Source of the DNA: Lytechinus pictus
Lineage: Eukaryota
Length of the DNA: 64,000 nucleotides
Assembly: GCF_037042905.1 (NCBI RefSeq)
Contig: NC_087262.1
Span: forward strand, 16,864,001-16,928,000
Reading direction: 5' to 3'
Shown here piece after piece: positions 1-64,000 of this stretch (positions are counted from its first letter, which is position 1; the number at the start of each line of letters is the position of its first letter). A program made the translations under genes and the position numbers. The notes under the pieces were generated by a model. The model saw only the letters and a program-made list of their open reading frames with translations, was not told the origin of the DNA and did no database searches.

Positions 1-150
1 TCATTCTTTATTAATGTGCACAAAGTCATATTGTAATAGAAGTTTCGCGCACACAATCATTTCACGACCGTGACGTGCACAATAATTATTATGTACATAT
101 TTACAGCAGTGTTACTCGTAGCTATCTCTCACAACTAAGTAGTACTCAGT

Positions 151-159
151 TTCGTTGAA
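151..159. promoter_or_regulatory. Candidate STAT/GAS-type motif TTCGTTGAA 37 nt upstream of the ATG (also 14032, 32736, 46113, 55106)
   Basis: Matches TTC-N3-GAA and overlaps AGTTTC; motif match only, transcription start unknown. Confidence 0.25.
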
Positions 160-187
160 ATAGTTTGACTGTAGAGTTTATGTAGCT

Positions 188-817
188 ATGGCTGAAAAGA
201 TTGAAATAGAGAAAGCCTCCAGTTCTTCACAGAACCTGGTATGTCCGCTATGTCTTGATATTTTTTATGAACCAACGATCCTGACGTGCGGACACACTTT
301 CTGTCGAAAGTGTCTCAAGAAATATGATCTGACCCACCAGGACATTGACCACATGGTCTGTCCTCTCTGTAGGGAGATCACCAAGTTGTCTTCCAACCGA
401 GTCGACGATCTCCAACTCAATGTCTCCATTAACGGATTCGTAGACGATTACCACGCCAAGTGTGGAGGGATGAATTCTGTTCTTGAAATGAACCATAAAT
501 GCACAGCTTGCAAGTTTCAGCAAGACGCTGTCTCCTTCTGCAGAACATGTAATAACTACATATGTGATAAATGTTTACAATCTCACCAGTGTATGACAAT
601 GTTTGAAGATCACGAGATTGTCTCCATGGAGGATGTCATCGAAGGGAAGGTCAGCATTGGTCATCAATTTGAGAAATGCTCCATCCACAAACAAGAGAAC
701 AAAGATATGTTTTGTGATGATTGTAAGGTCAGTGTCTGTCTCAGGTGCGTGGTCGTTGGTCACAAGGTCCATAACATCAAGAACCAGTCGGACTTCGAGC
801 AGGAGTTGAGGCGAAAG
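188..817 (+). CDS. TRIM paralog 1, coding exon A (RING-HC, B-box1, B-box2). Joins 2146..3411 to give a 631-aa TRIM E3 ligase with an NHL-like propeller (TRIM56/TRIM2/3-like architecture)
   Basis: ATG at 188. RING: CPLC-x11-CGHTFCRKC-x15-CPLC. B-box1: CTAC..CRTC..CDKC..H..H. B-box2: CSIH..CDDC..CLRC..H..H. Donor AAG|GTAATG at 817/818, phase 0, conserved in all six copies; paralog similarity drops just after it. Confidence 0.93.
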
Positions 818-2145
818 GTAATGGTCATTTGAGATTTAGGGGTATCAAGTAGAAAACAATATCTTAAAGAAGATGCTGATGAAGATTGTGCCGCTGAAGG
901 AGAAGAAGATGATGATACTAGCTATTATTTTATTAATACCCCTGACTTCCTCGTCCTCCCCCTCAGTATAGAGACGCAGAACCAGTTGGGGTATACTTTT
1001 AAGCCTCCGATCTTTTTTTTTCAGTAAATGTGTACAAAAAATAAATGACAATATTATTGTGAAATGTTACATGCCCCCCCCCCCTTCTTGGATCAGCCCC
1101 CGCTCTCAAAACAATGCCACGACCCCAGTACCGTGTGAGTAAAAAAAAATGACACCTCATATTTTAACGAAAATATTATGCCATTTGCATAATCATATAT
1201 GGCCTGAAAGAATATTTTCTCCCAAATAACTTAATACGTTATTTATGTGGACTGTGTTCACGCTTGAATGATCAAGATATATTCTTTTATTCTTATTTGT
1301 ATTGATGTAAATTTTGATTTGCGCTAAAGCAAGACATGGCTGCAATAAATTACTCCATATGTCAGTGATGTCATAATATATACAAGAGTTCCATCAAAAT
1401 CCATTTCAGAATACGTTATCGATAATTTGCATTTATTGTTTAATAACGACTTTTAAGTATTAATTCTCAAGTTGATTTCATTGAAGGGATTTGCAAATTA
1501 ATATGTTTACTAATTCATGATCTGATGATGGATTATGAATGACATCATTGGCATACGGATTCGTTCATGGCAGTAATGCCAAACTTTCGCGCAAATCAAG
1601 ATTTGCATCACTGCAAAGAATACCAACTGTATCTAAGCGTGAAGACATACCACATAAATATGGAATTAAATTAAATCAAGATTTCCCTTAAAATGGGGAC
1701 TTATGAGGTGTCAAGTTTTTATTCACACGGTATATGGCTAATTGTGATATCAATGTTAATAATAACAATGAAAAATTGATGATGATAATTATAAATAATA
1801 ATGATATTGATAACAATAGTAATACTGATACTATTGTTAATTTTGACAAAATCTAAATTAATTCTAATAATAATAATAAAAAACTATCATTAATACATAT
1901 AATATAGCAGTAATAATACGACTACTCATATAATGGTAATAACTGTCACTCATATCATTCGTTGCCTCCCCTACCCCCCCCCCCTCCTCATCCAGAATAG
2001 AGATTAAAAAATATTGATGTTACAACTTCCCGGGTGTATTATGTTAAACTTTATAATGGTTACATTCATTCAAAATTCTTCTAAACATTGTTTACGTGAA
2101 TGATTATTTTACAGCAAACGGTTACTATTTTTTTTTCTCTCTTAG

Positions 2146-3411
2146 GTGACAGACCTTGCCCAGCAATGTGCAGCTAAGAAAGCAGAACTGGAGAAGAACA
2201 TTCAGAATATAGAATTACAACGTCATGAGGTACACACTGCCATGCAGAAACTACTAGATGATGTCAGCCAGGCTTACAGCATCAAGGTCAAAGAGCTGGA
2301 AGGAAATCTTCAAGATCTCATCGAGCAAATAAATGAACTAAAGCGAAGTTTCGAGGATGATCTCAACATCCTAAAGTCCAAGGAACGACAGAGGATCAAA
2401 AGCATTTGTAGTTCGGTTACATTGGTAGATAATGACAGACTGGGTCATCTTGAGACAGATAGTCTGTCCGCTCATAATTTGCTTTGTAATGAGCTAGAAG
2501 CTATGCTGAAAGAGGTTACCGATCGCACTACTGCGGAAGTTATTACAAAGAAAGCACAGGAGAAGAGTTTTAATCCTGGAGATAAATCTTGTCTTGACCT
2601 CGGGCGCATTTCAGGATCAGATCCCAAGTTAGAAACCATGAAGTGTATAGATCTACGAGAGCGGATGGTTGGAATGACAGCTTACACTCGTACCAGTGTG
2701 GCCATCGTATATGGGAATAATGCACGAGGTATTGATATCATTGATACTGCTGGTGGAACGGAGCAGTATACAAACATACCACATAACGTGCATGGTTATG
2801 TCGGTATTGTGATTCAGCGAGACGGTGTATTATGTGTCTCAACTGGTTGTACAGAAGCACACATGTATTCTACCAATGGCTCCAGGAAAGCAACAATCGA
2901 AGTGAATGTGGCTTGTTTTTATATCACACTGAACAGAAGTCCATCAAATGAGATCATCATTGCTAACGGTGCCAACAAAGTCTACATCTATGACCCGACT
3001 GGATCCACTCTCAAACACACTGTTCCAACAAAGCACAAGACATGGCAGGTATCATCCACCAGGTCTGGTTTGATCATCACCAGTTCTTGTCATCTCACCA
3101 ATCCAAGCGTGGTGACGGTCTATGACAGGGATGGGAATGCTGGTGAGTCTCTGCAAGCTCCAAAGGATGTCAACCTGTATGCTACCGTGGATGAGCAGGA
3201 CAGGGTGTATGTAGCGAGTGTTGATTATAAGAATAAGAAGGTGGTGATCAGGCTCTATGATCTTGATGGTCTGAACCTGAAGGAAAGAGTTGAGTTTAAT
3301 GCACTTGACATGACATTGGGTGATAATTGGTGTTACTTGGTGTCCCTCTCTCCGGACCTACTCGCCTTTGCTTGTATGAAGAAGTTATATTTCATCAAGG
3401 TATCGCTGTAA
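2146..3411 (+). CDS. TRIM paralog 1, coding exon B (coiled coil + NHL-like beta-propeller)
   Basis: Polypyrimidine tract and TTAG|GTG acceptor at 2145/2146. 421 open codons. Heptad-rich N-terminal half followed by repeating beta-strand blades (VYIYDPTG, VTVYDRDG, RLYDLDG). TAA stop. Confidence 0.92.
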   Translation: MTDLAQQCAAKKAELEKNIQNIELQRHEVHTAMQKLLDDVSQAYSIKVKELEGNLQDLIEQINELKRSFEDDLNILKSKERQRIKSICSSVTLVDNDRLGHLETDSLSAHNLLCNELEAMLKEVTDRTTAEVITKKAQEKSFNPGDKSCLDLGRISGSDPKLETMKCIDLRERMVGMTAYTRTSVAIVYGNNARGIDIIDTAGGTEQYTNIPHNVHGYVGIVIQRDGVLCVSTGCTEAHMYSTNGSRKATIEVNVACFYITLNRSPSNEIIIANGANKVYIYDPTGSTLKHTVPTKHKTWQVSSTRSGLIITSSCHLTNPSVVTVYDRDGNAGESLQAPKDVNLYATVDEQDRVYVASVDYKNKKVVIRLYDLDGLNLKERVEFNALDMTLGDNWCYLVSLSPDLLAFACMKKLYFIKVSL

Positions 3412-6400
3412 TAAAGAGTATACATGAACTATTGACTTTTATGAGATTATTTATAGTGTATCTGAAATGAGAATCCAATATGTTTGTAAACACCTTTCTG
3501 AATTTGTTTACATTTTGTGGTGTGTATATACACATAAATCTTAACACGAATCGAAGAACGTTCATACACATAAAATAATTTAATGAATGTAACTCGAGTA
3601 TCAAAAGACCATTATTTTTAATTATTTCGTGAATCTGAATTAACCACACAGTAAAAAAAAAACACGTTGTTTAAGCCTGTCACTCTAATAACAAGTTGTT
3701 TCACTTTCTTTGTAATTGTTTAAACATTTAAAAAAACTAGTTTTTAAGTTGTTTTTTAAAATAAACAGATGTTTAAAGGGTTTAACAGTAGTCGTTAGAG
3801 TGTCGGGCTTAAACAACGTGCTTGAAATCGTAAATAGCGTTTTTACAGTGTATTGCTGGTGTTGTCATTCAACTCGTGTAATTAACATGATTAAGCCAGC
3901 GTTTAATATTTTGGGGTCTCTGTTATAGAGAATTCGATGAAAGGCTAATGTATTAAACGAACTTTATATTTTGTGAGTTATAAGATTTGCTTTTGGAAAT
4001 TGTGTACAATCGATTTGCTGTTTTGTTGCAAGCCAGTCTATATTATTTGTGGATATACGTAAATATGATCTCGAAATTTTAGATTTTTTCTGTCCAGTGT
4101 TATGATGTGAAAATTAAAGGCCTAATAATTACGGATATCAGCTGAATTCTTTCCTATTCGACGATAAACCCATTAATCTGAATAGGCCTTAAGTTCTTCT
4201 TGTGTGGAATGTATAGTCCCCACAAACCACTTGATTTATTAATATTTTCATTTTATGAAATGTCCATAATTACAGGAATATTAATTTTGTATCAAAACAC
4301 CTCGCTGAATGATTAATGTTTATAATCAGTCACTACAAATACAAACTACGATATTAAAATATTTCAATTTCACGAGGGCATCCATAGACATGTTTTTATA
4401 TCAAAGAACTTGTTATTCTTTTTTTTTACTAGAAATTTTTTGCCTTTATTCAGAATACAACACATCATAGTATAAGTAGATAAGAACTTATATTTTCTTG
4501 CATTGCACATTGGCATACGTTCTTTTTCACAAAATTTAGGTTAGCTTAATAAATGACTATATTTCCATGAAATATAATAATCAAAACAATGAATCATAAT
4601 AAAGAAATGATACTTTGAACATTATAGAAATCAATATAAATCATGATAATTTGAATAAGGAACTTCTTATGAGAAAAGATGAATGGTTTACATTAAGCCA
4701 ATATGACACGGTGTATTTTATTACAATTTATCAATATAAGAATGATTATACAACATGAATATCGGACTATGTGTTTATAAATTGCCGTTTGTTTTATAAT
4801 GCCCTCTTTCGAGAGGATAATGACATGCTCTTCAAACAACATGGAAAGGTATCTATTGGAAACTGATTCTATCCAAAGATTATACAATGAATAATTTTCT
4901 GGAAAAAAATATATTATCATATTCACCGCTTTAGAAAATGTTGGACAGAAACAACACAAATACACATAGATACGCTTGTCCACCCCCCCCCCCCAAAAAA
5001 AAAAGGAAGTGATTGGTCTCTTTATTGTTTTTGTTTCTTAGATTTGACATTAATCTCTTAAAAGTGACAGAATGACGATTAGTACTGTAAATTATTTAAT
5101 ATAAGATAATACTGATAATTGTGACATCCTATAAGGTCTTACACTCTAATAATGAAACATTGAAAGGTTATTGAAATATGTTGATTCAGTATCTATATAT
5201 TCTATTTTCTAATTGAATTACTTGCGTGAAATTGCATAGATATAATGTGTATATGAATAATATTGAAATTTATATTGTTATTACATTCTCTATATCATAG
5301 TGTGCATAATGTATGTAAGGAAATGTTTACCATAGAATATAAATTTTACACTTTTTAAAGTTTTGATTTGACCCATATTTGTTTCTAATACCTCTATATT
5401 ATCTGGATCTCATACATATCAAATTAAGTTTAAAATGCTATTTCTATATGAATTATTATTGTATAATATTAAATGTATGAATGTGTTTTTATTATTGATA
5501 TTGATTGGTCAGTTCATTTAGCGATTGATCGCTAATCTTTGTGTTACGGAGCCCTGGTCTGGGAGGAAGGCCTTTGGGTGGTAGTAATTTATTTTAGGTT
5601 TTCCTTTCCTAGGCAACCCATGGGTCCCGTAACACAAAGATAAGTGATTAATTGCATATTTGATTTTTACGATTAATTGTATATTGTAGTCAATGCAATC
5701 AATCGTAGAATAATGTTCTACAATAATTGCTAAGCTCTGTCTTACGGGCCCATGGAGATGAATTGGTAAACATCCTCGTCTCTTTTGTTTTTGTATTTGT
5801 GTTCTCTTTGAAAATTTCATTTTGTTGATATACTGAACAAAAATAATAATAACAATGTATATACATGTAGAGGACTCCTCGCACGGATTAAAAAAAGTTG
5901 TACATGCATGGATTTTGAAGTTCAAACTTGTATGACTATTGACACTAAAAAAAGGGGATACCAAAAAAAAGGGGGTACTTTAAATGTTTCGTTGATAGAA
6001 AAACAATAACCGTCCCCATACAAATATCATTGATGTCTTCGGTTCGGTAAATAAATTAATTTGTTCTCTTCGTGAATATTTAGGTTTTTGTCGTTTGGAA
6101 ATTTATACACATGGATTTCTGGCAAGATAGACTATGGTCTTACCACATAGTAAGGGGGATTTTAAGTGAATGAATAAAAAAGATGTATAGTTTCATAATA
6201 TGATTTCTAAATATGTTTGTTCAGCTATTCGCTGCCTGCACTGGCATAATGTTTCTCTTCCGCGAATATCATATTTTCATATTTTATTTTGTACTCCATT
6301 TTCAACTTTAGATATTTTCATTTTATAGTGTTATTCTTTTAGTAGGTGTCGTCTTTCGTCTCTATCCGTTATTGTAGCCTGATTTTGTAAAATGCATATA

Positions 6401-7454
6401 TCCAAACTAAGTCACAAGTTTTGTCTCTCATACAAGCATGAGATATTTCTTAACAAGCCCATCCGTTCCATTTCATTTATTTTTTTACCAAAAGTCACTT
6501 TTATTCACCTCAATATCCTTTCATCCGAGTTTTTTTTCTATATTATGTACATTATAATTGGAATTGAACTCGTTGTGATATTTATGTACAATGTATTTTT
6601 GGTATGAAAGTACTTTAATGCATTTTAAGAACGAATAATTAATAAATCTTAAATATGATCAAATACCTTCTCACAAACGAATTTCATTTCTAGTAAATCC
6701 GTCGATTTAAAGAAAGAGAGAACGGTGTATCAAACCAGGGTGCAATTCGTTTTACCCACTGTTCTCTCATGTTTGAATTATAATACCAATATTTTGCGCC
6801 AATTTATTGGTGTTTGTTATAATTTGGACTTAATGAATGTTAACAATTCAGTTTGACAAATGGAACGGAAACTGTTTGCGTCATCAAAATTGCCTTCACT
6901 CTGAGAGTATAGATAATTTTGCACAATTACAATTATTTTATATGTTTCACATAACATATATAGTATATCATTTCATGTTTTTAACGACATATCTATCGAG
7001 TTTATGTCATCTCTTCATAATACGCTGACTGATTTCCATCTGTGAAATACGAAGAATTATTTCACCCACTATTATAGCCTATTATGGTGTAGCCAATAAA
7101 AACTAACGCTGTAAATATTCAAATCATAATAGAAGCGAATAATTTCATTATCATGTGAGTGAGGGGAGGAATTGACAGACAAAGTGTTGGCCCTACTATA
7201 GAATGACATAATAAAATTCGACATTTAAGATTTCTAAACTAACTGATTATTTCCATTGATTATTAATGATAATAATAATCAAGGGCGGCGCCATGATATT
7301 TTGATCGGGGGGGGGGGGGCACCGATAGATAGAATTTGATGGATGTTTTACAGGTACATGGTCCAGACCTCTCCATTTTAATTTTTCCCTCAATTCTTTC
7401 CTTTCCTTCATTTTTTTCTCCTCTTTTGTCACTACGCACAAAATCGTAGGGAGC

Positions 7455-8760
7455 GGTAGCCCCTTCCCTTTTCTCGATAAATAAATATAGGCAAAATTTT
7501 AATACCATTTGTTCTAGGAATGGTAAGAGAAATGGAGATTGGAAGAAAGAAGGGAGGGGGGCAGGAGGGGTAGAGGTTGGGAACTAAAGGGGATGCGAAC
7601 GGTAGCCCCTTCCCTTTTCTCGATAAATAAATATAGGCAAAATTTTAATACCATTTGTTCTAGGAAGAGTAAGAGAAATGGAGATTGGAAGAAAGAAGGG
7701 AGGGGGGCAGGAGGGGTAGAGGTTGGGAACTAAAGGGGATGCGAACGGTAGCCCCTTCCCTTTTCTCGATAAATAAATATAGGCAAAATTTTAATACCAT
7801 TTGTTCTAGGAAGAGTAAGAGAAATGGAGATTGGAAGAAAGAAGGGAGGGGGGCAGGAGGGGTAGAGGTTGGGAACTAAAGGGGATGCGAACGGTAACCC
7901 CTTCCCTTTTCTCGATAAATAAATATAGGCAAAATTTTAATACCATTTGTTCTAGGAAGAGTAAGAGAAATGGAGAGTGGAAGAAAGAAGGGAGGGGGGC
8001 AGGAGGGGTAGTGGTTGGGAACTAAAGGGGATGCGAACGGTAACCCCTTCCCTTTTCTCGATAAATAAATATAGGCAAAATTTTAATACCATTTGTTCTA
8101 GGAAGAGTAAGAGAAATGGAGATTGGAAGAAAGAAGGGAGGGGGCAGGAGGGGTAGAGGTTGGGAACTAAAGGGGATGCGAACGGTAGCCCCTTCCCTTT
8201 TCTCGATAAATGAATATAGGCAAAATTTTAATCCCATTTGTTCTAGGAAGAGTAAGAGAAATGGAGATTGGAAGAAAGAAGGGAGGGGGCAGGAGGGGTA
8301 GAGGTTGGGAACTAAAGGGGATGCGAACGGTAGCCCCTTCCCTTTTCTCGATAAATAAATATAGGCAAAATTTTAATACCATTTGTTCTAGGAAGAGTAA
8401 GAGAAATGGAGATTGGAAGAAAGAAAGGAGGGGGCAGGAGGGGTAGAGGTTGGGAACTAAAGGGGATGCGAACGGTAGCCCCTTCCCTTTTCTCGATAAA
8501 TAAATATAGGCAAAATTTTAATACCATTTGTTCTAGGAAGAGTAAGAGAAATGGAGATTGGAAGAAAGAAAGGAGGGGGCAGGAGGGGTAGAGGTTGGGA
8601 ACTAAAGGGGATGCGAACGGTAGCCCCTTCCTTTTCTCGATAAATAAATATAGGCAAAATTTTAATACCATTTGTTCTAGGAAGAGTAAGAGAAATGGAG
8701 ATTGGAAGAAAGAAGGGAGGGGGGCAGGAGGGGTAGAGGTTTGGTACTAAAGGAGATGCG
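7455..8760. repeat. Tandem repeat, ~145-146-bp unit x ~9, purine/G-rich on the + strand
   Basis: GGTAGCCCCTTCCCTTTTCTCGATAAATAAATATAGGC... recurs at about 7455, 7601, 7747, 7892, 8039, 8184, 8329, 8475 and 8619. Confidence 0.95.
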
Positions 8761-9492
8761 GAAAAGGGCAAGATGTAAAAGGGAAATATAATAATGAATA
8801 GTAAATATAGAGAGGGAAAGAGGGAGGTAGAAAAGATGTAAGGTGAGGATAGAAAGAGAGATAGGGGGAAAGGAAACTCATGCCGTTTGAAAATACTTAG
8901 AATATCACATTACAAGACATAAGATAACAATGTTATTGTTATTCCGGATAAAATCTATAAGATCATGCTGCAGTATCAACGAAACCGACTCCAAACCGAC
9001 CCCTGATACAGTGTATACCATTCGAAAAAAAACCGGTCAGACAGCCTTGATGTCGGTTTTCTTTGTCATGCTACTGTCGTACCAACGAAACCGACTCCAA
9101 ACCGACTGATATGACACTGGGGGATACAAACCGTAATAGCCCTGACCGGTTTTAGGTCGGTTTCATCGATGTGACTGCAGCATGACAAAGAACTTTTAAA
9201 AAAAATCAATGTCCCAGTCACACTAACGAAACAATCCCCAAACCGATCGATGGAATGTCATTGTAAATAACGTATAGATTCAGTACATCTGGAGTCGATG
9301 TGACCGCGGCTAAGACTGTATAACACTGATCACTAGACTGAATGTATCCTCAGAAACATTAGAATTAAAGTGAAATATCCAGGATGCGCCCGTGATGATT
9401 GAAATAGTATCAAACTGAGCTAATAATCTCTTACACTGAGTCGATTGAGCCCGGTATAAGAACTCACAAATGTTGTTATCTCGCTCACTTAA

Positions 9493-10087
9493 AGGGGTAC
9501 TCCGTGCTGAAAATTTATCTTTTAAAAAAATAAATTCACAGAGCAAAATGCTGACAATTTCATCAAAATCCGATACAAAATAGCGAAGTTATTGAATTTT
9601 AAAGTTAAGCATCATTTTGTGAAAATAGATAAATGTACGTCATCATGAATATTCATTTATAGGTGGGTTGATGATGTCACATCCCCACTTTCCTATTTCT
9701 CATGTTATTACATGAAATCATATTTGCTTCATTTTTTCGTACACGTGTGAATATCGTGTCTCCTCTATGATGAAATAAGTTACAGCAATGAATATCCAAT
9801 GCACTAAATCAGTTATCAATCCAAATTGTTAAGTTCTTGGTAGAAAAAATGTTAATAAACCTAATTTCACATAATAAACTACAAAAGAACAAGTGGGGAT
9901 ATGACATCAATTTGCTCATTGAATATTCATGAAGACATGCCTGGAATTGTTTCACCTGAATAATGCAAATCTTTAAAATGACATAACTTTGTTATTCGTT
10001 CCGATTTCGATCAAATTTTCAGTGTTTTGTTTGTCTGATTTTTCTTTATCTGTTTAAATCATATTATTTTCAGCCCGGAGCATCCCT
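9493..10087. mobile_element. Non-autonomous DNA transposon, TTAA target duplication (Kolobok-like)
   Basis: TTAA|AGGGGTACTCCGTGCTGAAAAT ... ATTTTCAGCCCGGAGCATCCCT|TTAA; long imperfect inverted arms; no ORF. Confidence 0.75.
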
Positions 10088-13000
10088 TTAAGCTCAGGAT
10101 TTGAACAAAAGTAACAGTGTACCCAACGAGATTTTGAAAAAAAATTATGCTCCAGCTTCTCACTAAGTCGGTTTAAAGGGGCCCATTCCAGGCTGAAAGT
10201 AAAATGATTTGAATAGATCCCTTAAACCACGAAATGCCATAAAATTGAAGTTTAAACTCTAGACCTGTCGTGTTTTGTTAAAAGCGCTCCGATTTTTTTG
10301 TCATTCGTTAGGATATTTTTCTTTAGAAAATGTCTCTGTCGTTATATACTCCCATAGAGGCGTAACTTAATGAAAACATATAGTTCAGAGTCAGTAGTGC
10401 TAACCCATGTTTTGGATGGCGAAAGGGGGTAAAGACAATGTCCAAAATATTTCGGCGAGCTCTGCGCGCCAAATTATAATGCAGAATTTTGCACGTGATG
10501 CTCACCGAAAAGTTTAGTTTTTATATATTTAATAGTACATTTTCATGTCAAGTCTGATGGTTTTATAGCGGTTTAAGATGTTCGTCAAATACATTTTTGC
10601 AATGGATTCTTAACATTTTCAATCTGTCAAAATTATTGGGCAAGGCAAATCGATATGTTTGCCGCAAAACTATTCCTGCCTAACGAGTACTACACCCCCC
10701 CCCCCCCCCCATTATCGTTAAATGCCCTAATCTACATGTGTAAAACTAATCAGGCCCTGATCCATAATAATAGATGAACAATTCTCAAGCGTTTTGAAAA
10801 TGTGATTTTTAGCTCGGTCGCTACGCTCCCTCGCACGATATTAGTAATATTTTTTACAGGAGGGGGAATAGCTATTTGGTGTGTATAAGGCTATCCACAA
10901 TCGGTCATTTTCATTGTATTGAAAAAAAAACCAACGTCGAAAATTTGTCATGCCCCCAGAAGCCCCTCCCCAAAAAAACTTTTAATCTAGAACCGCGCCT
11001 GGTGCTGGGGGTCTTAAAGCACCCCCAAGATTTTCCTTGGGGGTGCATGCAGCGTGTATTATTCTCCATAATTTTATGTGGCACCCCTGGAAATCTGTTT
11101 GGTGTTAAAGAATGTCGAAATGTAACCAAAAGCACTGATATTTTGTAGTGCAATCCTTTATTTTTATTATTATTATCATCATCATTATTATTATTATCAT
11201 TATTATTTGGCTTGGCATTTATTCAAATTCAAATTCAAATTCATTTATTTCACTTCCATCAAACAAAAACAAATTGTATACCATATATAAACATAAATAT
11301 TTGTATCCGTTGCAAACAAAATTAATAATACATATGTAGTGAAAAAAAAAAAAAAAAAAAAAAAACACTTAAGACGATTTGGGCAACACATTGTAGGTTT
11401 TAAATATATATACTATTTTTCAATAGAAATTAAATTAATAAAATTAAATATATCTGTGCTCTGGACCAGAATTATCGTCATTTTGTAGTGAAACTCCTGT
11501 TGTTGGTTTTTTTTTGTTTTGTTTTTGCTTGTCAAATTTACATCAGCACCCCAGTAAAATAATTTTTTTCCAGAGAAAATTCGTCCGCCCAAAAATTTGA
11601 CAATCAAAAGAAAAGTGGCTCGTCAAGGGTCAGTTTTGACTCGTCAGCGGGGGGGGGGGGCAGGGATACGTTCCTTGCCTGTGTTGTGACTCGTCAGGGG
11701 GGCAATATACCCCCCCCCCCCCCTTAGGTACGCTAATGTTGCTTCGGTACTCTGGTGTCTAAAACATATCTACTGGTACCTTCGGTAAAGAGGAAGAGAG
11801 ACGTCTTGATTTTTACTTTTATCATGCTTCATCATCATCATCATCATCTGCTATAATCTTCAAAGGGCTCTGCAGCCTATCACGAAGATGAACTGAAACT
11901 TGGACGCACGTTATGAGGAGGAGTGAGGGATATTTTCAAGGTGATTTTGCAGCAGCTTTTGAAAGCTGTCAAGCGAGACTGCATTAACTATTTGGAGAGG
12001 GAGTTTAGGGTACTTTAAAAATAATGTAAAAGAAACGAGGAACCGGGATACTCAAAAGGCCCCAAAATCCCAAATCTGAAACCAAACCACTAAGAACTGA
12101 AGTTGCTTATGGAAAAGGATAATTAGGAGTTTAAGGACTAGATTGCATTCTGCAAATGGGGGTACGTTGGGAACTGGAATTTAACATGAAATGGGGGTCT
12201 TCAAGAACTTGCACTTGAAATTAGGGGCTTAGGGACGGGAAAGAACGAGTTGTGATCAATGAAAAGGGATGAAGAAGATATTCCTGGGAACTGATGACAT
12301 GGCGTGAAAATGTAATAAACACTTATTGTTCAAATGTAGTAACCAATTCAGCATTGTTCAGCTTTGTGCAAGGAATACTGAAATATCTGATTGTATTCGA
12401 AGGCATATGACATCAAGACAGTATAAGAAATGTTACCATCATTTCGAGAAATAGAGATATAGGAATGAAAGACAAATGACCGAAATGAATGATACAAACG
12501 GTCGAAATGATGAAAGCAGGTCTTGATAGGGGGGGTGCTATAATTCTTTTTTTTTTGGGGGGGGGGGCAAGTCAAAAATTTTCAACGAGGATTTTTTTTT
12601 CAGGAGGGAACAGGTGATTTTCTTTTGAGAATCCTGAAAGCGATGGATTGAAGTAACTGAGTAATTACTAGTGTAGAGGAACTTTTTGAGTTTGAATGGT
12701 AAAAAAGGGATTAAGTGGATTATTATTTTGGTAAATTTTGATCAGATTTACAGGGAAGTGTAAGTTTTCACAATTTTCCCCTCTAAAGGGGACGGGCAAT
12801 TGCCCATTTCTCATATAAAACTGAATTGCAGCCACTGAGGTGGCCCATGTTTGAAAAAATAAGGTCTAATACCTATTTTTGATACAAAATTTTAAAAAAG
12901 GCGTAACAACGTAATCTGTATTAAGGTTTATCTATTAGTTTCTTCTTCACGTTCGCCTAGCTCTTTCCTATATTTTTTCCTTCCCTTTTTAAGGAAGGAT

Positions 13001-14068
13001 CATCATCGAAAAATAACGGAGAAGAAATTCAAAATTCCTCATACTTCCAAATAGAGTAAATCAACAGCTGCAGATATCATTTTGTATACAGGCATGTTTA
13101 TTATGAGCCTTTTGAATAAGTTGTTTTGCGAATTATTTTCAAACCGTTTTGATAAGATATTTGAAGTATACATTAAAGAACGCATCTTAAGTAAAAATAA
13201 ATTGTCTGATATTATAAGGAGTTACATCATGACCCGGACTGGGATCGATAATCAGTATGGATCATGGAAATTATGTTTAAAAAAAACATTTATAATACGC
13301 TGTTTACTATAATGAACTTCACAGAATTAAGTTGTTTAAAACAGCTTAAACATATTAAACAAGTTAGCGTTTTAAATCTTAAACAAGAGGGGGGGAATCA
13401 GAGATATGAGAAATTAAAGGAAAAGGTATGGTACTTTGTGTACAAACAAATAGAGAGTTAATCAGCAACTTTGAAGCAAGTTTGCCGATTTGAGGATCCC
13501 CTTACAGTAAAACTGCTACTTTAATTTTTACACAGTGATGTTGACTGTATACATTACACTAGTTGTTTAACATTTTAAACAATCATGCTAAATTTATTGA
13601 TAAATCAATATAGAAAAAATAAACTTTTATGTTGATTAAGATTTTACAAACTTGTTTGAACAATAAGATTCATGGTGTAAACAGCGTTGTACAGTGTTTT
13701 TACTGTGTAGAGATAATACAGTACGTATATCTCTCAACATTGCTCAATGATCCAAAAATGGATTAGAATTGAACGCCCTCTATCGATAAGATGACAAGTG
13801 CTTCCATCAAGTTCAAAGGTAGCTGGGAAAACCAGTTCTATTTATAATTATACTTTTATGCTATTGTATTATATCGCAGCTTCCTCATTCTTTATTAATG
13901 TGCACAAAGTCATATTGTAATAGGAGTTTCGCACACACAGTCATTTCACGACCGTGACGTGCACAATAATTATGTACATATTTACAGCGGTGTTACTCGT
14001 AGCTATCTCTCACAACTAAATAGTACCCAGTTTCGTTGAAATAGTTTGACTGTAGAGTTTATGTAGCA

Positions 14069-14698
14069 ATGGCTGAAAAGATTGAAATAGAGAAAGCCTC
14101 CAGTTCTTCACAGAACCTGGTATGTCCGCTATGTCTTGATATTTTTGATGAACCAACGATCCTGACGTGCGGACACACTTTCTGTCGAAAGTGTCTCAAG
14201 AAATATGATCTGACCCACCAGGACATTGACCACATGGTCTGTCCTCTCTGTAGGGAGATCACCAAGTTGTCTGCCAACCGTGTCGACGATCTCCGCCTCA
14301 ATGTCTCCATTAACGGATGCGTCGACGATTACCACGCTAAGTGTGGAGGGATGAATGCAGTCCTTGAGTTGCGTCCAAAATGTACGGCTTGCAAACTTCA
14401 GCAAGACGCTGTCTCCTTCTGCAGAACATGTAATAACTACATATGTGATAGGTGTTTACAACCTCACCAGTACATGACCATGTTTGAAGATCACGAGATT
14501 GTCTCCATGGAGGATGTCATCGAAGGGAAGGTCAGCATTGGTCATCAATTTGAGAAATGCTCCATCCACAAACAAGAGAACAAAGATATGTTTTGTGATG
14601 ATTGCAAGGTCCGTGTCTGTCTCAGGTGCGTGGTCGTTGGTCACAAGGTCCATAACATCAAGAACCAGTCTGACTTCGAGCAGAAATTGAGGCGAAAG
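14069..14698 (+). CDS. TRIM paralog 2, exon A (RING, B-box1, B-box2). Joins 16683..17948, 631 aa
   Basis: Same motifs as paralog 1; 630 nt; donor AAG|GTAATG at 14698/14699. Confidence 0.93.
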
Positions 14699-14950
14699 GT
14701 AATGGTCATTTGAGATTTAGGGGTATCAAGTTGAAAAAAATATTTTAAAGATGCTGATGACGATTGTTCCGCTGATGGAGAGAAAAAAAGATGATACTAG
14801 CTATTCTTTTACTAATACCCCTAACCTCCTCGTCCTCCCCCTCATCTCGGGGACGAAGAACCAGTTGGGGTATATTTATAGGCCTCCGATCTTTTTTTCA
14901 GTAAATGTGTACCAAAAACTTAAATGACAATCTTATTGTGAAATGTTACA

Positions 14951-15560
14951 TTTTTGCCAATTCGTCTAATGCCAATTCGTCAACTCGTCTACTACCATTT
15001 GGTCTAGCATCTGTTCGTCTACTCATCAGATGGTCTCCTTTCATTTAGTCAAATGCCATTCCGTCTAATAACCAGTTGGTACAATAGCCATTTAGTCCTA
15101 ATGCCAATTCGTCAACTCGTCTACTACCATTTGGTCTATCATCTGTTCGTCTACTCACCAGATGGTCTCCTTTCATTTAGTCAAATGCCATTCCGTCTAA
15201 TAACCAGTTGGTACAATAGCCATTTAGTCCTAATGCCAATTCGTCAACTCGTCTACTACCATTTGGTCTATCATCTGTTCGTCTACTCACCAGATGGTCT
15301 CCTTTCATTTAGTCAAATGCCATTCCGTCTAATAACTAGTTGGTACAATAGCCATTTAGTCCATATAGCTTTTGGTCTAATTAAACTAAAGTGTTAATTG
15401 TGCAAAATGAATGAAAAGAAAATGGGTATTAGAACCAACTTGTTATTAGACGAAATGGTAATAGACGAAATGGTGATTAGACGAAGTGATGATTGGACAA
15501 AAAAAGTTATTGGACCAAATGGTTGATAGACGAAATGTTCATGGACGGAATGGCATTAGA
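14951..15560. mobile_element. Foldback/MITE with ~15-bp subrepeats in the paralog 2 intron; left arm amplified as 3 x 132 bp (14969-15360)
   Basis: CCATTTGGTCTA-type left-arm motifs oppose TAGACGAAATGG-type right-arm motifs. ATGCCAATTCGTCAACTC recurs at 14969, 15101 and 15233. Confidence 0.8.
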
Positions 15561-16471
15561 TTATTCCACGGCCCCCGTGTAGTAACTACCGTGTGATTTT
15601 TAAAAAAAATGTCACCTCACAAATCCCCAAATATGCCATTATATGGCCTGAAAATAATTGAATACCATATCTACGTGGTATATATATGTTAACGCTTGGA
15701 TGATCAGGAGGTATTCTTTGCAGTGATGTAAATTTTGATTTGCGCCAAATTAAGACATGGCTGCAATAAATGAATCCAGATGTCAATGATCAAGTGGCAG
15801 ACTCTAACAAGGGTTCCATCAAAATCCATTTCAGAATACGTTTTCAATAATTTACATTATAATTGTTTAACAAACACTTTTTACTAGTAACTCTCAGATT
15901 GATTTCATTGAAAAGGGATTTACAAATATGTTTACTAACTCATGTAGGATTATGAAATCATTGGCATTATGGATTCATTTATAGCAGTCATGCCTGACTT
16001 TGGCGCGAATCAAGATTTACATCACTGCAAAGAATACCAACTGATTATCTAAGCGTGAAGACATGCCACATAAATAAGGTATCAAAATACTTGGAAGAAG
16101 TATATATATTTTCAAATATAATGATTATGCATTCATGACATATTTTCCCCTTAGGGAATTATGAGGTGTCAAGATTGTCTTTATTTACACCGTTTAGGTC
16201 CATACTGCTAATGATGATAATAATGTTTATAACAACAATGACAATAATGATGATGATAATCAGAAATAATAAAAGTGGTAGTTATGGTAATAATGATACT
16301 GTTATCAATTTTAGCAAGATCTATATTAACTATAATAATAATGGTAATAATCATAATTAAAAGTATAATTAATAAAGATAATATAACAATAGTAATATGA
16401 TCACTCATATAATGATAATAATGATAATAACTGTCCCTCATATCCTTCGTTGCCTCCCTATCCGCCCCCCC

Positions 16472-16504
<33 letters not shown>

Positions 16505-16682
16505 TCCAGAATAGAGATCGGAGAAATTGATACAACTTCCCGGGTGTATATACAAGTCAGACATTATAATAGGTATATTTATTGATTTTTTTCTAAATAT
16601 AGAAACTACATTTACCATGTTTACGTGAATGATTCTTTGACGGCAAACAGTTACTACTTTTTTACTTTCTCGATCTTTACAG

Positions 16683-17948
16683 GTGACAGAGCTTGCCAAG
16701 CAATGTGCAGCTAAGAAAGCTGAGCTGGAAAAGAACATTCAGAATATAGAATTACAACGTCATGAGGTACACACTGCCATGCAGAAACTACTAGATGATG
16801 TCAGCCAGGCTTACAGCATCAAGGTTAAAGAGCTGGAAGGAAATCTTCAAGATCTCATCGAGCAAATAAATGAATTGAAGCGAAGTTTCGAGGATGATCT
16901 CAACATCCTAAAGTCCAAGGAACGACAGAGGATCAAAAGCATTTGTAGTTCGATTACATTGGTAGATAATGACAGACTGGGTCATCTTGAGACAGATAGT
17001 CTGTCCGCTCATAATTTGCTTTGTAATGAGCTAGAAGCTATGCTGAAAGAGGTTACCGATCGCACTACTGCGGAAGTTATTACAAAGAAAGCACAGGAGA
17101 CGAGTTTCAATCCTGGAGATAAATCTTGTCTTGACCTCGGGTTCATCTCGGGATCAGATCCCAAGTTAGAAATCATTAAGTGTATAGATCTACGGGGAAA
17201 AATGATTGGAATGACAGCTTACAGTCATACCAGTGTGGCCATCGTATATTGGAATAATGTACGAGGTATTGATATCATTGATACAGCTGGTGGAACGGAG
17301 CAGTATACAAACATACCACATGACGGCGTGGGTTATGGCGATATTATGATTCAACGGGACAATGCATTATGTGTCTCAACTGGTCGTACAGAAGCACACG
17401 TGTATTCTCCCGATGGCTCCAGGAAAGCAACAATCAACGTGAGTGGGACTGGTTATTATCTCAGACTGAACAGAAGTCCATCAAATGAGATCCTCATTGC
17501 TAACGGTGCCAACAAAGTCTACATCTATGACCCGACTGGATCCACTCTCAAACACACTGTTCCAACAAAGCACAAGACGTGGGAGGCATCATCCACCAGG
17601 TCGGGTTTGATCGTTACCAGTTCATGTAACGTCACCAATCCAAGCGTGGTGACGGTCTATGACAGGGATGGGAATGCTGGTGAGTCTCTACAAGCTCCAA
17701 TTGGTATCTACCTGTATGCTACCGTGGATGAGCAGGACAGGGTGTATGTAGCGAGTGTTGATTGTAAGAATAGGAAGGTGGTGATCAGGCTCTATGATCT
17801 TGATGGTCTGAACCTGAGGGAAAGAGTTGAGTTTAATGCACTTAAAATGACATTGGATTCTAGTTGGTGTTACTTGGTTTCCCTCTCTCCGGACCTACTC
17901 GCCTTTGCTTGTGACAAGAAGTTATATTTCATCAAGGTATCGCTGTAA
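16683..17948 (+). CDS. TRIM paralog 2, exon B (coiled coil + NHL-like propeller)
   Basis: TTTACAG|GTG acceptor; 421 open codons collinear with paralog 1 exon B. Confidence 0.92.
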   Translation: MTELAKQCAAKKAELEKNIQNIELQRHEVHTAMQKLLDDVSQAYSIKVKELEGNLQDLIEQINELKRSFEDDLNILKSKERQRIKSICSSITLVDNDRLGHLETDSLSAHNLLCNELEAMLKEVTDRTTAEVITKKAQETSFNPGDKSCLDLGFISGSDPKLEIIKCIDLRGKMIGMTAYSHTSVAIVYWNNVRGIDIIDTAGGTEQYTNIPHDGVGYGDIMIQRDNALCVSTGRTEAHVYSPDGSRKATINVSGTGYYLRLNRSPSNEILIANGANKVYIYDPTGSTLKHTVPTKHKTWEASSTRSGLIVTSSCNVTNPSVVTVYDRDGNAGESLQAPIGIYLYATVDEQDRVYVASVDCKNRKVVIRLYDLDGLNLRERVEFNALKMTLDSSWCYLVSLSPDLLAFACDKKLYFIKVSL

Positions 17949-18424
17949 TAAAGAGTATCTCACTAGTGTGTATAACATGAACTATTGCTTTTTATGCGAT
18001 TATTCATTGTGTATCTGAAATGAGAATCCAACGCCTTTCTAAATTTGTTTACATTTAGTGATGTGTATATACACAGAAATTTTAACACGAATCGAAAAAA
18101 AGTTCATACACATAAAATAATTTTATCATTGAAACTTGACTATCAAAAGACCACTATTTTTTATTATTTCGTGAATCTGAAAAAAACACACAGTAAAAAA
18201 AATAGCACGTTGTTTAAACCTGTCACTCTAATAACAAGTTGTTTAAACTTTGTTTTGATATTGATTACACATTTTAAACAACTTGTTTAAAAAAAATAAG
18301 TTGTTTAAACAAATAAACAGATGCTTAAAAAGTTAAAACAGTAGTTGTTAGAGTGACGGACGTAAGCAACGTGCTTAAAAAGAGTTTACAGTGTAATGCT
18401 TTTTGTGCCATTCAACTCGTGTCA

Positions 18425-18860
18425 TTAAATGACAACAAAAAGTTGATTCGAATAAAAAGAGAAAAATCTAAAAAGCAAAACACTGAAAACTTTATCAAAA
18501 TCTGATGTAAAATAAGAATTTCATGGCATTTTAAAGTTTCGCTTATTTTTCACAAAACAGTGATATGCACAACTCAGTGACATGCAAATGAGTCAGTCGA
18601 CGATGTCCATCACTCACTTTTTTTTTCTTTTTTATTGTTTGAATTATACAATGTCTTACAATTATACAATTATACAATGTCCCCCAATCAGTTATATCGG
18701 GAGGAGAGACCTGCGGGTCACAGTGATTCATTTCGCTTTTCGCCTTCCAGGCACAGGTGACGCCAAAACAAATAATAATAATAATAATAATAAATAATAA
18801 TAATAATGTTTCATTATTTAACAATTTGACAAGGACAAACATGACTGAACCATATAGTTT
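18425..18860. mobile_element. Truncated DNA-transposon fragment (Kolobok-like left part) with a nested (AAT)n-tailed insert, at a deletion junction of the spacer
   Basis: Begins at TTAA and resembles the 9493 element (TTTATCAAAATCTGATGTAAAATAAG...TTTTAAAGTT). Flanks map to about 3885 and 6085 of spacer 1. Confidence 0.45.
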
Positions 18861-19514
18861 TTTGTCGTTTGGAAATGGATTTCTGGCAAGTAAGACTATA
18901 TATCATGGTTATGTTCGGTATTTGTTCTGTGTCATGTGAAATATTTTAGTTTGCTTACATTTTATTGTTTACCATATTGGCATGATGAGGAAGGGGGATT
19001 TTAAGTGAATGAATAAAACAAATTTATAGTTTTATAATATGATTTCTAAATATGTTTGTTCTACTATTCGTTGCCTGCACTGGTATAATGTTTCTTTCTC
19101 GCGTATATTATATCTATTTCATATTATATTATAACTTATTTTTGTACTTCATTTGTTTTAACTTTTGATGTTTATAGTGTTATTTTTTGGTAGGTGTCGT
19201 CTTTCGTCTCTATCCGTTATTGTAAACTGATTTTGTAACATACATATATCCAAACCAAGTCACAACTTTTTTTCTCTCATACAAGCGTGGGATATTTCTT
19301 AACAAGCCCATCCGTTCCATTCCATTTATTTTTTTACCCAAAGTCACTTTTATTCACTCAATATCCTTTCATCGGAGTTTTTTTTTTATATGATGTACTG
19401 TATAGATTATTTTGCACAATCATCATTTTACATGTTTCACATAATTATTATAAAGTATATCATTTTATGTTTTTAACGACATATCTATCGAGTTTATATA
19501 ATCTCTTCATAATA

Positions 19515-19739
19515 CACGGTAAAAAAAAATATACAACGCTGTTTACTATATGAACCTTACAGTAATTGTTTAAACACTTTAAACAACTGTTTAAATCTTA
19601 AGCAACATAGTCTAATTTTCAATATCTAATTGTCAATAAATTAAACATGATTGTTTAAACGGTTAAACAAATACTGTAAGGTTCATAATAGTGAATAGAA
19701 CAGCTTTGTATAAAATCTTAAACAGCGTTTTTTACTGTG
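19515..19739. mobile_element. MITE with CAC(G/A)GTAAAAA termini and TA duplication
   Basis: TA|CACGGTAAAAAA ... TTTTTTACTGTG|TA. The empty site CTCTTCATAATACGCTG is present in paralogous spacers (~7011, ~62830). Confidence 0.8.
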
Positions 19740-20976
19740 TACGCTGACTGATTTTCATTCTATGAAATACACATAATTATTTCAACCATTATTATAGCCT
19801 ATTATGGTGCAGCCAATAAAAACTAACGCTGTAAATATTCAAATCATAATAGAAGCGAATAATTTTATTATCATGTGAGCGAGGGGAGGAATTGCAAAAA
19901 GGAATGTTGGCCCTACCACAGAATGACATAATAAAATTCGACAATTAAGATTTCTAAACCAACCGATTACTTTCCATTCACTCTTTTCATGGATTTCAAT
20001 TTTAATGATAATTATAATCAGGGCCGGTGCCATGATATTTTGATGGGGGGGGGGGGGCACCGAAAGATTACGTCATATATTTTCTCAATTGAATTATAGG
20101 GATGTTTTATAGGTATATGGTCCAGACCTCTCCATTTTAATTATTTTTCCTCAATTCTCTCCTTTCCTTCCTTATTTTTCTCCTCTTTTGTCACTACGTA
20201 CAAAATCGTAGGGAGCGGTAGCCCCTTCCCTTTTCTCTATAAATATAGGTAAAATGTTCATACCATTTGTTCCAGGAAGGGTAAGAGAAATGGAGATTGA
20301 AAGAAAGAAGGGAGGGGGTAGAGGTTTGGAACTAAAGGAAATGCGGAAAAGGGCAAGATGTAAAAGGGAAATATAATAATAAATAGTAAGATAGAAAATG
20401 TGAGAGCGAGGGAGAAGAGAAAGAAAAAGCGAGAGAAAAGGGGAGCGGAAACTCATGCCGTTTGAAAGAATATCACATTACAGGACATAAGATAACAATT
20501 TTTTATTCGAGATAAAGGCCTAATCAACCGAATCATGATATTCGAAAAAAAAACCGTAATAGCCCTGGTTGGTTTGATGTTAGTTCCAATGTCACCAACA
20601 AAACCGACTGGTATGCCACTAAAAAAAAACCCATAATAGCCCTGATCGGTTTGAGGTCAGTTTTCTTCGTTGTGCTACAGTCACGCCAACGGAATCGACT
20701 CTAAACCGACTGATATGCCATTCTAAAAAACAAAAACAAACCGTAATAGCTCTGACCGGTTTGATGTCGGTTTTCTATGTTATGCTTCAATAACACCTTT
20801 GAAACCGACTCCAAAACGACTAATGTGCCATTCGGGAAAAACCCGTAATAGTCTTGATCGGTTTTAGGTCGGTTTCATCGATGTGACTGTAGCGTGACAC
20901 AGGAATTAATCCTATAACGAAACAAACCCCAAACCAACCGATGATAATATCATTGAAAATAACGTACAGATATATC

Positions 20977-21907
20977 AAAAGGGTAAGCCAATGTAAATAT
21001 ATTGGCGTAATAATAGACAGCTCCCTAACCTGGACCCCCCCCCCCAAATTGACAGTATTCGGAAAAAAGTTTTACAGACATTTTATTCTTTAAAACGCAT
21101 TCGATGTTATATACCAAAAACACAGCTCTTATGCTGTATAAGGTTTTAATCTAACTGATATTTGACTATTGTTGTACAATCTGGAGAAATGGCAATAAAA
21201 GCCAACTAAATCGTCTCCAAGTTCTACAAAACAGGGCACTGAAATCTGTCTTAGAAGTAAACAGTCGATTTAGTACAGCAAATATATATGCCATTTTAAA
21301 GGTAGATCAACTCAACAAGAGATGGAACAATCAGTCAATTTTTACCATTTTTAAATTGGTCAATAATCTAGCTCCATCTGTCCTTTGTACTCGAATCACA
21401 CTTGAATCACGAGAATAATTATCTTCTAAGAAACATAGACCGACAAATTCAATTACCAAAACCTCATTCTAATAATCTAAAAAACAGTCCCCTTTATTCA
21501 GCTTCTAAATTATTCAATTACCTACCCGCAACAACCCGATTAGAAAAAAAACCCGACTACATTTGCACGTCTCATATCACTTTCTTAATTTAATTCTCCA
21601 CCCCGATCACCCTTGATGATACCGCATTATATACCTTCATTTCTTTTATGTTTATTTTGACATTACTTTGCATATTATTTTCGTCTATTCATTTTTCATA
21701 TTTGTCTACTCCAATTTTACTTTTGCCAATTGTAATTTTACTCATGCTTTGATAAATTTTGTTTTTTCTTACTTATTTCTGTATGCTTATTTTATGTTGA
21801 TATTATTTGTTATTATCATTTGTCCACGGCCTAGCTGAAAAGCAGCTTCTAGCTGAAAGCAGGCTTTTTAACCGTGATTAAATAAATAAAATATAAAATA
21901 CAAAAAT
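20977..21907 (+). mobile_element. 5'-truncated, degenerate non-LTR retrotransposon (CR1/L2-group RT C-terminus + 3' UTR)
   Basis: Frameshifted peptide KYIGVIIDSSLTW...LKRIR...FDYCCTIW; A-rich tail; 9-bp TSD AGATATATC at 20968-20976 and 21908-21916. Confidence 0.82.
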
Positions 21908-22881
21908 AGATATATCTGGATTCGATGTTGACCCTTCTTACAAAGAATTGTGACTGATCCGATTAACAAAACTCTAGAAACCCAGCAAAGTCAACAGATA
22001 ATATGCGTGTTTGTTCAAAATGTTTTCTAGATCTGTAGATATGATTCATATAAATTCTTCATTTTCTTGAAAATAAAATTTTCTTGAAAATTTGGTGTGC
22101 TTTTCTTTCTTTACAAAGGGTCATTGTAAAACTTAACTGTAGAAAATGACATAATATGGATTACAATACATTTAAGGTTGATCGGATCAGTCGTAACTCT
22201 TTGTTAAGACGGGTCCCTGAAGTTTCTTATGAAATGGGGGGGGGGTTAAGAATTTACTCTGCAAGTGGGGGTACGTTGGGAACTGGAATTTAACATGAAT
22301 TGGGGGTCTCCGAGAACTGGCGGCTGAAATTAGGGGCTTAGGGACGGGGAAGAACGGGTTGATCAATGATAAGGGAAGAAGAAGATATTCCTGGGAACTG
22401 ATGACATGACGTGAAAATGTTATAAACACTTATTGTTCAAATTTAGTAACCCTTTCAGCATTGTTCAGCTTTGTGCAAGGAATACTGAAATATCTTATTG
22501 TATTCGAAGGCACGTGACATCAAGAAAGCATGAGAAATGTTACCATCATTTCGAGAAATAGAGATATAGGAATGAAATCAAAGAAGGACATGACCGAAAG
22601 GGATGATACAAACGTGGGCAATGGAAGCAGGTCTGGATGGGGGGGGGGGTGTTATCTTTTTTTTGGGGGGGGGGGCAAGTCACAAATTTTCAACGAGGAT
22701 CTTAGTTCATCCTACACAGTGTTGTTTTTTCTTCAGGAGGGAACAGGTGATTTTTTGTTGAGAATCCTGAAAGTGATGGATTAAAGTAACTGAGTAATCA
22801 CTAGTAGTATATAGAGGAACGTTTTGAGTTTGAATGGTAAACAAAGGATTAAGTGGATTATTATTTTGGTAAATTTTGATC

Positions 22882-23537
22882 TATTTTGATTTATTTTCAT
22901 ATAATAACAATTTACACTCATATCCAACAAGAACATGCAATAATATTCACTTAAACAATCCCAGGACACTATTTGCACATAAAACACTAAGACATCATGG
23001 ACCTGATATTTGGAATGCATTGCCAGATTCACTCAAGCTGACAAGATCATTTTATTCCTTTAAACGAACTATAAAAGAAATGCAATGAAACAAATACCTA
23101 ACAAATTAAAAAAGAAAATCATTACCATTGTTATCATTATTTTAATTAGACATTGACTTTTATCTAGAACATGTATAAATTAAAACCAAACAACAAAACG
23201 TGTTTTTTCTAAAATTCCATGCTAAGGACCAAGCATCTCCCTCCCCCCCCCCCGTCCCTCATGTACCTGCACGTTTAATGACAATATATATTAATTATTT
23301 TGGCTATATTCCAGGGTTGTTACGTTTTCAAGCTTTGCTTTTGTGACGACCCTTGCAACCATCCTATTTATTGTGTAACAGAAAATACCACTTAATGATT
23401 TTCATTTATGTAAGATATGTTTGATGATTTATATACAAAACTATTGTTCATTATCTTGATCTCAAGTTTCAGATATGTATTTTCTTGTCCAGAATTTTGT
23501 TATAAAAAATGTTGCAAAAACCAATAAATGAAATGAA
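22882..23537 (+). mobile_element. LINE 3' fragment (L2/Crack-like)
   Basis: Peptide HSYPTR...LRHHGPDIWNALP...FKR typical of ORF2 C-termini; 3' hairpin at 23313-23353; AATAAATGAAATGAA tail. Empty site TTTTGATCAG is present at ~12735 and ~44815. Confidence 0.78.
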
Positions 23538-24965
23538 ATCAGATTTTCAGAGAAGGTAAGTTTTCACAATTTCCCCCTTTAAAGGGGAAGGGCAGCTGCC
23601 CCTTTTTCATATAAAACTGAATTGCAGCATATATTAGGTGGCCCACGTTTGAAAAAATAAGGTCTTATAAGTATTTTTTATCCATTTTTTTAATGACCCT
23701 GCTTCCTAACAATCAATGTAAGCCATATTAAGGTTTATCTATTCGTTTCCTTTACATGTTAACCCATCTCTTTCCTTATTTTCCTTCCCCTTTTAAAAGG
23801 GATCATTGTCGAAAAATAACGTAGAAGGAATTTAAAATTCCTCATCCTTCCACACAGAGTATATCAAAAGCTACAGATATTTTTTTGTTTACAAGTATGT
23901 TTATCATGAGCCTTTTAAAAAGTTCTTTTGCGAATTAATTTCAAGACGCTTTGATAAGATATTGGAAGTATATTTAAGAAAGCATTTAAGTAAAAAAAAA
24001 ATGTCTGATATTATAAGGAGCTACATCATGACCCGGACTGGGATCGATAATCAGTATGGATCCTGAAAATTGTGTTTAAAAACATTTATAATACGGTGTT
24101 TACTATGTATTATGAACTTCACAGAATTAAGTTGTTAAAAACCATTTAAACATATTAAACAAGTGTTTGAAATCTTAAAAATGAGGGGGGTCAGAGATAT
24201 GAGAAATTAAACGAAAAGTTATGATACTTTGTGTACAAACAAAAAGAGAGTTAATCAACAACTTCGAAGCAAGTTTGCCAATTTGAGGATCCCCTTAAAA
24301 CTGCTGCCTTAATTTTTACACAATGCTGTTGACTGTACACATTACACTGTTGTTGACTGTTGACTGTATACATTACACGTTTTAAACAATCATGCTGAAT
24401 TCATTGAGATATCAATAAAAAAAATATATTTTTGTTGGTTTAAACACTTGTTTAAACTTTTTGAACAATAAGATTCATGGAAGACCAGCAGAGTAATTTA
24501 TGTCAATAACTCTGAAATGGGCAATCCTTTCGATTATTTTATTCATTTGCAATTCATTTTGTTTATTTCTATTAATTCCATTTATGTTATGTATTTATGT
24601 AATATATATTTCATGTTTTTTAATAATCGGATAATAAATAAACAAACAAACAAAAAATATAGTTAACAGCCTTTTACAGTGTTTTTACTGTATAGAGATA
24701 ATACAGTACGAGTATCTCTCAATGATCCAAAAATTGATAAATATAATAGTACACCCTCTATCGATAAGATGACTAATGCTTCGATCAAGTTCAAAGGTAG
24801 ATGGGAAAAAAACAGTTCTATTTATAGTTTGGCTAAACTATACTCTGGCAGACGATCTTCTTTTGTAATATAACAGCTCCCTCATTCTTTATTGATGTAT
24901 ACACAAAGTCAAATTGTCATATCGCACACACAGTCATTTCACAACGTGCATGAAATATGTTCATG

Positions 24966-26104
24966 TAAACTCCTCATAAAAAGTTTGGAAATCTGACTTT
25001 GATCGATAATCCTTCTTCGGTTTTAGTAAATATCAATATGTTATTAATATCAATGGATAGATCATTTAATTCTATTTAAGATGATACCCTACATGATATG
25101 ATTATGGTTCACATGGAGGTGCAGTGCCTTGAAATGTGGGGCAAGGTCAAAATTCAAAAGCTGCAAAATGGCACAGTATTGAAAGTCACTGTTCTTTTTT
25201 CCGTGGTGATGAGTGAGTTTCTCAGCGGTTTTCTTTTCACTTTGACCGATAATTCCTCAATGTGTAATTTATATCAATGAATATATCATTTAATTTTCTT
25301 TAAAATGATATCCTATATGATATGATTATCATTCACATGGAGGTGCAGTGCCTTGAAATGTGGGGCAAGGTCAAAATTCAAAAGTTGCAAAATGACGCAA
25401 ATTGAAAGTCACTGTTCTTTTTTCCGTGGTGATGAGTGAGTTTTTCAGTAATTTCTTTTAATTGTTTTCATGCACATTAACATCAACATTAACATGGAAT
25501 CAAACACACCTCTGCACAAGCTAAAACATAACAAACAAACATGCATGGGTATTTCAAACAACGACACAAACCATATTACATGTATCTCACAGAACCATCA
25601 CTACAGAAGCAGGGCTTGGTTTGAATGGATTTTCATCTCTACTGACACAGACAAAAGAACCATGTTCTGTATTGACCCTTTATGACTATTTCTGCTCGTT
25701 TTGCAGCTTTTCGATTCAGACCGCATCCAACACTTTGGAATCCTGCTCTTTTCGTGATGGCATGATCATAACTGTACAAGCATGGTATCATCTTAAAGAA
25801 AATTAAATGATCTTTTGAATAATATCAAATATGCATTGTGCAATATTGGGAGCTGGGAGAAAGGAATGGTCAAACTCAGATTTCCTAACCGTTTTTGCTC
25901 GTTTTACAGCTTTTCAATTCATACCTCATCCAACACATTTGAATCTTGCTGTTTTCGTGAAGACATGATCATAACAAGCATGGTATCATTTTAAAGAGAA
26001 TTAAATTATCTTTCGAATGATGTAAAATATGCATTGTTTAAAATTGGGAGTAGGGAGAAGCTAATGGCCAAACACAGATTTCCAAACTTTTTTTGAGAGG
26101 TTTA
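24966..26104. mobile_element. Non-autonomous TIR element ~90 bp upstream of the paralog 3 ATG
   Basis: TAAACTCCTCATAAAAAGTTTGGAAATCTG ... CAGATTTCCAAACTTTTTTTGAGAGGTTTA; internally duplicated arms (25060-25450, 25690-26040); absent upstream of the other paralogs. Confidence 0.75.
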
Positions 26105-26194
26105 TATCGTGGTGTAACTAGTAGCTATCTCGGAACTATCTCTCACAACAACTCACTTTCGTTGTAGCAGTTTGACTCTAGAGTTTATATAGCA

Positions 26195-28412
26195 ATGGCT
26201 GAAAAGATTGAAATTGAGAAAGCCTCTAGTTCTTTACAGAACCTGATATGTCCGCTATGTCTTGATATTTTTGATGAACCAACGATTCTGACGTGCGGAC
26301 ACACTTTAGATCGAAAGTGTCTCAAGAAATATGATCTGACCCACCAGCAGTGGCGTAACAGGCGGGGGGGCAGGGGGGCAAGTTGCCCCCCCTGGCGGAT
26401 TTCACCGGGAAAATAAAAGAAAAGCGGGAAAAAGAAAAAAAGAGGGAGAAAGAGAGGGAAAGGGGAAGGAAAGGGAAAAGGAAAGGAGGAAAGGGAAAAG
26501 TAAAGGGAAAATTAAAAGAAAACGAAGAAAAAACTTTTTTTTTAAATGGAAAAGGAAGGAAAGCCGGAAAATGTACCAAAGAAGAACATTTGAGAAAGAA
26601 CAAATCATTTCGAAATAGGCCTATGTAATGCAATAGCACGGTGGGAACAAATTAAAATATGATAAAATGGCAAACAATAGCGGGAAGCGAAGATAGAATG
26701 TAATTAGTCAAAAACTAAAGTGGAAAACAAAGAAAAGGGACACGAACAAAAATAATAACACGACCGGGCTGCCGATGATTGAAATTAAAAAGCGGGAAGA
26801 AAAATGGACTGCATACAACATTGCTCTATAAGGTTGCTAAATTATATGCAAATAAGCTACCGGGGCTTTGCCCCAGACCCCACGCAGTAGGGGTTCTTCA
26901 TTTATAACATTCAAATGGCTCTATAACGCCCCCCCCCCCCGTACAATCACGTTAAATCGCTGGCATACAGGCGCGGAGGGGGGGGGGGGTCTTGGTTCCA
27001 CACCAAAGAGCAAATAATAGAAATTATAGGAGACAACGTATAATGAAATGAATGGAAACAATGAAATGTGTTATTTGCTGAATATAATGGAAAAATCTAT
27101 CACATAATAAGAATTTGATTTCAAAAGGCAATTTTTTTTCCAGCTCGCTTTGCACGCTGGCGACTTTTAACAAATTTTTCCCACATTGCTATGTTTTGCC
27201 CCCTCAAAATATGTTGCTTCATTACGCAACTGGGTTGAATAAAAACTATATGCCCGCGATTTGATTGAAATAGCGGCAATCTGCGAGGTTTAAATGGCTT
27301 TGATATCAAGAAGTTCCGGGGGCTCCGCCCCGGACCCCAACCGCACAGCACTGCGTATATGGAAGGGTTGGGCCATGGCCCAAAATAGTTCTACAGACAA
27401 GAAAAAAAGGAGGAAAGAAAAGCAATGGAAAAGTGTAGGATATGATTTTATTTACTGAATATAATGTCAAAAAAATAGCTCAAAGTTAGATTCTCATGAA
27501 AAGGTGATTTTTTTCTCGCTCGCTTCGCTCGGGACTTGTATATAAAGCAGCTTTTTAGCACATGTGCTATACTGCGCCCCTCGTTTTTTTTTACTCTTCA
27601 CGCTGCTGCAGCAAAGAATCCTGTTCACAGTGGCGTACAGACCACAAAAAAGGAATCTAAAGAAAGAATAGTGAAATATTTTCTGGATATCATGTCAAAA
27701 TCTACCATAAAATTGGATTTTTCTATTAAAAAGGTCAAAATTTTTGCTCACTCGCTTCGCTCGCTTGCAACTTTTTTTAAAAGATAAATTCTGCCCGATA
27801 CGCAATATCTGGCCTTCTCAAAATAGTCGCCTCAGCTCATTACACCATTACGCCTGTTCATGCCATGATATGACCGGGAAATGTTTTGCTCTTGCCCCCC
27901 TGGCCACCGACCCTTGTTACGCCGCTGCCCATCAGGACATTGACCACATGGTCTGTCCTCTCTGCAGGGAGATCACCAAGTTGTCTGCCAACCGTGTCGA
28001 CGATCTCCGCCTCAATGCCTCCATCAACGGATGCGTAGACGATTACCACGCTGAGTGTGGAGGGATGAATGTTGTCCTTGAGATGCGTACAAAATGTACC
28101 GGTTGCAAGTTTCAGCAAGACGCTGTCTCCTTTTGCATAACATGTAATAACTACATATGTGATAAATGTTTACAATCTCACCAGTGTATGACCATGTTTG
28201 AAGATCACGAGATTGTCTCCATGGATGATGTCATCGAAGGGAGGGTCAGCATTGGTCATCTATTTGAGAAATGCTCCATCCACAAACAAGAGAACAAAGA
28301 TATATTTTGTGATGATTGTAAGGTCCGTGTCTGTCTCAGGTGCGTGGTCGTTGGTCACAAGGTCCATAACATCAAGAACCAGTCTGACTTTGAGCAGGAA
28401 TTGAGGCGAAAG
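26195..28412 (+). pseudogene. TRIM paralog 3 pseudogene: exon A interrupted by a 1.58-kb transposon, RING Cys lost (HTFCRKC>HTLDRKC), exon B absent
   Basis: Exon A halves at 26195-26347 and 27928-28412 flank the insertion. Intron homology stops at about 29220, and no exon B occurs before paralog 4. Confidence 0.93.
26348..27927. mobile_element. Non-autonomous hAT-type transposon (1580 bp) inserted in the RING exon
   Basis: TIRs CAGTGGCGTAACA / TGTTACGCCGCTG; 8-bp TSD CCCACCAG (26340-47) / CCCATCAG (27928-35); empty site in five paralogs. Confidence 0.92.
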
Positions 28413-29220
28413 GTAATGGTCAATCAACAATTGTGATATAAAGTTAAGAAAAATATTTTAAAGAAGATGCTGATGTAGATTGTGCCGCTGAAGGAGAAGA
28501 AAAGGATGATGATATGCTAGCTTATATTTTACTAATACCCCTGACCTCCTCCCCCCCCCCCTCCTCTCATCTAGGGGAATCGGAACCAGTTGGGGTATGA
28601 AACTTATAGGCCTCTGATTTTTTTTTTCAGTAAATGTGTAAAAAATAAAATGACGATCTTATTGTGAAATGTTACATGCCCCACCTCCACCCCTACTCGG
28701 ATCAGCATCCGCTGTCAAAACAATGCCACGGCCCCGTGTTATAATTACTGTGTGAGTAAAAAAAAAGACACCTTATAAATCCATATTTTAACGAAAATAT
28801 ACGCCATTTACATAATCATATATGGCCTGAAAGAATATTTTCTCCCAGGTAACTTAATACGTTATTTATGTGGACGCTTTGATAATCAGGAGGTATTCTT
28901 TTATTCTTATTTGAATTGATGTAAAATTTGATTTGCGCCAAAGTAAGACGTGGCTGCAATAGATTATTCCATATATATGTCAGTGATGTCATAACCCATT
29001 ATAATAGTTCCATCAAAATCCATTTCAGAATACGTTATAAATAATTTACATTAATTGTTTGATAACGACTTTAAAGTATCAATTCTCAAGTTGATTTCAT
29101 TGAAGGAATTTGCAAATATGTTTACTATCACATGTGGGATTATGACATCATTGGCATACGGATTCATTCATTGCAGTAATGCCTAACTTTGGCGTAAATC
29201 AAAATAATACCAACTGATTA

Positions 29221-30962
29221 TGATGATACCAATATTTTGATGATACCAATATTTTCTTTTCACATAAATATCCAAATATTTTAGTTGATACAGTTGATAC
29301 TGAGTTATTAAGTATATCGCATTGGATTCATGCGAACAAACTTTCACTTAATTTACAAAAGACAAATTACATGCTATTTAGCAACTCTTTAGATTCATTA
29401 CCTTCAGATATAATTCTAAACACCAGTAAAACAGGTTTCTCATACTAATTCTTTTGGGGTTATATAGTTGATAACCATCTTACATGGAAAATGCATATTA
29501 ACAATGTATGTAAAACTATATCAAGAAATAATGGTGTTATCAATAGAATGAAATTTCTTTTACCACAATCCGCATTATTAATGCTTTATTCGTCATTGAC
29601 TTTGCCATACCTGAATTACGGTCTCTTGATTTTGGGTAATACCCATCAAACATTGATAGAAAAGATTTTTATACTGCAAAAGAAGGTTATCCGGATTATT
29701 TGCAACGCTCCAATACGCTCTCATACTAATTCTTTATTTTTTCGAAAACACGATTTTAAAAATTAAGGATTTATATTCATTTCAACTAGGTCAGTTTATG
29801 TATCAATATAATAGCAATAATTTGCCTATTGTTTTTCATGACATGTTTCATAAAAATGAGAGCATTCATAAATACCCAACTAGGCAATCAGATGAATTCC
29901 ATTTACCGCTTTTCAGGACGTTCAAAGCCAAAAATACTTTCATTTATGAAGGCCCAAAATTTTGGAATTCCCTTCATAACGACTTAAAAAATTCCCCCTC
30001 TCTGTACACTTTTACAAGAAAGTTAAAATCTTTCTTACTGAAATCCTATTATCACGTCTAAAAAATACATCATCACAGATTTTTTTAATCTTTATTCACC
30101 GTTCCTTTTCACTCATGCGCTACTTTATTTTATTTTAATTTTATTAAAACAACTTTCAACAGGATAAAACATTAATCAGCTCGCAGTCTGTTTCACATAA
30201 TGGTCCTGCATAAAGAAAATATACACATAATAAAAGGAAAGATTACAAATAATTAGGAATACATGTAATTATATACGACAAAGTTAAAATACAAATATTA
30301 ATGCTAAAAAATGAAGCATCAGAAAAAAGAACAATTAGCAAGATTTATCTCATAGTAAGATAAAGAAGTGAAGGAAAAAGAAAGAGGTTTTATACATCGA
30401 TAGTGACAGGAATGGGTCTCAATTTAAAGAATCGTAACAATATTAATACTCATAGGAAATCATAATAATCGATAATAAGATATGATAACTTTGCTTCTGT
30501 TTGTCTACACTCCTCTCTCTGTACAGTTCATTATGCAGTTCTAACATTCATTCCTCAACCCCCTTCCCCCCCCCCCTCTCTCTCTCTCTCATTCATCCGC
30601 TTTCTTTCTATAGTTTCTCATTCCTGAGTTTTTTTATATTTGATATTTTCTTTTAATGATGTCTCCTGTTGGCAATCATGGTTCTATTTTGATTTGTATA
30701 TATAGAATTTATTTCTTGCTTGTCATATTTTGAGGAGCCCACAATATACAAGCTTTGCTTTTTAGTGGGATCCTCCATTTTAACAAAATATAAATCACAA
30801 ATCCTTTACACATGATTATTTTGTATGTAACTTTCTCATAATATATCCTTATAAAGTTGATTGTATGACATTGGTATATTTTTTATGATGTTGACTTGTT
30901 ATGATTGTATTTACTTGATTTATATTGTGTTGAAAATGAAATAAATGAAATGAAGAAATGAA
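29221..30962 (+). mobile_element. 5'-truncated LINE (L2/Crack-like RT C-terminal half + 3' UTR), frameshifted
   Basis: Starts at DDTNIFFSH (RT catalytic DD), followed by WIHANKLSLNLQKTNYMLF, LYSSLTLPYLNYG, LQKKVIRII and YEGPKFWNSL. Hairpin at 30732-30775; ATAAATGAAATGAA tail. Confidence 0.88.
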
Positions 30963-32036
30963 AGGAAGATCATAATCGTAAAATAATGGGGAAGGAATTT
31001 AAAATTCCTTATCCTTCCAAATAGAGTACATGAGTAAGTGAAAAGCTGCAGATATATAGTATTTTCATTATCATTTTGTCTGAATGCATGATTATCACGA
31101 GCCTTTAAAAAAAATTAAGAACGCATTTTAAGTAGAGATTTGTTTGATATTAAAGGGAGCTATATCATGACCCCGACTGGGATCGAAAATCCATACATAG
31201 TAAAAATGTTTGTTTAAAAAAATTATAATTATACACTGTGTTGAAAAAAACCCTGATTTACAGAAAAAAGAAGATTTTGTAGAAAGCAATAACAGAATCA
31301 TTCTGTAAATTCATAAAACATGATTTTTTTTCTGCAATATAACAGAACAGGTCTGTCTGTTAAAAAAGGGGAAAAGGGTGTTTTAATTTAAGGAAATTTG
31401 TAAGGTTCCATACACCAAATACCAATTTCCTGTAATTTTACATGATATAATGTAAGATTACGCAATCTGGTAAAGATTACGGGTGTTCTCGAGACTCTGC
31501 TGCAGGAACCTCTTTTATTTTAAGGATACATTTTCTAACAATGTACACTGTCTATATATGAATCTTATAGTACTTGTTTAACGGTTATACAATAATTGTT
31601 TAACCCCTAGCGTGCAATGGACACAATTTGAAACTATATCTATGCAGTCGTAATAATTCATTTTCTCTTTATATAATTCCACCAATAAATGCATTCCAAA
31701 AATCTATATTTCTTGTGTTGTGTCTGTGGATACCAAGCAAGGATTTTCTGCATCATCTCAAATAAAGAAAATTACGTATTTTTCCAACACAAATTAATGT
31801 GGCAGGTTAACAGCTGCAATTTTAAACAAGAGGGGAGAAATCAGAAATATGAGAAAATAAAGAAAAAGTATGATACTCTGTATACAAACAAATGGAGAGA
31901 AGAAGTCCTTAAATCAGCAACTTTGAAGCAAGTTTACCAATTTGAGGATCCCATTACAGCAAAACGAGTGATCTTGATTTAATGATAATAATAATAATAG
32001 TAGTAGTGATGTCTTATTGAGCGCACACACCGTCCA

Positions 32037-32232
32037 CACTCTTAAAAACGTTGGGCAACATACGGTCCACACAACAATTGGTTAAAACTTTATCAAATTC
32101 TGAGTAGCTTTAAACCAATAATGTGTGCTTTTGGTGAAAACTACACAGTATTGGTTGAAAACTACCCAGAGTTGGATAATGTTTTAACCAATTGTTGTGT
32201 GGACCGTATGTTGCCCAACGTTTTTAAGAGTG
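32037..32232. mobile_element. Near-perfect palindromic MITE (CACT..AGTG termini, 2-bp CA duplication; CMC/EnSpm-like)
   Basis: CA|CACTCTTAAAAACGTTGGGCAACATACGGTCCACACAACAATTGGTTAAAAC ... exact reverse complement ...TTTTTAAGAGTG|CA. Confidence 0.85.
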
Positions 32233-33635
32233 CAGAGACGCTCGTGGCGCAATTGACGCAATGCTGTTAATTATATATACAAGTACATTACAGAAATTTT
32301 GTTCAACATTATAAAAAAAAATCAGGCTTAATTTATTGATAAATCAATATAGAAAAATAAACTTTGTTGATTTTACACACTTGTTTGAACAATAAGATTC
32401 ATGTAACTTTGTACAGTGTTTTTACTGTGTAGAGATAATACAGTACGTGTATCTCTCAATCATGTCAATGATCCAAAAATTGATAAATATAGTACGCCCT
32501 CTATCGATAAGATGACAAATGGTTCCATGAAGTTCAAAGGTAGCTGGGAAAAACCAGTTCTATTAATAATTATACTATTATGCTATTGTATTATATCGCA
32601 GCTTCCTCATTCTTTATTAATGTGCACAAAGTCATATTGTAATAGGAGTTCCGCGCACACAGTCAGTTCACGACCGTGCACGTATATACCAAGTTTTTAC
32701 TCGTAGCTATCTCTCACAACTAAGTAGTACTCAGTTTCGTTGAAATAGTTTGTCTCTAGAGTTTATATAGCAATGGCTGAAAAGATTGAAATAGGGAAAG
32801 CCTCTAGTTCTTCACAAAACCTGATATGCCCGCTATGTCTTGATATTTTTGATGAACCAACGATCCTGAGGTGTGGACACACCTTCTGTCGTAAGTGTCT
32901 CAAGAAATATGATCTGACCCACCAGGACATTGACCACATGGTCTGTCCTCTCTGCAGGGAGATCACCAAGTTGTCTGCCAACCGTGTCGACGATCTCCGC
33001 CTCAATGTCTCCATCAACGGATTCGTAGACGACTACCACGCCAAGTGTGGAGGGATGAATGCTGTCCTTGAGATGTGTACCAAATGTACTGGTTGCAAGT
33101 TTCAGCAAGACGCTGTCTCCTTCTGCATAACATGTAATAACTACATATGTGATAAATGTTTACAATCTCTTTGAAGATCACGAGATTGTCTCCGTGGAGG
33201 ATGTCATCGAAGGGAAGGTCAGCATTGGTCATCAATTTGAGAAATGCTCCATCCACAAACAAGAGAACAAAGATATGTTTTGTGATGATTGCAAGGTCCG
33301 TGTCTGTCTCAGGTGCGTGGTCGTTGGTCATAAGGTCCATAACATCAAGAACCAGTCTGACTTCGAGCATGAGTTGAGGCGAAAGGTAATGGTCATCCAA
33401 AAAAATTGATATTAAGTAGAAAAATAATATTTTGAGAAGATACTGATGTAGATTGTGCCGCTGAAGGAGAAAAAGATGATGATACTAGCTATTCTTTTAA
33501 TGACCCTGACCTCCTCGTCCTCCCTCCTCATCTAGGGGACGCAGAACAAGTTGGGGTATACTCATAGACCTTCGATTTTTTTTCAGTAAATGTGTACAAA
33601 AAACTAAAATGACAATCTTATTGTGAAATGTTACA

Positions 33636-34072
33636 TTTTTGCCAATTCGTCTAATACCAATTCGTCATTTCGTCTACTACCATTTGGTCTATCATCTGTT
33701 CGTCTACTCACCAGATGGTCTACTTTTATTTAGTCAAATGCTATTCCGTTTAATAACCAGTTGGTCCAATAGCCATTTAGTGCATATACGCTTTAGTTGA
33801 TCATATATTTGGTAAAGAGCTATATAAGTACCTGTTATGTATGTATGTATGTATATAACATTTGGTCTAATTAAACTAAAGTGTTATTTGTGCAAAATTA
33901 ATGAAAAGAAAATGGTCATTAGACCAACTTGTTGTTAGACGGAATGGTGATTAGATGAAGTGATGATTGGACCAAATGGCTATTGGACCAAATGGTTTTT
34001 AGACAAAATGTTGATGGCATTAGACTAAATGAAGGTAGACCATGTGATGAGTGGACGAATTGGCAATTTACC
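33636..34072. mobile_element. Intronic foldback element (same insertion as in paralogs 2, 5, 6)
   Basis: Same subrepeats; right end TGGACGAATTGGCAATTTACC|CTCGGATC. Confidence 0.75.
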
Positions 34073-34860
34073 CTCGGATCAGCCCCCGCTGTCAAAACTA
34101 TTCCACGGCAAATATGTCTACTATCTCATGTAGGATTATGAAATCATTGGCATATGGATTTATTCATAGCAGTCATGCCTGACTTTGGCGCGAATCAAAC
34201 TTTACACTGCAAAGAATACCAACTGATTATCTAAGCGTGAAGACATGCCACTTAATTATGGAATCAAAATACTTGGAAGAAGGCTATACTTTTTTCAAAT
34301 ATAATGATTATACTTTCATGAGATATTTTCCCCTTAAATTGGCGACTTATGAGGTGTCAATGTTTTTTTTATTCACACCGTTTAGGTCTATACTGCTAAT
34401 GATGATAATGATATATATAATAACAATGTCAATAATGATGATGATAATTAGAAATAATAATAAAAGTGGTAGTTATGGTAATAATGATACTGTTATCAAT
34501 TTTAGCAAGATCTATATTAACTATAATAATAATGGTAATAATCATAATCAAAAGTATAATTAATAAAGATAATATAACAATAGTAATATGATCACTCATA
34601 TAATGATAATAATGATAATAACTGTCCCTCATATCCTTCGTTGCCTCCCTATCCGCCCACCCCCCCCCCCCCCCCCCCCCCGTCCAGAATAGAGATCGGA
34701 GAAATTGATACAACTTCCCGGGTGTATATACAAGTCAGACATTATAATAGGTATATTTATTGATTTTTTTCTAAATATAGAAACTACATTTACCATGTTT
34801 ACGTGAATGATTCTTTGACGGCAAACAGTTACTACTTTTTTACTTTCTCGATCTTTACAG

Positions 34861-36231
34861 GTGACAGAACTTGCCCAGCAATGTGCAGCTAAGAAAGCTG
34901 AGCTGGAAAAGAACATTCAGAATATAGAATTACAACGTCATGAGGTACACACTGCCATGCAGAAACTACTAGATGATGTCAGCCAGGCTTACAGCATCAA
35001 GGTCAAAGAGCTGGAAGGAAATCTTCAAGATCTCATCGAGCAAATAAATGAACTAAAGCGAAGATTCGAGGATGATCTCAACATCTTAAAGTCTAAGGAT
35101 CGACAGAGGATCAAGAGCATTTGTAGTTCGATTACATTGGTAGATAATGACAGACTGGGTCATCTTGAGACAGATAGTCTGTCTGCTCATAATATGCTCT
35201 GTGATGAGCTAGGTGCCATGCTGAAAGAGGTTACCGATCGCACTACTGCGGAAGTTATTGCAAATAAAGCGCAGGAGAAGAGGTTCAATCCTGCGGATGC
35301 TACTTGTCTTCACCTTGGAAAAATATCAGACCCTATCGATCACACTTCTACTGTTGCTATCACGGAGAAAGCACAGAAGAGGTTGAATCCTGCAGATAAA
35401 TCTTGTCTTGACCTCGGGAGCATCTCTGGATCGGATTCCAAGTTAGAAATCATTAAGTGTATAGATCTACGGGGACAAATGGTTGGAATGACAGCTTACA
35501 CTCATACCAGTGTGGCCATCGTATATGGGATTTATACACGAGGTATTGATATCATTGATACAGCTGGTGGAACGGAGCAGTATACAAACATACCACATGA
35601 CGTGGGTTACGTCGATATTGTGTTCAAACGAGACGGTGCATCATGTGTCTCAACTAGTACTACAGAAGCACGCGTGTATTCTCCCAATGGCTCCAGGAAA
35701 GCAACAATCAACGTGAGTGGGGCTGGTCATTATCTCAAACTGAACAGAAGTCCATCAAATGAGATCCTCATTGCTAACGGTACCAACAAAGTCTACATCT
35801 ATGACCCGACAGGGTCCACTCTCAAACACACTGTTCCAACAAAGCACCTGACGAGGCAGGCATCATCCACCAGGTTGGGTTTGATCGTCACCAGTTCATG
35901 TACTCTCACCAATCCAAGCGTGGTGACGGTCTATGACAGGGATGGGAATGCTGGTGAGTCTATACAAGCTCCAGTCCTAGGGAGTGTCTACCTGTATGTT
36001 ACCGTGGATGAGCGAGACAGGGTGTATGTAGCGAGTGTTGATTGTAAGAAGAATAGGAAGGTGGTGATCAGGCTCTATGATCTTGATGGTCTGAACCTGA
36101 GGGAAAGAGTTGAGTTTAATGCACTTGATATGACATTGAATTCTACTTGGTGTTACTTGGTTTCCCTCTCTCCGGACCTACTCGCCTTTGCTTGTTACAA
36201 GAAGTTATATTTCATCAAGGTATTGCTGTAA
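34861..36231 (+). CDS. TRIM paralog 4, exon B open frame (coiled coil, long linker, NHL-like propeller); out of frame with the exon A ATG
   Basis: TTTACAG|GTG acceptor; 456 uninterrupted codons. Confidence 0.6.
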   Translation: MTELAQQCAAKKAELEKNIQNIELQRHEVHTAMQKLLDDVSQAYSIKVKELEGNLQDLIEQINELKRRFEDDLNILKSKDRQRIKSICSSITLVDNDRLGHLETDSLSAHNMLCDELGAMLKEVTDRTTAEVIANKAQEKRFNPADATCLHLGKISDPIDHTSTVAITEKAQKRLNPADKSCLDLGSISGSDSKLEIIKCIDLRGQMVGMTAYTHTSVAIVYGIYTRGIDIIDTAGGTEQYTNIPHDVGYVDIVFKRDGASCVSTSTTEARVYSPNGSRKATINVSGAGHYLKLNRSPSNEILIANGTNKVYIYDPTGSTLKHTVPTKHLTRQASSTRLGLIVTSSCTLTNPSVVTVYDRDGNAGESIQAPVLGSVYLYVTVDERDRVYVASVDCKKNRKVVIRLYDLDGLNLRERVEFNALDMTLNSTWCYLVSLSPDLLAFACYKKLYFIKVLL

Positions 36232-36749
36232 TAAAGAGTATCTCACTAGTGTGTATAACATGAACTATTGCTTTTTATGCGATTATTCATTGTGTATCTG
36301 AAATGAGAATCCAACACCTTTCTAAATTTGTTTACATTTAGTGACGTGTATATACACAGAAATTTTAACACGAATCGAAAAAAAGTTCATACACATAAAA
36401 TAATTTCATCATTGAAACTTGAGTATCAAAAGACCACTATTTTTCTTTATTTCGTGAATCTGAAAAAAAACACACAGTAAAAAAATAGCACGTTGTTTAA
36501 ACCTGTCACTCTAATAACAAGATGTTTAAACTTTGTTTTGTGATTGTTTAAACATTTTAAACAACTTGTTTAAAAAATAAGTTGTTTTAAAAAAATAAAC
36601 AGATGTTTACAAAATTTAAACAGTAGTTAGAGAGACAAGCTTAAACAACGTGTTTAACATTTTAAACAGCGTTTTTAAAGCGTAATACTTTTGTTGTCAT
36701 TTAACTGGTGTAATTAAGCTAGCGTTTAATATTTTCGGGTCTCTGTTAT

Positions 36750-36996
36750 CATGGTTATAGACAATTCTTTCTTTTTTTCTTTTCTCTGCCCTTTCCTTTG
36801 TATTGTTTATTGTATTGTATTTTCGTCTTAGGTGTATCCCGCCACAAGCCTCGGCTTTTAGTGTATACGCCTTCTTCTTTAAACCCAACATGTACATATT
36901 TATATTCTTCGTAACAATTTGATTTTTATATGAATTAATGTTTATGGAAAAATGATTTTAAATAAAAGAAATAAATGCTTATTTAAATGCTTATTT
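36750..36996 (+). mobile_element. Short LINE 3'-UTR tail insertion
   Basis: Absent from paralogous spacers (CTGTTATAGAGAATTCG); hairpin with a CAAGC-n-GCTTTT core at 36830-36872; AATAAA and a repeated TAAATGCTTATT tail. Confidence 0.55.
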
Positions 36997-38485
36997 GAAT
37001 TCGACAAAGAACTATTATATAAAACGAACTCTATATTTGTGAGTGTCAAGATTTGTCTGTGTGGAAATGTTTACAATCGACTTGATGTTTTCTTGCAAGT
37101 CAGCCTATTTGTTGTGGAGATACGTCAATACAATCTCGAAATCTTAGATTTTTCTGCCCAGTGTTATGATGTGAAGAAAAGGCCTAATAATTACGGATAT
37201 CAGCGAATTCTATCCTATTCGACCATTAATCTGAATAGGCCTATATTTTTATTTGTGTGGAATGTATAGTCCTCACAAACCGATTCATACATAATTATTT
37301 TCTTTTTATGAAATATTACTTACAGGAACATTATTATATTTATTTTATAATAAAACGCCTTACTCAATGATTGTATGATATAAACAACAGCAACAAATTC
37401 TACGATATTAACATATCCCAATTTTACGAGGGCATCATTATTATGTATCAAATAACCTGGTTTGGTTTGTTGTTGTTGTTTTGCCTTTATTCAGAATTCA
37501 GTACATCAAAATATAACAAGGGATAAGTACTTAAGAACTTAATATTTTCATACATTGCACATGATGATACGGTTTTTTTATATGTTAGATTGAAAAATCA
37601 ATGAAAAAGACGGTGGCCTGTAGAGTTTCCAGAAGAAGAAGATCATAATTTTCATGAAATTAAATAATTTAATCAACGAATCATAAAAAATAATATTTTG
37701 AGCATCATTGAAATCAATAAAAATCAAGATGATTTGAATAAAGGTTTTCTTATAAAACATAAGAAAATGTGAATGGGTTACATCATGCCAATATAGCACG
37801 GTGTATTTTATTAAAATTTCTTAATATAAAAATGATGAATATCGGACTACGTGTTTATTGCCGTTTGTTTCATAACGCCCTCTTTCGAGAGAATCCGGAC
37901 ATGCTCTACGAACAACGTGAGAATCATAGAGATGAGTAAAATAAGTTTCTTTCCCACCTCTCTGATGAGAATGTATCTCTTGGAAATTGATTCTATCCAA
38001 AGATTATACATAAGATATTTTTTCTTGAGAAAACCAATTGTAATATTATTGCTTAAAAATAGTTGATGAAAATAGAAAACAAATACAAAAGCAGTTGTCC
38101 AGCAAACAAAAGGAAGAATAAATAATAACAAAAATAAAAGGAGAGAGCGATTTCTCTTGCTCTTTGTTGTATTTACTTAAGACGCGATAGAATGATGATA
38201 AGTACTGTATATTTTGCAATAGAAGATGAATGTGTTGTGACATACTATAAGGCCTTCCTTTAAATATAATGATAACATAATACTCCGATATGAAGCATTG
38301 AATGGTTATTGAAATATATTGATTCAATATGAATATATTATATTGTAAATTATGCAATATAAGATGATGTATTGTGCCATATTATTAGGTCTTCCTTTAA
38401 ATGTGATGTAAGGATAAAATAACACTTTGATGATGAAACATTGAATGGTTATTGAAATATATTGATTCAATATAAATGTATTCTA

Positions 38486-39474
38486 CAGTGCGTATCAAAA
38501 AAAAAAGTTTACACTTAGAAAAAAATCCTGTAAAATTATATATTTGTAATATCCTGCCGATTTTTCCACATTTTAGCATTGGTACAGATCCATTTAAGCA
38601 AATGACGATATAACTGTCGAAAAATATTTCCGCTTGAGTGAGCACCACTTACTTTTGAAAAGTTGGTGAAAAATGATTTGCGCAGAACTTTGAAATACTT
38701 ATGCGAATAAAAGTAGACCTTAATCATGAAGAACACGTGGAAATAAGTTAGTAAAATTGATTTGAAGATATATTTTACCTTTTTAAACTTGTTTCCTTGC
38801 CCAAACACTTCGAAGAGTACATTGCGCCCCACCCCACTCCCCCACAAACCGAGTCCATCGTGGCGATATTTGCTTTACACTGAGCTGTGATTTACATGAA
38901 ATGGCTTAGGCTTGATTTTCATTTTGTTAATCATTGCCAAGCTTGGGAAAAGTGTGGAGAAACAAGTATTAAATGAAAAATGAAATGCAAACCAACTTTA
39001 AATGATAAAAACTTAGTGAAAAATGCTGGAGATGTCTGATATAAACTTTTGTTCAGATTCAGTTATGTCCTCAGATCCAGCTGGCACAAAAAGGGTAAAG
39101 GTTGTGCTTACTAAGTGTTGAAATTTCAAATTTGGGCGGCAAAATTGTTACAAAATGCTTGAATGTATCCGTTTTATGTCAATTGGCTAAAAGTGCTAGG
39201 GAAATTTATGAGAAATGCTTTGTAGGGTAAGTTTGATTTCGCCCTTTCCCATTGACACAGCGTGAAAACAAGCATTTCTGCGCAAACAGATTTCTGCGAG
39301 CTTTACAAAAATGGACAGTGCTCACTCAAGTGTAACATTCTGTCAAAATTTTTAATTTCATTGGATAGATGAGACCCAAACCCATAATTATATGTGAAAA
39401 AATTACCCACATGTTGTATATTTGTTAATTCCCATGGCTTTTTCAAAGTGTAAACTTTTTTTTGATACGCACTG
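38486..39474. mobile_element. Non-autonomous Tc1/mariner-type element (989 bp)
   Basis: TA|CAGTGCGTATCAAAAAAAAAAGTTTACACTT ... AAGTGTAAACTTTTTTTTGATACGCACTG|TA; absent from the sister spacer (~51750-51920). Confidence 0.88.
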
Positions 39475-41403
39475 TATTGTAAATTATGTAATATAAGATG
39501 ATTTATGACATACTACAAGGTCTTTCTTTCAAAGGTAATGATAGCATGATGTACTCTGATGATAAAGCATTGAATAGTTGTTAAAAATGAATCAATGCAC
39601 TAATATGATATTCGCTTTTCTAAATTGATTACTTGCTAAATGTTGCATTGACATGTCTTGCATGTATATAAATATATTGAAATGTACATTATTATTTTAT
39701 TCTCTCTATGTTGTGTAGCTTGAACACTGTTTTTATATGAACCTGATAAACTCTGATTTAGATGCGCGCGCACATGCACATTTACACAATGACCTTTCCA
39801 TTTCTTTGGTTACTTATTCGAAACCATTTGAATTGTAAGTGGGTTTTTTTTTGTTTTTTTTTAAATTCATTTTGGTAAATAAAGTTATTTGTATTAAGGT
39901 TTATTAAAGTATTAAGGTTTTTGTCGTTTGGAAATGGATTTCAGGCAAGTTAGTCGACAAGTCATTATGTTCGGTATTTTGTTCTGTGTCATGTGAAATA
40001 TTTTAGTTTGACATTTTATTGCTTATACCATATTGGCATGATGACGAAGACGGATTTAAAGTGAGTGAATAAAACAAATGTATAGTTTTATAATATGGTT
40101 TCTAAATATGTTTGTTCTACTATTCGCTGCCTGCACTGGCATAATGTTTCTCTCCCGCGGATATTATATTTTCATAATTCATTTGTGTACTACATTCGTT
40201 CTAACTTATGATATTTACATTGATATTTTGAATGGATGTCGTCATCCATCTCTCTATTGTAAACTGATTTTGTAAAATACATATATCGTAACTAAGACAC
40301 AGGGGTTTGTTTCTCATACAAGCATGTGCTTTTTCGTGGCAAGCCCCTCCGTTCTGTTTCATTTAGTTTATTATCCAAAGTCACTTTTATTCACCTCAAT
40401 TTCCTTTCATCCGAGTTTGTTTTATATATGTATACTATTATTAGCATTGAACTCTTTGTGGTATTTTTACAATGTACTCTGAGGGTACTTTGTTGTATTT
40501 TAGAACAAAGAATTAATAAATCTCAAACATCTCAAATCTAACTAATCGGTCGATTTAAAAAAGAAAAGAAAAAAAAGAAAGAGAACAGTACATCAAAGTA
40601 GGGTGCATGTCATTTTACCCACCGTTCTCTGATATGAATTATAATACCAACAGTTTGCGTCAATATATTGTTGTCTATTATAGTTTGGAAATTTATTAGC
40701 TTAGATTTCCCCTTTTTCGAGTTTGACGAATCGGACGGAAATTATTGAAGTCAACAAAATGGCTTTCCTATTTTGCCAAATCATATTTTACATAATTATA
40801 TGACACGTTTTTAACGACATAACTATATCAAGTTTATTATATCTCTTCATACACGCTGATTGATTTCCATCTGTGAAATACACAAATTTATTTCAATCAT
40901 TATGGCCTTATATGATGTAGCCAATAAAAATCTAAAGCATATATATATATATATGTAAAGTGACTAATTTCATTATCATGTATGAGTCAGAGGGGAATTG
41001 AACGACGGAGAAGTCGAATGTACGACAGAATCAAATAAAAGAAAATCGACAGGTTACATTTTTAAACCAATCGATTAGTTTCCACTCACTTTTTTTCATG
41101 TATTTCACTTTTAATGATATAATCAGGGCAGGCGCCAGGATATTTTGATGAGATAGGGTGGGGGTGAGCGATACGACCTAAATGTGACGTCATATATTTT
41201 CTATTTTGAATTATATTGTATAGGTACCTGGTCCAGATCTCTCCATTTTTATTCTCTTCTCTTCCCTTTACTTCAATTTTTCCTCATCTTTTTCACTACT
41301 TGAAAAATCGTAGGGGGCTGTCGCCCCCCCTTACCCCGCCCCTGGTTATATCATTTTATTATTAATATTTTCCCTGTTACATTCACTCAGTGAACAGAAG
41401 GTA

Positions 41404-41636
41404 CACTGTAAAAACTGTGGTGTTAAACCTGACACCAATTGGTGTTAATAGAGGACCACACCCTGAGGTGTTAAAATAACACCCTAGAGATTGAACATAA
41501 CACCAAAGAGTGTAAATGTAACAACCATATGTAATAACACCTATGGGTGTAAAATTAACACCACCAATTTAACACCGGTGTGAAATAACTGGTGTGGTCG
41601 TCTATGTACACCGGTTAACACCACAGTGTTTGCTGT
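41404..41636. mobile_element. MITE CACTGTAAAAACTGTGGTGTT... (second copy at 53890-54125, duplicated with the spacer)
   Basis: Imperfect terminal inverted repeats CTGTGGTGTTAA / TTAACACCACAG; multiple AACACC/GGTGTT subrepeats. Confidence 0.65.
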
Positions 41637-42248
41637 ATATATAGTATTATGAATACAGTTGGTGTTCTAGGAAGTTAAGAGAAATGGAGATTGAAAGAAA
41701 GAAGGGAGGGGGTAGAAGGGGGTAGAGGTTGGGAACTAAAGGAGATGCGAAAGAGGGCAAGATGTTAAAGGGAAGCATACTAATGAATAGTAAATTCAGA
41801 GATGGGAAGAGGGAGGTAGAAAAGATGTGAGGGGGAATAGAAAGGGAGATAGGGGAAAGGAAACTCATGCTGTTTGAAAGAATATCACATTACAAGACAT
41901 CAGATAATTTCATTGTTATTCCGGATAAAATCTATATAATATAAGGCCTAGTTAAGATCACGCAGCAGTATCAACGAAACCGACTCCAAACCGACCGACT
42001 GATACCCACCATTCGGAAAGAAATGGTCAGACAGCCCTGGAGTCGGTTTTTTGTTATGTTGCAGTCTTACGAACGAAACCGACTCCAAATAAACTATTAT
42101 GCCATTTGAAATATATAAAAAATCCGTAATAGCCCTGACCGAGTCCAAACCCACTGATACCATTTGAAAAAAAAATGGTAGACCTGACCGGTTTGATGTC
42201 TATTTCATTTGTGTGACAGAATTAGCATAACACAGAAAAAAAAATCAA

Positions 42249-44480
42249 TGCTACAGTCATACCAACAAAACCAACTCCAAACCGACTGATGACATTTGAT
42301 AAAATAAACCGTAATAACCCTGACGGGTTTGCTGTCGGTTATCTTTGTTATGCTACTGTCATACCAACAAAACCAACTCCAAACCGATTGATTTGACATT
42401 TGATAAAATAAACCGTAATAACCCTGACGGGTCTGCTGTCGGTTATCTTTGTTATGCTACAGTCATACCAACAAAACCAACTCCAAACCGACTGATATGA
42501 CATTTGATAAAATAAACCGTAATAACCCTGACGGGTTTGCTGTCGGTTATCTTTGTTATGCTACAGTCATACCAACAAAACCAACTCCAAACCGACTGAT
42601 ATGACATTTGATAAAATAAACCGTAATAACCCTGACGGGTTTGCTGTCGGTTATCTTTGTTATGCTACAGTCATACCAACAAAACCAACTCCAAACCGAC
42701 TGATATGACATTTGATAAAATAAACCGTAATAACCCTGACGGGTTTGCTGTCGGTTATCTTTGTTATGCTACAGTCATACCAACAAAACCAACTCCAAAC
42801 CGACTGATATGACATTTGATAAAATAAACCGTAATAACCCTGACGGGTTTGCTGTCGGTCATCTTTGTTATGCTACAGTCATACCAACAAAACCAACTCC
42901 AAACCGACTGATATGACATTTGATAAAATAAACCGTAATAACCCTGACGGGTTTGCTGTCGGTTATCTTTGTTATGCTACAGTCATACCAACAAAACCAA
43001 CTCCAAACCGACTGATATGACATTTGATAAAATAAACCGTAATAACCCTGACGGGTCTGCTGTCGGTTATCTTTGTTATGCTACAGTCATACCAACAAAA
43101 CCAACTCCAAACCGACTGATATGACATTTGATAAAATAAACCGTAATAACCCTGACGGGTTTGCTGTCGGTTATCTTTGTTATGCTACAGTCATACCAAC
43201 AAAACCAACTCCAAACCGACTGATATGACATTTGATAAAATAAACCGTAATAACCCTGACGGGTTTGCTGTCGGTTATCTTTGTTATGCTACTGTCATAC
43301 CAACAAAACCAACTCCAAACCGACTGATATGACATTTGATAAAATAAACCGTAATAACCCTGACGGGTTTGCTGTCGGTTATCTTTGTTATGCTACAGTC
43401 ATACCAACAAAACCAACTCCAAACCGACTGATGACATTTGATAAAATAAACCGTAATAACCCTGACCGGTTTGCTGTCGGTCATCTTTGTTATGCTACAG
43501 TCATACCAACAAAACCAACTCCAAACCGACTGATATGACATTTGATAAAATAAACCGTAATAACCCTGACGGGTCTGCTGTCGGTTATCTTTGTTATGCT
43601 ACAGTCATACCAACAAAACCAACTCCAAACCGACTGATATGACATTTGATAAAATAAACCGTAATAACCCTGACGGGTTTGCTGTCGGTTATCTTTGTTA
43701 TGCTACAGTCATACCAACAAAACCAACTCCAAACCGACTGATATGACATTTGATAAAATAAACCGTAATAACCCTGACGGGTTTGCTGTCGGTTATCTTT
43801 GTTATGCTACTGTCATACCAACAAAACCAACTCCAAACCGATTGATTTGACATTTGATAAAATAAACCGTAATAACCCTGACGGGTTTGCTGTCGGTCAT
43901 CTTTGTTATGCTACAGTCATACCAACAAAACCAACTCCAAACCGACTGATATGACATTTGATAAAATAAACCGTAATAACCCTGACGGGTTTGCTGTCGG
44001 TTATCTTTGTTATGCTACAGTCATACCAACAAAACCAACTCCAAACCGACTGATATGACATTTGATAAAATAAACCGTAATAACCCTGACGGGTCTGCTG
44101 TCGGTTATCTTTGTTATGCTACAGTCATACCAACAAAACCAACTCCAAACCGACTGATATGACATTTGATAAAATAAACCGTAATAACCCTGACGGGTTT
44201 GCTGTCGGTTATCTTTGTTATGCTACAGTCATACCAACAAAACCAACTCCAAACCGACTGATATGACATTTGATAAAATAAACCGTAATAACCCTGACGG
44301 GTTTGCTGTCGGTTATCTTTGTTATGCTACTGTCATACCAACAAAACCAACTCCAAACCGACTGATATGACATTTGATAAAATAAACCGTAATAACCCTG
44401 ACGGGTTTGCTGTCGGTTATCTTTGTTATGCTACTGTCATACCAACAAAACCGACTCCAAACCGATTGATTTGACATTTG
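42249..44480. repeat. Homogeneous tandem satellite, 104-bp unit x ~21
   Basis: Unit TGCTACAGTCATACCAACAAAACCAACTCCAAACCGACTGATATGACATTTGATAAAATAAACCGTAATAACCCTGACGGGTTTGCTGTCGGTTATCTTTGTTA, e.g. starts at 42455 and 42559. Confidence 0.97.
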
Positions 44481-46149
44481 AAAAACAAAAACAAACCGTT
44501 ATAGCCCTGATCGGTTTTAGGTCGGTTTCATCGATGTGACTGTAGCGTGACAAAGAAATTACAAAATCAATGTAATGGAAACAGGTCTTGATGGGAGGTG
44601 TTATTATTTTTTTAGGGGGGGGGGCAAGTCACAAATTTTCAACGAGGATCTTAGTTCATCCTACACAGCGTTGTTTTTTCAGGAGGGTACAGGTGATTTT
44701 TTTGTTTAGAATCCTTAAAGCGATGGATTAAAGTAACTGAGTAATTACTAGTATAGAGGAACTTTTTGAGTTTGAATGGTAAAAAAAGGATTAAGTGGAT
44801 TATTATTTTGGTAAATTTTGATCAGTTTTCCAGGGAAGTGTAAGTTTTCAAAATTTTCCCATCTAAAGGGGAAGGGCAATTGCCCATTTCTCATATAAAA
44901 CTGAATTGCAGCCACTGAGGTGGCCCATGTTTGAAAAAATAAGGTCTAATACCTATTTTTTATACAAAATTTTAAAAATGGCCCTGCTTCCCTAACAATG
45001 TAATCCGTATTAAGGTTTTTTTTTATTAGTTTCTTCTTCATGTTCACCTAGCTCTTTCCTATTTTTCCTTCCCTTTTTTAAGGAATGATCATCATCGAAA
45101 AATAACGGAGAAGGAATTCAAAATTCCTCATACTTCCAATAAAGTAAATCAACAGCTACAGATATCATTTTGTATACAGGCATGTTTATTATGAGCCTTT
45201 TAAATAAATTGTTTCGCGAATTATTTTCAAACCGTTTTAATAAGATATTTGAAGTATACATTAAAGAACGCATCTTAAGTAAAAACAAATTGTCTGATAT
45301 TATAGGGAGTTACATCATGACCCGGACTGGGATCGATAATCAGTATGGATCATGGAAATTATGTTTAAAAAAACTTTTATAATACGCTGTTTACTATATG
45401 AACTTCACAGAATTAAGTTGTTTAAAACAGCTTAAACATATTAAACAAGTTAGTGTTTGAAATCTTGAACAAGAGGGGAGAAATCAGAGATATGAGAAAT
45501 TAAAGGAAAAGGTATGGTACTTTGTGTACAAACAAATAGAGAGTTAATCAGCAACTTTGAAGCAAGTATGCCAATTTGAGGATCCACCGACAGTAAAACT
45601 GCTGCTTTAATTTTTACACAATGATGTTGACTGTATACACTAGTTGTTTAACATTTTAAACAATCATTCTAAATTTATTGATAAATCAATATAGAAAAAA
45701 TAAACGCTTATGTTGATTAAGATTTTACAAACTTGTTTGAACAATAAGATTCATGGTGTAAACAGCGTTGTACAGTGTTTTTACTGTGTAGAGATAATAC
45801 AGTACGTGTATCTCTCAACATTGCTCAATGATCAAAAAATGGATTAGAATTGAACGCCCTCTATCGATAAGATGACAAATACTTCCATCGAGTTCAAAGG
45901 TAGCTGGGAAAAACCAGTTCTATTTATAATTATACTATTATGCTATTGTAATATATCGCAGCTTCCTCATTCTTTATTAATGTGCACAAAGTCATATTAT
46001 AATAGGAGTTTCGCGCACACAGTCATTTCACGACCGTGACGTGCACATAATTATGTACATATTTACAGCGGTGTTACTCGTAGCTATCTCTCACAACTAA
46101 GTAGTACTCAGTTTCGTTGAAATAGTTTGACTGTAGAGTTTATGTAGCA

Positions 46150-46779
46150 ATGGCTGAAAAGATTGAAATAGAGAAAGCCTCCAGTTCTTCACAGAACCTG
46201 GTATGTCCGCTATGTCTTGATATTTTTGATGAACCAACGATCCTGACGTGCGGACACACTTTCTGCCGTAAGTGTCTCAAGAAATATGATCTGACCCACC
46301 AGGACATTGACCACATGGTCTGTCCTCTCTGCAGGGAGATCACCAAGTTGTCTTCCAACCGAGTCGACGATCTCCGCCTCAATGTCTCCATTAACGGATT
46401 CGTAGACGATTACCACGCCAAGTGTGGAGGGATGAATGCTGTCCTTGAGATGCGTACAAAATGTACTGGTTGCAAGTTTCAGCAAGACGCTGTCTCCTTC
46501 TGCAGAACATGTAATAACTACATATGTGACAAATGTTTACAATGCCATCACTACATGGAACTTTTTGAAGATCACGAGATTGTCTCCATGGAGGATGTCA
46601 TCGAAGGGAAGGTCAGCATTGGTCATCAATTTGAGAAATGCTCCATCCACAAACAAGAGAACAAAGATATGTTTTGTGATGATTGTAAGGTCCGTGTCTG
46701 TCTCAGGTGCGTGGTCGTTGGTCATAAAGTCCATAACATCAAGAACCAGTCTGACTTCGAGCATGAGTTGAGGCGAAAG
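46150..46779 (+). CDS. TRIM paralog 5, exon A (RING, B-box1, B-box2). Joins 48485..49843, 662 aa
   Basis: All Zn ligands present; 630 nt; donor AAG|GTAATG at 46779/46780. Confidence 0.93.
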
Positions 46780-47028
46780 GTAATGGTCATTCCAAAAAAT
46801 TGATATTAAGTAGAAAAATAATATTTTGAGAAGATACTGATGTAGATTGTGCCGCTGAAGGAGAAAAAGATGATGATACTAGCTATTCTTTTAATAACCC
46901 TGACCTCCTCGTCCTCCCTCCTCATCTAGGGGACGCAGAACTAGTTGGGGTATACTTATAGACCTTCGATTTTTTTTTAGTAAATGTGTACCAAAAATTA
47001 AATGACAATCTTATTGTGAAATGTTACA

Positions 47029-47375
47029 TTTTTGCCAATTCGTCTAATACCAATTCGTCATTTCGTCTACTACCATTTGGTCTATCATCTGTTCGTCTAC
47101 TCACCAGATGGTCTACTTTTATTTAGTCAAATGCTATTCCGTCTAATAACCAGTTGGTCCAATAGTCATTTAGTCCATATACCATTTGGTCTAATTAAAC
47201 TAAAGTGTTGATTGTGCAAAATGAGTGAAAAGAAAATGGTCATTAGACCAACTTGTTATTAGACGAAATGGAAATTAGACGAAGTGATGATTGGACCAAA
47301 TGGTTATTGGACCAAATGTTTTTAGACGAAATGTTGATGGACGGAGTGGCATTAGACTAAATGAATGTACACCAT
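47029..47375. mobile_element. Intronic foldback element, paralog 5 copy
   Basis: Collinear with 33636-34072 and 56055-56441. Confidence 0.7.
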
Positions 47376-48484
47376 GTGATGAGCGGCCCCTGTGTTGTAA
47401 CTACCGTGTCAGTAGAAAAAAAACACGAAACCTCACAAATCCCCAATTTAAGGGGGAAAATATGCCATTAACAATATGGCCTGAAAATAATTTGATATCA
47501 TATCTATGTAGTGTATTATGTGTTAACGCTTGGATGATCAGGAGCTATTCTGTGCAGTGATGTAAATTTTGATTTAAGCCAAATTAAGACATGGCTGCAA
47601 TACATGAATCCAGATGTCAATGATGGCAGAATCTTACAAGGATTCCATCAAAATCCATTTCAGAATACGTGTTCAATAATTTACATTATAATTGTTTAAC
47701 AAACACTTTTTACTAGTAACTCTCAGATTGATTTCATTGAAAAGGGATTTACAAATATGTCTACTAACTCATGTAGGATTATGAAATCATTGGCATTATG
47801 GATTCATTTATAGCAGTCATGCCTGACTTTGGCACGAATCAAACTTTACACTGCAAAGAATACCTACTGATTATCTAAGTGTGAAGACATGCCACTTAAT
47901 TATGGTATCAAAATACTTGGAAGAAGACTATACTCTTTCCTAATATAATGATTATGCTTTCATGACATATTTTCCCCTTAGGGAATTATGAGGTATCAAG
48001 ATTGTCTTTATTTACACCGTTTAGGTCTATACTGCTAATGATGATAATAATGTTTATAATAACAATGACAATAATGATGGTGATAATCAGAAATAATAAT
48101 AAAAGTGGTAGTTATGGTAATAATGATACTGTTATCAATTTCAGCAAGATCTATATTAACTATAATAATAATGGTAATAATCATAATCAAAAATATAATT
48201 AATAAAGATAATATAACAATAGTAATATGATCACTCATATAATGATAATAATGATAATAACTGTCCCTCATATCCTTCGTTGCATCCCTATCCCCCCCCC
48301 CCCCCGTCCAGAATAGAGATCGGAGAAATCGATACAACTTCCCGGGTGTATATGCAAGTCAGACATTATAATAGGTATATTTATTGATTTTTTTCTAAAT
48401 ATAGAAACTACATTTACCATGTTTACGTGAATGATTCTTTGACGGCAAACAGTTACTACTCTTTTACTTTCTCGAACTTTACAG

Positions 48485-49843
48485 GTGACAGAGCTTGCCA
48501 AGCAATGTGCAGCTAAGAAAGCTGAGCTGGAAAAGAACATTCAGAATATAGAATTACAACGTCATGAGGTACACACTGCCATGCAGAAACTACTAGATGA
48601 TGTCAGCCAGGCTTACAGCATCAAGGTAAAAGAGCTGGAAGGAAATCTTCAAGATCTCATCGAGCAAATAAATGAATTGAAGCGAAGTTTCGAGGATGAT
48701 CTCAACATCCTAAAGTCCAAGGAACGACAGAGGATCAAAAGCATTTGTAGTTCGATTACATTGGTAGATAATGACAGACTGGGTCATCTTGAGACAGATA
48801 GTCTGTCCGCTCATAATTTGCTTTGTAATGAGCTAGAAGCTATGCTGAAAGAGGTTACCGATCGCACTACTGCGGAAGTTATTACAAAGAAAGCACAGGA
48901 GAAGAGTTTTAATCCTGGAGATGCTACTTGTCTTGAACTCGGAAAAATCTCAGACCCTATCAATCACACTTTTACTGTTGATATCACGGAGAAAGCACTG
49001 AAGAGTTTTAATCCTGCAGATAAATCTTGTCTGGACCTCGGGAGCATCTCGGGATCAGATCCCAAGTTAGAAATCATGAAGTGTATAGATCTACGGGGAG
49101 AAATGATTGGAATGACAGCTTACACTCATACCAGTGTGGCCATCGTATATGGGATTTATACACCAGGTATTGATATCATTGATATAGCTGGTGGAACGGA
49201 GCAGTATACAAACATACCACATGACGTGGGTTATAGAGATATTGCGATTCTACGAGACAGAACATTATGTGTCTCAACTAGTTCTACAGAAGCACACGTG
49301 TATTCTCCCAATGGCTCCAGGAAAGCAACAATCAACGTGAGTGAGACTTTTTATTATCTCAAACTGAACAGAAGTCCATCAAATGAGATCCTCATTGCTA
49401 ACGCTGCCAACAAAGTCTACATCTATGACCCGACTGGATCCACTCTCAAACACACTGTTCCAACAAAGCACAATACGTGGGAGGCATCATCCACCAGGTC
49501 GGGTTTGATCGTCACCAGTTCATGTTTCATCAATCCAAGCGTGGTGACGGTCTATGACAGGGATGGGAATGCTGGTGAGTCTCTGCAAGCTCCAAAGGAT
49601 GTCTACCTGTATGCTACCGTGGATGAACAGGACAGGGTGTATGTAGCGAGTGTTGATGATAAGAATAGGAAGGTGGTGATCAGGCTCTATGATCTTGATG
49701 GTCTGAACCTGAGGGAAAGAGTTGAGTTTAATGCACTTGATATGACATTGGGTTCTACTTGGTGTTACTTGGTTTCCCTCTCTCCGGACCTACTCGCCTT
49801 TGCTTGTATGAGTAAGTTATATATCACCAAGGTATCGCTGTAA
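48485..49843 (+). CDS. TRIM paralog 5, exon B (coiled coil, long linker, NHL-like propeller)
   Basis: TTTACAG|GTG acceptor; 452 open codons. Confidence 0.92.
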   Translation: MTELAKQCAAKKAELEKNIQNIELQRHEVHTAMQKLLDDVSQAYSIKVKELEGNLQDLIEQINELKRSFEDDLNILKSKERQRIKSICSSITLVDNDRLGHLETDSLSAHNLLCNELEAMLKEVTDRTTAEVITKKAQEKSFNPGDATCLELGKISDPINHTFTVDITEKALKSFNPADKSCLDLGSISGSDPKLEIMKCIDLRGEMIGMTAYTHTSVAIVYGIYTPGIDIIDIAGGTEQYTNIPHDVGYRDIAILRDRTLCVSTSSTEAHVYSPNGSRKATINVSETFYYLKLNRSPSNEILIANAANKVYIYDPTGSTLKHTVPTKHNTWEASSTRSGLIVTSSCFINPSVVTVYDRDGNAGESLQAPKDVYLYATVDEQDRVYVASVDDKNRKVVIRLYDLDGLNLRERVEFNALDMTLGSTWCYLVSLSPDLLAFACMSKLYITKVSL

Positions 49844-52800
49844 TAAAGAGTATCTTACTAGTGTGTATAACATGAACTATTGATTTTTATGCGATTATTT
49901 ATAGTGTATCTGACATGAGAATTCAAAATGTTTGTAAACACTTTTCTTAATTTGTTTACATTTTGTGCTGTGTATATACACACAACTTTTAACACGAATC
50001 GAAAAAACGTTCATACACATAAAATAATTTCATTATTGAAACTGGAATATCAAAAGACCATTATTTTTAATTATTTCGTGAATCTGAATTAACAGTAAAA
50101 AAAAAATAGGACGTTGTTTAAGACTGTCACTCTTATAACAAGTTGTTTGATTTTTTTGTCATTGATTAAACAACTTGTTTAAAAAAATTTAATTGGTTTA
50201 ACAAATAAGCAGATGCTTAAAAAGTTTAATCAGTAGTTGTTGGAGTGACGGGCTTAAACAACGTGCTTGACATTTTAAACAGTGTTTTTACAGTGTAATG
50301 CTTTTGTTGTCATTCAACTCGTGTAATTAAGCTAGCGTTTTATATTTTAGGGTCTCTAGCTGTTATAGAGAATTCGATAAAAGACTATTATACTGAACGA
50401 ACTCTGTATTTGTGAGTGTCAAGATTTGTCTGTGTGGAGATGTTTACAATCGATTTGCTGTTTTGTTGCAAGCCAGTCTATATTCGTTGTGGATATACGT
50501 AAATGATCTCGAAATCTTAGATTTTTCTGCCCAGTTTATATGTGATGTGAAGGAAAGGCCTAATAATCACGGATATCAGCTCAATTCCTTCCGATTCGAC
50601 CATAAACTCATTAATCTGAATAGGCCTATATTTATATTTATGTGGAATGTATAGTCATCACAAGCCGATTCCTACATAATTTTCTTTTTATGAAATATGA
50701 CTTACAGGAACATTATTATATTTATTTTATAATAAAACGCCTTACTGAATGATAGTATGTTATAAACAGCCACTAGAAATTCTACGATATTAACATATCC
50801 AAATTTCACGAGGGGCATCATTATGGTTCAAGTAACCTGGTTTGTTTTGTTGTTGTTGTTTTGCCTTTATTTAGAATTCAATAAATTATAATATAACAAG
50901 GTATAAGTACTTAAGAACTTAATATTTTCATACATTGCACATTGTGATACGTATTTTCATTCAATGCACATTATGATCTTACGTTCTTTTTTTTCTTTTT
51001 TTTAATATGTTAGATTGATAAATGAATAAAGCAGACAGTGCATGTACTGTTTCCAATAAAGCAAAATATGATAATTTTCATGAAATAAAATAATTTAATC
51101 AACGAATCATAAAAAATAATATTTTGAGCATCATTGAATCAATAAAAATCAAGATGATTTGAATAAAGGTTTTCTTATAAAACATAAGAAAATGTGAATG
51201 GGTTACATCATGCCAATATGGCACGGTGTATTTTATTGAAATTTATCAATATAATATGATGAATATCGGACTGTGTTTATAAATTGCTGTTTGTTTCATA
51301 ACGCCCTCTTTCAAGAGAATCCGGACATGCTCTACGAACAACATGAGAATCATAGAGATGGATAAAACAAGTTTTTCCCCACCTCTCTGATGAGAATGTA
51401 TCTCTTGGAAATTGATTCTATCCAAAGATTATACATAAGAAATTTTTCTGGAGAAAACCAATCATAATATTTTTTGCTTTAGAATAGTTTATGAAAAGAA
51501 AACAAACACAAAAGCACATAGTTGTCCAGCAAACAAAAGGAAGAATAAATAATAACAAAAATAAAAGGAGAGAGTGATTTCTCTCTTTATTGTTGTATTT
51601 ACTTAAGACGCAATAGAATTATGAGAAGTACTGTATGTTTTGTAATAGAAGATAATGTGTTGTGACATACTATAAGGTCTTCCTTTAAATATAATGTAAC
51701 GATAAAATAATGCTCCGATAATGAAACATTGAATGGTTATTGAAATATATTGATTCAATATGAATTTATTCTATTGTAAATTATGTAATTTAAGATGATG
51801 TATATGACATACTATAAGGTCTTTCTTTCAATGTAATGATAGCATGATGTACTCTGATTATGAAACATTGATGGTTATTGAAATATATTGATTCAATATG
51901 AATGTATTCTGATGTAAATTATGTAATATAAGATGATGTATCTGACATACTATAAGGTCTTTCTTTCAAAGGTAATGGTAGCATGATGTACTCTGATAGT
52001 GAAGCATTGAATAGTTGTTAAAATTGATTAATTCACTAATTTGATATTCGCCTTTCTAAATTGATTACTTGCTAAATGTTGCATTGACATGTCTTGCATG
52101 TATAAAATTATGAATATATTGAAATGTACATTATTATTTTATTCTCTCCATGTTGTGTAGCTTGAACACTGTATGTATATGAACCTGATAAACTCTGATT
52201 TTAGATGCGCACGCACATGCACACTTACATAACGACATTTCCATTTCTTTGGTTACTTATTCGAAACCATTTGAATTGTAAGTTTTTTTGTTTTTTTAAT
52301 TCATTTGGTAAATAAAGTTATTTGTATTAAGGTTTATTAAAGTATTAAGGTTTTTGTCGTTTGGAAATGGATTTCTGGCAAGTTAGTCTACAAGTCATTA
52401 TGTTCGGTATTTTGTTCTGTGTCATGTGAAATATTGAGTTTGACATTTTATTGCTTATTCCATATTGGAATGATGACTGAGAGGGATTTTAAGTGAGTGA
52501 ATAAAACAAATGTATAGTTTTATAATATGGTTTCTAAATATGTTTCTTCTACTATTCGCTGCCTGCACTGGCATAATGTTTCTCTCCCGCGGATATTATA
52601 TTTTCATAATTCATTTTTGTACGTCATTCGTTTTAACTTATGATATTTACATTGATATTTTCAATGGGTGTCGTCATCCATCTCTCTATTGTAAACTGAT
52701 TTTGTAAAATACATATATCGTAACTAAGACACAGGGGTTTGTTTCTCATACAAGCATGTGCTTTTTCGTGGCAAGCCCCTCCGTTCTGTTTAATTTAGTT

Positions 52801-53372
52801 TATTATCCAAAGTCACTTTTATTCACCTCAATTTCCTTTCATCCGAGTTTGTTTTATATATGTATACTATTATTAGCTTTGAACTCTTTGTGGTATTTTT
52901 ACAATGTACTCTGAGGGTACTTTGTTGTATTTTTAAAAACAAAGAATGAATAACTCTCAAACATCTCAAATCTAATTAATCGGTCGATTTGAAAAAGAAA
53001 AGAAAAAAAGAAAGAGAACAGTACATCAAAGTAGAGTGCATATCATTTTACCCACCGTTCTCTGATATGAATTATAATACCAACAGTTTGCGTCAATCTA
53101 TTGTTGTCTATTATAGTTTGGAAATTTATTAGCTTAGATTTCCCCTTTTTCGAGTTTGACGAATCGGACGGAAATTATTCAAGTCACCAAAATGGCTTTC
53201 CTATTTTGCCAAATCATATTTTACATAATTATATGACACGTTTTTAACGACATAACTATCAAGTTTGTTTATTATATCTCTTCATACACGCTGACTGATT
53301 TCCATCTGTGAAATACACAAATTTATTTCGATCATTATGGCCTTATATGATGTAGCCAATAAAAATCTAAAG

Positions 53373-53428
<56 letters not shown>

Positions 53429-54683
53429 ATGTGTGTAAAGTGACTAATTTCATTATCATATAATGAGTGAGAGGGGAATTGAGCGACGGAGAAGTCGAAT
53501 GTACGAAATAATAAAATAAAATAAAATCGACAGTTTACATTTCTAAACCAATCGATTACTTTCCACTCACTTTTTTTCATGTATTTCAATTTTAATGATA
53601 TAATCAGGGCAGGCGCCAGGATATTTTGATGAGAGAGGGTGGAGGTGAGCGATACGACCTAAATGTGCCGTCACATATTTTCTATTTTGAATTATATTGT
53701 ATAGGTACCTGGTCCAGATCTCTCTATTTTTATTCTCTTCTCTTCCCTTTACTTCCATTTTTTCCTCATCTTTTTCACTTCTTGAAAAATCGTAGGGGGC
53801 TGTCGCCCACTCCCCCTAACCCCGCCCCTGGTTATATCGTTTTATTATTATTATTTTCCCTGTTACATTCACTCAGTGAGCAGAAGGTACACTGTAAAAA
53901 CTGTGGTGTTAAAACTGACACCAATTGGTGTTAATAGAGGACCACACCCTGAGGTGTTAAAATAACACCCTAGAGATTGAACATAACACCAAATAGTGTA
54001 AATGTAACAACCATAGGTGTTGTAATAACACCTATGGGTGTAAAACTAACACCACAAATTTAACACCGGTGTGAAATAACTGGTGTGGTCGTCTATGTAC
54101 ACCGGTAAACACCACAGTTTTTGTGTATATAGTATTATAAATACAGATGATGTTCCAGGAAGGGTAAAAGAAATGGAGATTGAAAGAAAGAAGGGAGGGG
54201 TTTAAGAGGTAGAGGTTGGGAACTAAGGAGATGCGAAAGAGGGCAAGATGTTAAAGGGAAATTGAATAGTAAATTTAGAGAGGGGAAGAGCGAAATGGAA
54301 AAGATGTGAGGGGAGATAGAAAGAGAGATAGGGGAAAGGAAACTCATACACAGTATGGATTATGGAAATTATGTTAAAAAACATTTATAATACGCTGTGC
54401 TATAAGAATTTCACAGAAGTTGTTTAAAAAGCTTAAACATATTAAAAAAGAGTTTGAAATCTTAAACTTGGAGGAAATCAGAAATATGAGAAATTAAAGG
54501 AAAATATAAGATACTAAGTACACAAACAAATTGGGAGTTGAAGACAAAACCAGCAACTTTAAAGCAGGTTTACCAATTTGAAGATCCCCTTACAGTAAAA
54601 ACGCTGACTTAAATTGACAGAATGCTGTTGACTGTGTACAGTGAACATTAACAATTAGGCTTAATTTATTGAGAAATCAATAT

Positions 54684-54719
<36 letters not shown>

Positions 54720-55143
54720 AATAATTAAGATTTTACACACTTGTTTAAACTGTTCAAACAATACGATTCATACAGTAAACAGCATTGTACAGTGTTTTTA
54801 CTGTATAGAGATAATACAGTACGTGTATCTATCAATGATAAAAAAATTGATAAATCTAGTACGCCCTCTCTCGATAAGATGCCAAATGTTTCCATCAAGT
54901 TCAAAGGTAGCTGGGAAAAACCAGTTCTATTTATAGTTTGGTTGAACTATACTCTGGCAGACGATCTTTTATTGTAATATATCACAGCTTGCTATTGTAG
55001 TATGAGTTTCGCACACACAGTCATTTCACAACGTGCATATTAATACATTTATGTGTACGTGTATATCATAGTGTCACGAGTAGATATCTCTTACAGCTAC
55101 CCAGTTTCGTTGAAATAGTTTTCTCTAGAGTTTATATATAGTA

Positions 55144-55773
55144 ATGGCTGAAAAGATTGAAATAGAGAAAGCCTCTAGTTCTTCACAGAACCTGATATGT
55201 CCGCTATGTCTTGATATTTTTGATGAACCGACGATCCTGATGTGCGGACACACTTTCTGTCGAAAGTGTCTCAAGAAATATGATCTAACCCACCAGGACA
55301 TTGACCACATGGTCTGCCCTCTCTGCAGGGAGATCACCAAGTTGTCTGCCAACCGTGTCGACGATCTCCGACTCAATGTCTCCATTAACGGATTCGTAGA
55401 CGATTACCACGCCAAGTGTGGAGGGATGAATTCTGTTCTAGAAATGAACCATAAATGCACAGCTTGCAAGTTTCAGGAAGACGCTGTCTCCTTTTGCAGA
55501 ACATGTAATAACTACATGTGTGATAAATGCCTTCAATGTCATCAACGTCTTAGTGTGTTCGAAGGTCACGAGATTGTCTCCATGGAGGATGTCATCGAAG
55601 GGAAGGTCAGCATTGGTCATCTATTCGAGAAATGCTTCATCCACAAACAAGAGAACAAAGATATGTTTTGTGATGATTGTAAGGTCCGTGTCTGTCTCAG
55701 GTGCGTGGTCGTTGGTCATAAGGTCCATAACATCAAGAACCAGTCTGACTTCGAGCAGGAATTGAGGCGAAAG
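55144..55773 (+). CDS. TRIM paralog 6, exon A (RING, B-box1, B-box2). Joins 57628..58890, 630 aa
   Basis: All Zn ligands present; 630 nt; donor AAG|GTAATG at 55773/55774. Confidence 0.93.
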
Positions 55774-56054
55774 GTAATGGTTATTTTTAACAATTGGAAT
55801 ATTAAGTAAAGAAAAATATTTAAAAGGAGATGCTGATGTAGATTGTGCCGCTGAAGGAAAAGAAAAAGATGATGATACTAGCTATTATTTTACTAATACC
55901 GCTGACCTCCTCCTCCCTCCTTATATAGGGGAGGCGGAACCAGTTGGGGTATACTTAAAGGCCTCCGATTATTTTCAGTAAATGTGTACAAAAAACTAAA
56001 GTGACAATCTTATGGTGAAATGTTACATGCCCCCCCCCCCTCCCTTCTCGGATC

Positions 56055-56441
56055 GGTATATTTCCAATTCGTCCAATTGCCAATTCCTCTGCTACCAATT
56101 GGTATATCATCAGTTGTATACTTACCACATGCCCTACTTTCATTTAGTCTAATGCCATTCCGTCTGATAACCAGTTGGTGCAATAGCCATTTCGTCCACA
56201 TACCATTTTGGTTTAATTAAACTAAAATGTTAATTGTGCAAAATGACTGAAAAGAAAATGGGCATTAGACCAACTTCGATTAGACGAAATTGTGATCAGA
56301 CGAAGTGATGATTGGACCAAATGGTTATTGGACCAAATGCTTGTTAGAGGAAATGTTGATGGACGGAACGGCATTAGACTAAATGACGGTAGACAATGTG
56401 GTGAGTGGACGAGTTGGCAGTGAACGGATTTGCAATTAACC
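56055..56441. mobile_element. Complete intronic foldback element with 8-bp TSD and ~15-bp subrepeats (TU-element/Merlin-like)
   Basis: CTCGGATC|GGTATATTTCCAATTCGTCCA ... GCAATTAACC|CTTGGATA. Empty sites lie in the introns of paralogs 1 (~1087) and 3 (~28696). Confidence 0.75.
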
Positions 56442-57564
56442 CTTGGATAAGCCCCCGCTGTCAACTCCAAGACCCCCATGTTGTAACTATTGTGTGAGTA
56501 AAAAAAAAGACACCTCACGAATCCCTAATTCAAGGGGGAAAATATGCCATTAACATGATTATATATGAAATATATATATATGTGAAAATAATTTGATACC
56601 ATATCTATGTGGTATATTATGTGTTAACGCTTGGATGATCAGGAGGTATTTTGTGCAGTGATGTAAATTTTGATTTGCGCCAAAGTAAGACATGGTTTCA
56701 ATAAATGAATCCAGATGTCAATGATGGCCGACTCTAACAAGGGCTCCACCAAAATCCATTTTAGAATACGTTTTTAATAATTTACATTACAATTGTTTAA
56801 AAAACACTTTTTACTATTAACTCTCAAATTGATTTCGTTGAAAAAGGATTCGCAAATAGTCTACTATCTCATGTAGGATTATGAAATCATTGGCATATAG
56901 ATTCATTCATTATAGTCATACCTAACTTTGGCGCAAATCAAATTTCCACTGCAAAGAATATACCTATTGATTATCTAAGCGTGAAGACACACCACATAAA
57001 TATGGCATCAAAATATGTGGAAGGAGATACTCTTTCCAAATATAATGATTATACTTTCATGACATATTTTCCCCTTAAATTGGGGACTTATGAGGTGTCA
57101 AGGTTTTTTTATTCACACCTTTTAGGCCTATACTGCTAATGATGATAATAATATTTATAATAACAAGGACAATGATGACGATAATTAGAAATAATAATAA
57201 AAGTGGTAATTATAGTAATAATGATACTATCATCAATTTTAGGAAAATCTGTATGAATTATAATAATAATGGTGATAATAATCATAATTAAAACTATAAT
57301 TACTACAGATAATTTAACAATAGTAATACGACCACTCATAACATAATGATAATAACTGTCAATCATATCCTTTGTTGCCTCACCTATCCCCCCAGCCCCC
57401 CCCCCCCCCCTATATAGTCCAGAATAGAGATCGGAAATATGGATATGACAACTTCCTGGGTGTATACAAGTCAGATGTTATAATAGGCACATTAATTGAT
57501 TTTTTTCTAAATATAGAAACTACATTTACCATGTTTACGTGAATGATTGACAGCAAACGGTAAC

Positions 57565-57567
<3 letters not shown>

Positions 57568-57622
<55 letters not shown>
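57568..57622 (+). repeat. (CT)n microsatellite forming the polypyrimidine tract of the paralog 6 acceptor
   Basis: About 27 CT units immediately before GTTAG|GTG. Confidence 0.95.
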
Positions 57623-57625
<3 letters not shown>

Positions 57626-57627
57626 AG

Positions 57628-58890
57628 GTGACAGCCCTTACCCAGCAATGTGCAGCTAAGAAAGCTGAGCTGGAAAAGAACATTCAGAATATCGAAGAAC
57701 AACGTCATGAGGTACACACTGCCATGCAGAAACTGCTAGATGATGTCAGGCAGGCTTACAGCATCAAGGTCAAAGAGATGGAAGGAAATCTTCAAGATCT
57801 CATTGAGCAAATAAATGAATTGAAGCGAAGTTTCGAGGATGATCTCAACATCTTAAAGTCCAAGGATCGACAGAGGATTAAAAGCATTTGCAGTTCGATT
57901 ACATTGGTATATAATGACAGACTGGGTCATCTTGAGACAGACAGTCTTTCTGCTCATAACTTGCTGTGTGATGAGCTAGAAGCTATGCTGAAAGAGGTTA
58001 CCGATCGCACTACTGCGGAAGTTATTGCAAAGAAAGCACAGGAGAAGAGATTGAATCCTGGAGATAAATCTTGTCTTGACCTCGGGTTCATCTCAGTAGC
58101 AGATCCCAAGTTAGAAAGAATGAAGTGTATAGATCTACGAGAGCGGATGATTGGAATGACTAGGTACACTCATACCAGTGTGGCCATCGTATATGGGAGT
58201 AGTGCACGAGGTATTGATATCATTGATACAGCTGGTGGAACGGAGCAGTATACAAACATACCACACGACGTGGGTTATGAAGATATTGTGTTCGAACGAG
58301 ACAATGCATTATGTGTCTCAACTAGTTCTACAGAAGCACACATGTATTCTCCCAATGGCTCCAGGAAAGCAACAATTAACGTGAGTGGGACTGGTTATTA
58401 TCTCAGACTGAACAGAAGTCCATCAAATGAGATCCTCATTGCTAACGCTGCCAACAAAGTCTACATCTATGACCCGACTGGATCCACTCTCAAACACACT
58501 GTTCCAACAAAGCACAGGACGTGGGAGGCATCATCCACCAGGTCTGGTTTGATCGTCACCAGTTCATGTGAACTCACCAATCCAAGCGTGGTGACGGTCT
58601 ATGACAGGGATGGGAATGCTGGTGAGTCTCTACAAGCTCCAATGTATGTCTACCTGTATGCTACCGTGGATGAGCAGGACAGGGTGTATGTAGCGAGTGT
58701 TGATAAGAAGAATAGGAAGGTGGTGATCAGGCTCTATGATCTTGATGGTCTGAACCTGAAGGAAAGAGTTGAGTTTAATGCACTTAATATGACATTGTAT
58801 AATAAGTGGTGTTACTTGGTTTCCCTCTCTCCGGACCTACTCGCTTTTGCTTGTTGGAAGAAGTTATATTTCATCAAGATATCGCTGTAA
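57628..58890 (+). CDS. TRIM paralog 6, exon B (coiled coil + NHL-like propeller)
   Basis: (CT)n-GTTAG|GTG acceptor; 420 open codons. Confidence 0.92.
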   Translation: MTALTQQCAAKKAELEKNIQNIEEQRHEVHTAMQKLLDDVRQAYSIKVKEMEGNLQDLIEQINELKRSFEDDLNILKSKDRQRIKSICSSITLVYNDRLGHLETDSLSAHNLLCDELEAMLKEVTDRTTAEVIAKKAQEKRLNPGDKSCLDLGFISVADPKLERMKCIDLRERMIGMTRYTHTSVAIVYGSSARGIDIIDTAGGTEQYTNIPHDVGYEDIVFERDNALCVSTSSTEAHMYSPNGSRKATINVSGTGYYLRLNRSPSNEILIANAANKVYIYDPTGSTLKHTVPTKHRTWEASSTRSGLIVTSSCELTNPSVVTVYDRDGNAGESLQAPMYVYLYATVDEQDRVYVASVDKKNRKVVIRLYDLDGLNLKERVEFNALNMTLYNKWCYLVSLSPDLLAFACWKKLYFIKISL

Positions 58891-59682
58891 TAAAGAGTAT
58901 CTCACTAGTGTTTATCACATGAACTATTGCTTTTTATGCGATTATTCATTGTGTATCTGAAATGAGAATCCAACGCCTTTCTAAATTTGTTTACATTTTG
59001 TGATGTGTATATACACAGAAATTTTAACACGAATCGAAAAAAAGTTCATACACATAAAATAATTTCATCATTGAAACTCGAGTATCAAAAGACCATTATT
59101 ATTCATTATTTCATGAATCTGATATAACCACAAAGTAAAAAAAGAAGTAGCAAATTGTTTAAGCCTGTCACTCTAATAACAAGTTGTTTAAACTCTTTTT
59201 GGAATTGTTTAAACATTTTAAACAATTTTTAAAAAAAAATTTCAGTCGTTTTAAAAATAAACAGACGCTTAAAAAGTTTAAACAGTAGTTGTTAGAGTGA
59301 TAGGCCTAAACAACGTGCTTGACATTTTAAACAGCGTTTTTTTACAGTGTAATGATTTTGTTGTCATTCAACTCGTGTAATAAAGCGTAAAATATTTGGG
59401 GTCTCTTGCTGTTACAAAGAATTCGATAAGACTATTATATTAAACGAACTCTATATTTATGAGTTTCAAGATTAGTCTTTATGTAATTGTGTACAATTGA
59501 TATGCTGTTTTCTTGCAAGTCAACCTATTCGTTGTAGAGATACGTCAATGATCTCGATATCCTTTTTTTCTGCTCAGTGTACAGGCCTAATAATCACGGA
59601 TATCAGCTGAATTCTTTGCTATTCGACCGTAAAACCATTAATCTGAATAGGGCTTTATTTCTTTTTATGTGTGGAATCATTC

Positions 59683-59757
59683 AAATATTGAAATATCAAT
59701 CGGTTTGTGGGGACTATACGGTATAGTCCCCACAAACCGATTGATATTTCAATATTT
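59683..59757. repeat. Perfect inverted repeat, 37-bp arms, 1-nt spacer
   Basis: AAATATTGAAATATCAATCGGTTTGTGGGGACTATAC-G-GTATAGTCCCCACAAACCGATTGATATTTCAATATTT. Confidence 0.95.
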
Positions 59758-61055
59758 TCATTCTATGAAATGTACATAATTACAGGAATATTCATATTGT
59801 ATTAAGACACCTCGCTGAATGATTAATGTTTATAAACAGTCACTACAAATACAAACTACGATATTAATATAATTTCAATTTCACTAGGGCATCCATAGAA
59901 ATGTATTTATATCGAAGAACTTGTTATTTTTTTTTTAATCGTTTTGCCTTTATTCAGAATACAATACATCATAATTTAAAAAAGGTATAATAGTAATATT
60001 TTCTTGCATTGCACATTGCTATACGTTCTATTTACAAAATTCAGGTTAGCTTAATAAATGATTAAATTTCCATGAAATATAATAATAAAAACAACGAATC
60101 ATATAAAGAAATAATACTTTGTGAACATTATTGAAATCAATATAAATCATGATAATTTGAATAAGGAATTTCTTGTGAGAAAAGATGAATGGTGTACATT
60201 AAGCCAATATAACACGGTATATTTAATTAAATTTCTCAATATAAAAATGATTATGAATATCGGACTACGTGTTTATAAATTGCCGTTTGTTTATACCGCC
60301 CTCTTTCGAGAGAATCAGGACATGCTCTATCTTTGAACAACATGGAAAGGTATCTATTGGAGACTGATTCTATCCGAAGATTATACAATGAATTATTTTC
60401 TGGAGAAAATCTTTTATCATATTCACCTTTTTAGAAAATGTTGATGGAAAGAAACAACACAAATGCACATACATACGGTTGTCCACCCCCACCCCAAAAA
60501 AAGGATAATAAACATTAATACAAATTTTTAAAAGGAAGTGATTGGACTCTTTGCTTTTTTCTCAGATTTGACATTTATCTTGTAGAAGTGACAGAATGAC
60601 GAATGACGTACTGTAAAATAAGATAATTAATTGTGACATCCTTTAAGGTCTTCCTTTAAGTAAAATAATAGCATATACACTCTAATAATGAAACATTGAA
60701 AGGTTATTGAAATATGTTGATTCAATATCTATATATTCTATTTTCTAGTTGAATTACTTGCGTGAAATTGCATAGACATAACGTGTACATAAATAATATT
60801 GAAATTTATATTGTTATTAAATTCTCTATATTATAGTGTGCATATGTATGTATGGAAACGTTTAACATAAAATATAAAATTCACACTTTTTTAAAGTTTT
60901 AATTTGACCCATATTTTGTTTCTAATACCTTTACATTCTCTTGATCTCATACATATCAAATCAATTTTAAAATGCTATTTCTATATGAATTATTATTGTA
61001 TGATATAAACTGTATGAATGTGTTTTTATTATTGTGGATGTCACCCTACAAGTCC

Positions 61056-61582
61056 CGCGGCTCCGTAATACAAAGATTAGCGATCACTCGCTAAATGAAT
61101 TGACCAATCAAGATCAATGTTACACACGCATTTGTCGCAAAACACTGACTGGGAACCAATTAGAAGTATTCTTTCATATTTGCTATTCATCGCAAACCTT
61201 GTGTTACAGAGCCTTAGGGCTGCGTGACACAAAGGTTTGCGATGGATTGCAAATATGAAAGAAGCGCACTGATTGGTCCCTGGTCAGTATTATAAACCAA
61301 ATACGCATGTACCATTAATATTGATTGGTCAGTTCATTTAGCGATTGATCGCTAATCTTTGTGTTACAGAGCCCTGGTCTGGGAGGAAGGCCTTTGGGTG
61401 GTAGTAATTTATTTTATGTTTTCCTTTCCCAGGAAACCCATGGGTCCCGTAACACAAAGATAAGTGATTAATTGCATATTTGATTTTTACGATTAATATT
61501 TATTGTATATTGTAGCCAATGCAATCAATCGTAGAGAAATGAACTACAATAATTGCTAAACTCTGTGTTACGGGTCCCTGGA
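61056..61582. mobile_element. Cluster of three short MITEs with GG(G)C/TCCGTAACACAAAG termini (PIF/Harbinger-like); partial homolog at 5495-5755
   Basis: Repeated inverted pairs CCGTAACACAAAG / CTTTGTGTTAC(A/G)G at about 61058-61213, 61217-61374 and 61442-61579. Confidence 0.55.
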
Positions 61583-64000
61583 GATAAATTAGTAAACATC
61601 CTCGTCTATTTTGTTTTTGTATTTGTGTTCTCTTTGAAAATTTCATATTGTTGATATACTGAACAAAAATAATAATAACAATATATATACATGTAGAGGA
61701 CTCCTCGCACGGAGTAAAACAAAAATCGTACACACGGATTTTGAAGTTCAACCTTGTATGACTATTGACACTAAAATGGGATACTAAAAAAGGGGTACTT
61801 CAAATGTTTCGTTGATAGAAAAACAATAACCGTCCCCATACAAATATCATTGATGTCTTCGGTTTGGTAAATAAAGTTATTTGTTTTCTTCGTGAATATT
61901 AAGGTTTTTGTCGTTTGGAAATGTATACACATGGATTTCTGGCAAGATAGACTATAGTCTTACCACATAGGAAGGGGGATTTTAAGTGAATGAATAAAAA
62001 AAGATGTATAGTTTCATAATGTGATTTCTAAATATGTTTGTTCAACTATTCGCTGCCTGCACTGGCATAATGTTTCTCTCCCGCGAATATTATATTTCTA
62101 TAATTTATTTTTGTACTTCAACTTTTGATATTTATATTGGGTTTTTTTTTTGGTTGGCGTCATGTTCCATCTCTATCCGTTATTGTAAACTGATTTTGTA
62201 AAATGCATATATCGAAACAAAGACACAGGGGTTTGTTTCTCATACAAGCATGGGCTTTTCCTTGGCAAACCCTCCGTTCTGTTCCATTTATTTTTTACCA
62301 AAAGTCACTTTTATTCACCTCAATATCCTTTCATTCGATTTTTTTTCTAAATTATGTATATTATAATAGGAATTGAACTCGTTGTGATATTTTTTACAAT
62401 GTATTTTTTATATGAATGTACTTTAGTGCATTTTAAGAACGAATAATTCATAAATCAATCTCAAATCTCACTAAAATTATCAAATACCTTCTCACAGACG
62501 AATTACGTTTTTAGTAAATCCGTCGATTTCAAGAAAAAGAGAACGTTGTATCAAATCAGGATGCAATTCGTTTTACCCACTGTTCTCTGAGATGAATTAT
62601 TAATATCAACATTTTGCGCCAATTTAGTGTTGTTTGTTTTAATTTGGACGTAATGGATGTTATCAATTCAGTTTGACAAATCGGACGGAAATTGTTTGCG
62701 TCAACGAAAATGGCTTTACACTGAGAGTATAGATTATTTTGCACAATCATAATTATTTAACCTGTTTTACATAACATATATAGTATATCATTTCATGTTT
62801 TTAACGACATATCTATCGATTTATTAAATCTCTTCATAATACGCTGTCTGATTTCCATCTGTGAAATACACAAAATTATTTCAACCATTGTTATAGCCTA
62901 TTATGGTGTAGCCAATAAAAACTAACGCTGTAAATATTCAAATCATCATAGAAGGGAATAATTTTATTATCATGTGAGCGAGGGGAGGAATTGCAAAAAG
63001 GAATGTTGGCCCTACCACAGAATGACATAATAAAATTCGACAATTAAGATTTCTAAACCAACCGATTACTTTCCATTCACTCTTTTCATGGATTTCAATT
63101 TTAATGATAATTATAATCAGGGGTGGCGCCATGATATTTTGATGGGGGGGGGGGGCGAAAGATTACGTCATATATTTTCTCAATTGAACTATAGGGATGT
63201 TTTATAGGTATATGGTCCAGACCTCTCCATTTTAATTATTTTTCCTCAATTCTCTCCTTTCCTTATTTTTCTCCTCCTTTGTCACTACGTACAAAATCGC
63301 AGGGAGCGGTAGCCCCTTCCCTTTTCTCTATAAATAAATATAGGCAAAATGTTCATACCATTTGTTCCAGGAAAGGTAAGAGAAATGGAGATTGAAAGAA
63401 AGAAGGGAGGGGGTAGAAGGGGTAGAGGCTGGGAACTAAAGGAGATGCGAAAGAGGGCAAGATGTTTCAAGGGAAATTGAATAGTAAATTTAGAGAGGGG
63501 AAGAGCGAAATGGAAAAGATGTGAGGGGGGATAGAAAGAGAGATAGGGGAAAGGAAACTCATGCCGTTTGAAAGTACTTAGAATATCACATTACAAGACA
63601 TAAGATAACAATTTTATTGTTATTCCGGATAAAATCTATAAGATCATGATGTAGTATCAACGAAACCGACTCCAAACCGACCCCTGATACAGTGTGTACC
63701 ATTCGAACAAAAACCGGTCAGACAGCCTTGAGGTCGGTTTTCTTTGTCATGCTACTGTCGAAATCGAGTCCAAACCGACTGATATGCCATTTGAAAAACA
63801 AAAACAAACCGTAATAGCCCTGACCGGTTTTAGGTCGGTTTCATGGATGTGACTGTAGCATGACAAAGAAATTTTAAAAAAAAAATCCAAACCGATCGAT
63901 AGAATTTCATTGTAAATAACGTATAGATTCAGTAGATCTGGATTCGATGTGACCGTGGCTAAGACTGTATAACACTGATCACTAGACTGAATGTATCCTC

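What the first reader, a model, noticed from the sequence alone, without database searches (positions are those of the whole stretch)
188..58890. Tandem array of TRIM-beta-propeller genes with hypervariable loops on one propeller face: candidate diversified intracellular immune receptor family
Seen in the sequence: across the five exon-B proteins (copies 1/2/4/5/6) the coiled coil and strand cores are almost identical, but 12 short patches differ, alternating two per ~40-aa blade. They are LR[ERMV/GKMI/GQMV/GEMI/ERMI]G; IVY[GNNAR/WNNVR/GIYTR/GIYTP/GSSAR]G; PH[NVHGYVG/DGVGYGD/DVGYVD/DVGYRD/DVGYED]I; VST[GC/GR/ST/SS/SS]TE; V[NVACFYIT/SGTGYYLR/SGAGHYLK/SETFYYLK/SGTGYYLR]LN; AN[GA/GA/GT/AA/AA]NK; KH[KTWQ/KTWE/LTRQ/NTWE/RTWE]; SSC[HLT/NVT/TLT/FI/ELT]NP; AP[KDVN/IGIY/VLGSVY/KDVY/MYVY]LY; VD[Y/C/CK/D/K]KN; MTL[GDN/DSS/NST/GST/YNK]W; AC[MK/DK/YK/MS/WK]K. 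The changes are radical, often multi-nucleotide, and include in-frame indels, while neighbouring silent sites barely differ. Established: in NHL/WD-type propellers the d-a and b-c loops form the top ligand-binding face, and vertebrate TRIM5 and fish finTRIM arrays diversify their C-terminal PRY-SPRY loops under pathogen pressure. Inference: this is an analogous system using a propeller as the variable sensor coupled to a constant RING E3 effector. Expanded TRIM56-like families are known in invertebrates, but I cannot verify whether this family or its loop diversification has been described.
Basis: partly seen in the sequence, partly recalled or inferred. Interest (0 to 1): 0.9.

Follow-up and report, generated by a model that had tools for sequence, protein, structure and literature searches.

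The report
Sea urchin hypervariable-propeller TRIM ligase array
Part of a large tandem array of sea urchin (Lytechinus pictus) ubiquitin-ligase genes that are almost constant except for twelve loops on the binding face of a propeller domain, where selection has driven the copies apart, as in germline-encoded immune receptor families.

Summary
The window (Lytechinus pictus) carries six two-exon TRIM copies. Four look intact (1, 2, 5, 6). Copy 4 has a 17-bp frameshift deletion in exon A. Copy 3 is a fragment. All 12 variable patches are as quoted.

An AlphaFold model (pLDDT 95.9) gives a six-bladed propeller. Its best solved matches are TRIM-NHL domains (Z 23-26). Its best reviewed match is the TRIM56 C-terminus (TM 0.77-0.79). 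Pfam sees no domain there.

The 12 patches are the 12 d-a and b-c loops, which form the top face. One extra variable patch lies in a bottom-face loop.

Codon models on 17 paralogs of this cluster:
- Propeller omega is 1.45 overall; 12.6% of sites have omega about 8 (2dlnL 297).
- Coiled coil is 0.36; RING/B-boxes 0.14-0.20.

A second cluster on another chromosome gives the same result, with 13 shared selected sites (p 2e-10). The signal survives strong recombination (blade-wise trees) and exceeds intron divergence.

Copy 2 is transcribed and spliced as predicted.

An immune or defence role is inferred, not shown. The scan found this family before on other DNA of this genome (s1-294496, s1-294480). 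I found no paper in the searchable library describing it.

The parts
188..817 (+). Copy 1 exon A: RING (C3HC4), B-box1, B-box2; ends AAG|GTAATG
   Evidence: ORF and Pfam hits for RING and B-box; splice donor read
2146..3411 (+). Copy 1 exon B: coiled coil, linker and six-bladed NHL-like propeller, with stop
   Evidence: identical to locus L007
14069..14698 (+). Copy 2 exon A (protein P0001, 631 aa, named 'TRIM45-like' by NCBI)
   Evidence: RNA contigs cover it
14699..16682 (+). Copy 2 intron (GT..AG, phase 0) with a high-copy repeat at about 15052-15771
   Evidence: Joint 14698|16683 in an X3 contig (depth 22) and in 2 raw RNA-seq reads of X19
16683..17948 (+). Copy 2 exon B; the propeller domain starts at 17145
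   Evidence: AF2 model of P0001:365-631, pLDDT 95.9
17190..17918 (+). Copy 2: the 12 hypervariable top-face loops (coordinates in the evidence column) and one extra bottom-face a-b loop at 17352-17366
   Evidence: Loops at 17190-17201, 17250-17267, 17307-17339, 17379-17390, 17439-17462, 17502-17513, 17565-17582, 17622-17645, 17694-17705, 17763-17774, 17832-17867, 17913-17918. Loop coordinates from DSSP of the model; selected sites
26195..28409 (+). Copy 3: exon A remnant (26195-26347 and 27918-28409) split by about 1.57 kb of inserted DNA; no exon B follows
   Evidence: tblastn and alignment
32773..33385 (+). Copy 4 exon A with a 17-bp deletion after 33169 inside B-box1, giving a frameshift
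34861..36231 (+). Copy 4 exon B, open frame, long form with a 33-aa linker duplication (about 35296-35394)
46150..46779 (+). Copy 5 exon A
48485..49843 (+). Copy 5 exon B, long form with the 33-aa linker duplication (about 48920-49018)
55144..55773 (+). Copy 6 exon A
57628..58890 (+). Copy 6 exon B (identical to locus L005)

Best explanation
The window holds six members of an array of about 20 copies (at least 18 with an intact exon B) on one strand of a Lytechinus pictus chromosome. This array belongs to a family of at least 60 genes, so far named only from sea urchins. Each gene encodes a TRIM E3 ubiquitin ligase: RING, two B-boxes, a coiled coil and a divergent six-bladed NHL-like propeller closest to that of TRIM56. 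The RING, B-boxes, coiled coil, propeller strands and bottom loops are held constant by purifying selection and by gene conversion between copies. The twelve d-a and b-c loops form the top, ligand-binding face. They are driven apart by positive selection and reshuffled among copies by recombination. The most likely function is a germline-encoded repertoire of intracellular recognition modules. Each copy would bind a different non-self ligand (viral or other parasite protein or RNA) on its top face and mark it, or signal, through RING-dependent ubiquitination. This parallels TRIM5alpha and fish finTRIMs with their B30.2 loops. Shown here: gene structure, fold, location of the variable sites, positive selection, recombination, transcription and splicing. 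Inferred: E3 activity, ligand class and the defence role.
For: Architecture: Pfam RING and B-box hits in exon A; the splice is confirmed in RNA. Fold: AF2 pLDDT 95.9, pTM 0.92, 24 strands. The top 16 solved matches are all TRIM-NHL domains, Z 23-26, aligned end to end. The best Swiss-Prot model is TRIM56. Face: b-c and d-a loops define the top surface (PMC4015489). The model's C-terminus aligns with the TRIM2 C-terminus, which lies on the bottom surface (PMC9634614). Selection: M0 omega is 1.45 in the propeller against 0.36 in the coiled coil. M1a vs M2a gives 2dlnL 297, and M7 vs M8 gives 298. A second cluster gives 2dlnL 222, with 13 shared sites, p 1.8e-10. By DSSP class, top loops have dN 0.204 and dS 0.108, while strands and bottom loops are below 1. 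Cross-validated sites have dN about 0.5, dS about 0.13 and non-coding divergence 0.15-0.35. Blade-wise trees keep every segment significant. Exon A omega is 0.14-0.20. Recombination: PHI-type test p<0.001; coiled-coil and propeller trees disagree. Family size and array. Indirect immune link: many TRIM45-, TRIM71-, TRIM33- and TRIM56-like genes are induced in S. purpuratus coelomocytes (PMC13043383), and this family carries the same automatic names.
Against: No ligand, no E3 assay and no immune-challenge or tissue-resolved expression data exist for these genes. The tissues of the RNA runs used are unknown. The S. purpuratus genes induced in coelomocytes could not be mapped to this family by identifier. 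One selected patch (model residues 70-74) lies on the bottom face. The site models were my own implementation with branch lengths fixed up to a scale factor, not PAML or HyPhy. Two of the six copies in the window are broken.
Confidence: 0.62

Rival explanations
1. Same genes and same selection, but the diversified face binds RNA rather than protein. Under this view the family is a set of TRIM-NHL-type RNA binders, like Brat, LIN-41 or the RNA-binding C-terminus of TRIM56. Its specificities have radiated to target viral or transposon RNAs, or different endogenous mRNAs, for repression or decay.
For: The closest folds are the RNA-binding TRIM-NHL domains and TRIM56. Loop residues of the top face carry net charge 0 to +7 and bottom loops -4 to -7 in all 18 copies. 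This matches the electropositive top and electronegative bottom of Brat, whose top face is its RNA platform (PMC4015489). TRIM56 restricts Zika virus through RNA binding by its C-terminal part (PMC6623546, abstract).
Against: Selected positions use every residue class, including W, Y, C, D and E, which fits protein epitopes at least as well. Charge was counted from loop sequence, not from a surface calculation. No RNA-binding test was done.
Confidence: 0.25
2. Diversification is driven by a conflict or recognition process other than pathogens. Candidates are control of transposable elements or other selfish elements, allorecognition, or a germline or reproductive conflict.
For: Positive selection with birth-and-death tandem arrays also marks such systems. 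Fungal NLRs with hypervariable WD-repeat propellers serve allorecognition (PMC1805685). The array contains repeat insertions, and the intron repeat of copy 2 is highly represented in the laid RNA contigs.
Against: The protein is predicted to be cytosolic with no signal peptide or membrane segment in these copies, which argues against gamete or cell-surface recognition. Like-named genes in S. purpuratus are induced in immune cells (PMC13043383).
Confidence: 0.1
3. There is no adaptive diversification. The loops are simply unconstrained, and exon-wide gene conversion lowers dS, so dN/dS only appears to exceed 1.
For: Non-coding flanks diverge more (JC 0.15-0.35) than exon silent sites (about 0.09), and recombination is strong. 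Conversion therefore does depress dS.
Against: Within the same loop codons dN is twice dS. At sites chosen in one cluster and measured in the other, dN is about 0.5. That is above dS (0.13-0.15) and above every non-coding estimate. The same 13 positions recur in two independent clusters. Each blade-sized segment is significant on its own tree. Open frames are kept in at least 50 copies.
Confidence: 0.03

Closest known systems
TRIM56 (vertebrate RING, B-box, coiled coil, NHL-like C-terminus; antiviral E3 ligase)
   Same: Same domain order without a filamin domain. The propeller model's best reviewed structural match is TRIM56 residues about 460-750 (TM 0.77-0.79). More distant sea urchin relatives of this propeller are auto-named TRIM56-like.
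   Different: Only 14-15% identity in the propeller. Orthology was not tested. Vertebrate TRIM56 is, to my knowledge, a single conserved gene. Here there are at least 60 paralogs in tandem arrays with a positively selected top face.
Canonical TRIM-NHL proteins (Brat, Mei-P26, LIN-41/TRIM71, TRIM2, TRIM3, TRIM32/Thin, NHL-2)
   Same: Six-bladed NHL fold with the N- and C-terminal strands in blade 6, Z 23-26 over about 245-250 residues. The blades follow the NHL sequence pattern. Charge is positive on top loops and negative on bottom loops.
   Different: The Pfam NHL model does not detect the domain. There is no filamin domain. Canonical members belong to the conserved, slowly evolving 'group 1' TRIMs (PMC2533329), whereas this family evolves fast on the binding face.
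TRIM5alpha and fish finTRIM/btr arrays (B30.2/PRY-SPRY loops under positive selection)
   Same: [quoted passage not shown] Tandem multigene arrays. Positive selection focused on loops of the C-terminal recognition domain (PMC2657112, title and abstract).
   Different: The variable domain is a beta-propeller, not B30.2. Rapidly evolving TRIMs were thought to be the SPRY-bearing 'group 2', which is absent from invertebrates (PMC2533329).
Fungal HNWD/HET-E NLRs with hypervariable WD-repeat propellers
   Same: Hypervariable positions on the interaction face of a propeller. Positive selection combined with concerted evolution and repeat or segment exchange (PMC1805685, PMC2873952).
   Different: Different propeller type (WD40, seven-bladed), different effector (NACHT/STAND) and different kingdom. 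There, diversity arises by shuffling repeats within a gene; here it arises by exchange among paralogous genes.

Membership tests
TRIM / RBCC E3 ligases | N-terminal C3HC4 RING finger | tested here: met
   Pfam zf-RING_UBOX 3e-10 and zf-C3HC4 at residues 19-61. All eight ligands are present in copies 1, 2, 5 and 6.
TRIM / RBCC E3 ligases | One or two B-boxes after the RING | tested here: met
   PF00643 hits two stretches (best 163-198). A B-box1-type hit lies at 101-144 (PF22586, PF25287).
TRIM / RBCC E3 ligases | Coiled coil after the B-boxes | tested here: inconclusive
   The first ~130 residues of exon B gave only weak sub-threshold Pfam hits to assorted families, some from coiled-coil-rich proteins. 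That part was not modelled or run through a coil predictor.
TRIM-NHL (class C-VII) | NHL repeats recognised by sequence profile (PF01436) | tested here: not met
   No Pfam hit for the window's propellers. Only 1 of 42 family members touches PF01436, at E 0.0024.
TRIM-NHL (class C-VII) | Six-bladed NHL propeller fold closed by N- and C-terminal strands in blade 6 | tested here: met
   AF2 pLDDT 95.9. The top 16 solved neighbours are all TRIM-NHL domains, Z 23-26, rmsd 2.8-3.4.
TRIM-NHL (class C-VII) | Filamin/IG-FLMN domain between coiled coil and NHL (present in most members, absent in TRIM32) | tested here: not met
   No filamin hit. Only a linker of about 35 aa (short form) or about 68 aa (long form) lies between them.
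TRIM56 orthologs | Closest relationship to TRIM56 among TRIMs | tested here: inconclusive
   TRIM56 is the best structural match in Swiss-Prot models, but identity is only 14-15% and no phylogeny was built.
Diversified germline-encoded immune receptor families (TRIM5/finTRIM type) | Tandem multigene family with birth and death of copies | tested here: met
   About 20 copies in this array (18 with an intact exon B), at least 32 on another chromosome, plus fragments and pseudogenes.
Diversified germline-encoded immune receptor families (TRIM5/finTRIM type) | Positive selection focused on the ligand-binding surface | tested here: met
Diversified germline-encoded immune receptor families (TRIM5/finTRIM type) | Expression in immune cells or induction by infection; binding of non-self ligands | not testable with these tools
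   Transcription and splicing are shown, but the tissue is unknown. The only other evidence is the indirect report from S. purpuratus coelomocytes (PMC13043383).

The most novel reading that the evidence does not exclude
Sea urchins carry a lineage-specific, germline-encoded repertoire of at least 60 TRIM56-like E3 ligases. Their electropositive NHL top face has been turned into a CDR-like variable surface of 12 loops, diversified by positive selection and recombined among paralogs by gene conversion. The surface would recognise distinct viral or transposon RNAs or proteins. This would be an invertebrate counterpart of TRIM5/finTRIM built on a propeller from the supposedly conserved 'group 1' TRIMs, and a fourth large innate receptor expansion in echinoids beside TLR, NLR and SRCR.
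Probability: 0.35. Interest if true: 0.85.

Novelty: new variant of a known kind. Interest (0 to 1): 0.72.

Why it matters
Rapidly evolving antiviral TRIM arrays have been regarded as a vertebrate innovation tied to the B30.2/SPRY domain. NHL-type TRIMs count as conserved developmental regulators (PMC2533329). This family shows the same evolutionary logic on an NHL-like propeller in an invertebrate deuterostome: a constant E3 effector, a hypervariable recognition face, and tandem birth-and-death with conversion. The signal is very strong and was replicated. It gives a defined set of about 25 candidate specificity-determining positions. The species is genetically tractable, so ligand hunting and knock-outs are feasible. 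It may also explain why many 'TRIM45/71-like' genes are among the most induced genes in urchin coelomocytes (PMC13043383).

Tried and rejected
- Pfam on the C-terminal domain found nothing, so I classified it by fold instead.
- The first site-model script exceeded the time limit. I reran it with a faster optimiser and 5 beta classes.
- PAML and HyPhy are not installed. The M0, M1a, M2a, M7, M8 and M8a likelihoods are my own code on IQ-TREE GY trees, with branch lengths fixed up to a scale factor. My M0 lnL matched IQ-TREE's (-3888.7 vs -3889.2).
- A single-tree analysis is unsafe because recombination is strong. I repeated it with 3 and 6 segment-specific trees and with tree-free, cross-validated pairwise counts.
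- I considered relaxed constraint plus gene conversion as the full explanation and rejected it.
- Model coordinates are not exposed, so I could not measure 3D clustering or solvent exposure. The face was assigned from strand order, the NHL definition (PMC4015489) and the end-to-end alignment to TRIM2.
- I tried to link the S. purpuratus genes induced in coelomocytes to this family through the paper's supplements. Only LOC identifiers are given and they cannot be mapped here.
- The raw RNA-seq runs X19 and X20 gave very few reads on copy 2 at 6% sampling, so no expression level can be stated.
- Eight literature searches found no description of this family's loop diversification. A ninth retrieved the fungal WD-repeat analogue. 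The library lacks most subscription journals.
Full report
WHAT IS THERE

The window is G000:C18:16864001-16928000 of an 812-Mb assembly. Exact protein matches identify it as Lytechinus pictus, the painted sea urchin.

tblastn finds six exon-A copies and five exon-B copies, all on the + strand. Exon A encodes about 210 aa with a C3HC4 RING and two B-boxes (Pfam). It ends at a conserved AAG|GTAATG donor. Exon B starts at a conserved ag|GTGACAG acceptor in phase 0. The predicted proteins are about 631 aa (short form) or 664 aa (long form, with a 33-aa linker duplication, copies 4 and 5).

The junction of copy 2 (14698|16683) is present in a contig of run X3 and in two raw RNA-seq reads of run X19. 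In X1 and X3 the exons are covered while unique intron bins have zero depth. Copy 2 is therefore transcribed and spliced as predicted. NCBI already annotates it (P0001, 'TRIM45-like').

Copies 1, 2, 5 and 6 look intact. Copy 4 has a 17-bp deletion after base 33169 inside B-box1, which causes a frameshift. Copy 3 is an exon-A remnant split by about 1.57 kb of inserted DNA, with no exon B.

CHECK OF THE OBSERVATION

The five exon-B proteins align at 85-88% identity to copy 1. All 12 quoted patches, including their indels, are reproduced exactly.

Nei-Gojobori estimates give dN/dS of 0.14-0.35 in the coiled coil and 0.97-3.11 in the propeller, with propeller dS of only 0.03-0.09.

THE FAMILY

A six-frame search of the genome finds:
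- about 20 copies, 18 with an intact exon B, at C18:16.62-16.96 Mb, all on one strand;
- at least 32 copies in two clusters on C14, at about 70-73% identity;
- more on C21, C9, C1, C16, C2, C11, C12 and C6 (these are lower bounds).

Among 1.84 billion representative proteins only 69 clusters match the propeller at E<=1e-3. Every named relative comes from an echinoid: L. pictus, L. variegatus, S. purpuratus or Diadema antillarum.

FOLD

Pfam recognises nothing in the C-terminal 267 aa.

AlphaFold2 with a 42-sequence alignment gives mean pLDDT 95.9 and pTM 0.92, with 24 strands forming six four-stranded blades.

Foldseek and VIA-align put TRIM-NHL domains first: Mei-P26, Brat, TRIM2, Thin, TRIM3, NHL-2, LIN-41 and TRIM71. 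Z is 23-26 and rmsd 2.8-3.4 A over about 245-250 residues, aligned end to end (for example model 8-267 with TRIM2 470-744).

Among reviewed proteins the best model match is the C-terminal region of TRIM56 (TM 0.77-0.79, 14-15% identity). The domain is therefore a strongly diverged NHL-type propeller. Orthology was not tested.

WHICH FACE

On the DSSP string, the 12 patches are exactly the 12 loops that follow odd-numbered strands.

The blade sequences follow the NHL pattern: a strand, short turn, b strand, variable loop, c strand ending in Y/D, D-x-G turn, d strand. The variable loops are therefore the b-c and d-a loops.

By definition these loops form the top surface of NHL propellers, and that surface is the RNA-binding platform in Brat (PMC4015489).

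Independent support comes from the C-terminus. The model's C-terminus aligns with the TRIM2 C-terminus, which lies on the bottom surface (PMC9634614). The loop preceding the last strand (patch 12) must then be on top.

I had no coordinates, so this is a topological assignment, not a measured one.

SELECTION

I built codon alignments of 17 distinct exon-B copies of the C18 cluster and 15 copies of a C14 cluster. I fitted codon site models with my own code on IQ-TREE GY trees.

C18 cluster:

| Region / test | Result |
|---|---|
| Propeller, M0 | omega 1.45 |
| Propeller, M1a vs M2a | 2dlnL 297 |
| Propeller, M7 vs M8 | 2dlnL 298 |
| Propeller, M8a vs M8 | 2dlnL 297 |
| Propeller, M2a selected class | 12.6% of sites, omega about 8 |
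| Coiled coil, M0 | omega 0.36 |

C14 cluster:

| Region / test | Result |
|---|---|
| Propeller, M0 | omega 1.06 |
| Propeller, M2a selected class | 13.8% of sites, omega 7.4 |
| Propeller, M1a vs M2a | 2dlnL 222 |

Sites with posterior above 0.95 number 21 in C18 and 25 in C14. Thirteen are shared (hypergeometric p 1.8e-10). Fifteen of 21 and 20 of 25 lie in top-face loops (Fisher 1e-5 and 1e-8). The exceptions are mainly residues 70, 73 and 74 in the a-b loop of blade 2, on the bottom face.

Classing codons by DSSP alone, without using variability, gives:

| Class | dN | dS |
|---|---|---|
| Top loops | 0.204 | 0.108 |
| Strands | 0.041 | 0.061 |
| Bottom loops | 0.056 | 0.071 |
| Coiled coil | 0.034 | 0.117 |

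Exon A has dN/dS of 0.14-0.20.

CONTROLS

Recombination among paralogs is strong. A PHI-type statistic is 0.46 observed against 0.61 +/- 0.01 permuted, in both clusters. The coiled-coil and propeller trees also conflict.

I therefore refitted M1a and M2a on 3 and on 6 segments, each with its own tree. The summed LRTs are 283 and 252. Every blade-sized segment is significant on its own (LRT 18-66), with omega 5.5-12.

Non-coding flanks between paralogs diverge by JC 0.15-0.35, more than exon silent sites at about 0.09. Conversion therefore lowers dS and could inflate omega.

However, sites chosen in one cluster and measured in the other have:
- dN 0.49 and dS 0.13 in C18;
- dN 0.51 and dS 0.15 in C14.

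These dN values are above every neutral estimate. Relaxed constraint alone cannot produce this.

MECHANISM

Shown here:
- a constant RING/B-box/coiled-coil module under purifying selection;
- a variable top face under positive selection;
- exchange of segments among paralogs;
- transcription and splicing of copy 2.

Inferred from what TRIM proteins do:
- coiled-coil dimers with RING-dependent ubiquitination;
- the propeller as the substrate or ligand selector.

The best reading is a germline repertoire of intracellular recognition E3 ligases directed at fast-evolving non-self ligands.

The ligand class is open. Top-loop residues carry net charge 0 to +7 and bottom loops -4 to -7 in all copies. 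This is the same polarity as the RNA-binding Brat NHL domain (PMC4015489). TRIM56 uses its C-terminal part to bind viral RNA (PMC6623546). RNA is therefore a serious candidate. The selected positions also use aromatic, acidic and cysteine residues, which fits protein epitopes.

A link to immune cells is only indirect. In S. purpuratus coelomocytes, many TRIM45-, TRIM71-, TRIM33- and TRIM56-like genes are among the most induced genes after UVB, mostly in phagocytes (PMC13043383). These are the automatic names that this family carries. I could not map the identifiers.

COMPARISON AND NOVELTY

Diversified TRIM arrays are known for B30.2/SPRY TRIMs such as TRIM5 and finTRIM (PMC2657112). These are the 'group 2' TRIMs, held to be absent from invertebrates. 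NHL-type 'group 1' TRIMs are described as conserved (PMC2533329).

Hypervariable propeller faces are known in fungal WD-repeat NLRs (PMC1805685).

A TRIM family that uses an NHL-like propeller as the variable module was not found in nine full-text searches. The one relevant paper only notes that S. purpuratus has about 140 annotated TRIM genes.

I rate it a new variant of a known kind.

The scan itself has reported the same family before, on DNA 70 kb upstream of this window (s1-294496) and on another chromosome piece (s1-294480), with the same reading. My analysis included copies from both regions and agrees.

Noticed in passing
window 26195-28409 and 32773-33385: Copy 3 is an exon-A remnant split by about 1.57 kb of inserted DNA, with no exon B. 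Copy 4 has a 17-bp deletion after 33169 in B-box1 that shifts the frame, although its exon B (34861-36231) is still open. This shows birth-and-death turnover inside the array.
   Followed up: partly
window 35296-35394 and 48920-49018: Copies 4 and 5, and five more copies elsewhere in the array, carry an in-frame 33-aa tandem duplication of the linker between coiled coil and propeller. This gives 'short' and 'long' protein forms that are interleaved along the array.
   Followed up: partly
window 15052-15771 (intron of copy 2): A high-copy repeat. Summed contig depth in runs X1 and X3 is in the thousands there, against 20-340 on the exons. Raw RNA-seq reads pile up on it with loose ends, so it looks like an expressed transposable element family.
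   Followed up: no
window about 14028-14058, and the equivalent about 40 bases before each exon-A ATG: A conserved leader motif (AGTTTCGTTGAAATAGTTT) precedes the ATG of all six copies. It lies inside the transcribed 5' UTR, since an RNA contig starts at 13939. It contains GAAA/TTTC half-sites reminiscent of IRF/ISRE elements, but this was not tested.
   Followed up: no
window exon A codons 91-150 (e.g. 458-637 in copy 1): The B-box1 segment has dS 0.54 between window copies, against 0.11 in the RING and B-box2 on either side. Its dN/dS is still 0.19. It is an old haplotype block that escaped homogenisation, further evidence that the genes are mosaics.
   Followed up: partly
window 17628-17631: A contig of run X3 differs from copy 2 by four adjacent bases that change exactly the two selected codons of loop 8 (N,V to F,L). 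It has only one other difference in 172 bases. This is either an allele differing at hypervariable sites or a converted paralog; the two could not be told apart.
   Followed up: no
L006 (C18:16790627-16794886) vs L007 (window 649-4908): Copy 1 and a copy 74 kb upstream are nearly identical over 4.26 kb, with 4 mismatches and a few small indels. L015 and L016 on C14 are identical over 4.25 kb. These are very recent segmental duplications or assembly duplicates.
   Followed up: partly
window about 57570-57625: A long (CT)n microsatellite lies directly in front of the exon-B acceptor of copy 6, replacing the polypyrimidine context conserved in the other copies.
   Followed up: no
window 16208-16738 (- strand): The 176-aa ORF listed here is low-complexity sequence (poly-Gly, Ile/Thr/His runs) lying mostly in the intron of copy 2 and running into the start of its exon B. 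It is not a gene.
   Followed up: no
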